Below, piece by piece: positions 1 to 64,000 of a DNA stretch of 64,000 nt. Numbering within the stretch: the stretch's first letter is position 1; every line of letters begins with the position of its first letter. The translations under genes and the position numbers were made by a program. Under the pieces are notes generated by a model. That model ran no database searches, was not told where the DNA came from, and saw nothing but the letters and a program-made list of their open reading frames with translations. The stretch is from Macrostomum hystrix. Lineage: Eukaryota > Animalia > Platyhelminthes. The stretch covers positions 7,006,001 to 7,070,000 of the forward strand of contig CATNEN010000034.1 in the NCBI GenBank assembly GCA_950097015.1. Reading direction: 5' to 3'.

Positions 1-504
1 GCATTTGTTAATCTCTGGAGAGAGCATTGCGAGTAAAGCTTACATAGGCAAAGGGACTGAATGCGCCAAGCCCTGAGCTTGAATACTTCTCAAACTGGTT
101 AACTGCAGGACCTTTTATTTCATGCTAGGCTGTGCGAAGCAGAAGCAATTGTGCTAGGCGTGTTTAAGATGCACATCAACCTGAATAAACTGGTGGCTGT
201 ATACTAGCATGAGAGCACGATATATGTATAGTAAAGGCTCTATTGTGCTACGAGCTTTAAATAGTGTCGAAGTCTTTGCCTAAGCTTTAGATGATGTAGA
301 TTTTGCTCTGCTTAAATTAACAGTTCACTGCTAGCAGAATTCGGCGAGTCTATACGTATAGAGGTGACGTATTAATACCAGGTATATACTATACTCGTAT
401 GCGAGTGCACTCAAAATTGTCTTCGAGACCCTTTTTTAGGTCTGTAATATAGAGACTTGAATTGGAGTGAAATCAACTATTATTAAGTAAAATTTGTTTA
501 AATT

Positions 505-600
505 TGGATTTTTCCACAGATATAAAATGGGTACCAGCATTAGCTGGGGTAAGAAGTTGAGTGGGCTGTATATCTGGCCCAACTGAGTCAGGTACCAATT
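505..600 (+). mobile_element. Fragment of CORE-type SINE (family A)
   Basis: aaaatgggtaccagcattagctgggg matches the body of the complete SINE at 11234-11541; head and tail are missing. Confidence 0.5.
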
Positions 601-3067
601 TCCTTTCCATCTATGTAGACATTCTGCTCTAGCCAGTAGTCAACTAGTGAAGAATTTATCCCTTTTGTTTATAACAGACACGCTTTTGTTTAAATAATAA
701 CTTGAGTGTCATTTGTTCAACGAAAAGAGTTCGAAAAGTTTTGTGCAGAAGCATGTACTGTGTATGTGTTGTTGCGTACTAAAAACTCAAGTTGCCTAAT
801 TCATAGACAAAATCGGAATATTGCTGGTGCAGTGGAACACCACCATGCATGTAGATGAATGCAATGCGTGTCGGAACGCGAAATTAATCTCATTTGCACT
901 GAAATTATTTCTCCTTACATTTCAGCATTTTACAATGGGACTGCATGATTATCTACAGTTTTGAAAATGATATAGTTTTAGAAAATTGATTAGAATTAAC
1001 GTAATAAGTTAACGTAATCGTTGTGTTTTTTACTATACTTTTTAATTATCGATCTGTCAATTTTCTTACGACTTTTGAACCAATCTATAAATTAACAAAA
1101 CAAATTTCAAAGTTGATCCGCAACATTTGCAGAGTAATTACTATAAACATAATTATTGCTATTAGAACCTGTCTTGCTGCTGCTCCTGCTTGACCGAGCT
1201 AGTATAGCAGTCATTTGTACAAGCTTCTTTAATTCTTTCACTCCAATTTTAATTGCCAAAAGTAAACACATAATAATACAGATTTTTAGATAAGTCTCGA
1301 AATTTTGCTGATTTCAGCAATAGAGCAATACGCGTCCTGCCTTTTGGCACGAGTTGACATTATTCCGGACTTAAACCGTACTTTAAAAGAACAAAGCATA
1401 CTTTTTCAATTCGAGGTTTTAGCACTGCAGTAGTAGCCATGTAAATGAAAGCGTTAATAATTAATAAAAATCAGATAAAATTTGGAACATATTTTAAATA
1501 TGACTTCTTCTGTTACTATGGTCAAGTACAAACAAAAACTCATTTTAAGATGCTGGATTGCTTAATTTTTAACTTTGGAAGAGCATTGAGGGTTCAATAC
1601 AGGCCACATATTAAACTCTTTGTACACGCTCATAATATGTTCTTTTCTCGCTTTCCTTTCCTTAAAAAACTTACATAATTTAAGAGTTTGGTGCCTTTTA
1701 GACTTCAGCCATTGTCATTGAAGAGCGATCTATTCTCTTTCATTTGATCTTGAACTAGTGAATGCAAACTATATTGAGTCTATATTTAACCCTAACTAAC
1801 GAATTTATTTGCAAGTAGTTATTATACTTTATAACTCAGAAGGAGAAATATACAGAAGAAATTTTACATCAGTCTATTTGCGATTATTTTAACTATTCTA
1901 ATCTTGATCATTGGCTTTGTCAAGTTGAAACATAAGCAACAATTTACTTTATTTATAATTATATTTAGAATATATTTGTTCTTTTATAGCTTTTATAGCT
2001 TCTAAATATAGCTAGGTCGACCTGCCGATTACTTGGAAGATTTATAATTAGATTTTGATACACGAAGAAAATTTTCACACTGAGCAAGCGAAGTCTATTT
2101 TAAAACGAAAAAGTTCAATCTGAATCGAATACGTCTCGTGAGACTTTGAGCAATATTACCATTTCATGGTTTGATAGCTTGTTTGCAAAAAATGTATACT
2201 AGCTTAGTTTTCTAGCTTAAATTTGTTTAAAACATGCAGAGCGCAGAATTTTATGGAAACTGAGTACATTAAAAATAAATTTTCTATAAACTGATCCTTT
2301 GCTCTTTGTTAAACCAAAAATTTTAATTGTATAATTATATGATAATGAGAAAAAATTATACTATGACATTAAACCATACTGGCATTCTATGCCAGGTTTA
2401 TTTACAAATGATCAATTTTATGAATGCCTTATATAATTTCTCTGTAAAAATTGTGTACCATGGCTAATCTTATATACTTATGTCACCAGAGTTGTTACAC
2501 AGTTCTAATGTTCTTCTTATAATTACTTTCAATTTTTACTGAATCAGAAGCGTCTCTAAGCAATATATGAACGAGCGGTCTGATTATACAAATATTCCAA
2601 GCGTCCCCAGGTTTAGAGTTTAGCAGCATTCTTTTAACATCTTCTTAAGTAATATTACTATAATTTACCTTCAATTATCACAGCAATTGTGGTGATCAAT
2701 TGTGGATCAATTACCTTCAATTATTGCTGAGGGTTGTCAATCTTATTTAACTCTCTTATTTAACCCTTAATTTACTTCTAACCGGCATCTTTTATTTCTT
2801 ACTTTCACCATTCTCCTCAAATAAATGAAATGAAATAAGTCTTAAACACTTGCTTCTTAATTTGTCAATGTCAAATAAAGCTATACAACCGGTATTTTCC
2901 AGAACTCAAGAGAATCATCCGACCTCGGAGAGGTCGACCGAAGCGGCTCGGCCCGCAGCCGTCAATCCCGGACGGCTCGGTCAGCAAAGCGACCTGCACT
3001 GCTCAGACGGCTAACCAGGCACTCCGAAGCAATTGGAGCACTTACAGAGTTCGACCCACTGGTGGCA

Positions 3068-6000
3068 TACTTAAATGTGATGAAGGGTCGACTGAATGAC
3101 CTGCCACCAATGAACAGTCGCGTTGTGCGCATCTTCCTTTCGTCGACCTTCTCTGACATGGGAACTGAGCGCAACTACCTCATGCAACACGTCAACCCGA
3201 AGTTGAAGAAGTTCTGTCGTGACTCTTTCGGACTGGAGTTCCAGACCATCGACATGCGATGGGGAGTCGGTGACGATGTGCAGCTCGACCACCAAGGTCC
3301 GTACATGTGCTACCAGGAGATTGACAACTCACTGATCATGTCGGCGGGACCCTACTTCATCTGCCTGCTAGGTCAGCGCTATGGAAACCAGCCACCGGCA
3401 GCCCTCGTTGAAGCTGATGTTTTCGAGAAGATCATCGAGGCACTGAAACAAGATGGGCGCGACGTCTCATGTCTGCACGAGTGGTACACGCTTGACGAGA
3501 ACAACCAGCCGCCAATCTACGTCTTGAAGCCCATTGCAACTCTCTCTGAGGCGGTGAGTGTGACGCTTAGGCCAAATGTGCAGATTCACTCATCTGATAT
3601 AATGCCGAATTTCACATTTCTTTCCAGGCAAACAAGGAGCTTCTGAAGGCGGCTCGACAGCGCTGGGCAGCTGCTCACGACAAAATCATCAGCCTGATGA
3701 AGAGAGGCGCTGAGTTGTGTCTTCAGAGGACTCTAATATCGCACACGACTATGAAGAAGTTCGTGGCGTCGGTCACTGAGATGGAGGTCATCAACGGAAT
3801 CCTGTCAAAGCCCCCACAAAAGCTAGCTCAGGCTCTTGCGTTTGTGAGAGAGTTTACTGACATTGAATCTCAGCGGGACTTCTCGCGCGGGAAACTCTTC
3901 AAATTCATCGACCTGACAGAATCCGTCAACGAGAAAGGTGAAGCTGTCAAGGTGCTCGATGAGGCAGTGAACATGATGGTCAAAGAATTAAACAAGCATG
4001 TTTTAGGACGCATGTCGAAATCGAATTCTTTCCGCTACTCCCTGAAGTGGACCAACAATTCAGAGGGTGTCGGCATGGAGACTCACAGAGACTATCTCGA
4101 GAAATTCAGCAGAGACTACTGCGAAAATGTGATGCGTCTCGTTGCTGAATCCGTGCGAGAGAGCATGCGCCTTCGAGCCGATGATCTTTACTCAGAGGTG
4201 TTACAGCACTCCACTGCATGCGTCAACTACGTGAAGAAGTTTCAAGGTCGGCAGGAGATCATCGACAAGGTGAAGGCTTACGTGCAAGCGAGCAACACCA
4301 CTGAGCCTCTGGTGGTGCATGGCGACTCTGGCAGTGGCAAGACCTCTCTTCTGGGCAAGGCCGCCAGTCTTGTGCGAAGCTGGCTGCCAGAGTCCGATGC
4401 ACCAGAAGCGATTGTGCTGCTGCGGTTCCTCGGCACCAGTCCTGGTACGTCGAGCATTCGACAGACTCTCAAGTACTTGTGCCGTCAGCTGGCCCTGTTT
4501 GGCAATGATGACGACAAGGAAAAGTGCGAGTCACTCGACGACTTCAAAGAGATCTTGAACACCTTCTACTCAATGCTGGATCGCATTGGCCAGTTCAGGC
4601 GAATCTTGGTGTTCCTTGACAGTGTGGATCAACTGGACAGCTCAGATGGTGCCTACCACCTGACGTGGGTGCGGACACCTCTTCCTGACAATGTGAAGAT
4701 GATTGTGTCCACTCTGCCAAACATGTTCGACCTGCTGAAGACATTTAAAGGGAAGCTTCCCAACCCGAACATCTACGTCGAGGTGACTCCGTTGGAGACG
4801 AGTCTGTGCACGAGCATTTTGTCAGCTCTGCTCAGCGAGCAAGGCCGCACGCTGAATCGACAACAATGGGCTCTGATTGAGCAGGCCTTCTCAAAGTGCT
4901 CGCTCCCAATCTACGTGCACCTGTTGTACCACGAGGTTCTGAGATGGCGCTCGTATCAGCAGGTGGACGAGTCCTGCTTGCGCTACACCGTTCGCCAGGC
5001 CATCTTTCAGTTGTTCGAGAACCTCGAGCTCAAGCACGGCAAATTGTTTGTAAGTGTATTTTTTTGTTTTCTTTTGTATTGGAAAACTTGGCAGTTGCTC
5101 AAAATCTAAATTGCTCTCGTTTTGCATCGCAGACCTCGCACGCTCTGGCATTCATCACTGCCTCGAGAAACGGACTGTCGGAATCGGAGTTGGAGGACTT
5201 GCTCAGTCTGGATGACACTGTGCTCATCGATGTGTTCCAGCATCACCTGCCGCCCTTCATCCGCATTCCACCGATCTGCTGGGCTCGACTGCGACACGAC
5301 ATTGGATCATATCTAGTGGAGAGGGAGGCAGACAATATCCGGGTGGTGTTCTGGTATCACCGACAGTTCATCGAGGTCGCTCAGGAGTACTTCTTGTCTG
5401 ATGAGAATACCAGGCGCGACATTCACTCAATCATGGCAGACTACTTCCTGGGACTGTGGAGTGGCCGCAAGAAGAAGTTTGTGTATCCAGCCTATCTAAG
5501 AAAGAAGCTTGTGAGTGGACAGCAGTCGAGTACTGCTTCGATGTGAAACGCTTTTATGTGTAGCTCTTGGTACTGACGTATGGCCGTGTTGAAATAATGT
5601 GAGCCCTTGATCCTGACGTGCAATTTCAGAATCTTCCCGAATACTCGATGGAGGACCGAGCTGTTCCGGAACAACCATTCGTGCTCCGCAAAGATGAAGA
5701 CGGCACCGCACAGTACAACTTGCGCAAACTGAACGAGCTGCCTTGGCATCTCATCAAGTCTGAGCGAGTGAACGAGTTCTACGACTACATCGTGTTCGAC
5801 TACGACTTCATGTTCAACAAGCTGAAGGGCACCTCGCGCTACCTGCTACTGAGGGACCTTGACCTTCCTCAGAAGCTCGGAGTTGAGTGCATCTCCGAGG
5901 CAGAGCTCGTGTACAATGCGATCAGGCTCTCTGCACAGAGCCTCGTGTACGACCCTTCAAACTTGAGCATCGATCTCATTGGCCGGCTCATCATGTACGA

Positions 6001-6721
6001 GAAGGACTGTCCCCGAGTGAAGCTGCTGCTCAACCAGTGCAGACAATCGAAGCAAGCGCTAAGCAACTGCTGCCTCATTCCCAAAGTCCAGTGCTTTGAC
6101 TCCGGCTCGGGAGTGCTCTACTCCAGCTTCGATCTGGGCCTGGGAATGGGACTTGTCATGCCCAATGGTCAGTTGGTGTCGTTCTCGCTCATCAGCAATG
6201 AGGTCACTTGGTACGACATTGAGGGAAACGAAATCAAGCGGTTCAGCTCCGATTACAACTTGTTCCTCAGTATGAAGTACATGTCGACTGGGTACATCCC
6301 AGACGACTGTGTGGTGCACGTGCTTTCCATGCGCTCAAAGAACGCCGGTGTCAATGAGGACGACATGCGTATGATTCTAATCGACATGGGGAAGAAGATG
6401 GTTATGGATGAGATCGAAGAATACGAGGCCTGCAACAAGGAGGTGTCTCAAGAGCTGCAAGGCATGATGGACGCTCTCAATGCCGGAGAGATTCCTGACA
6501 GCCTCATGGATAAATTGGGCGTCGACGACAATATGAAGAAGAAGCTGGCTGGCGAAGAAGGCCAGAAGTCGCACGATCTCGTTCGAGTCGACTTCATGAA
6601 CGGCCGAGTGACAAAGCTGATGTCGTTGGACCCATCTTGGGGTGTCACTTCGGATGATGTCGAATACGTGACAAAGGACTATGTGCTGTGCTGCAAGGGA
6701 AAAAGTGACTCGACAGGAACG
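3068..6721 (+). repeat. Inverted repeat block A, left arm (pairs with 26711-30354)
   Basis: Near-identical (about 99% by eye) to the reverse complement of 26711-30354, including three introns. The 10-nt length difference comes from indels in introns 2 and 3. Confidence 0.95.
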
Positions 6722-9700
6722 AGTGCTCTTAAACTTTTGTCACTCGAAGAGAAGAAGCTTGTAAGTATTTTAAAAGACGAAACAAGCGGGGTTTCAAGAA
6801 TCGGAACGCAGTGTCTAGATAGTCAGAGAAATCTATTGTGCTTCGGACTTGAGCACGTTAAAAACTTTACTATGCTTGTCTTCATGAACTTGGAAACCAA
6901 GGATATGTTAAGAAGCTCTATGAGTGACGCAATCAAATCTGCTGACAAAGCTGATCTTGAGACCAAGTGGCACTTTTCTCCGATTAGACAGAATGACAAG
7001 AAGAAAGACGCTGACACCTCTGCCGACTCAGAATCAGAGGTTAATGAGTCTGACGTCAGATCACTGGCAGTCGATATTCTCCTGAACGCAGATTCAATCA
7101 TCGTATCCGCTTGCCTCATCGATCATGATGGTAACGTCGTTTCTATTGTGACGGCAACAAGAGCTGCTTTGAACGGTGGCGAAGACCAGTCAAGATCATT
7201 CCTTATCACTTTTTCTACCGCTGACAACTTGAGGCCCGTATGCATCGTAGATTTAGGGGACTATATTGATGTGAAGTACAGCCAAAACTTTGTCAGTCCA
7301 AGTCGGCGTCGAATGACGTTTCTTATGAAGAGACGTTCGAGAACGTACGGCTACTCGGATTCACAAGTTCGTGGGCTTGTGTACAATTGCGACGAGAAGC
7401 GTGCCGTTGCACTGACCGTCTCGGATGATAAGGACAGGAAGTTCAAAAATGCAGTTTCGAACTTCGGAGACGGAACCCAGGCCAAGTTTACAGAAGACGA
7501 ACGTCTTTTGGTGACTTCTGGCGCTAAAGTTATGATTTTGGTTTGGTCAGTGCAAACAGGCGAGCTCATCGAAGGAATCGCGCTGGGAACAGCTGAAAGC
7601 TTCCTTTGCGGCCAACCGAAAGGAACCGACTTCTTCACAATATGCCACTTTCCTGACGAATCCGCAGGTGACACAGAAGAACGAATGTATATAATGACTA
7701 AGGTGTACAATTTGAAGCACTTCACAGACAAACTGAAGAGCAGCGAGGCGGAAGCATTGCTTCCGTTGTTTACGCAAACCAAACCGTGTCTCTGTGCATC
7801 TGGACTGGTGGACCAAAATGTGACTGAGATTCGCACAAAAGAGACTACTATCTCTTTGGACACCCGAGCACTACAGGCTACAGTCTACTCTAAGAAGGAT
7901 CAAAAAGTTTTAGAGAAACCAACCGAGAAAATCGTGCTGTCGGATCATCCTCGCATTGAATTGCGTCGTAAGCCAAACGACGCATTGGAAGTGGACATTG
8001 TAGTTCAAAGTACTAAGTTATTCGAAAAAGTATTTGAAGTCCGATCAAAGGATGATCTTAAAGACCTCCGCTCGAAGAAAATTCAAGGTCAAGAGTTCTA
8101 TCCGGTTAAGGAAAAAGAGCTCGACAATCAAGACGAGATGGAACTGGTCACCTTATTGTCCATTTCTAAGAGCGTCATTTTCACACAGTCTCCCATCTCG
8201 CAGGGCAGCAACCCATTCCAATTAGGATTTTTAGATGAACGCAGGAAAATTCTTATCGTGCTGAGGTGCTACACCCAGCACTCCATAAAATCTAGCACTG
8301 CTTCGTTCATCTCGTTGCCACTGATGGAAGGCACGTCTATTAATTTTTCGAAGATGGAAAGTCACATTTCCGTCGCGGCAGAACCCCACGACAGACTGTC
8401 AGCAAATTTTATTGAACTTTTCGGTGATATAATCTACGCAGGAAAAGAGGCAGTCGCAAAGAAAAAAGCTGAGAGGCTTCAAGAGTCAGCAGAAACGGAA
8501 GGTAAAGAAGATTCTTCAGGCACTCAAAAGAATGAGCCTGAAGAGTTGTCCGAGGAAGCAAAAAGAGAAAAGATCGGGAAGTTCTTGACTGAACGGCTGA
8601 CTAAGCGTAATGAACTCGTTGATCTCCAGTTCGTGCCTGAGAAGTGCACTCTTAACTTGGCATTCAGCCAGCAACTCAAGGCATCGGAGGAGATTCGGCT
8701 CGGTGTCGGAGTTCCTCCGATTTGGCTTGGCGCGGTGGTTCGCCTGGACTACAGCGACGTTGAGACTGGCACGCCGATCACCGAGCTGCAGATACAACAC
8801 TCTGTCGGAAAAGTTTTCGACATGGGTCCCGCAGTGGCCTTCCTCAACGACAACCAGCACCTCGTCAACTACAAGCTGCAGATTGTGGACTACATGAAAG
8901 GAGAAGTGATTCGCAGTCTCAGTCCGGGTGAGGATGTGTACTTTGTGCGCCTGCAGGTCACTCCCGACTGCAGCCTGCTGGTGGGCCAGGTGTACTTTCC
9001 CGCCTACGAAGTGGAGTTCGCAGTGTTTGACGATGACACTGCCAAAAACTCTGAGTTGTTCGCCGTGGTTCCACCTCGAGGCCTTCAGGTAAGAAAAAAT
9101 ATGCAAAATGATAATTTTTGCTGTTTGGTACCGTTTCAGTCATGCAGCCATGCAGCAATACATTCGAATGCACTGTTAAATATTTCTCATTGCAAATGCG
9201 TCCAGGTCTTTTGTGTATCTGACGGCCGTCGTGTCGCCAACTACCTGTTCGAGTCGGATCCGTTCGGCATGTGCCTAGTCGGAGACGGCGGACGCGACCT
9301 TCTGGTGCTCACGCACAACGCACCAATCATGTTATTCTCGCTGCACGATCCTCCGCCGCCCGAAGCTGTTGCCAATAATCAATCGTTGAAGGCGATTGAG
9401 GTCGCGAGGACCGAGGATATATCGATGGCAGCTGCTGGATCCCCGAAAAAGGCTCCTGGCCCTAGGCCTGAGTATCTGGAGATGCTGAGTGAGCTCCTGA
9501 ATAATAATAATAATTAATATTTGCACGGAGGACTGTGGGCCATGAAACTTCATTTGGTGACACTAGACCCGTAACCAGCGAGGATGCAATTCGGCCCATT
9601 TCGCTGACTTTTGAGCACACACGCAGATTCCGTACGCAGGCACACGCTCACACCGGTGTGTACATCTGCGAAAGGCAAACGCGTTAAACGCTCGGTCACT

Positions 9701-9959
9701 CACCCCCGCTCCTTGGCTTTTATGGTTTCCAGTATCAAAATTTAGAAGGCTTTTGCTTCGCGAATGAAGCCGTTTCGAATGACGCCGTTTTGGGACATTA
9801 TAGGGTTCTTTAAGTAATTGCTAATCTGATTCAAATATTCTAGGCCCAGTCCTGGCTAAAGCCATGGCCGAAGTGGCCAATGCGAGACCGTCGGACCCTA
9901 TAGGGTTCCTGGCCCAGTGTCTGCTGCGAATCCAGGCCGACTGCGACACAACACAGTGA
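3080..9959 (+). CDS. NWD1/NWD2-like NACHT (STAND) NTPase, copy 1, with C-terminal Dpy-30 motif; about 2040 aa from the first ATG
   Basis: Exons 3080-3553 (frame open back to an acceptor at 2902), 3628-5049, 5133-5510, 5630-9088, 9206-9488, 9844-9959; all introns are GT-AG and frame-consistent. Motifs: [25 protein letters not shown] (DUF4062-like), Walker A GDSGSGKT, Walker [48 protein letters not shown]. The true start could lie upstream. Confidence 0.9.
8618..9088 (+). repeat. Inverted repeat block B, left arm (pairs with 24426-24896)
   Basis: 471 bp with only scattered substitutions versus the reverse complement of 24426-24896; it ends exactly at the splice donor. Confidence 0.95.
9500..9708 (-). 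mobile_element. tRNA-derived SINE (family B), internally deleted, inside the last intron of NWD copy 1
   Basis: The reverse complement has the head gggggtgagtgaccgagcgtttaacgcgtttgcc and the tail ctagtgtcaccaaatga...ctccgtgcaa(att)n, matching 31780-32124. Confidence 0.8.
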
Positions 9960-11233
9960 CGTCACACTTTTATTGCCGATGCAACCGCGTGGCTTTTTGT
10001 TCTTTCTTTATAATCCTTGCCTGTGGTTTTTCTCATGGTATTTTTTGTCGTCAGCGTTTTTTGTTTTTACTTTTCTTTTGGCACAAAGACGACACAATGT
10101 ATCGTGACTCTTCAAGTCCTTTCTCTCTAACGCTTTACTTATTGATTCCTATTTATCTGGATTTTTAATGCACCATATTTACAATGTTGCTGGTGAGCAT
10201 GTAACTATATTCCTGCCATATCTGTGGAATGCCACAAACCAGGAATTCACTTGTAAAGTGGCAGGCTATACAAAATTACCCAGATTCTTGCTGACATTGT
10301 TCAACAACTTCTGTGAACTATTTTTTCAGACTTCTTAATAATGCTTTCTCAGGTCGAAAAGGCGCTTTCGTTAACTTAAAATTTAATCAGCTCTACCATT
10401 TTTCAAATTTCCTATTTCCTGTACTAAAATCTACTGGCAGGATAACTTTGTCGTTTAAGGAAGTTTCTTTAGGGCTCAGTGCTTTAGCGTCTGTTTTGGG
10501 TAGCCGATATGTTATTTAAATAGTTAAAAGTAGAAATTACAACATTATTTTCTCGCATTTCTGCACTGAGATTAGACTTCTATTTTAATTTTTCTTCTGT
10601 GTTTTTAAACAGCCGCTTTGCCCGTAGCCATGGTCCGTTTTCAAACCTCATGGTTTATGAACACAATTTAGATTTTATTCTATAAGATGCTTATCTTTTT
10701 CTCCTCTTCGTTTAATTGTCTTTTTTTGCAATTTAATCTTGGCACACCAACAAATTTTTAGCACTTACAAAGATAACCTGTTGTAGGATCTTGCAAACTA
10801 GAGTTTTGATTGCAAAGCAATGTTTTAAGCGCCAATAAATATTTTTATGCCTGTAAGAATCAAATGGTTAGCACGTCACAACTGAAGAATAAGACAAAAT
10901 TACGAGTATAAATGTAAGTATACGAAAATCTTATTTAGAATACCGTACTACTGACTCACTGACGCTTAAATAACTTTATGAGCCAATAGAATTTGGACGA
11001 GTGAAAACCACAGAACTTTAAAAAACCTACGAAAAGAGAAAAATCCCTAATCTATCCACCACCTGCACCTAAGTCTTGAATCCACCTGAATTGAGGCGTT
11101 AGATTAAGGCAGCGTCAACAAACCCAGTCGCCCGTTGGTTTATTAATTATCGCAAAATACTGCCGCATTCGTATTTTGCTACTGAACTATTAGAGTACGA
11201 TGAGAGTGGCTTATCTAGTTAGTTAAGTCTATG

Positions 11234-11541
11234 TGTAGCAGAGGTTGTAGCCTAGTGGTTAGGGCGTCGGACTCACGACTTGAAGGTCGGGGGTTCGATT
11301 CCTGACTCCACTGGAACAATTTGTGTCATTTAGCAAGACACTTAACTCTGCATTGCTTCAGTTCACCCAGCTGTTAAATGGGTACCAGCATCAGCTGGGA
11401 TAATTGAAGGTGGGTGTGGCGTCCCCCCAGTCCGTGGACTGAACAGCTGTACGCAGCCTTCAGATGCGCCGCGCATAAGCTGCGGCTGTGCTGTCGGCTG
11501 CACATCTGACCCAATTCGGGGCAGGTGTAATCAATTAAAAA
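11234..11541 (+). mobile_element. Full-length tRNA-derived CORE-type SINE (family A)
   Basis: A box (tagcctagtgg) and B box (ggttcgattcc); body tgtgtcatttagcaagacacttaac...cagctgttaaatggg resembles the MIR/CORE domain; 11-bp TSD ttaagtctatg at 11223-11233 and 11542-11552. Confidence 0.85.
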
Positions 11542-12325
11542 TTAAGTCTATGAATCATCAACCCAATTGTTGGGTGACAGTAAATTAGTTCGTCCAGACT
11601 ATGAGTCCAATGACCTTATAGTTTTGTTTCTAAATTCCATTGCAGAAAAGTAGAAAACTATTTTACCGAGTAAGATCCAGAGTATGTTTCAGCTGTTTAC
11701 AGTGCTAATCTTTCATCATAAAAAATACAAATATGAAACAACAAAATCACCTCTGTATTTTCACCAGGAATAATGATACTTGACACCTGATTTGCCTCTT
11801 AACAACACGTAAAATTATTGACGGCTTATGTTGCATTTTCATAATTACGCTTCATGCATTAGTACTTCTACGAATGTTCATGAATTATTGAATTTTTATC
11901 GCTCAGCATAATTTTATTTTATAACAGTTATTTAAGTTTTCTAATCCGAGTAAAATCACCAGTTTTTAGGTCCTATAGCATGTATAAAAAAGCTTTTTAA
12001 GCGAGATATCTTATAACTCCCCTCTTCTGTGAAAAAAAATTAATAAGAAGCACCGTGTCTTCCTCCGATAAAAAATTGAAGGCCAGATAAATTAGAAAAC
12101 AAACAATTGCAACAGAAAATTAAGCTGCTGCAGTTGATATCGAAAGCCTATTGTAGCTGACTGTTTTGGCCAAGTCTTATTAGTCCACATGCTCTGCAGT
12201 TGCTTAGTGAGTGCATTCAATAGCAAGTCAGGAAGTGAGGCAGCAACATTTCTGAGGCTTTAGGGACTGATTTAGAAAACTGAAATCTAAAAAAGTATTA
12301 TGCCACACCAGGCAATTAGTAGGCT

Positions 12326-13671
12326 TCAACCTCTTTGAAGAGGGTAGCACAGGCGGTCGCACTCATCCAACGCCTCCATCATGTCGTTTTCGGTGATGCC
12401 CTCCTCCTGGAACAGGTGAAAGAAGGCTCGCCCATTGGCGAACAGCTTCCGCACCTGAGCAGTATTCTGCTCAAAGAGACTGGCCGAAGAGCTCGAGTTG
12501 ATAAAGAAGACGGCCGACACGGTCTCGCCGCGCGGCGGAATGTCGCAGACGCCAACCGAGAAGGCGTGCGTCAGCCAGGCTGGGAAGGAGGCTTCGCGAC
12601 GAGTCCGCAGGTCTACAAGGGCGGAGTCTAGCGCCTGTATCGGGATGCGGCCCCGGTAAATTCCGGCGGCGGAGAAGACGCGGCCACTCGCGAGATCGCA
12701 GGAGGCCATTTGAATATCCGAGCTGAACATGCGGGTTGACAGTTCGCGAACTGAGCCGCCGTGTTTGGAGCCCCAGACTACTGAAGGCAGCAGGAAGTGC
12801 AGCCTGCGGGTTGAATGTAGTTTTCAACAAATTAGACCAGCGTATTAACCCTTGAATGTCGCCTGTCAGTTCGAGCTTCTATCTAGGCGACCTAGCTGAT
12901 AAATTCTTACCTGGGCAAAGGCACCAGAGCATTGACCAATTTTCCCGGACTCAGATTCAACTGTCCGGGAAATCGAATGCACGCGGTTAGTCCGAGCATC
13001 ATCATCGCAGCTGATCGATTCACATCCTCAATGTCTGGTCTCGTCCCCCCGTTAGTGGCCTTAATGCCGGCGGCAATGTCCCAGCAGTAGGTTAGCTCAG
13101 CTTTATCAGCTATGTGAGGGGTGCACAGAACCGCATTGTAGGCCTCGATACTAGCAGACTGTGTTGGGAACAAGCTGAAGGTGTGCACGGGAATGCCGGA
13201 CAGTCCCTTCTGAAGTAGGTGGCTGGTCAGGCCTGAGCCAGTGCCTCCTCCCAGGCTGTGGACAATGTGAATCGCTCCGACGCGGTCGCTGAGTTCTAGC
13301 TGACGTTGGAGAGTGTTTAGAATCGACTCGGTCATTGTGTGGGCTATGGATGAATTGAAGGCCCGGCCATAGGTGCTGGCTGCCTCTCCGGAGCCGTCTA
13401 TTAGGCTCTCCGGCTGGAACATGCCGCTGCACTGGCTGGCTGACAGGGCGGAAACCGCAGTCATGTCCAAATCTGCGAAGATTGCCCGCGGTGTGAACCG
13501 TCCAGATGGCGACTCGTTAAAGTTGACGCCAATTTTATCCAACTGGAGTTGACTGCAGCCGACGAAGCGGCCCTGGCAGTCCAGGCCGTGCTCGTCTGCC
13601 AGGCTCTCCCAGTAGTTGAGCCCAACACAGGAACCGCATTGGCCAATGTGGATGGTGATAATTTCATGCAT
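12326..13671 (-). CDS. Highly divergent beta-tubulin-like protein, 412 aa, 2 exons
   Basis: Exons 13671-12911 and 12803-12326 (GT-AG; 1239 nt). MHEIITIHIGQCG, PRAIFADLD, SLGGGTGSG, RFPGQLN..KL...PLPRLHF and VCDIPPRG all align to beta-tubulin. Confidence 0.9.
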
Positions 13672-14511
13672 TCTTGAGCTGCCAATGCCCTGCGTATGTT
13701 GCAAAGAATATTGCGTTTGTTAAATCACAGCGAGGCACTTGAATACTATTTGGAACACCGTATGGCGCTTCGGCACCAATGGCTTCTGAGCTTTAGCGCT
13801 CTTGGCCATAGACTAGGAGAAAAGTTTATTAGTTAATTAGTGTTCTATTTCAGCAAAGGAACGCATACATCTAAGGCTAAAAGGGCATATCTACTTTGGC
13901 CCGATTTCTTTTCAAACTTGTACCTGAAGCTAATATTCAGACCTATTCAGCTAATATCATTAATGAGATTAATAAATCAAAACACCGTTCAATCTTTTAT
14001 GTGCACATGTCACCAAATAAACCCAAACAGTTAACGACACCACAGCTATTTCCGGCGCTCAGAAAATATTCTGCATCGACGGCTACAGCTGCAGGTGTAG
14101 CTCAGCTCTGAATAATGCTAGCTTTGGACAGTATTGTTGTCCCTAGGTCCTTTCTTCTCTCTTTCCTTTACCACCATAGCAAGGCAAGAGGTCTAGCGCT
14201 AATGCAGGTATCCAAGGCCTCCTGAGTGCAAAGGGAATTTTATACCGCTTGCCACTATAACTGAGCGCTGCCAGTGAGTTCATTCAGCCTATTGTCAAGG
14301 GGTCATAGGCTGCTCATTCGTTGCTGCTCTGTTGGTACAATGAGAGCCGCAAAATTCAGCAGAGCAGCTTCTAGAAAAAAGAGAGAAATATTCTGCGGCG
14401 TGGCCGAGGTGGAAAAGCTCCACTCAAACCAAACTCAAAACCAAACAAATTTATTAGACAGAAGCAGACTCGCGACTCAAAAATACTCCGCTCCCCGGCT
14501 GGATTTTTCTC

Positions 14512-18510
<3,999 letters not shown>

Positions 18511-18979
18511 TGACCCGACCCTATGAACTAAAATATAACCTTTTCTTTTAGTGACTTTCTGTCACTTTCATTCCTGTTATTTTCAGGAAAAAAAATGAAA
18601 ACCTTTATTTCGAGCCCAAATTGCGCATAGCACTCTACTGTGACAAGTAGTTTGTTGACGACATGCTCGGCTGAGCCGCACGAATTGTTTGCTAGAAGGT
18701 GTTAGAACTTTTAGCTATTTGAAAACGAAACGAACTCACCCAGAATGTTTAAATTATTTCATAATGGCTGACGTTCCAAACCTTTACTTTTCTGCGAACT
18801 CGTAGCTCCCTTTATCATATCTAGCTTTATGTTAGTAATATAGCAGAAATTAATATAATTATATTATTATTAATTAAGAAGTACATTTATCATCTCTGAT
18901 ACTTTTTGTTTATTACTTCCCTCTCGGTTAATCGCTCTAAATATTTATCTCGTTTACAATTAAACTCTATGATTGCTCT

Positions 18980-19678
18980 GATCTCTCTCAGTCACTCACT
19001 GATCACTCCGATCTCTCTCAGTCACTCACTGATCACTCCGATCTCTCTCAGTCACTCACTGATCACTCCGATCTCTCTCAGTCACTCACTGATCACTCCG
19101 ATCTCTCTCAGTCACTCACTGATCACTCCGATCTCTCTCAGTCCCTCACTGATCACTCCGATCTCTCTCAGTCACTCATTGACCACTCCGATCTCTCTCA
19201 GTCACTCACTGATCACTCCGATCTCTCTCAGTCACTCACTGATCACTCCGATCTCTCTCAGTCACTCACTGATCACTCCGATCTCTCTCAGTCACTCACT
19301 GATCACTCCGATCTCTCTCAGTCACTCATTGACCACTCCGATCTCTCTCAGTCACTCATTGACCACTCCGATCTCTCTCAGTCACTCACTGATCACTCCG
19401 ATCTCTCTCAGTCACTCACTGATCACTCCGATCTCTCTCAGTCACTCACTGATCACTCCGATCTCTCTCAGTCACTCACTGATCACTCCGATCTCTCTCA
19501 GTCACTCACTGATCACTCCGATCTCTCTCAGTCACTCACTGATCACTCCGATCTCTCTCAGTCACTCACTGATCACTCCGATCTCTCTCAGTCACTCACT
19601 GATCACTCCGATCTCTCTCAGTCACTCACTGATCACTCCGATCTCTCTCAGTCACTCACTGATCACTCCGATCTCTCT
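18980..19678. repeat. 30-bp minisatellite (gatctctctcagtcactcactgatcactcc), about 23 copies
   Basis: Direct tandem units, a few with the ttgaccact variant. It explains the 315-aa repeat ORF. Confidence 0.97.
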
Positions 19679-20675
19679 TTGGCAAGTCTCACTCAATCTC
19701 TTTGAAGTTCGTTCGCGTGGATCTGAGTTATTTAAAATCCGAGTCCACAGAAGCCTCAGAGCTATGAAGCAACATCCAAAGAAAAGGCTCGGCGTAGACA
19801 AGACCATCAGGCAGTCGCCTCGTTCCTCCCCTGGGCATCGAAGCAAATTATAAAATGCACAGAAAATGGTCGCTGAAAAGCAACAAGAACAAAGTCTTGC
19901 CTGTTTCAGTTGTGCCTAGACAGTGGTAGTAGGCTAAATTGATAAAAAGGATCAAGCAAACCATTTAGCTGCAGGGACACAGTCTTTTGTCATTAAAAAG
20001 TGAACATGATTCTGTTTGCCTAGATAAGCCACCTACTAGATCAGCTTTGAACAGATCCCAGCCATGTTAGGACTGTAATGCGTACAGCAGGAGACAAAGG
20101 GGGCAACCAAAACTGGCATCCCTCCAGGTGAAACGGTGGCAGCCACTCATCAGAGAGCAGACAGAAGCCAAACAGCCCAAAGAGGGAGGCACCAAGCAAT
20201 AGCTGCTGAGACCGGGTGGAAAGGGAACGAGAAGCAGAACCCGCATTTAGGAATTTTATTGGGAATTTTTCATCCACAATCACCCAGCTCAACCTTTAGT
20301 TGTCGGTCGAGCCAGCAGCAGCAGCAGCAGCTGAGCCCACATCGACTCCATCAATGCAGCTGTGCATCACGGCTGAACAAAAAGGCAGCCCGCACAAGGC
20401 AGAGCCGGTCGATGACTGGAGAGGTGGCAGACCAGGAGACGCTGGAATTGTCCCCTGCCAACAGCTTTTTTGGGGGATGTGCTACAGCAGAGGGGGGGCT
20501 AGGGATGGCACTGGCGTGGGATTGGGCAGAGGGAGTGCTTGCAGTTCTAGACTGAGCTATATTGGTGATTTGGAAGAGATTCTAAAACAGAAGAGTCTTG
20601 ACAACAGCACTGGAAAGCAGTTCTAACTAGCCAACAACCAGCTCTGAGCTCTGAGGGCGGGTCGCGGCTCTAAGC

Positions 20676-21104
20676 ATGACGCAACTCGTGTGGATCGCCC
20701 ACCTGACCATCGCGGTGGTCTTCATCGGCCTGTTGGCGGCGTCGTTCGCCAGATTTCACTGGAAGCGACGGCTGCAGCGGAAGCGTCAGGAGGACAACAA
20801 GCTGGCCAGGGCGCTGCACCGCCAGATCCTGCTCAAGCGAATGACCCAGGCTGGCAACGCGTTCGCCGCTGGACCCCGAATGCAACAGCTGAAGCAGCAG
20901 CAACAGCAGCAGCAGCAGCAGCAGCAGCAACCAAGCCGATTCGGTGCCATAGCGGAAGAGATGGACAGGGATTGCAGCAACTGCGGTCCAAGCGGTAGCG
21001 GCCTTCAGACGCAGCGAAGTCCCGATAGGCCCAAGCCGGGCGGTTTGAACCTGGTGCTGGCCAACTTCCGCAAGTCTGGCGCCGCTTCGCACGCGGACAA
21101 TTGA
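20676..21104 (+). CDS. Hypothetical single-pass membrane protein with poly-Q, 142 aa
   Basis: ATG to TGA ORF; N-terminal hydrophobic helix followed by a basic stop-transfer (WKRRLQRKR); GC-rich, coding-like composition. Confidence 0.55.
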   Translation: MTQLVWIAHLTIAVVFIGLLAASFARFHWKRRLQRKRQEDNKLARALHRQILLKRMTQAGNAFAAGPRMQQLKQQQQQQQQQQQQPSRFGAIAEEMDRDCSNCGPSGSGLQTQRSPDRPKPGGLNLVLANFRKSGAASHADN

Positions 21105-21923
21105 AAAGCTGTGCAATTTGTTTTAACAATGTCAGGCAGTTTCTTCAGATTATTGTCTTTTCATTTTTAGCTGTACAAAACGAAAACTTCAAAAAGATAG
21201 TAAGACTCTGAGGATTACCGGGTGCTCGTGGGAGGAAGAGATTAAGAAATGTACTTTTAAACGTACGATTACCGTGCGTTCATTGTAAAGTAGATCCCGC
21301 TGGGTCAAATCTGATTATTTGGAATTCCCGACTTTCTAAATAACTGATAGAAACATGAGAATAGTTTAGATGAGCCGCAATAATATTTTCAAGGCAGGTG
21401 ATCGTGCATGTCAAGTCTTTATTGATTATTTGTCCATTTTTATGAGCCGGTCACTGTAACGAAATTGTTTATTGGTGTGATCCCAGGCTCTAAAAATTGC
21501 CTAGAACTGCGTCTTCCCTCTGCGGGATATTTTATCCTTACTTCGCACGCGCTATATAACACCATGCTGACCCAATTTGTTTCCTGTGATTACTATTAAT
21601 TTATTAGATTCTGAAACAAATTTTCGATTTCTAATATGCCAAAAGTGTAATGTTACGAACGAAATAATGTCTTAACAAATATTTTATTCAAACGAACTAA
21701 ACACCGATTTAGCGTTTGAAAGACTGAAATTAGCACGCTGATTAATTTCTCAAGGCGAAAGGCCTTCTCGTTTACACGTTGGAACGGCAGCGAAGATAGT
21801 GTCCCGCATTGTGTGTATATTAAAAGAAAAAACAGCGTAGATACGCTCGTAAAGGGGCCTAGGGAGGCGCAAAGAGGTGGCGTGACAGTCTTCGCCAACC
21901 CCCCGCTCGGCTTAGCGAGCCGG

Positions 21924-22515
21924 CTGGCTGGGTGCACCAACCACACAGCTAAACAGATGTGGGTAGTTTGAGTGCAGCTGCACTGGCGCTGGCCGGTCAC
22001 GTGTAGTCTGGCTGGGTGCACCAACCACACAGCTAAACAGATGTGGGTAGTTTGAGTGCAGCTGCACTGGCACTGGCCGGTCACGTGTAGTCTGGCTGGG
22101 TGCACCAACCACACAGCTAAACAGATGCAGGGAGTTTGAGTGCAGCTGCACTAGCGCTGGTCGGTCACGTGTAGTCTGGCTGGGTGCACCAACCACACAG
22201 CTAAACAGATGTGGGGAGTTTGAGTGCAGCTGCACTGGCGCTGGCCGGTCACGTGTAGTCTGGCTGGGTGCACCAACCACACAGCTAAACAGATGTGGGT
22301 AGTTTGAGTGCAGCTGCACTGGCGCTGGCCGGTCACGTGTAGTCTGGCTGGGTGCACCAACCACACAGCTAAACAGATGTGGGGAGTTTGAGTGCAGCTG
22401 CACTGGCGCTGGCCGGTCACGTGTAGTCTGGCTGGGTGCACCAACCACACAGCTAAACAGATGTGGGGAGTTTGAGTGCAGCTGCACTGGCGCTGGCCGG
22501 TCACGTATAGTCTGG
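21924..22515. repeat. 84-bp tandem repeat, 7 full units, in a ~1 kb GC-rich island (about 21790-22830)
   Basis: Units start every 84 bp (22008, 22092, 22176 ...) with only point variants; the island ends in (GTAA)n. Confidence 0.95.
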
Positions 22516-23559
22516 CTGCCACACAGCTCCCCCCAGCACTGAGCTAGGCCCCCGAACGTCGTCGGGTGCTCGGCGAGCCAACGATGATGACGAGGAGCGG
22601 TCCCCGAAGGTAGCTGGAGCTGGCGCTGAAGGCCGCGGGAGCGGGCGCTGAAGGCAGAAGGGGCGGGCGCCGTAGGCAGCAGGTGCTGGCGCTGAATGCA
22701 GCAAGGGGCACCGAGCGGATGCCATAAGTACATTCGGCACGGCGCCGAAACTGAAGAGTTGGAATGGCAGCTGGGTCGGCAGGCGGGCGCCGAGAGGCAG
22801 CAGGTGCAAGCGCCGAAGTAAGTAAGTAAGTACGTATTAATTATCTATTGAAAGTCCAAAGTATTATCTAATGACTCCTTTAAAACCCCTTTAATGTACA
22901 GGTAGTACATTCAAACTTTATCCAGCAGGCTGGGGTGGCAATACGAGCTCGTATTAGCTCACCATTGAAGCGCCGATGTCACCAATGTACCGCATAAAAC
23001 TGCCAGATGGAAAAATAGCTTATTGACCTTGACAGCCAGAGGACAGATTGTAAACAAATCGGCTGCATCGTTGACAAGCCGCGCAGAGACCGGAAGACCG
23101 GACAAATCAGTTAAGATTTAAACAAGCAAAGCTTGGCTCCACTATATGCACAAGTAAACTTTAACCCTAAGTATTGGCCATCTTTCTGATAGTCTGCTGC
23201 TGCTGCTGTGTGTGTGTTTGCTCAGCAATCATCGCGTGGTCCTCTAGCACCGAAAATGTTTTTGCCAATTATTGGACAGCCAGTTTGCTTGGTCTAAAGG
23301 GCAAGCATGCTTCTATACGAGTGCGAATATAGCAGTCAAAATAAGTGTTCACTCCGCCTTTAACTACTAATAGTAGAATATAAAAATATAAATGTGTACA
23401 TGAAATCCTAAATTTAGAATTTTGTAATCTATCTATAGTTGGCTGGCTTCTGGCAGAAGATAAAACCAACTAACTTGTGTTTATGTACTAACTGGTCATT
23501 ATAAAATCAGGAATTGAAAAACTGTGGTTGCAAAAATATTACATCGATATTATACTAGG

Positions 23560-23830
23560 AGTTGTAGTTTAATGATTACGGCATCGGACTCATGAATTGA
23601 TGGTCGGGCGTTCGATTTCCCGAATTCACTGAAACAATGTGTGTCATCTAACAAGCACAATTAAATCTGCATTGCTTCAGTTCACCCAGCTGTACCATCC
23701 TTCATTCGCTTGGGGAATATGTGGGCGTGGCGTCCCCCAGTCCATGGACTGAACAGCAACACTGCAGCCTTCAGATAAGCCGCGCAATAGCTGCGGCTGT
23801 GCTGTCCCAATCGGGGCAGGTGTAATCAAT
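23560..23830 (+). mobile_element. CORE-type SINE family A, degenerate copy
   Basis: gcatcggactcatga...gttcgatt...gcttcagttcacccagctg...cagtccatggactgaacag...ggggcaggtgtaatc. Confidence 0.8.
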
Positions 23831-24089
23831 TTTCACTATTATCAGTATAAAAGGTCTTACTAAGCGAGGTAGCTATGGGAACTAGCAATACCTAACTATA
23901 GGAATCGTGAACTTTGATACTTTCGTGCGAATCAAGCTTGAGTAGCATCATGCCAGCTTTACTCATAACTTAGTTCGTACAAATTTTAACTAAATATACA
24001 TGTATAAAACGTCAGCGCCTTTCTTTGTAGAAAAAATTTTTTTTGTGAAATAATAAATAAATCGTTTGAGCTACTAAATTGTCAAAGAG

Positions 24090-27000
24090 TCACAGACAAG
24101 AGCAGCATCGCGGAGACTTGGTCTCAGCAGCTTCATCAACAGTCGAGACGCAGGATTCAGAGGACACAGATTTACAATTGGATCCCTTCTCAGATGGGGA
24201 TTCGAGAAGTGAGAACAGCATGACGGGCGCATTGTGGGTGAGCACAAGCAGGTCCCGACCGGCCTCTCCGATCAGACAAAAACCGACCGGGTCCGACTCA
24301 AATAGATAGTTTGCTAAACGGCGACCATCAACCATTCGGTACACCTGCGCGGCATCAGGAGAAGTATCAGAAATGAGGATAAAATAAAACAAAAGCGTAC
24401 TGAGAGCACTAGGCAAGCTTCTCACCTGCAAGCCTCGAGGTGGAAGCACGGCGAACAACTCAGAGTTTTTCGCAGTGTCATCGTCAAACACCGCGAACTC
24501 CACTTCGTAGGCGGGAAAGTACACCTGGCCCACCAGCAGGCTGCAGTCGGGAGTGACCTGCAGACGCACAAAGTACACATCCTCACCCGGACTGAGACTG
24601 CGAATCACTTCTCCTTTCATGTAGTCCACAATCTGCAGCTTGTAGTTGACGAGGTGCTGGTTGTCGTTGAGGAAGGCCACTGCGGGACCCATGTCGAAAA
24701 CTTTTCCGACAGAGTGTTGTATCTGCAGCTCGGTGATCGGCGTGCCAGTCTCAACGTCGCTGTAGTCAAGGCGAACCACCGCGCCAAGCCAAATCGGAGG
24801 AACTCCGACACCGAGCCGAATCTCCTCCGATGCCTTGAGTTGTTGGCTGAATGCCAAGTTAAGAGTGCACTTCTCAGGCACGAACTGGAGATCAACAAGA
24901 TCCATACGCTTGGACATCTTCTTTTTCATGAATTCAACTACCATGTTTTCGCGTTCAGGATCTTCCATCTCATTGTTGTTCGCTACACTCACTCTAGCCC
25001 TGTCAACTTGGTCCTGCGCCTCAGGCAGCGGAGCGCTGAATATGAAGCGACTGAAAGACTCGAGAAAATTCTTAGATAAGTGTATATCTGGTGAGTCGGA
25101 ATTTACCGTAAACTGGTTCTGTAAATCCGACAGACGGTACTTGCATCCGTTTAGAGTGCTCAGACACTGGATAGATAGGTAGCTAAGCCAAATTTTGGTA
25201 AAGTCCAGATTGAGAAGAATAAGCAGCTTCTTTGATTCATCCATAAGTGAGATCTCTAAAGGAGACTGCTCAGCAAAAACAGGCGATTGAATGAATTTAG
25301 CATTCAGCATATTTATCTGTATCGTTACCTGAACAGAGCTTTGGGGTTCAGAATTTCTGTCAGTAGTCTCTTCGTCAACAACTATAAACTCCGCACCGAA
25401 TTGTTTAAGAATGGCCTTTGCATTTTGAGAACCCAGCTGATTAGCACTGCTACTACGAATATACGCAACCAGATTGGGATCGTGCAGGACTATTGTCGTG
25501 ACATCACGCTGCCCTACTCGACAACGAACTTCGACTAGCGGCTTAGCAGCTAATACATGTGTCTCTTCGTCCCATCCTGACGATGCACTGCTTAAAGATG
25601 CCAACATTGTAATGGTGTTGAGACTAATGGTCTCACTCCCAATAATATCTACTTCGCCTTTTTTCGCGAGCGAAACAGCACAGCGCGCCAGTTTCCTTTG
25701 TTTAAAATTAGGTAGCAGGGCGGAGTCTTCTCTACCTGAAGAGTCGAAGAACGATTTCAGATTGTAGACCTTAGCCATGATGTACATTCGCTCATCTGTG
25801 TCACCAGCTGACTCGTCGGGAAAGTGGCAGATTGTAAAGAAATCAGTGCCCATTGGCTGACCTGCCAGAAAGCTCTCCGCCGACCCCAGTCGAATTCCTT
25901 TCAGAAGCTCACCGGTCTCAACTGACCACACGAGCAGCAAAACTTTTGTTCCCGATGTGAGAAGAAGCCGTTCATCTTCTGTGAACTTTGCTTGCGTTCC
26001 ATCTCCAAATGCGGACATGGCGGACTGAAACTCGCTATTTTCTGATCTTATCCGTAAAGGAATTGCTCTGTGCCTATCGGCATCAAATATGACACCTCGG
26101 ATAGCCTCCTTTTGACTCGCACCCACTCTTCTTAGTTTCAGAAAGTAGGCTAATCTCTTCCTCGAGCGGCTAGCGAAGTTCTGCGAAAATTTCACGTCTA
26201 GTGCTGCATCTACATCAACGATCGAGCGAAGCTTCATAGCCCCGGAGGTTGACAGCAGCAGAAAATAAGTTTTCGACTCACTTTCATCGCTCCCTGCCAC
26301 TGTACCTGTGAAGGTTACCATTGCGACAATATCTCTCTCATGGTTGATTAGGCATGCATTAGCAGTAATGATTGTGGCCGATAAAATAAAATTAATGGAA
26401 TTAGTTTTATGTGACAATACCTTGGCCTTACCGGACCTTGTCCATGGGTCTACAGTGCCACTTCGCGTTTAGATCAGCGCTACTAAAGGACTGAAATATT
26501 TCCGAAAGAAAGGCTTTTAAAAATGTCCCCTTTTGAAGGTTAATAAACGTTAAAAGTGTAGAACTTTTCTCTGTTAGCTCCAGACCAAAGCAAAGCAAAA
26601 GATTCTTGCAATCCAGGATTTTGAGTACCGATTTTGGAGGTTCCGCTAGTTTCTTCACCAAATAATGTAATCAACTTTCTGTCTTTAAGTGACAGAAGAT
26701 TAAGAGTGCACGTTCCTGTCGAGTCACTTTTTCCCTTGCAGCACAGCACATAGTCCTTTGTCACGTATTCGACATCATCTGAAGTGACACCCCAAGATGG
26801 GTCCAACGACATCAGCTTTGTCACTCGGCCGTTCATGAAGTCGACTCGAACGAGATCGTGTGACTTCTGGCCTTCTTCGCCAGCCAGCTTCTTCTTCATA
26901 TTGTCGTCGACGCCCAATTTATCCATGAGGCTGTCAGGAATCTCTCCGGCATTGAGAGCGTCCATCATGCCTTGCAGCTCTTGAGGCACCTCCTTGTTGC

Positions 27001-30000
27001 AGGCCTCGTATTCTTCGATCTCATCCATAACCATCTTCTTCCCCATGTCGATTAGAATCATACGCATGTCGTCCTCATTGACACCGGCGTTCTTTGAGCG
27101 CATGGAAAGCACGTGCACCACACAGTCGTCTGGGATGTACCCAGTCGACATGTACTTCATACTGAGGAACAAGTTGTAATCGGAGCTGAACCGCTTGATT
27201 TCGTTTCCCTCAATGTCGTACCAAGTGACCTCATTGCTGATGAGCGAGAACGACACCAACTGACCATTGGGCATGACAAGTCCCATTCCCAGGCCCAGAT
27301 CGAAGCTGGAGTAGAGCACTCCCGAGCCAGAGTCAAAGCACTGGACTTTGGGAATGAGGCAGCAGTTGCTGAGCGCTTGCTTCGATTGTCTGCACTGGTT
27401 GAGCAGCAGCTTCACTCGGGGACAGTCCTTCTCGTACATGATGAGCCGGCCAATGAGATCGACGCTCAAGTTTGAACGGTCGTACACGAGGCTCTGTGCA
27501 GAGAGCCTGATCGCATTGTACACGAGCTCTGCCTCGGAGATGCACTCAACTCCGAGCTTCTGAGGAAGGTCAAGGTCCCTCAGTAGCAGGTAGCGCGAGG
27601 TGCCCTTCAGCTTGTTGAACATGAAGTCGTAGTCGAACACGATGTAGTCGTAGAACTCGTTCACTCGCTCAGACTTGATGAGATGCCAAGGCAGCTCGTT
27701 CAGTTTGCGCAAGTTGTACTGTGCGGTGCCGTCTTCATCTTTGCGGAGCACGAATGGTTGTTCCGGAACAGCTCGGTCCTCCATCGAGTACTCGGGAAGA
27801 TTCTGAAATTGCACGTCAGGATCAAGGGCTCACATTATTTCAACACGGCCATACGTCAGTACCAACATAAAAGAGTTTCACATCGAAGCAGTACTCGACT
27901 GCTGTCATCTCACAAGCTTCTTTCTTAGATAGGCTGGATACACAAACTTCTTCTTGCGGCCACTCCACAGTCCCAGGAAGTAGTCTGCCATGATTGAGTG
28001 AATGTCGCGCCTGGTATTCTCATCAGACAAGAAGTACTCCTGAGCGACCTCGATGAACTGTCGGTGATACCAGAACACCACCCGGATATTGTCTGCCTCC
28101 CTCTCCACTAGATATGATCCAATATCGTGTCGCAGTCGAGCCCAGCAGATCGGTGGAATGCGGATGAAGGGCGGCAGGTGATGCTGGAACACATCGATGA
28201 GCACAGTGTCATCCAGACTGAGCAAGTCCTCCAACTCCGATTCCGACAGTCCGTTTCTCGAGGCAGTGATGAATGCCAGAGCGTGCGAGGTCTGCGATGC
28301 AAAACGAGAGCAATTTAGATTTTGAGCAACTGCCAAGTTTTCCAATACAAAAGAAAACTAAAATACACCTACAAACAATTTGCCGTGCTTGAGCTCGAGG
28401 TTCTCGAACAACTGAAAGATGGCCTGGCGAACAGTGTAGCGCAAGCAGGACTCGTCCACCTGCTGATACGAGCGCCATCTCAGAACCTCGTGGTACAACA
28501 GGTGCACGTAGATTGGGAGCGAGCACTTTGGAAAGGCCTGCTCAATCAGAGCCCACTGTTGTCGATTCAGCGTGCGGCCTTGTTCGCTGAGCAGAGCTGA
28601 CAAAATGCTCGTGCACAGACTCGTCTCCAACGGAGTCACCTCGACGTAGATGTTCGGGTTGGGAAGCTTCCCTTTAAATGTCTTCAGCAGGTCGAACATG
28701 TTTGGCAGAGTGGACACAATCATCTTCACATTGTCAGGAAGAGGTGTCCGCACCCACGTCAGGTGGTAGGCACCATCTGAGCTGTCCAGTTGATCCACAC
28801 TGTCAAGGAACACCAAGATTCGCCTGAACTGGCCAATGCGATCCAGCATTGAGTAGAAGGTGTTCAAGATCTCTTTGAAGTCGTCGAGTGACTCGCACTT
28901 TTCCTTGTCGTCATCATTGCCAAACAGGGCCAGCTGACGGCACAAGTACTTGAGAGTCTGTCGAATGCTCGACGTGCCAGGACTGGTGCCGAGGAACCGC
29001 AGCAGCACGATCGCTTCTGGTGCATCGGGCTCTGGCAGCCAGCTTCGCACAAGACTGGCGGCCTTGCCCAGAAGAGAGGTCTTGCCACTGCCAGAGTCGC
29101 CATGCACCACCAGAGGCTCAGTGGTGTTGCTCGCTTGCACGTAAGCCTTCACCTTGTCGATGATCTCCTGCCGACCTTGAAACTTCTTCACGTAGTTGAC
29201 GCATGCAGTGGAGTGCTGTAACACCTCTGAGTAAAGATCATCGGCTCGAAGGCGCATGCTCTCTCGCACGGATTCAGCAACGAGACGCATCACATTTTCG
29301 CAGTAGTCTCTGCTGAATTTGTCGAGATAGTCTCTGTGAGTCTCCATGCCGACACCCTCTGAATTGTTGGTCCACTTCAGGGAGTAGCGGAAAGAATTCG
29401 ATTTCGACATGCGTCCTAAAACATGCTTGTTTAATTCTTTGACCATCATGTTCACTGCCTCATCGAGCACCTTGACAGCTTCACCTTTCTCGTTGACGGA
29501 TTCTGTCAGGTCGATGAATTTGAAGAGTTTCCCGCGCGAGAAGTCCCGCTGAGATTCAATGTCAGTAAACTCTCTCACAAACGCAAGAGCCTGAGCTAGC
29601 TTTTGTGGGGGCTTTGACAGGATTCCGTTGATGACCTCCATCTCAGTGACCGACGCCACGAACTTCTTCATAGTCGTGTGCGATATTAGAGTCCTCTGAA
29701 GACACAACTCAGCGCCTCTCTTCATCAGGCTGATGATTTTGTCGTGAGCAGCTGCCCAGCGCTGTCGAGCCGCCTTCAGAAGCTCCTTGTTTGCCTGGAA
29801 AGAAATGTGAAATTCGGCATTATATCAGATGAGTGAATCTGCACATTTGGCCTAAGCGTCACACTCACCGCCTCAGAGAGAGTTGCAATGGGCTTCAAGA
29901 CGTAGATTGGCGGCTGGTTGTTCTCGTCAAGCGTGTACCACTCGTGCAGACATGAGACGTCGCGCCCATCTTGTTTCAGTGCCTCGATGATCTTCTCGAA

Positions 30001-30342
30001 AACATCAGCTTCAACGAGGGCTGCCGGTGGCTGGTTTCCATAGCGCTGACCTAGCAGGCAGATGAAGTAGGGTCCCGCCGACATGATCAGTGAGTTGTCA
30101 ATCTCCTGGTAGCACATGTACGGACCTTGGTGGTCGAGCTGCACATCGTCACCGACTCCCCATCGCATGTCGATGGTCTGGAACTCCAGTCCGAAAGAGT
30201 CACGACAGAACTTCTTCAACTTCGGGTTGACGTGTTGCATGAGGTAGTTGCGCTCAGTTCCCATGTCAGAGAAGGTCGACGAAAGGAAGATGCGCACAAC
30301 GCGACTGTTCATTGGTGGCAGGTCATTCAGTCGACCCTTCAT
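24090..30342 (-). CDS. NWD1/NWD2-like NACHT NTPase, copy 2 (two apparent +1 frameshifts; pseudogene or assembly error)
   Basis: Exons 30342-29869 (frame open back to an acceptor at ~30535), 29794-28373, 28291-27914, 27802-24426, 24344-24090, with the same intron positions as copy 1. The long exon is 3377 nt (2 mod 3), with shifts at ~26620 and ~26436. No Dpy-30 exon was found. Confidence 0.85.
24426..24896 (-). repeat. Inverted repeat block B, right arm
   Basis: Reverse complement of 8618-9088. Confidence 0.95.
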
Positions 30343-30354
30343 CACATTTAAATA
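26711..30354 (-). repeat. Inverted repeat block A, right arm
   Basis: Reverse complement of 3068-6721. Confidence 0.95.
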
Positions 30355-31579
30355 CAGAATGGAGCTGGTTGAAGCTTCAGAGTCTGTTTCAAGGCTTTTT
30401 TTTCTTCGCTTTCTTCGAACTTTTTGTAGCGATTTAGAGGCCGAGCCGGTTCTGTTCAGTGTCCATGAATTTTTGCTGCAACTTGAGCTGCTGGTATCCG
30501 ACGAGAGGAAAAGTACGTCGACTGGACTGGATGTCTACAATTGTTTTTCACATAATCTTGGTCCTTTGTTAACTGTATAAGTATAGTATTTCCGCGTCGA
30601 AAATCATTGTTTAAAATTTCTGCATTTTTAGTATAACACATACGAATAAATGTCGAGAATTTTTCATGTTGTTTTTACAATTTCTCACCCACCCTCATAC
30701 ATGACCCTTGGTGCTCAAAAATGCATAGCAGTCAATCCATTCATTCATACCACCAATCAAGTACTTCTTGCGATACTTCAATATCAGTGGTAGTGACTGT
30801 TATTTAAAACATACCATGTCAAAAGACTGCTGTCCAGTTAAGCGATCTAGTCGGTTCTTTTGCAGAATCTTTTTTACCACAATCTTGGACGAATCCAAAC
30901 AGAAAATTTCAATAGGCGGAGCTCTAGAGAATTTACAATCGCTTATATACGCTCGTACATATACATCCGAGCTAATTGGATAGCTTTGGCGAGTTCGCTT
31001 CGATTTCTGAGAACATTAGCAGAACTTTTCCCACACTTTTACCTGGCGCCGAATTGACGGTGCGCAGCTAAAGATTTCTCTGAGCGACTATGCAGAATTT
31101 TATGACCAGGCGTTTATTACGAATGGCGAAACTGTGTTTGCCACTTATCAACAAGCACTTTTGCCAGTAAAATATTTTCTTTTTTTCTATGAATTCGTGT
31201 TTACGTTGCAGGAAAATGTTTAGAGAACGAAAGGTAGCCAATGTTGGCTGGCAAAATTCCTAGATGATTGCTGAAGATTTTTACGCTGTCAATCATTGCC
31301 AAGAAATAAAAGAAGTAAATACAAACAAAAGTAGTCAACAGTTTTTAGTGAAATGAATCTCGGCAGACTATTGTTTAAATCATTTTTTTAATAAAGTCCT
31401 CATATTGGCATCGCAATGGTCTTCGCAGAAGACACATGAAGACCCTGGAAAGCAGAAATCTAATATTTAAAACAAAACCGAAATACTTTTATACAGTAAC
31501 GAATATAGCATATTTACTAGCCTTCTTGATCGGCTCAACAAGAGTGCAACTCAAATAAAAGTTAAGAAGTGAGATAAGT

Positions 31580-33156
31580 CTAATCCAAAAGCTCTTCAGG
31601 GGGCTCATTCGGTTCTTGCATGGCTATCGACTTGATGCCATTTTTCAAAATAGGCGTTCCCATCAGTTTGCCTACAACAAGGAGAAAAAATATTGTCGGT
31701 AGTTCCGTGCTATGTCGAAAAGAGACTATTTATCCTTCGATCTCCAGGACAATGAACAGCTAGCGCAAGCTAAAGACTAAGGGGGTCGGTGGCAGAGCGG
31801 TTAACGTGTTTGCCTCTCGCACCACGGTCCCTAAGTTCGATTGCACGGCGAGGCCACATTTATTTGGGGCGCAGCCGCGGAGAGAAGGCTTGGGGGCTTG
31901 TCGTGCAATTTACGCCCTTGAGGGCCAACCTCCAAGGCACAGTGAGGTTGTACACTGTCTGGCGATGAGAAAGTCGTATAGTATCTGTGTGCGAGTGTGC
32001 TCAGGAGTCAGCGAAATGGACAGAACTTGCCTCCTCGCTGGCTGCGGGTCTAGTGTCACTAAATGATGTGCCATTGCCCGCAGCCCTCCTGCAATTATTA
32101 TTTATTATTATTATTATTATTATTAAGCTAAAGACTATAAATTGAAGCTAATAATAATAAAATAAAAAGAAATGATTACACCTGCCCCAATATGGCCAGA
32201 TGTGCAGCCGACAGCACAGCCGCAGTTATTGCGCGGCGCATTTGAAGGCTGCGTACGAGTACGGCTGTTCAGTCCATGGACTGGGGGGACGCCACACCCA
32301 CCTTCAATTATCCCAGCTGACGCTGGTACCCTTTAATAGCTGGGTGAACTGAAGCAATAATGCAGAGTTAAGTGTCTTGCTAAAGGACACAAATTGTTCC
32401 AGTGGAGTCGAGAACCGAAACCCCCGACCTTTAAGTCGTGAGTCCGACGCTCTAACCACAAGGCTACAACCTCTGAAGCTAAATAGTTTGATGAAGGCTC
32501 CATTGATGACTTGCTCGATGACACAATCGAAGTTTCTGCCTTCTCCAAATGTGTGAAAACGAGAAAATGACCCAAAACGGTTTTCCACTTCTCCCAAAGA
32601 AAATTGAGCATCAAGCCGATGCTATTAGCTTTGTTAATATGTCTCGAACGTGCAGCGGCTTATTATCCAGAAAAGGTTCGGCTTCATTGCGGTTGCGATC
32701 GATCCTTCTTTGACAGTGTGACTATCGTAAATATGATAACAATGGATGGATTTAGAAAATCAATATTAAAATTGCACAATAATCATACTAACCTATTACT
32801 TTGGCGTGAAAGCGAACAAGCAAAGTTTGCGTGTTGTCACTGCTACTTAGCAACGACGTCATCACCAGGAGACCTTCTGGGTGGGCGAACAAGTGAAAAA
32901 TAAATTCATCTCTATTGGAGTCCAATCTGCGACTGCCCACAAGTTTTACTTTTGGCCGCGTGTCGGAGGTCGGATTGGTTCCCAACTTATGAAGCACTGG
33001 CGGCAGCTGAATCTCGTACACGTGTCCAGACTGCAAAAAGCCCAGTTGAACATTGACAGAGTCATCCGTGCCTGCTTCAACAGTGACATAATCTGACTGG
33101 TGCGGCACGATGTCGGATTCGAAGCGGACGCGATTGTGTAAGTGCTTGTCCGCCAT
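31580..33156 (-). CDS. C20orf27: UPF0687 / C20orf27 (ADISSP) homolog, 151 aa, 2 exons
   Basis: Exons 33156-32793 and 31671-31580 (456 nt). VRF...VQLGFLQSGHVYEI...AHPEGLL...VRFHAKVIGKLMGTPILKNGI parallels the human protein as I recall it. Confidence 0.8.
31780..32124 (+). mobile_element. Full-length tRNA-derived SINE (family B)
   Basis: A box tggcagagcgg, B box gttcgatt, (ATT)n tail; 13-bp TSD aagctaaagacta at 31767-31779 and 32125-32137. Confidence 0.85.
32152..32473 (-). mobile_element. Full-length CORE-type SINE (family A)
   Basis: Reverse complement closely matches 11234-11541; 9-bp TSD tgaagctaa at 32143-32151 and 32474-32482. Confidence 0.88.
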
Positions 33157-34359
33157 GCCCCTGCCTCGATCATATGAAGAATTAAAATGGAAACAAAAAA
33201 TATAAACCGATTAATTGGTTAGTGACATGCATATTGTATCTTTTAATTCATTCTTTTGTGAAGAGTATCAAATTATTGAATTTTCTAAAAAGGTATAAAT
33301 ATAAATTTAGACGCAATAGTTTTATAGTAAAAACAATTCTACATTTCCCTAAATACTGTAATTACCTTTAAAATGATATAATAGCAAAATGTGATCAGAT
33401 CAAACAAAATCAAAACTTGAACATATCTATCCTAAAGTTTAAAGACTAAAGTTTAAAAGTAAAAGTTGTTTGACAAAATATGAAAATGATATACAACTAG
33501 GCAAAATTATACTTAATAATTTCAACTTCTCCAACTTCTCCACAATAATTACTTTAAAAAATATTTAAACATGGCGAAAATTGTTGAAAAAGCAGTTAAT
33601 TTGATATACGCAATATAAGAAACAATAGGATAAAGAGAACAAAATAAGGCAACTTTAATTATTTGATACAGCATTATAGCCGTAGATTATATTGCAAATA
33701 TAAGCTATATGTCAAGCAAAAGAATGTATTAAAATGTTTTCTTAATCCCTCAAAATAAACAAAGTAAATAGTACTGTCCGGACTGAAATAACAAGAATGT
33801 GAATAAGGTACAAACAAAAGTTTAATATTAAAGTAGCCTATCGAAATTGCCACCAATTGGCAAAAAAATGGTGGTCTATAAAATTTCAGCAAATATTAGT
33901 ATCTCTCTCTATTGTTTACAGATAAGAGATACAAACAGAGCAAAAGACCGACACGCACACATAAAACATGAGCAGTTTCTAGTTTATGAAACTCGCTTTA
34001 AGGTCTTACATGTATACACAAGGGTCACAAGCTATTTGTTGCATCAAGTTTCAAACTCAGAGTAGATGATACATTTTCAGCAGTTTGACCATCACGAAAA
34101 ATTTATATCGATATGAACTTTTACTGTACTAGTAAAGATATAACAGTGAAATCTGCTTAAACATTTTTTTCGAGCCTTGTCAATTCTTTCGAATATTTAT
34201 TTGCATTGCAATCAATATCTGACAAAAAGTAAGTATAAACTTTGTTTAAACACGTTTTCGAGAGGCATTTACGTTACGTTTCTTTACTTAGTTACTAATT
34301 GTATTGTAATTAATGGAACTTGCGCCACGGCACAAATGGAGGATGACTCGAGTAACATA

Positions 34360-35640
34360 ACGGGTGTCTCGAAAACTGAGGCCAAATAAACTGTCAATTG
34401 TGGCGTTACCTCTCAACCGACAAGTTTAAAACTTAACAAAATGATTGTAAAAACTTTAAAGTTTTTTTCAGTTTTTTTCAGTAAAGACAGCTCAGCTCAT
34501 ATCTTCAACATTAATATGTGGCCATTAGACTAGCAGCTTTTTTAGCTCAACTGCGTGTTGGAGAAAGTGTTGATGCAAATGTGGCAACTAATCGTAAAAT
34601 CGGTCTAACTCGGCAGTCGCTAGCTCGTATGGCTTGTAAATTCACCGAAGCTCAGCGGCTCAGGATCGTTGAGTTTTTTTTATCAAAGTGGAGAGAGCGT
34701 TGTTCGAAAAGCGGAATGTGCAGCGTCTGATCGAAAAATTCCGCGGCAAAAAAACGCTGCAAAGGATTTAGTGGCCGATCACAGACTGCAAAAACAGAGG
34801 TGAAAAATTTTGACGTCTTGGTAGAAATGCACGAAAGACGGGCTTCGATCAGGCAGGTGTCAGCTATCTGCGCATTTCCCACGCAACCGTTCAATGAATT
34901 GCTAAAGGTGCTCTCCACCTGCACCCGTACCGCGCCGAAGTGAAACACGGGCTTCTTGACGCCGACTTTGTGCAGCGCGCGTATCTCTGCATGAACATAT
35001 ACTGTAGCAGGTGCCATTGCAACATGCAACGATTGTTTTCGTCGACGAGGCAACATTCCGCACGGACGGCACGAATTTGTGGAACGACCGGCTGTGGGCA
35101 GTGGCGGGCACGCGACAGGACATTTCAGCTGCAGGCCAGCATCAGCGCACAACAGTTTTGGCAGCATTCTCAAGTGGCTGCGTGGCCCTTACTTTTTTGC
35201 TCGGACGGTGACAGCAGCTGCATACAGTGACATGCTGCAGAACTTCCTGACTTGGAAGCTGCGAGTCTCTGCGACTGTGTGGTTCCTAATGGATGGAGCA
35301 CCTGCTGACACTGCATTTGAGACGCGACAGTTCCTAGTCGGCGCTTTCGGAGCTGACAGACTGATTGGCCGGTTTTTTGACGTGCCGTGGCCATCGCGAT
35401 CGCCCGACCTCAATCCAGTCGACTTTTTTCTCTGGGGCTTCATGCGAGACCGCGTGTACGCCAATTGCGGTTTCCATGGCAAGGCACAACTGGATGCTGC
35501 TATCTTGGAGGCGTTCAACTGGACGCGGGAGAATAGAATGGATGCAGTGCGGAAATGCGGCTGTCGTTTCCGGCCCGTCTGCAAGAGTGCATTGCAAACT
35601 ATGGAAGGCAGCTCGGCACAGGTGAAGTGGTGAATGCGCC
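34360..35640 (+). mobile_element. Tc1/mariner transposon relic (rosa/DD41D-like), frameshifted transposase
   Basis: IVFVDEATF, WFLMDGAP, WPSRSPDLNPVDFFLWG are spread over several frames; possible left end TA-ACGGGTGTCTC; no right TIR found. Confidence 0.8.
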
Positions 35641-35889
35641 TGCTCTTTCTCTCGGGTCTCTGTTGCATCACACTGTTTGTGATTGTTGATTTGTTACATG
35701 ATCTGTGTTTGTTCTCACTTTCTGTCTGTTCACACTTTCTCCACATCAGCAACTTCTGCTGCTGTCTGTGGCAATTGTCTCATTGTGCTTTCATAATATA
35801 TGCTTCCGAATTGCACTCTTAGTTTACACAGTCAGCTGCCGGAAAAAAACGAAAGAGGGCTGCAATACACAATGCAATGGAAAATTCCG

Positions 35890-36260
35890 TATGGGAATAT
35901 ATTTTGTAGTAAGTGCAAAACGGAAGTTGAAAAAACGAGGTCCACTTCCTATTTAAGTGCAGTTGAAATATGTATTGCACTGCACGTTCGAATTTTGAAA
36001 AGAACATTTCTGGGAAAACTCCCAATTTCGCATCCTTAACAGCAGAAGAGAAATCTACGAGTAACTACATAATGGCACAAGAAGATAGGGAAACCCCTGA
36101 AGCTTTAGCAAAATACATCATAGATATCTCTTAAATAAGGGAACAGCTGCCCTGAAGCTATTAACATTTAACGATATACACTTATATTTTTTATTCCTGG
36201 CGTCCCTTGTGTTTTTGCTGCTTTTATTTTTAACACCTTTGCTCTTCCTTCCCAGCTCAG
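35890..36260 (+). mobile_element. 3' fragment of a non-LTR retrotransposon (CR1-group-like), copy 1
   Basis: FCSKCKTEVEK..HFLFKC C-terminal motif plus 3'UTR; similar to 55250-55690 on the opposite strand. Confidence 0.65.
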
Positions 36261-36409
36261 TAGAAAATTCTTACAAAACTTTGTTTTTGTATGTTCTTTT
36301 TTTGTCGAGTAGAATATTCTCAGAAAATGAAAAATTAATAATAAATTAATTGTCTTCATCGAATAATATTTAAATATCATTGATACATAAAGCTAAAAAA
36401 AATTTTCAT

Positions 36410-37904
36410 TTACGAAGTCTCTTGCTGCTGAACATTATGGTAGTATTGCCTCGCTAATGCCGGTTGACGGTTCGACTGTAATTGCTTTGTCCTGCATCTC
36501 TGGCGTCCCCGCAGCAAGTGAACACTAGTCCGACCGGCGCCACCGGCCCCTCCGCCGCTTGCATGCGCATTTGGCTTGATCCCAAGCCAACAACGCCGCA
36601 GGCGCAAGCGCAGGCGCACTCTAAATTCTGCGCTAGAGCCGCAGTACACAACAAAGTTTACTAGACTGTCCACCAGCATGAGAAGGTTGAGAATGCGGGT
36701 GTTACATCGACGCTGCTTAAAAAATCTTAGCAGTGCGCACACAAATGTAGGACAATTAAGTGATATAAATGCCAGTGAGAGGGGTAGCACAATGCGAGTG
36801 GCTCTCATGCAGAGGTAGGCTGACACTGAGGATGCTCTGCGCTTTGAGCATGTGATTGCAATCACGCCAATCGAACTCAACCCAACCAGAGCTACTGGTA
36901 GCGCTCGCGAGAAGATGAAACGACCTGCGCGAGGTTGATGAAAAAATCATATCAAAGCAAGCCTATCCAGTTGGTTTGTTGTGCCTGTATCGCAGAACAA
37001 TACATTATAATCCTATAGATTGAGCACTATAAAGAATGCATTTCTAGTAAGCTTAGAAAAAAACTGTGTTAATAATAAATTTAACTTGATTAGTCGAGAC
37101 TAGTGATGGTACAATAGCCTTTATGTACACAAGTGAATTCACTGACACGTACTCTTATTTTAAGACTCTAGCGAACTAGATAATAGCCTCTCCTATGTCA
37201 ATCTCCTCAAAATGTGAATGTCATTTTAGACCCTATAGATTCAGTTCTGGCCAAGTCTTACCAAGGTGAAAATGGGCCTTCAGCGCAGCGGGTAGACGAT
37301 TGTTGGGCACTAGATAGACATCCCCGCCGCTGCATTCCAGGAACAGGTTCATGAAGAGGCTGGCCGAAGAGTCGGACAATGACAGAATCGCTAGGACACC
37401 GATTGCGCAGCGATTCACCAGCGGTCGTCGGAGCAGTCGCCATCGCCCCGACGGTGAGCAAAGTAGCGTCTCAAGTCGGGCGGCCGACAGCAGGACGATT
37501 TGCCAGTTGCGCAGGCGCAGGCCCAGATTGTTGAGAGTGGCGCCTACGGCTGCCAAACGGAGCAGCGGCAGGCAGAGTTGTGGACGGGGCACAGGTGCTT
37601 TGAACATGCAGTCAGTGGGCAGATGGATGGCGGCTAGCAGGAGGTAGCCAGAGTTGCAGACGATCTCGCCGATGCACAGCCAGCTGAGGTTCAGCCAGAG
37701 CGAGCGACTGTGCCCGCGCATGTCCGGGAAGACTGTCAGCGCAGCGGCGTTGAGACAGACGCCCAGCAGGGAGAGAACCGCAGCGCAGGCATACTCGAGT
37801 TGGTAGTCTGGCCGGCTGAAGCAGCCAGAGCACAGGCTCCGCAGCCGATCTCGGCTGCAGTTTCCATCGGCAATTTCCGTCAAAACAGCGCCGAAGTCTG
37901 ACAT
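36410..37904 (-). CDS. Orphan rhodopsin-like GPCR, 385 aa, 2 exons
   Basis: Exons 37904-37262 and 36924-36410 (1158 nt). Seven hydrophobic segments: TM1 GVCLN, TM3 RNWQIVLLSAAR, TM5 RALP, TM7 DSLVNFVVYCGSSAEFR. Confidence 0.8.
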
Positions 37905-38475
37905 TAGTTGATGTTCGATTCGCGAGATTCACGGCTTCGACGGAGCGGCAGGGAATGGAAGCGGATGTTGCGGAGGTGGCAGTGCATGCGTGTATTTTAT
38001 ACGGATTCGGGGCTGAGGGAAGGCAGAGGAAAGCAAACACAGCAGGATGTGTCTGCAACGGGCACAGCTGGGAAGGCGACGTAATACTAAAGCGTGGGCT
38101 ATTGCTTTTTGCAATGCAAACAAGAAAACGCTAAAAGAAAAAAGCCTTATCAACTGGGGTAAAGCTGGAATCAGATGTAGAAAGGGGAGTTTAACATCAA
38201 TGGGGCATAGCCAATTCCAGAAATTGCCAATCGATCATTATCAGCCAACAGAGAAAATCGGCTCCACAGCAATAGTCAACTATTGCTTCGGCCAACAGTG
38301 TCAGATGTTCTGAAAAGTGAGCAGCATTACGTGTGTACAGCTCGTGTTCAAGTCTATGTTTGCAATTGAATTTGAGTGACACTTTGCCTTCATATTTCCT
38401 AATATGGTTTATGATTTACGAAGTGTTGATCCAAGTATACATTAGGTCACGGAGCTTGTGCAAGCGAACTTGATT

Positions 38476-39298
38476 GACTTACTTGACTTAGCTGCAGGGG
38501 GCATATTATGGATGCAGCGGGGAGGCGTTGCGCCCATTCCGCTAGCCCCTGGCGACCACGGGCAACTAAAGCTGCGGTGTCGCGCAGGGGGATCCGGTGA
38601 TGCCCGGCGTCCACAGCGCGGTCCTCCTCCGGAGAGTCCAGGAGGTGGAGAGTACGCTCGCCCGGTGGCACATAGGTAACGGACGAGCTGGCAGATGTTC
38701 TCAGGCCTGAAAACGTCGGAGAGATCCAGGGTTTGGGCCGAGATAGGTGAGCCTGTCCTGAGTCGAAGGCGGGGCAGTCGCAAATAAAATGCTCTGCATC
38801 CTCAACGTAGGAGAGGCAGAAAGGGCACTCCTCACTGCGGATTTTGCCTAGCAGGAAGCGGTGCCTAGCGAAACAGCCATGGCCACAGGGGGCCATGGTA
38901 ACTGCCCTGATGTCCCTGCGGTTAAGTCAAGCAGGGCTTTGCGAAGGGCAGTGGAGGGACAAGGAACAGCAGCGCGAGACTGCCGACAATCGGCGGTATT
39001 GATCCACCTGTCCTTGTGCTTTGAGGCCACCCACTGGTTAATCCGAGTGTTGACGACGGCGGTAGGGTAGATTCCTGCAGGCACGGGGGCCAAAAAGCGA
39101 ACCCGTCGAACCGGCCTTGGCGAGGCTGTCGGCCAATTCGTTACCAGGGTGGCCAGAGTGCCCTGGAATCCACCTTAGGGACACCTTGTTATGGGTCCCT
39201 AAGCGGTTGAGTTGCGCAGTCGAGGACTGTGCGCGAGCAGGTGTGCGTGCGTCCAAGGGCATGGATCGCTGCCTGGCTGTCCGAGTGTCCTGGCTAAT
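38476..39298 (-). mobile_element. 5'-truncated, degenerate LOA-like LINE
   Basis: RNase H end ([19 protein letters not shown]), zinc finger CPFC...EHFICDC, tail aagtcaagtaagtc; 15-bp TSD caagcgaacttgatt at 38461-38475 and 39299-39313. Confidence 0.9.
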
Positions 39299-39419
39299 CA
39301 AGCGAACTTGATTAGATAACTGCTGGGAAAAATTGTGACAGAATGCATAAAAGTTCACTCTATCCAGAAATTGTTTCTTTGAGTCTTGAAACTAGATCTT
39401 TGTTGACTTACATTGACTT

Positions 39420-39970
39420 ACAATAACAACTGCAACAACAAGAACAAGAACAACAGCAACAAACTACAACAGCCCAGAAAAGCCAACGCGGGCTGCTGTT
39501 AAAATGCGCGCGCAAACGCAGAACTGCGCACTATCGCGAGTCCGCGAGGGTCAGAAATGCCTGCGTCATTCAATAGTAGGTCGGCATAACGGTGCGATCT
39601 CGCCTGGCCTCGCCGCCACGACCCCTATAGGGAAAGCAGCAGCTCATCCTGCAGTGGCACAGGGCAGCGCTGCTCTGCACGAATGACGTGGCCGGCAAGC
39701 TGCTAGGCTTGGCTGGCAGAGCTGGGCCCGACGGTAAAGCTCCGCATTGCTGATGTTGGTGGTGGTGGTCAGGCGAGTAGTGGACACCAAAAGCGGCACG
39801 CAGAAGGCCTGCGTGGGAGGCGTTGAGTTGTTTCTACTGCGAGCCGGTCAGGGTCCATGTTTGGGCGTTGTAAAGGAGAACGGTCTCAATGACGGCCTGA
39901 AACAAGCGCCCTCTCAGCCGATCCGGCATCGCTGGACATTGCAGGACAGTCCGCACGAATCGAAAGGCTC
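39420..39970 (-). mobile_element. 3' fragment of an RTE-like LINE, degenerate
   Basis: Minus strand reads RLFQAVIETVLLYNAQTWTL, ISNAELY, LAGHVIR, RRGQAR..RYADLL with stops and frameshifts; GTT-rich tail. Confidence 0.75.
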
Positions 39971-40564
39971 ATAGAATGGTCAGATAATTTAGACCTGAGC
40001 ATTAAGTCGGAGTATAAAAATAACTTTCTGAGGCTCTTTCCCTGAGAATATTGTAACGATATTTTTCTGCCAACCAATCAAAGCACAGAGAAAAACTGGC
40101 TAAATTAAGTTGTCAAAGACGATAACTTTCTTTAATCCAGTCTTTTTTTCAACACATTTAAAACAAATTAAGCTATTTGTTTCATTTCTCGGCTTCCTCA
40201 TTCGACTTCCAGCTTTCGAGTGCCTTCGCTTCGACTGCTGCGTGGTCCAAAGTGCACGATGACCTATCTGAATACGTTTTGCTCACAGCGTCCGAGCTAC
40301 CAGATCAGTCCCTAATGCATCCTAGCTGCCACGGTTGAAGGAAGTCTTGTGGCAGCAGCCACTTACTCCAGCGAAGACAAAGTTTGTCGCCACTTCCAGT
40401 GCCGACTCGGCCAGTCTGGCTGTAGAAAGTGCAGGAACTTTCAGAATAGCGAGCTGCCAACTATATGGGTAGGAATTGTTCAGCTTTGCTTAATGCGCTT
40501 GCTTGCTTTTTGCATGTCTGAGTAAATTATAACAAAAGCAATAACAATTGCTTGTGTAGATTAG

Positions 40565-41158
40565 ATTTATCGATGGCGAGCAAAGCTGCTGGAAGACCGG
40601 GTGGATGCATCCGTGAGCTTCACCAGAGCCTGGAACGAATACTTGACCGAATTCGGTCAGGGGGAGAAGGGAAACTTCTGGATCGGACTGGAAAGGCTTC
40701 ACCTGCTCACGCTCAACGGTGGTCGAAGAGTCCGATGGGAGTTTAGCGTTTGGAACGGCACCTGGTACTGGGCCGAGAGCGTCAACTTCTCGGTGGCTGA
40801 CAGCTCGGACAAGTTCCGGGCCAGTTTGGGCGCTCTTGACGCGAGCAGGTCGACTGTCGGCCAGTTCCCGCTGGATGATGTTCGATCGATGCACAACCAG
40901 CAGTTCTCCACCATCGACTCTGATAACGACGCGCTTGATGGCTCATTTGCGACGAGATACAGCAGCGCCTGGTGGTTCAGCTCTTGTGCCAACTTTGATC
41001 CCAATCGGCTGTATTTTATCCCACCCGAAGCCTTCAACATGGGCGACTATGGCAAACTTTGGAAAGGAATTTTCTACTGGTATCCAGGAGCTCAGTATCC
41101 TGTCACCTACGATTACTCTATGCGCACCTTTGAGTGCCTCATCCTGATTACCTTGTAA
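40565..41158 (+). CDS. Fibrinogen-related domain (FReD) exon; upstream exons not resolved
   Basis: DASVSFTRAWNEY..FG, FWIGLERLHLLT, HNQQFSTIDSDND, AWWFSSC; the frame opens after TAG at 40562-40564. Confidence 0.8.
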   Translation: MYRWRAKLLEDRVDASVSFTRAWNEYLTEFGQGEKGNFWIGLERLHLLTLNGGRRVRWEFSVWNGTWYWAESVNFSVADSSDKFRASLGALDASRSTVGQFPLDDVRSMHNQQFSTIDSDNDALDGSFATRYSSAWWFSSCANFDPNRLYFIPPEAFNMGDYGKLWKGIFYWYPGAQYPVTYDYSMRTFECLILITL

Positions 41159-41328
41159 TTGCCGGAATGCTTATATTCCGGTTCAATGAAATATAAACAC
41201 GACTAAGAATAAAATGTTAAGAGTTTGATCTGAGATTTTGAACAAGAAAGTACACTGGTTAAAACCCAGCTATGTTCTAAGTACGTAGCCAATAGCTACC
41301 ATGCAAGCAGCAAAAACATGTAACACAG

Positions 41329-41545
41329 AGTGACACAGAGCACTCTTGATTTGATTCACTGCTGGCGACTCGGGCGAGCTGTCTATGACCCATAGTGGTA
41401 GATAGGGGCGGAGAGTTTGTACAGAGAGTGACACAGAGCACTCTTGATTTGATCCACTGCTGGCGACTCGGGCGAGCTGTCTATGACAACTAATATGGTA
41501 GATAGGGGCGGAGAGTTTGTACAGAGAGTGACACAGAGAGTGACA
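41329..41545. repeat. About 99-bp direct tandem duplication (2 copies plus a partial third)
   Basis: agtgacacagagcactcttgatttg...ggagagtttgtacagag recurs at 41329, 41427 and partly at 41527. Confidence 0.9.
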
Positions 41546-41845
41546 CACAGAGTCCAAGTCATTAGTTTCTTGCTTCTGGCCGATTCCGATTTTGTTTTAC
41601 TCTTTTCATGGACGTTTCGTTATGGTATGGGACGGCAGCCGCAACCCAGCCGCATCACTTTTTAAAATGACTTGTACCACATGCAAAATCCGTCTTTCCT
41701 ACTAGATTTTGACTAGATTTTATTGTCTTGACTTACTTGACTTAGCGGCAGGGGGCCTCCATGACGGACGCAGCGAGGAGGCGGCTGTTGCCGCCCATAT
41801 CGCTAACCCCTGGCAGCCAGACGGCCTCCAGCGAGGCGGTGCCGC

Positions 41846-44800
41846 TCAGGGTGGTCCGTCGGTCGGTTCCGCCGCGCGATCTTCCTCGCCATAGGCTGGG
41901 AAGAAATCAGCTCGGCCGGTATCCCGGAGGAAGTGGGCGAGCTGAGGGATGTTCTCGGGCGAGCAGGCTTCGGCAAGAGTCGGTGCCGGCCCGAGGTGTT
42001 TTAGCCTAGCCCGGGTGAAGGCCGGGCAGTGGCAAATGAAATGCTCGGCGTTTTCACGGCCGGAGCAGCAGAAAGGACACGTTTCCTCAGGCACGTGGCC
42101 TTGGAGGTAGCGGTGTCTGGTGAAGCAGCCATGTCCCGAAAGGGCCATGGTGACTGCTCTCAGGTCTCTGCGGTTTAGCCTGAGTAAGGCCTTACGCAGG
42201 TTACTAGAGGGGGTTGGCACCGCAGCCCTGGACTGGCGACAGTTCAGGGTGCTGGACCACCTCCTCCGGTGCTGGGTCTCCATCCAGTGGTTGATGCTGG
42301 AGTTGACAACGGAGGCGGGGATCGGGGATTCCGGGCCCGGGCCCATCAGGGAGCTGGCTGCTCCAGCCTTTGCAAGCTCGTCCGCCATCTCATTCCCTGT
42401 GAGCCCGGCGTGCCCAGGGATCCACATCAGCTCCACCTTGTTAGACTGCGCCAAACCGTTTAACTGGGTGTTGCAGTCCAAGGTGGTTCTGGAGCGAGAG
42501 GTGCAGCGACTGAGGGCCTTGAGGGCTGCTTGACTGTCGGAGTGAAAAAAGATCCTCCGACCAGCCAGCTGCCTCTGGCGCAGCTCAGCCGCACAGAAGC
42601 TGATGGCGAGCATTTCGTTTTGGAAAACGCTTGAGCTCTTGCCACAGTGTTGGGAGTGGGTCCAGAGGACCTCGCCACCCGAGGCGACGCACACCCCGAA
42701 TCCCGATTTACCGTTCATCAGGGAGCCGTCAGTGTAACAGTGGACTGCGGGGTCATCCCAGCAGTCCTTTACCTCATTACGAGGGAAGATGCTGACTTTG
42801 TACCTGTGGCTCCGGAGTAAAGTGGCCGGGGCCCCGTCCGAAAGGATGGTGAGCCCTCCGCACTCGCCCAGAGTTTTCAGGCAGAGGTCAGAGTGGGGCA
42901 GAAGGGAGCGCTTCGAGAAGGCTCGCGAATTCTGGAAGGATACACCCGCATCAAGGAGACGACGGGTGGACTTTGCCGCTTCCCCCTTAACAAAAATGTC
43001 AATGGGTGTAGCGTTGAGGAAAGCGTTCATGCCTTCAAAGGGAGTGGAGGGTGGGGCGCCCAGCGTCATGCGACAGGCTCTGCCCTGCACCCTATAAAGC
43101 GCCTCCAGGTTTTTCTGGATGCTCATGGCACTGGCCCAGATGAGGCCAGCGTAAGCGACTGACGGTCTAATGATCGCCGTGTAAATCCACCAAAGGTTTT
43201 TGGGGGTTAGCCCCCAAGTGGTGCCCACGGCTCGCCTGACTTGCGCCAGAATGGCCAGGGCCCTCTTGGCCTTTGTGGTAATGTGCGGGGTCCAGTTAAG
43301 CCTATGGTCTAGCAGGATACCAAGGCACCGGACCTGCTTTTCCATGGCAATATTCTTGCCATAGAGAGTCAGAGGCTCAATGGTCCAGCGCAGCCTGCTG
43401 GTAAACATAACCGCAACGGTCTTGGACTCAGAGAGTCGGAGCCCGCATTGGTCCGCCCAGCGCACCGCCCTGTTGATAAAGCCCTGAATGAGGTCCCTGG
43501 TGGTTTCCGCCGAGGGGCCCGCGCAGATGGCGGTCACATCGTCGGCATATCCCACCTTCAGGACTGGGTCAGGCCGAGTGCTTTTTAGCAGCTCATCCAT
43601 GACGAGATTCCACAGCAGTGGGGTGAGGACGCCACCTTGGGGCCCTCCTTTTAGGACAGGTGCCGAGAGCACCCTGCCTTCGAGGTGGGCCACCACGTGG
43701 CGATTCCGGATCATGTACATGACCCAACGGACGAGGTGGGGGTGAGTGGCCCTGGAAACCAGGGCCTTCTCAAAGGCTTCGAAAATAACGTTATCGAAGG
43801 CCCCCTCAATATCAAGGAAAACAGCCAGGGCAAAACCGCTGCCCAGCACTGCCTTCTCGAGAGTCTCCACAATGCAGTGGAGGGCGCTCTCCGTGGACCG
43901 GCCCGCCCGAAAGGCGTGCTGGTTTGGTGAGAGCGGGGCCCGCCCTAGCTCTACAGTAAGAAGGCGCCAGAGCACCAGTCTTTCCATGAGCTTGAGGCAG
44001 GTGGAAGTCAAGCTTATCGGGCGATAAGACTTGACCGAGCGATAGTCGCCTTTGGCGGGCTTCGGGATGAAGACGACCCGGGCTTCATGCCACCGCGCTG
44101 GTACGTAGCCCAGCACGATGCAGGCCCGTAGAAGTCTGCAGAGGAGATGGAGGAAGCGGCCATTTTTAACCGCTTCATGCAGAAAGGCCGGATATATACC
44201 ATCTGGCCCAGGTGCTTTAAAAGGATTGAATGACTTAGCCGCGCGAACGATGCGGTCATTCGTAACGAGTGACTGAGCCAGGCCCTGACCTCCACGCGAG
44301 TGGTCGTCTGGGCCGAAGTGCGCCGGTACACTCGGGAAGAAATGCCCTAGCATAAGCTCGAGCGTTTCCTCCGGGCGCTCAGTGATCGAGCCGTCCGGCT
44401 TTTTAATCGATGAGAGCTTGGAGAAGCGGTCGTTGGTGAGCGCCTTTACCACGCGGGCCGTGGGCCGCGAGCCCTCAAGCCCTTCGCAGTATTGTCGCCA
44501 CTTGTCCGCTTTTGCCCTTCTGACCCGGCCCTTAAACTCGTGGATGGCGCGAGTATAGGCCTCTTTGTCATCAGGGTCGTGCGAGGTTTTCAGCTTCCTC
44601 TGGAGAGCCTTAGCTCGGCGTCTTAGGACTCCGAGCTCGGGGTTCCACCAGGGGGCCGATTTTTTGCCTTTGTAGGCTTTGAGCGGGCAAGCCATTTCGT
44701 AGGCCTCTGTGATGGCGCCGCCCAGCAGGGCAGCCACTCCATCCAGGTCCTGCGTGGTTTCCATGGCCATGGAGGGGTCAGAATCCCGAAGGCCCTCATG

Positions 44801-45550
44801 CAGCTTTTGGCTGAACGCGGGCCAGTCGGTATTTCTGACATTACGCCTCCAAATAGGCTTTTGCTTCTTATCGGGGGTGCCGATGTTGAAACGGATGAAA
44901 CGGTGGTCCGAGAGCGAGCTTTCGGTCTCCCACACCTCCCACCCCAGCACCCTTGGGAGGATGCCGGGTGAGGCCAGGGTGACGTCAAGCACCTCAGCCC
45001 ACCGCCCATTGTCGAAAGTGGGCGTGTTGCCCACATTGCAGAAGTTTAGAGGCGTGCCGCTGACGAAGGCCAGGAGCTCTTCGCCGCGGTCATTGATTTT
45101 TGAGCTACCCCAGTGGGTGTGATGCGAGTTTACATCTCCCGCGAGGAGCAGCTCGAAGTTTCGTGCCCTGGCGAATTCACAGAGGGCGACGAGGGTATCG
45201 CTAACCACGGGGGCGTCGCCTGCCAGGTAGGCGGATGCCACGAGGGTCAACTTGTTAGGCACAATGTGTGCAGATTGGATGACGCAGATGTCCCCGTTAG
45301 AGAGATCGGGTCTCATCCACGCATTTAAGGCTTTTGCGGCATAGATCAGTGATCTAGGGCGGACAGAGTCTGCCATGCAGAAGCAGTCATAGCCAGCAGG
45401 AATGTTGCTTGGCTTGTTCTTTGATAGCCAGGGCTCCTGCACAAGTACAAGGCCCGGCATCATGCGCTCTGTCGTGCGCATCAGATTGACTGATGCTGCC
45501 ACGCAGTGCTGGGTGTTAACTTGCAGACATGATATTCCGGGGATCATCAT
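41846..45550 (-). CDS. ORF2: APE endonuclease, reverse transcriptase, RNase H and CCHC finger, 1234 aa
   Basis: LVQEPW, GDVNSHH, SDHRFI; [32 protein letters not shown]; YTDGS, SDSQAAL, WIPGHAG; [14 protein letters not shown]. Confidence 0.97.
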
Positions 45551-45562
45551 GCAGGCAGAGGT

Positions 45563-47110
45563 CTACTTGGAGGGGGACCCAGCCAGAAGGCGGTCCTCCT
45601 CCTCCGGGTCGATGTCGGTAGCCATGGGCTCCTCCGTGCCCAGGCCCCGAGCCGGAGACGGGAACTCGACGGCGTCAGCCGCCCAGTCCCCGCCCCCGGC
45701 CCCGAGCCCAGGCCCAGAGTCGCCCTCAACTGGAGCCGACACCGCTCCCTGGGCCGTGGGAGGGGCGCTCGAAGGGCCCTGCTCGATGGAGCTGGGCACC
45801 TCTGAGGCCTCCCCCGTAGCCCTTGGTTGCGGCGCCTGCCCCGGTGGGCCACCGCGCATCTCAGCGCGCAGCTGGGCCATCTTGGCGGTTCGCACCACCT
45901 CGGAGGCCCGCTGGAGAAGGCCCCGGCGCTTTGTGACACGCGCGGGGCGACGCTCAGAGCTGCCAGCGATGGCACGCTCTGGCCTTTTTTGGCGGGACGA
46001 CTGGGCCCTGCCCCCAGTCCCAGCCTTGGGGTCCGAGGACCCTTCATTGGCCGGTACGGTGGTGGGCCCGGTCTGACCTCGGGTTTTATCCGCCTCGAAG
46101 GCGAAGATTTTGGTCTTCCACAGACCAATGCAAATGTTGGCGCCATCTGGGTAGCGGCGTGTCCATTGCTCGGACAGGCCCAGAATGGCGGTGAAACCGG
46201 TGCCGTCGGGGCGCAGGATCGTGCGGTGCACGATCAGGCCCGCTGTCGGCAGCTCCCGGTTCATCGCGATGAGGCCCCTGCGGAGGTCCTCAGCGCTGGT
46301 GACGACACTTTTCGCCGGGACGAAGATACGGTGTCGCTTGGTCTTTGGTGGCTCGTTCTCCCGTAGGAACTCGAGGCCAGCCGCCCAGCTCTGCGTGGGC
46401 AGCAACTCGAGGAGCCGCCGCCCCGATTCCGCATCGCCGGGCCAGACGACGAAGCACGATTCCCTGGTAGCGCTTGCGCCGACCGCCAGGGGCTCGCCCT
46501 TCAGTTGAAGTTGCCACAACATAGCATCTATGTTGCGGCAAATGTCGCTGAGCTGTTCGCTGCTCAGCCTTTTCCCGTCTCTGCCGGTGATGATGACGGC
46601 AGGTTGCCTACGTGCGATGGCGGCGTAGGTAGCTTGTGGTCCCGGGCCCTGTCCGGTGGCGTCCCCACCCTCGGGATCTGCGTCGGCGGTGGGCACTGGG
46701 CCCTCCGCCTCCGCTTCTCCTTCGGGCCGGGCAGCCGTCCGGATGGGCGCCGGGCCCTCCTTGGCCCGCGACCCTGGCCTCGGGGCGTCGTGGGCTCCGC
46801 CCCGTGCAGGAGCCTGGGCAGGAGGCACAAGGCCCCCCGCCCCAGCCCCCGCCCTAGGCAGAGCCCCTTCGGCCCCTCTGGCCTGGGCCTGGTCCTTGGT
46901 CAATGGAGCCGACGTGCCGTGGGCCAGCATGCGCCTACGGCGTTTTGCCGCTCCAGAGGTGGTGGAGCGCTTAGCGCCCCGGTCATCGCGCGAGTTGGGC
47001 AGCGCGGCATTTGTGGCGGTCGCGGGGCCAGCTAGCCCGGGCGCCGCAGCGTGTATGGCCTCAGGCACCATGGTGTCCTCGGCCGGAGCAGTTGAAGGGC
47101 TAGAAGCCAT
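45563..47110 (-). CDS. ORF1 (gag-like, possibly DUF4780-type) of the LOA-like element
   Basis: Uninterrupted ORF upstream of ORF2; low-complexity ends around a structured core (RHRIFVP...ICIGLWKTKIF). Confidence 0.85.
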   Translation of the reverse strand: MASSPSTAPAEDTMVPEAIHAAAPGLAGPATATNAALPNSRDDRGAKRSTTSGAAKRRRRMLAHGTSAPLTKDQAQARGAEGALPRAGAGAGGLVPPAQAPARGGAHDAPRPGSRAKEGPAPIRTAARPEGEAEAEGPVPTADADPEGGDATGQGPGPQATYAAIARRQPAVIITGRDGKRLSSEQLSDICRNIDAMLWQLQLKGEPLAVGASATRESCFVVWPGDAESGRRLLELLPTQSWAAGLEFLRENEPPKTKRHRIFVPAKSVVTSAEDLRRGLIAMNRELPTAGLIVHRTILRPDGTGFTAILGLSEQWTRRYPDGANICIGLWKTKIFAFEADKTRGQTGPTTVPANEGSSDPKAGTGGRAQSSRQKRPERAIAGSSERRPARVTKRRGLLQRASEVVRTAKMAQLRAEMRGGPPGQAPQPRATGEASEVPSSIEQGPSSAPPTAQGAVSAPVEGDSGPGLGAGGGDWAADAVEFPSPARGLGTEEPMATDIDPEEEDRLLAGSPSK

Positions 47111-47779
47111 TGAAAGCTGCAATGAAGAGAGGGGCTTCCTGTAGACACAGGCAGGAATAACCCGCTCAGCCGCGATCCCAAAACTGAGCGGGGGCAGCCA
47201 AAAAAGACAAGTTACAACCCGGGGTGGGATGCCAGGACCACCGGGAGGAACCGTAAGAGACCAGACTACTCCCTGGCCAAGCGTCCATCAGCACGGTCAA
47301 CACTGGGACATTGGAGGGTGCCATTGAGCCGGCGCCGAGGCCTGCGGGCTGGCCGCAAACCCTGTTAAGGTCAAAGGGTGACACCTGTCCCTCAGGGCCG
47401 TAGCCAGAGGTACCTGATCACGCACAGGTGCACGAAAATTGCGGACAAGCCACATACCCTGTTAAGGTCAAAGGGTGACACCTTTCCCTCCAGCCGGGGC
47501 TAGAGGTACCCAGTTTGGCCGGAGGCCCTGGATGGGTCATCCAGCGCTGTTGCCCATTCTGTCCGGCTGCCCTAGGGTCAGCCTTGAACACTCGCGGGAC
47601 GTGTACCCATGGGTCAGCTGACGGGACAGCGTTGGAGGGATTCCTGCACCCGAAGGTACAGGTCTCCTTCCTGCCAGGCCTGCTCAAAAAACGGCTGCAG
47701 GTGTGAGGCATCGCAGACCAAAGCCCGTGGGCCTGGACTGACTCATACCTCACAGGCACTGTGTCCCGCCGGTGCGAGC
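47111..47779 (-). promoter_or_regulatory. Structured 5'UTR of the retrotransposon with a duplicated motif
   Basis: Several 8-10 bp stems, a cUUCGg-capped hairpin (47643-47662), and two copies of a ~55-nt motif at 47456-47510 and 47359-47414. Confidence 0.7.
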
Positions 47780-48229
47780 AGATTTTATTGTACCACACGT
47801 TAAATAATCTTCATATTGCTAATCATGTCACTTTTGAAGCCTTGAAATATCCGGATTAAAAAAATCGTTGCGGCTGGCATTGGGCCGATCACTTGCGTCC
47901 TCGCTTCTGACTAGATTATTGTACCGTTTTTACTTTATAAAATTTCAGCAAAATGCGCATCCTTTGAGCTCAAAAGTTTGAACGAGCTTTAATAAGCAAA
48001 AAATCATCGTCTGAAGTTTTAATAAAGTCCTTCCCGGTAGCAAATGGTCTTCTCTCTTCATAGATAGATCTCTCTTCACATATAATAGAATATATACGGC
48101 CTGCATCACATTTGTACCACCTCAAGCACATAATTTTATACAACCCTGTGCAAAAGTAAGCATTTTGATCAACCGGTTCGAAAGTTATAGACAAAATCCT
48201 GCGTTCACATTTTCTTCTGGGTTGCGGCT

Positions 48230-49450
48230 AGAGACACGTCGGTGGCTGAGAAAAGAAAACCCCAAAAAGAGAGAAGAGAGAAGAAAGAGGGCTGCTGTTG
48301 GAGCATACCGGCGTCTTGTCTGGAAAGCGAATCCGATTCCAGCTTATCTTTGGAAAGTTCTGACTGTGTCAGTGAGGTCAGTGAAGACGATGTGGATCTA
48401 TTCCTGACCCAGTTTGTTTCGCATAGCTTAGTCTCACGAATTTGCGAATGGATGAATCAACGAAAGCGTTCTGTACAAGGGTAGGTTGCTCATGAAGCAG
48501 TACATGGTATGGAGATGGTGTGAACTGCGATGGTTTATGTGTGAGAGGAAAGTTGTCGAATTCTGTCCGTAACCGCCTGAACCTCGGATACCACGTCTTC
48601 TGCGACTATTGGTTCGCCTCTCTTCGGTAGTCAAAGTTTTTGCTGGAAAACAATACGTTGATGACAGGCACGGTACGAAAAGACCGAGGAATTACCGTAA
48701 AAACGAAGGAGAAGAATTGCTGCAACTTTATCGCAGCCGCACCTCTCGAAGCGGTGCCGAGTGCGAAGCGGCGTCACTAAAAATGCACTTTTTACCTGCA
48801 CGGCATGCTCCACTTCGCCGCCACTCTGAGCCACCGCATGCTTGATTAGCAAAATGTTTCGGATAATTAAAGATAAAATTAATTTTCTTTTGATTAGCTT
48901 GCTTCCAGTTAGATGGCTTCTCTGCAGCCACATCGGGCTTTCTCAGAGTAATCTCAATTCAGGCCATGGACAACAGAATGCTCTGCAGCCACTGTGTTTG
49001 AGTGGATGAATAACCTTGCTCAACAATATAAATTGGTTCCCTCGGGCTGAGATGTGAGATGAAGGTACAGGTACAACAATCTTATGTGACATACATGATC
49101 GATACCAGCCAATTGGTACTCGTACAATCAGATTATAAAAGTCTTTAAAGAGCTTTAGAACTCTTTCGGTTGAACACAGACAGCTACGATCCATGAGCTA
49201 AATATCTTATTCTCGTATTTGTGCTCACTGATGCCTGATTTCTCCAGAAATATTGTACCAAAAAATAAGAGTTTCAAGTCTAGACGTATTTGTCCTCATC
49301 GAACTTAGTGGCCTTGGTGCAAGCGTTAGTTCAGTTGGACAATGCCTTCTCCAACAAATGGTTACATCATGCTTTTGCGTGCAAAAATTAGCAATCAAAT
49401 AAATCAGAAAGGAACTTGAGCAGCTTAAAATTATACGAGCAGACAGCAGT
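48230..49450 (+). pseudogene. piggyBac-like transposase relic
   Basis: Acidic N-terminus then LFLTQFVSHSLVSRICEWMN; LGYHVFCDYWFASL*..LLENNTLMTGTVRKDR; WCKR*F...TNGYIML; many stops. Confidence 0.7.
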
Positions 49451-49734
49451 GTGATCACAGTATGGTTCAGGTGTTCACTAAGCTTAAACTAAGGCAAGTC
49501 AACATTAACACAACTGCTCGATAGCAAATCGAAGACAATTAAAAGCGATAAAATTTTAGGCAAAACATGAGCAGAACTTATTTCAGCACTGCAATAAAGG
49601 AAGTCATAAGAAATTTACAAAAGGCTGCATAAAATGCTAAAACGGTGCAGATTTGTCAGTGACAGGCCAGCTGTCAAATGGGTACTGCAGGTCAATCAAC
49701 TTCAAGGGTCCTTCTGAAGATGGGGCTCAGTGAG

Positions 49735-50319
49735 TCAGTGTCTTCCGCACCCTGTCGCAGGCGCCTTCTGGTTGTCTGCCGTCGCAAACGCCGGCAGAAG
49801 CCGCCTCCTGCTGGGATTCATAGCACTGTGCGCTCTCTGCTGCTTCTGCTGGCAGCGTGGCTGCTGACCGCGGCTGGCGTGACAAGCGACAGCTGACGCC
49901 TCAGCCGCAGCTTTGAGCTCCCGACGCAGTCGACGTTCCCGGCGGGCCTCCTCGTCAAGGTCAAGCGACTTATATGGAGCTTTCGTCTGCACTTCATCGA
50001 TGCCATAGATGGCGAAGAGGCGGCGCAGACCGCGGCTGGGCAAGCCGCAGAAAATATTCGCAAACGCATTGCGACGGCCGCGCCCTACCGTACAATGGTC
50101 GAAGAGCACTTTGTCGTCAGACTTCACCTCCTCGCCTAGAAGGCGGGCGAGTTTGTTGACGCTGGCCAGTTTGGCGGCCGTCAGCTGGTCCTGGCTGCTG
50201 GTGCCTTCGTCGTGGCTGCTTGAACAGCTGGACGCTCCGCCGGACGAGGCGCCGCTGCCGCAGCGACAGAAGCCGTCGCGTGCCTTCCTGCCGAGAGCTG
50301 ATAGCGTCATGTTTTTCAT
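49735..50319 (-). CDS. Hypothetical protein, 194 aa
   Basis: ATG-initiated GC-rich ORF with a Ser/Gly linker, a helical KLARLLGEE segment and a charged coiled segment; no family recognised. Confidence 0.45.
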   Translation of the reverse strand: MKNMTLSALGRKARDGFCRCGSGASSGGASSCSSSHDEGTSSQDQLTAAKLASVNKLARLLGEEVKSDDKVLFDHCTVGRGRRNAFANIFCGLPSRGLRRLFAIYGIDEVQTKAPYKSLDLDEEARRERRLRRELKAAAEASAVACHASRGQQPRCQQKQQRAHSAMNPSRRRLLPAFATADNQKAPATGCGRH

Positions 50320-53300
50320 CGCCGTTGTACTTTTCTCGATGTGTTGCTATCAGGACGGTGTCAGCTTGATTGCTAGGCTTGAAGTGGGATGCAGGACAAC
50401 CTGACAACGCTCGCTTATATAGACGCGAAGATGCGATTGAGTTGCTAATTTTAACTACACAGTGAGTCACCATGGAGCCGCGCAGGCATCACTGTGGGAG
50501 CTCCCTGCCGCTCCCCTTTCTTACCCTCCTTCCTCTTACCTTCAATTGTTCACGCTCGTGAGGCATGCCTTAAAAAGTAATTTTCTCTTCCTCCTCTACA
50601 TCCCATAATTTTTGTTCGCTTTCCTTCCTCCTACCTGTGTCGCCTTCTAATTCCAGTCCCATGCCTGGTACTCATCCGGCTGCTCCAAGGCAGTGAGCGA
50701 GAAAAGGGCCGACTGCCTATGACCCTGCACCGTCCAATCCAAACTTTGCATTGACCGTCTAAAGAGCGCCAAAAAAGGTCGGGAAAGCTATAGGATTGAA
50801 AATGCGAGTGGGTAATGAGGATTTCCCCATCTATTTGCCCCAGCGGCCCGCCCGCCAGCCTCCTTATTGAGTGACGGGCGCGGAGCTGTTCAAAACGAGT
50901 GCGCGAGGGCACAACTCAGCGCATCGATTAAACGCGGAGTATGACTCACGGTGCTGAAATGCAGCCGATTGGAACACGCACCTGCTCTCCCCCACAACGG
51001 GAGACTTCAGGAAAATGGAAGGGCAAACTTTACTGAAGTATTTTGCACTTGCATTGCTGCGGAGTTGGATGGCATGGAGACATTGGCAAGTGCCATTGGC
51101 AACGGCACAAACGCCCAAAGCTTGGCAGGGGGCGGCATAGCAAACTGGCCCGTGTGCGAAAATATAAAGAGAGCGTTTCCGACTACAAGATAGCGTCTGG
51201 CGTTGCCATGGGCAACATGGTAGACTGGCCTTCTGATAATGTAATTCAATGCCAAAATGAGACTAGTTTTATGTTGCCCGCCGTCTGCTTCCTTGGAAAC
51301 GCTGCTCTCATGAAAATACGAGTACATATAGACATTTTATAATAGGACGCAAAATTTTTTTATGTACTCGTAATTTCTGCTTTAAGTTGGTGGAATTCTG
51401 TTTTCATATGATATTTTAGGTCTAGCAGCTCGCAAGCTACTAGTTAGGCATGGTTTCCAAGTCGGGTGATTGACTAGCCAGGGTGTGATTTTCCTAAGTT
51501 GCTTTTCCGGCGAGTAAAACTAGCTTTCTTCCGGTTTTGAGACTGAGTCTCTTCTCTTTTATACTTTTTGTCTCTAGTGTCTCTCATATTCTGGCAATCT
51601 CACAATCAATTAATCATCATTTCCAACAATGCGGGGTCAATTGCCAAGGGAATGTCAACTAGGCTATAAAATGGAGCCCGAGGTCAATCCTCGAACCAAA
51701 CCGACTAAAATCAGTAGATTGTCGATCCAGTCGACTAGAAACACCGAGACATCTCACCCCAGTCGACAAAGCTGCTGTTGTACGTCTTATAACTTTCTGG
51801 CCGAGAGGCATGGCACCCAAGCATTCTATAACGACAGCTATCATGCACATGACCATTTCATCCAGCTGTATTGCTTTGAGCCGTGGATGATGAGAAGTAG
51901 AAATGTAGTCGTTGAAGACCCGGGTCTCTGAACCGAATCTATTTCCATCAGCCGTGTCGCTGACTCACTCGTAGGACGGTGGGTTTTCGACCTGTGCCGA
52001 GAGTGCAGTGCTGCGTGGTCCAAGCTTTCGAGTGTTTCATCCCTTTGGAGGCGTGTGCTCAAAACTTCCAGCCCTTTAAATGGGATGGTAGCTCGGTTGT
52101 AAGCGACTCGATATCACGAGTCTCCAACAAAACTGCTGAAAATCTCCTGAACCCTTACACTGTCGATGTATCTCATGGATTGGACAAAGTGGTGAGGACC
52201 AAGTTGCTTTCATCAACACTTGGAAATCACGAACAGATTGGGAGCAACCCTGTCTGACGTCGTTCGTTATTGGACGTGTTTTGATGGCCAACTGTACCTT
52301 CCGATGCTTTCAGGCAGAGATGTCTGCCACCACAGATGCAGTGTTCAAACATAAGCGATTGTCTGGGCTGTGGAAGCAATGTCAAACAAGTATATCTGTA
52401 AAGAAGCGTTAGAAAAAGGGCGATAAAATAGTTTTCAGAGACCCGTTAGATCTAAGTACTTCTGAACAGTTAAGCGAAAAAAACGTTTTTGTGTAACTGC
52501 ATGGTCTATATAGATTGAATGGTAGAAGCACGTGTCTCGAGATTAAAGTATGTTTGTCATATTTGTCAAAACTTCAATGGCTAAATTCATTATACAATTA
52601 AAAAATTCTCAATATATCATGAGAGTTCATCCAAAAAATTATATAATCACTTGCCGTCGGTATACTCGTATGTACCGTCATGTGATGCAAATTGCACTTT
52701 TAACATTTTAAGCAGGGGTTTGACGAATTTATGGACTTCCTGGTCTGGAGAGAGAATTCCCAAAGAGAGGAAAAAACTTGGGCCAGATTAACAAGGGAGA
52801 GATGAGGGGTAAGAATAATATGAAAAGGGCAGGTAGCCAAGGGGCCGAAAATGTTTTATATGAGAATTTAAAAGAACTATCCAGCTGCTTAAATATGTGA
52901 CTCTACCCACCTAACTTTCGTAGTGTATCCACCAAAAGCATTGAATAACAGAGCAAACTATCAATATAGAAGTATTTGCCAATTTAATTTAAATTTTTAC
53001 CTAAACCAAAGAACTATTTTAATCAAAAACTGTAAACGAAAACATGGTTAAGCTGGTCATGACGACGGGTTTCGAGAATCAATATTTAAACAAGAATAAA
53101 CGATAATTAGGTATTATAACAAAAGAATTCCCATTTCTTCTTTACGTAGCTCAAAGAAACTTTGCTGCAAAAACGTTTTCTTTATTTATTGTAATATAAA
53201 AGAGAATTTTAAAGAAACTTTTGCCTTATTTCTATTACGAAATTTTTGTTCTATAACTAAACTTGCAACGAACCGAAATATTCGCTTCACAACAAATGCA

Positions 53301-55249
53301 ATGCAATGCTCATATTCTAATTCGAACTTTTGCTTTGGTTGAAAAACTCTTAAGTTGATCTATGTTTTGGGGCAAAAATTTTTGGTTCGCTATTTCGTGT
53401 TAAAGTTAATAAATTTGAGTTAGGGATTCTGAAATCGCCGCTGAGCAAAGATCTTTTGTTGACAGAACTGTGAAGCTCGCAAGTGCACTTAAATAGGCTA
53501 GATTTCCCTGCGCAGCGCAATCGCGTTAATTTCACTGCACAGAATATAAATTTACTAAGTCAAGAAAATTTTTTTTCGTTGCAGGTTAATAAGTTGCAAA
53601 ATCCCACGCCTTGTGAGTTGATGTACAATTTTACAATCTGCTGACTGCATGGGCTTTCAGTATATATATTCAGTACATATATATATCCACACAAGAATTA
53701 TTAAAAGAAAAGAAAAAGAATACAAGCTGAATATAAAATCAATTTGGTTTATCAATGCAAATGTGAATGTGAATGTGTTATAGCAGCCTTGGGTAGGCCT
53801 ATGGTGCCTGGGAATCTGGGTTGAAAATTTCCATGCACGCACACTTAACTGTGTCCACAATTTTTTTAAATAGGCTAGCTCTAATAGAGTCAAACTCAAT
53901 AAGGTAAATTTTCTTTTTTAAGGACGCATTATTATAAAGCAAAAATCAACCCTCAACTTTCAAGATACAAATGTAAGAATGTAAGATACCCAACACAAGC
54001 ACAATTTTTGTGTAACTTCATAAAATTTAGCTCCATTTTTGGTTCTCACACAACACAAGCTTAAAAGAACACCTTAAAAAGCTGCAATAGTTTTGTTATT
54101 GCATATTGACTGCAGTCTACAAAGTGTATTTTTAGTGCAGTGTGTAAAAAATGAAGCTAAATTATTGTCAAGGTACATAAATAATGAGATCAGGTTACTC
54201 AATTGATTTTAAGGCACATTTAAACAGGGCTATATTATGGGATTTTGAAACAAACGAAAGACAGGAATATCTCAAGAAGTATACAACTTTTTTACCAAAG
54301 CAGTCATTTAGCAAGCTGAGTTTGTAAGTAAAAATGTTGCAAAAAGGTTAGGTAAGGTTAGCTAGGTTAAGCTTTCTTGATTAAACAAGGTAGGCCTAGG
54401 CCTATGGCATCTGAAAAGGATTTGCTAGGCCTACCCTGAGCAAAGAACACAAAATTAAAATTAGGAAAATACTTTGGAAAGGAATGACCAATAAATGAAC
54501 AGATCTTCTGAGTTATCTTTTAAAAGAGGCATATGGCCTATTTAAAAGCTATGGTTTCTGCAAGTATAATATTGTAATTTAATTGAAATTGGCTGCTTAA
54601 TGTTGATTCAAGAGTAGAAGCAATTTATGGAATTAAAATATATACCAAGAATTCTGATGTCAAGAAGCCATTCTGATGCCATTGCCAAACAAGCTTTGAG
54701 AAACTTGTATATCTAAATGCAAAAAAGTAAAGAAATGTACTAAACACAAAGCATAATGCCCACTGGAATGCTTGTTCAGCAAGGTCAAATTTATTTTAAG
54801 AAAATTTATTGAACAAGCATTAGGATTTTAAGCAACCCATCTTCTAAATACATTTGTTGGTTATACTTTATATTTTGGCTTACTAGTTACTCTCATTAAT
54901 TTTATATTTTTTGTTAAGTATCTGTGTTTGTATACTAGTGGTCTATAGATTTCTAACAATTTACAAAAACAATCTAAGCAAAATGGTCTTGCAGAGTCAA
55001 CTCACTTACTCAATAACAAGTAGCTAGCTGTTTTTTATTATAATTTAAATATGATAAAAATGCAACCAAGGCCTAACTATGTGTAGATCTCTGCTCTTGT
55101 ATGTATAGACAACTTTGCAAGAAACATCACAAAATGGTGTAACTAAAATAAAACAAATAGTTATTTTGTCATGCCATTGTGTATTTTTATCAAATTCATA
55201 TAGATAGATATGATAAGCAGAGATACATACATGATGATCATTATTATGA

Positions 55250-55690
55250 CTTTTTTATTATTATTATTAAAATGCGCACGCCGTCCATGGGTGCTGGGAA
55301 GGGAAAAGCAAAAGCAAAGGTATTAAAAATAAGAGCAGTAAAAACACTTGAGAAACACCAGGAATAAAGCAAAATATGAAATATATATTGTTAAATTTTA
55401 ATACAAGCTCGTAGTCTCAGGGCAGCAGTTCCCTTATTTTAGAGATATCTATGATGTATTTTGCTAAAGCTTCAGTGGTTTCCCTATCGCCTTGAGCCAT
55501 TATGTAGTTAGATTTCTCTTCTGCTGTTAAGGATATGAAATTGGGAGTTTTCCCAGAAATTTCCTTCTTAAAATTCGAACGTGCTGCACTATACATATTC
55601 CAACTGCACTTAAATAGGAAGTGGACCTCGTTTTGAACTTCTGTTTTGCACTTACTACATAATCTATTCATATACACATAGATAGTGTAG
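55250..55690 (-). mobile_element. 3' fragment of a non-LTR retrotransposon (CR1-group-like), copy 2
   Basis: RLCSKCKTEVQNEVHFLFKC..., 3'UTR and (AAT)n tail; matches 35890-36260. Confidence 0.7.
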
Positions 55691-55934
55691 ATAAACATAA
55701 CATAGAATCAGTAACAATATGTATTACAATGCATGCATATCACAAGAATAAAATGGGCAAACTCAAGTGCGAAAATTCCAATCAATCTCATATTTAGTTT
55801 TTGTTCTAACCTTCTAATTTTGCTTAGGACAAAACCGAATTTTTTTTCTTGCACTGCTTGGTTGTTTCATATGTTTAGTAGCAGCTTTAGTCAAAAAGCT
55901 CAAAAATAAGTTATTAATGGTGTTTTTGTGTTAT

Positions 55935-56060
55935 CTAGAGTACCCAGATTTTGTCCATGGACTGAATAGCCATACAGCAATAGCTGCAGCTGTGCCATCA
56001 GCTGCACATCTTTCCAAATTAGGGCAGGTGTTATCAAATAAACAATTAATAAAATTTTTA
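55935..56060 (+). mobile_element. 3' fragment of SINE family A
   Basis: ccatgg(g)actgaa...agctgc.gctgtgc...gctgcacatct...gggcaggtgttatc. Confidence 0.55.
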
Positions 56061-56140
56061 TTACCCTTGGTTTCAGAACGCAGTGCTTTCGCGCCCCCCT
56101 TGCAACCAGAGCGATCAGCTGTGAAACTAAGCCACCAAAC

Positions 56141-59134
56141 ATGCTAGACTTCTTCAGCATCTTCAGCCGCGGCGGCCTTGTGCTGTGGTGCTTCCCCTCG
56201 CCCAGCACTCTGTTCACTAGCTCTGTCAACGCGCTGATTCGCTCGGTTCTGCTTCAGGAGCGAGCCGGCGGCGACAGCGCCTTCTGTCACGAGGCTCTAG
56301 CACTGCGGCATCGTCTTGACAACGAGTACGAATTAGTGTTTGTTGTCTGCTACCAGAAGGTGCTGCAGTTGAACTATGTCGACAAGTTTTTAGACGATAT
56401 TCAGCGCGAATTCCGCGACAAGTACAAGAATGAGCTGGCGCGCGGCCTTCTGGCTGCCGGATTCGGCGACTTCCAGCCGATCTACGCGCGCGTGCTGGAG
56501 ATTAGCGAGGCGGAAGCTCGAGCAGCTGCCAAGCGACCGAAAGAGATGCGCACCTACGTAGAATCGGAAAAGTCCAAGAAGACCGTCAGCTCAATGATTG
56601 TCAGCAACGCTGACCAGTCGTCAACTGCGTCAGCTGCTGGCAAATCGACAACTTCCGCGTTAAAGGCTGACGCAAAAAATGGCCTTGGGTCAAAGACGGC
56701 TCCGGCCAAGGCGGCGCCAGCCGTTGAACCAAAGCGGCCAACGACTGCGGCTGGCGGTGGCGGCGGCAGCAACGGCCAGCTAGACGAGGAAACTCGCCTG
56801 CGCAACCTGGAGCGTCTGGCCGCTAAAAAAGGAATCGGCGCCGGCAAAGGCAAGCAGGCGTCTCCGTCGCCATCGGCCTCCACAGGCGAGACCGCTTCGT
56901 CCTCTGGCAAGCGCGTCAAGCAGAAGACGGTCTGGTCTGATAGCAAGCTGTCACCTGCCGAGATTGAAGCCCTGGATCGTAGCGACGATAAGCACTTGGG
57001 TGGCAACGGCGAGAGCGATGCCGACGCCCTTGCCGCGGCCGCTGACCCGAAGCTGGCCGAACAGAAGCGTCAAATGAAAGGCGAGCTCGTTGAGCTCATC
57101 GTTCCGCCTGCTTACACTGGCGACACTGATGACGAAGAGGAAGACTCGAATGACGTCAGCATCGAAGAACAGGCCGCTGGCAAGCCGTCAGCCCCGTCTG
57201 CAGCCAAAGGAGGTCGCAGTGGCGGGCTGTTCGGCATGTTCCGCGGCCTCGTCGGATCAAAGACGCTGAATGCCGCCGACCTGGCGCCGGTGTTGGATAA
57301 AATGCGCGAACACCTCGTGGCCAAGAATGTTGCCGCCGAGATCGCTGGCAAGCTGTGCGACTCAGTGGCTGCCAGGCTGGAGGGCCGCACAGTTGGCGCC
57401 TTTTCCACCGTCGCTTCCACCGTTCGATCGGCCATGACCGACGCTTGCCTGCAGATCCTCAGTCCGCGTCGGCGTGTCGACATTCTGCGCGACGCCCTCG
57501 AAGCCAAGGCCCGCGGCCGGCCCTACAGCATCGTAATGTGCGGTGTCAACGGCGTCGGCAAGAGCACCAATCTGGCCAAGATCGCCTTCTGGCTCATCGC
57601 CAACGGCTGCCGGGTGCTGATCGCTGCCTGTGATACCTTCCGGTCTGGCGCTGTTGAACAGCTGCGGACCCACGTCCGGCGTCTGGCTGCCGCCTATCCG
57701 CCTGGTTAGTGCCTGATGCATTTCCTGGCACCGATAATAAATTGCATTGTCGACACTCTAGATAGACCCAGCTCCTGTCTTTCTTAGACCAGCTTACCCG
57801 AGGTTCAAGAACTAACATACATGAGTCCATTCTTGTCCTTCGGGCCCGCTTCTATCATACTTCATTACCGCTTTCGACGCCCTTAATAATCCTTCATAAT
57901 CCTTCAGGCCCGCTTCTAGCATCCTTCAGACCCGCTTCTAGCATCCTTCAGACCCGCTTCTAGCATCCTTCAGGCCCGCTCCTATCATCCTTCAGACCCG
58001 CTTCTAGCATCCTTCAGACCCGCTTCTAGCATCCTTCAGACCCGCTTCTAGCATCCTTCAGGCCCGCTTCTAGCATCCTTCAGACCCGCTTCTAGCATCC
58101 TTCAGACCCGCTTCTAGTATCCTTCAGACCCGCTTCTAGCATCCTTCAGGCCCGCTTCTAACATCCTTCAGACCTGATTCTACTATCCTTCAGGCCTGAT
58201 TCTATTTTCCTTGAGGCCCGCTTTCATTCATTACCGCTTTCATTATCCTTCAGGCCCGCTTCTATCATCCTTCAGACCCGCTTCTAGCATCCTTCAGGCC
58301 CGCTTCTAACATCCTTCAGACCTGATTCTTTTTTCCTTCAGGTTCGCTTCTAGCATCATTCAGGCCCGCTTCTGTCATCCTTCAGGCCCGCTTCTGTCAT
58401 CCTTCAGGCCCGCTTCTATCATACTTCAGGACCGCTTTCATTATCCTTCAGGCTCGCTCCTATCATCCTTCAGGACCTCTTTCATTATCCTTCAGGCCCG
58501 CTTCTGTCATCCTTCAGGCCCGCTTTTAACATCCTTCAGACCTGATTCTTTTATCCTTCAGGCCCGCTTCTATCAATCCTTTTGACCCATTTGTAACAGT
58601 CCTGGAGGCCCAGTGTTAGTATTTTATTGTCATTTCGTGTCATTTATTATCACGGCAGAGGAGGACGGCAGCAGCTACGTGGAGCTATATGAGAAAGGCT
58701 ACGGCAAAGACCCGGCCGGTGTTGCTATGGAAGCGCTGCGCTACGCGTCCAATAAGCGCTTCAATGTGTGCCTGATTGACACGGCCGGTCGGATGCAGGA
58801 CAATGAGCCGCTGATGAGAGCCCTGACTAAACTGGTTAGCGTCAATGAGCCCGATCTCGTGCTGTTTGTCGGCGAAGCCCTAGTTGGCAATGAAGCTGTG
58901 GACCAGCTGGTGAAGTTCAACCAGTCCCTAGCCGATATGAGCCAATCGGAGCAGCCGCACACCATCGATGGCATTGTGCTGACCAAGTTTGACACTGTTG
59001 ACGATCAGGTTGGCGCAGCGATCAGCATGACCTACATCACTGGCCAGCCCATTGTGTTTGTTGGCACCGGTCAGACCTACACGGATCTGAAGGCTTTGAG
59101 CGCTAACGCTGTTGTCAACACCCTGCTGCGCTAA
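56141..59134 (+). CDS. SRPRA: Signal recognition particle receptor alpha subunit, 679 aa, 2 exons
   Basis: Exons 56141-57704 and 58659-59134 (2040 nt). [19 protein letters not shown] domain; [56 protein letters not shown]. Confidence 0.97.
57890..58575. repeat. 22-bp minisatellite (rcccgcttctagcatccttcag), degenerating at the edges, in the SRPRA intron
   Basis: About 30 tandem units. Confidence 0.93.
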
Positions 59135-59961
59135 GCGACCGGCTCTGTAATGGTCGGATAATGGTTCATTTAAACCATTGGGTCTGTTTTATTTCCATAA
59201 AATTGACACTTGGAAAATTGTTTAATGGGAAGCGTGTCAAATTCGGTATCAACCTACTAATTAATAAGTAGTCATTGTAGTCTTCTTATGCGAGTCCTAT
59301 GCCGTGGTTCGGATGTTGTTTTGGATATCGCTTTATCTTGACCGTTTATTTGAGGGCCCGGTTCTTCTGTTCAACAGTTTTTGTCAGTCCTCAAAGCCAG
59401 CGCTAGTTGATGATAGGCTAGAGTTTTTCCACCGATTCTCAACTTCCAATTCATTCGTGTTAACATTTTGGCAGCTGGCTTTGTCGGGCACTGCGCATGT
59501 GTTGACTATTTGTTGGACTACATTTATAATTATTTGATGCGTTTGTTGAGTTTCTGATTTACTGTGTTTCGCTTTGTTCACTACTTCATGTTTGTGCATT
59601 ATTTACTTAATTTACTAAGTGGAACTAATTAGAATCCGTGTTGGTGTTTGTCCTGCTTTGTCATTTTTATTTTCAGGATTGGGTTTAATCGTATTTTTGG
59701 TTTCTTCTTTTTTCGCCAAATTATTTCTGTACACGCCTGCATTAATGCTGTGTTATTGTTATTTTTCACTAAATTACTAAGATATTGCCGTTTGTTATGT
59801 CCGATATGCTTATATATTTAGACTCATTTACTCTATTTTATTTATTCTATTCGTGTTAAATATTTATCTTATTAATGGAATATTCGTGCTTGATAAGTGA
59901 AGCTATATAACGTTCTCATTTATAATATTCTAGAATTGCTAGAATCTTAAAATCATCAACC

Positions 59962-60835
59962 CTGTAGGCTCCCGACTAAAACCTGCCTGACCGTGATGTA
60001 CATGTAGGCTCCCGACCAAAACCTGCCTCACCCTAATGTACATGTTGGCTCCGGACCAAAACCTACCTGACCCTAATGTACATGTAGGCTCCCGACCAAA
60101 ACCTGCCTGACCCTAATGTACATGTAGGCTCCCGACCAAAACCTACCTGACCCTAATGTACATGTAGGCTCCCGACCAAAACCTGCCTCACCCTAATGTA
60201 CATGTAGGCTCCCGACCAAAACCTACCTCACCCTAATGTACATGTAGACTCCCGACCAAAACCTGCCTCACCCTAATGTACATGTAGACTCCCGACCAAA
60301 ACCTACCTCACCCTAATGTACATGTAGACTCCCGACCAAAACCTGCCTCACCCTAATGTACATGTAGACTCCCGACCAAAACCTGCCTCACCCTAATGTA
60401 CATGTAGACTCCCGACCAAAACCTACCTCACCCTAATGTACATGTAGACTCCCGACCAAAACCTGCCTCACCCTAATGTACATGTAGGCTCCCGACCAAA
60501 ACCTACCTCACCCTAATGTACATGTAGACTCCCGACCAAAACCTGCCTCACCCTAATGTACATGTAGACTCCCGACCAAAACCTACCTCACCCTAATGTA
60601 CATGTAGACTCCCGACCAAAACCTGCCTCACCCTAATGTACATGTAGACTCCCGACCAAAACCTACCTCACCCTAATGTACATGTAGGCTCCCGACCAAA
60701 ACCTGCCTGACCCTAATGTACATGTAGGCTCCCGACCAAAACCTGCATGACCCTAATGTACATGTAGGCTCCCGACCAAAACCTGCCTGACCCTAATGTA
60801 CATGTAGGCTCCCGACCAAAACCTGCCTGACCCTA
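59962..60835. repeat. 40-bp minisatellite (gtacatgtagrctcccgaccaaaacctrcctsaccctaat), about 22 copies
   Basis: Exact 40-bp periodicity. Confidence 0.97.
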
Positions 60836-61589
60836 TTTACAGACGAGAAGAATGTTTATTTATTGTATTTTCTGTCTTTGCTGGACCTCTGCTATAGATT
60901 TCTTGCACTCGCCTGGTCTTGGAACTGGATCATCGGCATTAGAAATTTATTTTTCTGGATTCTGGTATGCACTGCCATGTGTTTTCACTGGAAATAAATT
61001 TATTTTCACTACTTAACGGAATTCGGGTCCCATTTTGTCCTTGTTGCTTTGGTAAGCTGGAGAATTCAATAACTGCTTAATTTTGTTAACCTTTTCTGTT
61101 TCTAATTTACTGGCTTATCTGTCTGCTTAATCAATTTATTATCGCAATATATAGCCGAGATGCACATTAGTACATATAAGTCTCCTTTTCAGTATAGCTT
61201 TTCTTGTTTTGTGATAGTGATGTGTGTGCTCATCATGTCTTCGTTTCGTGTGTGTACTCTTAAGATTAATTATACATGTCCGATTTTCATATATAAAATT
61301 CTGTTGTTGCTACACTCGGTGTTCTCTGAATGGCTTGTGTTTCATGGCCTAGAAAGGAATTACTATTGTCACTTTTCCTTCAGTAAGATGTATACGAAAA
61401 TGAAAGATAAAATGTGTTCTTGATCCTGTTCGTTTTGTTGTGTTTTTCTTCATGACAAACATGTTGAACTTTTGTGTTTTTTATTTTAAATTGAACAGAC
61501 TCTAATACTGCTGTAAGTAAAAAAGCCTTTTCAGAAAATAATTGGTTATAAGATATGACGCCAGTTTTTACTATTTATTTTTTTACAGC

Positions 61590-62160
61590 TACGCCTGTTT
61601 ACCCCACCTTGCTGCATAGCGACACGTTTGGAATAATGACTAGCACGGTCTTTTATAGTTCTTCTAAATCGCCGAGTACACCAGCCGAGTCTGAAGGCGG
61701 CCAAAACCGACTGCCAGCGCTGGAGACTTTTCATAGTGACGAAGCAAATACTACTGCATCAGCAGGTGTCACTTCTGATCCAGTCGTCTGCTTGGCCTCT
61801 GAGTTTGACCATGTCACAGTTGCGCGTAGCGCTGCCACGTGTTCTGTGCCTGATATGAGAAGCCAATTCCTCCTAGCAGGCAGGAGTGCCGCTAGGAGAA
61901 TAAATGAGGATACTGCTATGGGAATAAATGAGGATGCTGCTATGGAAATAGATGAGGATGCTGCTATGGAAATAGATGAGCTAGATGTGCTAGATGTGCA
62001 GTTGCCGGATGAAGACGTCGTAGCCACCTGCGGTGCTAATAGCGTAGCCAGTGATGGAATATCGTCTGAAATGGATGACGCCGAGATGCGATCGCTGCCA
62101 AAAACTACGATATTCACAGAGTGCAAGTTCGAGAACTGCTCCTTTACTTTTTCCAAGTGA
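61590..62160 (+). CDS. Possible terminal exon of an acidic low-complexity protein
   Basis: Open frame after the acceptor ttttttacag; internal 21-bp repeats (INEDAAM); ends IFTECKFENCSFTFSK. Confidence 0.35.
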
Positions 62161-62329
62161 GGGTTCACCGGCATCGAAAATTCAAACTAACTGTTTTGAA
62201 AGAAAAACTCTAAACTGTTGTTGCGTTGATTATTTTACCGTCGTTTTGCTAAATACATTTACGCCCACAACTGTCTTTGATCGAGTCATCAGCGTTAAGC
62301 AACCCTATGCAAATGCAAATCTATGGGAC

Positions 62330-62372
62330 AATGTGCCATTGCCTGCAGCCCTCCTGCAATTATTATTATTGT
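62330..62372 (+). mobile_element. 3' tail fragment of SINE family B
   Basis: gtgccattgcctgcagccctcctgcaattattattatt matches the end of 31780-32124. Confidence 0.55.
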
Positions 62373-62957
62373 TAAGCTATATATGTAATATTTATTCCTG
62401 GAAACCCTACCTTCAGGTGGCAGCCTCTGCACGGACCAAGTCTCTCCTGAACTATACGATTGTTGATGGAACTATTTAACTTTGGCTATTAACATTTTAA
62501 TTTGAATCAAAATAGGTACTGCTGGTGCCCTATAAACCGAATTGTTTAAACTATAGATATAAACTGTAAACCTCTTTATTAAAGTATTGAAATTCAGTTT
62601 GGTTGAAAAAGGCCCAGTAAAAATAGTACTGTTTCTACTATTCTTAGCATTACTATATATTACTTCCAGACGCGACAGTCGACGCTCCACAATGCAGCCA
62701 CTGACACATTCCAACACCTGTTTACTCTGAAACATCTCTCGAGTGTCCTGTAATTTAGCCTTATTTTATAGGGAGCAGAAAAAATCTGCCTTTCATCTGT
62801 ATTTTAATCAAACCCTGTGCTTTTCTGAAATAAACTTTTTTTCTTTTATTTGCTTTAGTATTTTAGTACTTTTGGCAACCATGGTGTTGTTATATTCTTC
62901 CTTCTTGAACATTTTTAGTAACAACTTACAATAGAAAATGTTGCTGAGTTACAAAAA

Positions 62958-63500
62958 ATGTGTCACTGTAGGATATGGCAGTGTGTCACTGTAGGATATG
63001 GCAGTGTGTCACTGTAGGATATGGCAGTGTGTCACTGTAGGATATGGCAGTGTGTCACTGTAGGATATGGCAGTGTGTCACTGTAGGGTATGGCAGTGTG
63101 TCACTGTAGGATATGGCAGTGTGTCACTGTAGGATATGGCAGTGTGACAGTGTAGGATATGGCAGTGTGTCACTGTAGGATATGGCAGTGTGTCACTGTA
63201 GGATATGGCAGTGTGTCACTGTAGGATATGGCAGTGTGTCACTGTAGGATATGGCAGTGTGTCACTGTAGGGTATGGCAGTGTGTCACTGTAGGATATGG
63301 CAGTGTGTCACTGTAGGATATGGCAGTGTGACAGTGTAGGATATGGCAGTGTGTCACAGTAGGATATGGCAGTGTGTCACTGTAGGATATGGCAGTGTGT
63401 CACTGTAGGATATGGCAGTGTGTCACAGTAGGATATGGCAGTGTCACTGTAGGATATGGCAGTGTGTCAATGTAGGATATGGCAGTGTGTCACTGTAGGA
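62958..63500. repeat. 23-bp minisatellite (tgtcactgtaggatatggcagtg), about 23 copies
   Basis: Direct tandem units. Confidence 0.97.
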
Positions 63501-63544
63501 TTTCTTTACACTGACTTGTTTCAGCTGCCAATCAAATCGTCGGC

Positions 63545-63733
63545 ATGGGCCTCTTTAACCCGAAAGCACCGATTGTGGAGCCGGCCCTGCCGGAGAACCA
63601 CATCAACAGGCAGGCTGTCAGGCTGGTGCAGTACGGCGCGGCACTGTTTGCCTGCGCTTTAGCTGTGCGCGGCGTCTACCGGATGCGCCTGGCCCGGCCC
63701 TACATCTACCGAATGTTCAACAAGCAGAAGTGA
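63545..63733 (+). CDS. Small single-TM protein, 62 aa
   Basis: GC-rich ATG to TGA ORF just after an acceptor-like ttgtttcag; hydrophobic helix YGAALFACALAVRGVY and basic C-terminus. Confidence 0.5.
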   Translation: MGLFNPKAPIVEPALPENHINRQAVRLVQYGAALFACALAVRGVYRMRLARPYIYRMFNKQK

Positions 63734-64000
63734 CTTCTGACCGCGACCTTTGCCGCTGAAGTACCGCAGACCGAACTTAGCTTAGCTATTTGCCCTCCCA
63801 ATCTGCCTGTCAAATATCTAGTTTAATCCCCGCCCTCTCTAGGTCTAGTAAAACAAATTGTATTGTGTAGCTCAAATACAAATATACTTGAATTGATGGA
63901 ATGCCTCGCTTCTTCACAGCATTCTAGTTTTCCTGTTTAATATTCATCCCACTGTGGGCCTCTGACTTCCAGCTATCCAATAACTTTTGTGAAGGACATT

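What the first reader, a model, noticed from the sequence alone, without database searches (positions are those of the whole stretch)
3068..30354. Inverted pair of NACHT receptor-like genes with sharply bounded homogenised and hypervariable blocks
Seen: the two NWD-like genes face each other. Block A (3068-6721 vs 30354-26711) is about 99% identical by eye, introns included, and block B (8618-9088 vs 24896-24426) is nearly so. The sequence upstream of the ATG, the ~1.9 kb between A and B, the following intron and the next exon are strongly diverged, with that exon conserved in protein but changed at most third positions. The switch is abrupt (GACAGGAACG|agtgct vs GACAGGAACG|tgcact). Inference: an old duplication whose NTPase module is kept identical by recurrent gene conversion while a central C-terminal segment diverges. 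Established parallel: STAND/NLR sensors such as fungal NWD/HNWD genes keep the NACHT core and diversify the sensor domain. This would be a candidate non-self-recognition locus in an animal.
Basis: partly seen in the sequence, partly recalled or inferred. Interest (0 to 1): 0.82.

Follow-up and report, generated by a model that had tools for sequence, protein, structure and literature searches.

The report
Gene conversion mosaic in flatworm NACHT genes
Two tail-to-tail copies of a flatworm NWD1-like NACHT switch-protein gene duplicated long ago, yet patches of them have recently been copied over one another, so their ATPase half and one small C-terminal block are near-identical while the propeller region between stays anciently different; this is a clean, read-verified case of a pattern already known from other receptor gene families.

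Summary
Block A (3068-6744 vs 30354-26688) is 98.9% identical over 3,677 nt, with three introns inside it. Block B (8603-9095 vs 24911-24419) is 97.4% identical. The 1.9 kb between them, the upstream DNA, intron 4 and exon 5 are saturated at silent sites. Contigs from independent DNA and RNA runs bridge the junctions, and their depth runs 1:2:3, so this is not an assembly chimera.

The genes are NWD1-type STAND NTPases of a Macrostomum flatworm: DUF4062 (TIR-like NADase domain), NACHT, NWD1 winged helix, then a WD40-like propeller region. M. lignano has an orthologue of copy 1's variable segment (dN 0.36, against 0.62 to copy 2). Blocks A and B are far closer within this genome (dS 0-0.07) than between species (0.5-1.1). 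That means an old duplication followed by later interlocus gene conversion.

A third paralog 785 kb away carries a separate 1.9-kb tract. Two other paralog groups (C41 trio, C1 pair) show the same two modules homogenised.

The scan had already found this pattern on other DNA of this genome (s1-286126). The zebrafish NLR-B30.2 family is a published precedent.

"Hypervariable" and "non-self recognition" are not supported: overall dN/dS is below 1 and the samples hardly differ. Copy 2's two frameshifts are absent from read contigs.

The parts
3080..9959 (+). Copy 1 (c1) gene. Exons: 3080-3554, 3629-5049, 5133-5510, 5630-9088, 9206-9488, 9844-9959 (stop at 9957-9959); 2,043 codons. Encodes DUF4062, NACHT, WHD_NWD1, helical arm, WD40-like propellers and a Dpy-30 tail.
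   Evidence: Introns 1-3 come from spliced RNA contigs laid on the identical copy 2 and transferred by alignment. The frame is open across the junctions, and the junction peptides match M. lignano proteins. The exon 5 start comes from the c1 transcript's loose end. Intron 5 (9489-9843, GT..AG, in frame) is inferred only. Pfam domains.
24090..30342 (-). Copy 2 (c2) gene. Exons: 30342-29868, 29793-28373, 28291-27914, 27802-24426, 24344-24090 (stop at 24092-24090). About 1,967 codons once the two letters missing from the reads are left out. No Dpy-30 exon was found.
   Evidence: GT..AG joints at 29794-29867, 28292-28372, 27803-27913 and 24345-24425 appear in RNA contigs of X2, X4 and X9. Exon 4 is open (1,125 codons, no stops) in the read version. 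An X2 transcript contig covers 24031-24341 without a break, so the stop lies in the mature RNA.
3068..6744 (+). Block A, copy 1 arm. It runs from 12 nt before the ATG, through exons 1-3, introns 1-3 and the first 364 codons of exon 4.
   Evidence: 98.9% identical to 30354-26688. dS between c1 and c2 is 0.000-0.033.
26688..30354 (-). Block A, copy 2 arm.
   Evidence: Contig depth in the DNA run is 150-228, against 74 in the single-copy variable part.
6745..8602 (+). Variable segment of copy 1: exon 4 codons ~365-996, inside the WD40-like propeller region, with a better conserved core at 7430-7730.
   Evidence: About 40% amino-acid identity to c2 and 56% to M. lignano. 4-fold sites differ at 73% (c1-c2). 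No near-identical copy elsewhere in the genome.
24912..26687 (-). Variable segment of copy 2.
   Evidence: One 1,872-nt contig (24867-26740) in both X1 (DNA) and X2 (RNA) bridges both junctions. No close copy elsewhere.
8603..9095 (+). Block B, copy 1 arm: the last 158 codons of exon 4 plus 7 nt of the intron 4 donor.
   Evidence: 97.4% identical to 24911-24419. dS is 0.066.
24419..24911 (-). Block B, copy 2 arm.
   Evidence: depth 158, against 74 in the variable part.
4258..6147 (+). Tract shared with the third paralog c3 (G000:C34:6221699-6223699, 785 kb upstream, same strand). It runs from just before the NACHT P-loop, through introns 2-3, to codon 172 of exon 4.
   Evidence: 98.5% (c1) and 97.5% (c2) over 2,001 nt, with flanks at 58-80%. 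c1 equals c3 at every c1/c2 difference from 4446 to 5566, both intron indels included. Contig depth is about three copies across exactly this span.
26454..26616 (-). Two single letters of the assembly (26454 and 26616) that shift copy 2's frame.
   Evidence: 'Left out 1' at both places in all contig depth of X1 and X2. Leaving them out opens exon 4.

Best explanation
c1 and c2 are convergent paralogs of an NWD1-type STAND NTPase gene in a Macrostomum flatworm. They duplicated before this species split from M. lignano. Since then, non-reciprocal copying between the loci (interlocus gene conversion) has repeatedly overwritten two parts of the genes. The first part is the DUF4062-NACHT-winged-helix-arm half, together with the three short introns inside it. 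The second is a 0.5-kb piece encoding the last propeller blades of exon 4. The tracts stop where the two copies are no longer alike enough to pair: at the unrelated upstream DNA, at the unalignable intron 4, and at the fast-evolving central propeller segment. That central segment therefore keeps its ancient divergence. The same process links c1 to c3, 785 kb away, and acts on the same two modules in two other paralog groups of the family. Shown here: the mosaic, its reality in reads, the age order, and several tracts of different ages. Inferred: the gating of tracts by sequence likeness, and the direction c1 to c3. By architecture the proteins should work like APAF-1/NWD-type switches: a propeller sensor releases NACHT oligomerisation, which brings together an N-terminal TIR-like NADase-family domain. 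That part is inference from family membership only.
For: The mosaic and its sharp limits are, with the permutation test. Introns 1-3 lie inside block A and are near-identical, and the only indels fall in introns, so protein-level selection cannot explain the identity. c1-c2 dS is 0-0.066 in the blocks, against 0.64-1.7 for c1-M. lignano (0.52-1.14 at 4-fold sites). In the variable part dN is 0.36 for c1-M. lignano, against 0.62 for c1-c2 and c2-M. lignano. Four-taxon ML trees group c1 with c2 in exon 1, the first part of exon 2, the 3' part of A and block B (UFBoot 86/100/69/97), but group c1 with M. lignano in the variable part (UFBoot 71). M. lignano P0001-3 match c1's variable part at 67-72%, against 39-50% for c2 and 43-47% for c3. 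The M. lignano locus is syntenic, with tubulin downstream. There are several events. The stretch 3071-4392 has a single difference, 4446-5566 has 13 substitutions and 2 indels that are mostly derived in c2, and block B is the oldest. The mosaic is real in reads: one contig spans the whole c2 variable part plus 45 and 53 nt of the blocks in two runs, c1 transcripts leave the c2 line exactly at 24911, 26688 and 24424, and contig depth is 74/150-168/228. No donor for either variable part exists elsewhere in the genome. The pattern is family-wide. Block A also covers a stretch that evolves fast between species (6350-6600, 7-16 of 20 residues conserved) yet is identical between c1 and c2. The precedent is zebrafish NLR-B30.2, where the NACHT is homogenised within groups while other parts escape (10.1101/027151).
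Against: No c2 or c3 orthologue was found in another species: the search was blank under a length filter, and the M. lignano contig ends before the c2 position. The age of the split therefore rests on distances and on a 71% bootstrap. The read evidence comes from short-read contigs that break at repeats, not from long reads, and X1 may be the sample that was assembled. The assembly has local errors (2 indels and 3-5 substitutions in 1,872 nt), so some of the roughly 1% difference inside the blocks may be noise. Silent-site divergence between c1 and M. lignano is higher in the variable part (4-fold d 1.65) than in the blocks (0.5-0.8), and the simple model does not predict this. That block B is homogenised in three separate groups, although it is not especially conserved across the family (29-33% amino-acid identity between groups), hints at something beyond likeness-gated copying.
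Confidence: 0.85

Rival explanations
1. Conversion occurs as described, but the central propeller segment stays different because selection favours distinct sensor specificities. Converted variants are purged, in the manner of the Teshima-Innan escape-from-conversion model. The pair would then be part of an innate immune or non-self receptor repertoire.
For: The architecture is effector-like head, NACHT and propeller, with the catalytic-glutamate motif of DUF4062/NIR NADases conserved (preprints). The variable part evolves 4-10 times faster at replacement sites than the rest, even between orthologues. The same modules escape in three paralog groups. The protein-conserved core at 7430-7730 has not been homogenised.
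Against: dN/dS in the variable part is about 0.2 with its own 4-fold dS, and about 0.45-0.6 with the blocks' dS, so it is below 1. Only 3-5 differences in 1,872 nt separate the samples from the assembly. There are three close copies and roughly a dozen distant ones, which is not a large expansion. The 2026 preprints found human NWD1, NWD2 and NPHP3 inactive as NADases in vitro and Drosophila Nwd1's domain non-toxic in bacteria. The zebrafish paper notes that NWD1 has no reported immune role.
Confidence: 0.25
2. Homogenisation of the NACHT-arm module and block B is itself favoured. Either the paralogs of a group co-assemble into mixed oligomers, or the last blades dock on the NACHT module for auto-inhibition. 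In either case both surfaces must stay matched within a group.
For: The same two separate modules are homogenised in three independent groups, with nearly the same limits: exon 2 aa ~206-211 to exon 4 aa ~172-187, and exon 4 aa ~990-1120. Block B is not highly conserved between groups. The zebrafish authors proposed group-specific multimerisation. In APAF-1 the propellers fold back on the NOD (Discussion).
Against: No structural or interaction test was possible. Block B is modelled at pLDDT below 50. Between orthologues block B is as constrained as block A (dN 0.085), while its neighbours are a fast segment and an intron, so likeness-gated copying also predicts its survival.
Confidence: 0.15
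3. The pair is a recent whole-gene duplicate in which the middle 1.9 kb of one copy was replaced by a cassette from a more distant family member.
For: Mosaics of this kind can arise that way, and the family has at least a dozen members.
Against: Neither variable part has a close match anywhere else in the 220-Mb assembly; the best other matches are 34-49% identical at the amino-acid level. The upstream DNA, intron 4, exon 5 and the 3' ends are also anciently diverged. c1's variable part is orthologous to M. lignano's.
Confidence: 0.04
4. The identical blocks are an assembly artefact, such as a collapsed or chimeric join of haplotypes or repeats.
For: The assembly does carry small errors here, and some family members on small contigs look like duplicated haplotigs, with identical scores for C13/C31 and for C10/C41.
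Against: Contigs of separate runs, including RNA from a 2020 study, reproduce both copies' junctions. Depth steps 1:2:3 at the block limits. Both alleles of several c1/c2 differences are seen. An unrelated tubulin gene and 14 kb of unique DNA lie between the copies.
Confidence: 0.02

Closest known systems
Zebrafish NLR-B30.2 family (Howe et al., bioRxiv 10.1101/027151)
   Same: The NACHT-encoding part is kept near-identical within paralog groups by gene conversion. Other parts of the same genes escape. The evidence is low silent divergence within a species alongside an older split seen in a related species.
   Different: That family has hundreds of genes, LRR/B30.2 sensors, and documented positive selection in B30.2. 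Here the groups are small (2-3 genes), the sensors are WD40-like propellers, a second small homogenised block sits beyond the variable part, and no positive selection is shown.
Vertebrate NWD1/NWD2, TEP1 and NPHP3 (DUF4062-NACHT STAND proteins)
   Same: DUF4062 head, NACHT and NWD1-type winged helix all score above Pfam thresholds. The C-terminal half is propeller-like. The TEP1 catalytic-glutamate motif SVTEMEV is identical.
   Different: The gene is single-copy in vertebrates. The flatworm genes form paralog groups, have propellers too divergent for Pfam WD40 models, and mostly end in a Dpy-30 motif (c2 does not).
Fungal NWD/HNWD (het-d/het-e type) NACHT-WD genes
   Same: NACHT plus a WD-type sensor, with concerted evolution in the family.
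   Different: In fungi the highly similar WD repeats themselves are shuffled and homogenised, and they carry the hypervariable sites. Here no internal repeats exist, and it is the NACHT half that is homogenised while the propeller stays diverged.
Arm-to-arm conversion in large inverted repeats (for example primate Y-chromosome palindromes) and escape from conversion (Teshima and Innan 2004; Innan 2009)
   Same: Inverted paralogous arms are kept about 99% identical by intrachromosomal conversion, and a sub-region that has diverged stays outside the tracts.
   Different: The arms are only 3.7 and 0.5 kb and are separated by a 14-kb spacer carrying genes. Conversion also reaches a direct-orientation copy 785 kb away. 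This comparison rests on my own knowledge and was not read here.

Membership tests
NWD1/NWD2-type STAND NTPase | N-terminal DUF4062 domain | tested here: met
   PF13271 scores 38.9-39.0 bits (cut-off 24.7) in exon 1 of both copies. HMMER hit to the TEP1 domain crystal chain 11gz_A, E 1.2e-9.
NWD1/NWD2-type STAND NTPase | NACHT NTPase with P-loop | tested here: met
   PF05729 scores 39.4 and 37.8 bits (cut-off 26.7). The Walker A motif GDSGSGKT is in exon 2.
NWD1/NWD2-type STAND NTPase | NWD1-type winged helix after the NACHT | tested here: met
   PF25469 scores 33.9 bits (cut-off 27) in exon 3. The same family is recorded for the M. lignano and trematode homologues.
NWD1/NWD2-type STAND NTPase | C-terminal WD40 propellers | tested here: inconclusive
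   No Pfam WD40 hit even at E of 1. The AF2 model (pLDDT 58) shows runs of 4-strand blades at pLDDT 70-90, and Foldseek finds tandem WD40 proteins (Gemin5, Utp21, APAF-1) at E 1e-9 to 1e-7, but TM-scores are low.
DUF4062/NIR TIR-like NADase | Conserved catalytic glutamate (TEP1 E1008 position) | tested here: met
   TEP1 chain 'RSVTEMEV' aligns to the identical SVTEMEV of the M. lignano orthologue (the second stretch is weak at 4.6 bits). The motif is present in c1, c2 and c3. The second Glu is invariant in the flatworm relatives aligned across it; a sixth, P0019, is misaligned there.
DUF4062/NIR TIR-like NADase | TIR-like fold | tested here: inconclusive
   The model of P0003:25-300 has a beta-alpha-beta-alpha-beta core, but at pLDDT of only 47-60. 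No PDB match reaches E below 0.001.
DUF4062/NIR TIR-like NADase | NAD+ hydrolysis | not testable with these tools
   Human NWD1 and NWD2 were inactive in vitro, and only TEP1 was active.
Interlocus gene conversion between paralogs | Sharply bounded near-identical tracts that include non-coding DNA, in otherwise diverged copies | tested here: met
   Introns 1-3 lie inside the tract.
Interlocus gene conversion between paralogs | Tree conflict between segments when an orthologue from another species is added | tested here: met
   c1 groups with c2 in the blocks and with M. lignano in the variable part (UFBoot 71 there).
Interlocus gene conversion between paralogs | Both copies and their junctions exist in the organism's DNA | tested here: met
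   (short-read contigs and depth). Long reads were not available.
Fungal HNWD-type allorecognition genes | Tandem, highly similar WD repeats with repeat-level concerted evolution | tested here: not met
   Tandem Repeats Finder finds no array in 3068-9959 or 24090-30354.
Fungal HNWD-type allorecognition genes | Extreme allelic polymorphism of the sensor | tested here: not met
   The c2 variable part shows 3-5 substitutions in 1,872 nt between the assembly and two runs. Few samples, possibly inbred lines.
Dpy-30-tailed flatworm NACHT proteins | Terminal Dpy-30 motif | tested here: met
   c1 at 9834-9956 scores 40 bits for PF05186 (cut-off 22). c3, the C1 pair and the C41 trio also have it. c2 does not: no hit in the window, and its stop lies in the mature transcript.

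The most novel reading that the evidence does not exclude
The family may evolve by module-specific concerted evolution that is selected rather than incidental. In each of three paralog groups the NACHT-winged-helix-arm module and the last propeller blades are kept matched, while the central propeller (and in some groups the NADase-like head) is kept distinct. This would let group members co-assemble, or share one auto-inhibitory lock, while sensing different ligands. That would amount to a small combinatorial TIR-like-NADase receptor repertoire in a flatworm, a phylum with no described NLR system.
Probability: 0.15. Interest if true: 0.65.

Novelty: new member of a known kind. Interest (0 to 1): 0.42.

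Why it matters
This is a tidy, dated and read-verified example of partial gene conversion in an animal STAND/NLR-like family outside vertebrates. Tracts link copies 20 kb, 283 kb and 785 kb apart, and the same two modules are homogenised in three paralog groups. For annotators, trees built from the NACHT domain will badly underestimate the age of these paralogs, and copy 2's frameshifts belong to the assembly and not to the gene. For biology, the locus gives a concrete pair (same ATPase half, different propeller, different promoter, one without the Dpy-30 tail) for testing what the propeller of a DUF4062-NACHT protein senses. That is timely, because DUF4062 has just been reported as a NADase domain. 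The phenomenon itself is not new.

Tried and rejected
1. I looked for a c2-type orthologue in other species. The search for homologous proteins with c2's 664-aa piece was blank, but only proteins of 365-1,162 aa were eligible. The exhaustive HMMER search returned no separate c2 or c3 representative. P0003 is not on record for contig look-up. The M. lignano contig ends 6.4 kb after the c1 orthologue.

2. GC-biased conversion was considered as the cause of the GC3 step (0.62-0.75 in the blocks, 0.44-0.50 in the variable part). I rejected it as the main cause. The introns inside the blocks are as AT-rich (0.34-0.47) as intron 4 and the upstream DNA. M. lignano shows the same step. Codon-usage selection tied to protein constraint fits better.

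3. A structural test of the TIR-like fold was inconclusive because the model core is low-confidence.

4. Exon 2's N-terminal piece alone found nothing in the PDB sequences.

5. The continuation of the c2 transcript contig beyond 24031 was not found in the window.

6. A pseudogene reading of c2 was considered after and dropped.

7. Literature searches for Macrostomum or flatworm NACHT genes found nothing relevant.

Exons were searched one by one by reference, and whole-domain tests used database proteins. A local script joined c1 exons 1-4 only to count stops and print short stretches of the translation (its first 60 residues, three 20-residue junction peptides and the last 20); nothing was saved.
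Full report
OBSERVATION. Block A is 3068-6744 vs 30354-26688, 98.9% identical over 3,677 nt. Block B is 8603-9095 vs 24911-24419, 97.4% identical. The 1.9 kb between them scores 36-76% per window, and the DNA upstream of 3068 cannot be aligned. All 29 mismatches and both indels of block A are listed. The quoted switch after GACAGGAACG is there. When the 1,095 differences between 3068 and 9095 are shuffled, no shuffle gives a perfect run longer than 76 nt (observed 1,030) or a run with at most 31 differences longer than 349 nt (observed 3,500).

WHAT THE GENES ARE. Pfam finds DUF4062 in exon 1, NACHT in exon 2 and the NWD1-type winged helix in exon 3 of both copies, all above the curated cut-offs. 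It finds a Dpy-30 motif in c1's last exon. The closest database proteins are three Macrostomum lignano NACHT proteins, 66-72% identical over the large exon, followed by trematode homologues. The identities and the conserved downstream tubulin gene fit a Macrostomum species other than M. lignano; I did not determine which.

The 1,153-residue product of exon 4 has no Pfam domain. Remote homologues match only its first ~210 residues, a helical arm. An AlphaFold model built on 20 flatworm sequences (mean pLDDT 58) shows that arm followed by runs of four-strand blades at pLDDT 70-90 up to about residue 700. Foldseek's best matches are tandem WD40 proteins such as Gemin5, Utp21 and APAF-1, at E 1e-9 to 1e-7 with low TM-scores. 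The variable segment (exon 4 codons ~365-996) therefore lies inside a divergent propeller region.

GENE MODELS AND READ EVIDENCE. One run search and one read-laying run were allowed. I laid four runs on copy 2, 24000-29900. X2, X4 and X9 carry spliced contigs. These give GT..AG introns at 29794-29867, 28292-28372, 27803-27913 and 24345-24425. Transferred to copy 1, they give introns at 3555-3628, 5050-5132 and 5511-5629. With these limits c1 exons 1-4 read open, and the junction peptides match the M. lignano proteins. c1's intron 5 (9489-9843) is inferred from a canonical in-frame GT..AG that reproduces the orthologue's tail.

The read-laying run gave four results that matter.
- One 1,872-nt contig (24867-26740) in X1 (DNA-like) and in X2 (RNA) covers the whole c2 variable part plus 45 nt of block B and 53 nt of block A.
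- Contigs of X4 (a 2020 study) lie on block B and the start of block A, and run off into unlike sequence exactly at 24911, 26688 and 24424. That is the c1 transcript, and its loose end matches c1 exon 5 at 9209.
- X1 contig depth is about 74 in the variable part, 150-168 in blocks A and B, and 228 across 27285-29024. This fits one, two and three copies.
- Both frame shifts I had found in c2 are absent from the contigs: one letter is left out at 26454 and one at 26616, in all depth of X1 and X2. Without them c2 exon 4 is an open frame of 1,125 codons.

Both copies are therefore real and transcribed. c2's variable part has lower contig depth than the shared parts (15 vs 82-103 in X2, and a single 190-nt piece in X4). 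Copy 2 is probably intact.

AGE ORDER. Codon alignments anchored on c1 used the read-supported c2, the third paralog c3 and the M. lignano gene in L014. Between c1 and c2, dS is 0.000 in exon 1 and the first 206 codons of exon 2, 0.012-0.033 through the rest of block A, and 0.066 in block B. Between c1 and M. lignano, dS is 0.64-1.7 in the same segments (0.52-1.14 at 4-fold sites).

In the variable part 4-fold sites differ at 73% between c1 and c2. dN is 0.62 for c1-c2 and for c2-M. lignano, but 0.36 for c1-M. lignano. Four-taxon ML trees group c1 with c2 in exon 1, the first part of exon 2, the 3' part of block A and block B (UFBoot 86, 100, 69, 97). In the variable part they group c1 with M. 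lignano (UFBoot 71). The duplication therefore predates the species split, and the blocks were made alike long afterwards. Introns 1-3 lie inside block A, and so does a stretch that evolves fast between species (6350-6600). Constraint on the protein cannot explain the identity.

MORE THAN ONE EVENT AND MORE THAN ONE PARTNER. A whole-genome search found a third paralog, c3, 785 kb upstream on the same strand. It shares a 2,001-nt tract (window 4147-6147) at 98.5% with c1 and 97.5% with c2, while its flanks are 58-80% identical. From 4446 to 5566, c1 and c3 agree at every site where c1 and c2 differ, both intron indels included, and M. lignano mostly sides with c1 and c3. c3's flanks are foreign to both other copies, so c3 was most likely the acceptor and c1 the donor; this is an inference. 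Within block A, the stretch 3071-4392 holds one difference while 4446-5566 holds 13 substitutions and 2 indels, and block B is older still. Several tracts of different ages are the simplest reading. Neither variable part has a near copy elsewhere in the assembly, which argues against a cassette swap from another paralog.

THE PATTERN IS FAMILY-WIDE. The genome has about a dozen further, more distant family members. I fetched two other groups. The tandem trio on C41 shares a 1.8-1.9-kb block at 99.2-99.8% and a second block of 360-420 nt at 92-96%, with flanks at 75-87% or unalignable. The inverted pair on C1, 283 kb apart, shares two blocks at 98%, an arm at 76% and a 248-nt block at 89%.

Mapped with c1's exons, the C41 big block runs from exon 2 aa ~211 (the P-loop) to exon 4 aa ~170-187. 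Those are almost exactly the limits of the c1/c3 tract (exon 2 aa 206 to exon 4 aa 172). The small block in both groups maps to exon 4 aa ~990-1120, which is block B. The scan had already reported the homogenised NACHT core of a neighbouring trio (s1-286126). I reached the same result independently.

WHY THE EDGES ARE WHERE THEY ARE. Identity starts 12 nt before the ATG, where the upstream sequences become unrelated. It ends 7 nt into intron 4, which cannot be aligned. The internal edges coincide with a fall in between-species protein conservation and with a third-position GC step. That step is 0.62-0.75 in the blocks against 0.44-0.50 in the variable part, is also seen in M. lignano, has Fisher p of 1e-18 to 1e-24, and leaves GC at positions 1 and 2 unchanged. 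The introns inside the blocks are as AT-rich as unconverted DNA, so the GC3 step fits codon-usage selection tied to constraint better than biased conversion.

The simplest model is likeness-gated copying. Constrained exon stretches, and the short introns caught between them, stay similar enough to pair and keep being overwritten. The fast-evolving central propeller, the introns at the edges and the promoters drifted past that point and are now barriers. Selection for different sensors, or for matched oligomerisation or auto-inhibition surfaces, may add to this. Neither was tested.

HOW THE PROTEINS PROBABLY WORK (inference from family). Two 2026 preprints report DUF4062 as a TIR-like NADase domain with one essential glutamate. 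They find it active in bacterial defence systems and in human TEP1. They place it N-terminal to the NACHT in NWD1, NWD2 and TEP1, where APAF-1 has its CARD. The exon 1 product hits the TEP1 domain crystal chain (E 1.2e-9). In the M. lignano orthologue, TEP1's SVTEMEV stretch, which by the papers' numbering holds E1008, aligns to an identical heptapeptide. That heptapeptide is present in c1, c2 and c3, and its second Glu is invariant in the flatworm relatives aligned across it. A fold-level check was inconclusive. The same papers found human NWD1 and NWD2 inactive in vitro, so activity here is open. A propeller-released, NACHT-driven assembly of NADase-like heads is the working model, and nothing here tests it.

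WHAT IS NOT SUPPORTED. 'Hypervariable' and 'non-self recognition' are not supported, for five reasons.
- The variable part shows dN/dS well below 1 between orthologues.
- It has no internal repeat arrays.
- It shows almost no difference between samples.
- The family is modest in size.
- No immune role is reported for NWD1.

KNOWN PARALLELS AND VERDICT. Domain-limited homogenising conversion of the NACHT exon, with other parts escaping, is described for the zebrafish NLR-B30.2 family, with the same logic of low silent divergence within a species and an older split across species. This locus is a new, well-documented member of that kind in a flatworm NWD1-like family. The modest additions are the second homogenised block, the shared tract limits across three groups, and conversion over 0.3-0.8 Mb.

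PROCEDURE NOTES. The read-laying run used 5,901 letters. Exons and the pieces of c2 were searched separately by reference. No joined model went to any search or fold tool.

Noticed in passing
window 26454 and 26616 (also 24968, 25080, 25863, 26302, 26430): The assembly differs from read-derived contigs by two 1-nt extra letters, which break copy 2's frame, and by 3-5 substitutions in 1.9 kb. Local consensus errors or polymorphism of about 0.3% should be expected in this assembly.
   Followed up: yes
window 24090-24344 and 9844-9959: Copy 2 ends at a stop (24092-24090) that lies inside its mature transcript, and no Dpy-30 exon is detectable for it. c1, c3, the C1 pair, the C41 trio and the M. 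lignano orthologues all carry the Dpy-30 tail. The X2 transcript contig continues past 24031 into 111 nt that are not in the window.
   Followed up: partly
window 3080-9088, step at ~6720 and ~8640: Third-position GC drops from 0.62-0.75 to 0.44-0.50 exactly in the variable segment, in c1, c2 and the M. lignano orthologue. GC at positions 1 and 2 and intron GC do not change. Silent divergence to M. lignano is also higher there.
   Followed up: partly
G000:C41:2196501-2226000 (L018-L020) and G000:C1:26237001-26247000 / 26525501-26535500 (L016, L017): Two further paralog groups of the family show the same two-block mosaic. The C1 partners are inverted and 283 kb apart.
   Followed up: partly
window 12326-13704 (-): A tubulin gene (Tubulin GTPase and C-terminal domains) lies in the spacer between the two NACHT genes. 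The same neighbour follows the M. lignano orthologue (L014 18835-22088).
   Followed up: partly
window 15990-16174, 18976-19678, 21924-22518: The spacer holds a (GTCT)46 microsatellite, a 30-nt minisatellite of 23 copies at 98%, and an 84-nt minisatellite of 7 copies at 97%. The long ORFs over the two minisatellites are probably repeat artefacts.
   Followed up: no
window 11239-11533, 32173-32475, 23561-23806, 9500-9625, 31990-32115: Copies of a short dispersed repeat (80-91% identical) flank the gene pair on both sides and in the spacer.
   Followed up: no
window 41846-47122 (-): A GC-rich (about 60%) non-LTR retrotransposon has an intact 1,234-aa endonuclease / reverse transcriptase / RNase H ORF and an upstream 519-aa ORF. 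Observed only.
   Followed up: no
window 56141-57709 (+): An ORF encodes the N-terminal part of the signal recognition particle receptor alpha subunit (SRP-alpha_N, SRP54_N, start of the SRP54 GTPase).
   Followed up: no
window 3075-3082: Inside the 12 identical nucleotides before the start codon sits a minimal ATG-TGA upstream ORF that overlaps the main ATG (ATGTGATG). It is present in both copies.
   Followed up: no
G000: C13:58188 / C31:3474525 and C10:175250 / C41:490902: Pairs of distant family members on different contigs give identical scores and open-frame lengths. They may be duplicated haplotigs in the assembly.
   Followed up: no
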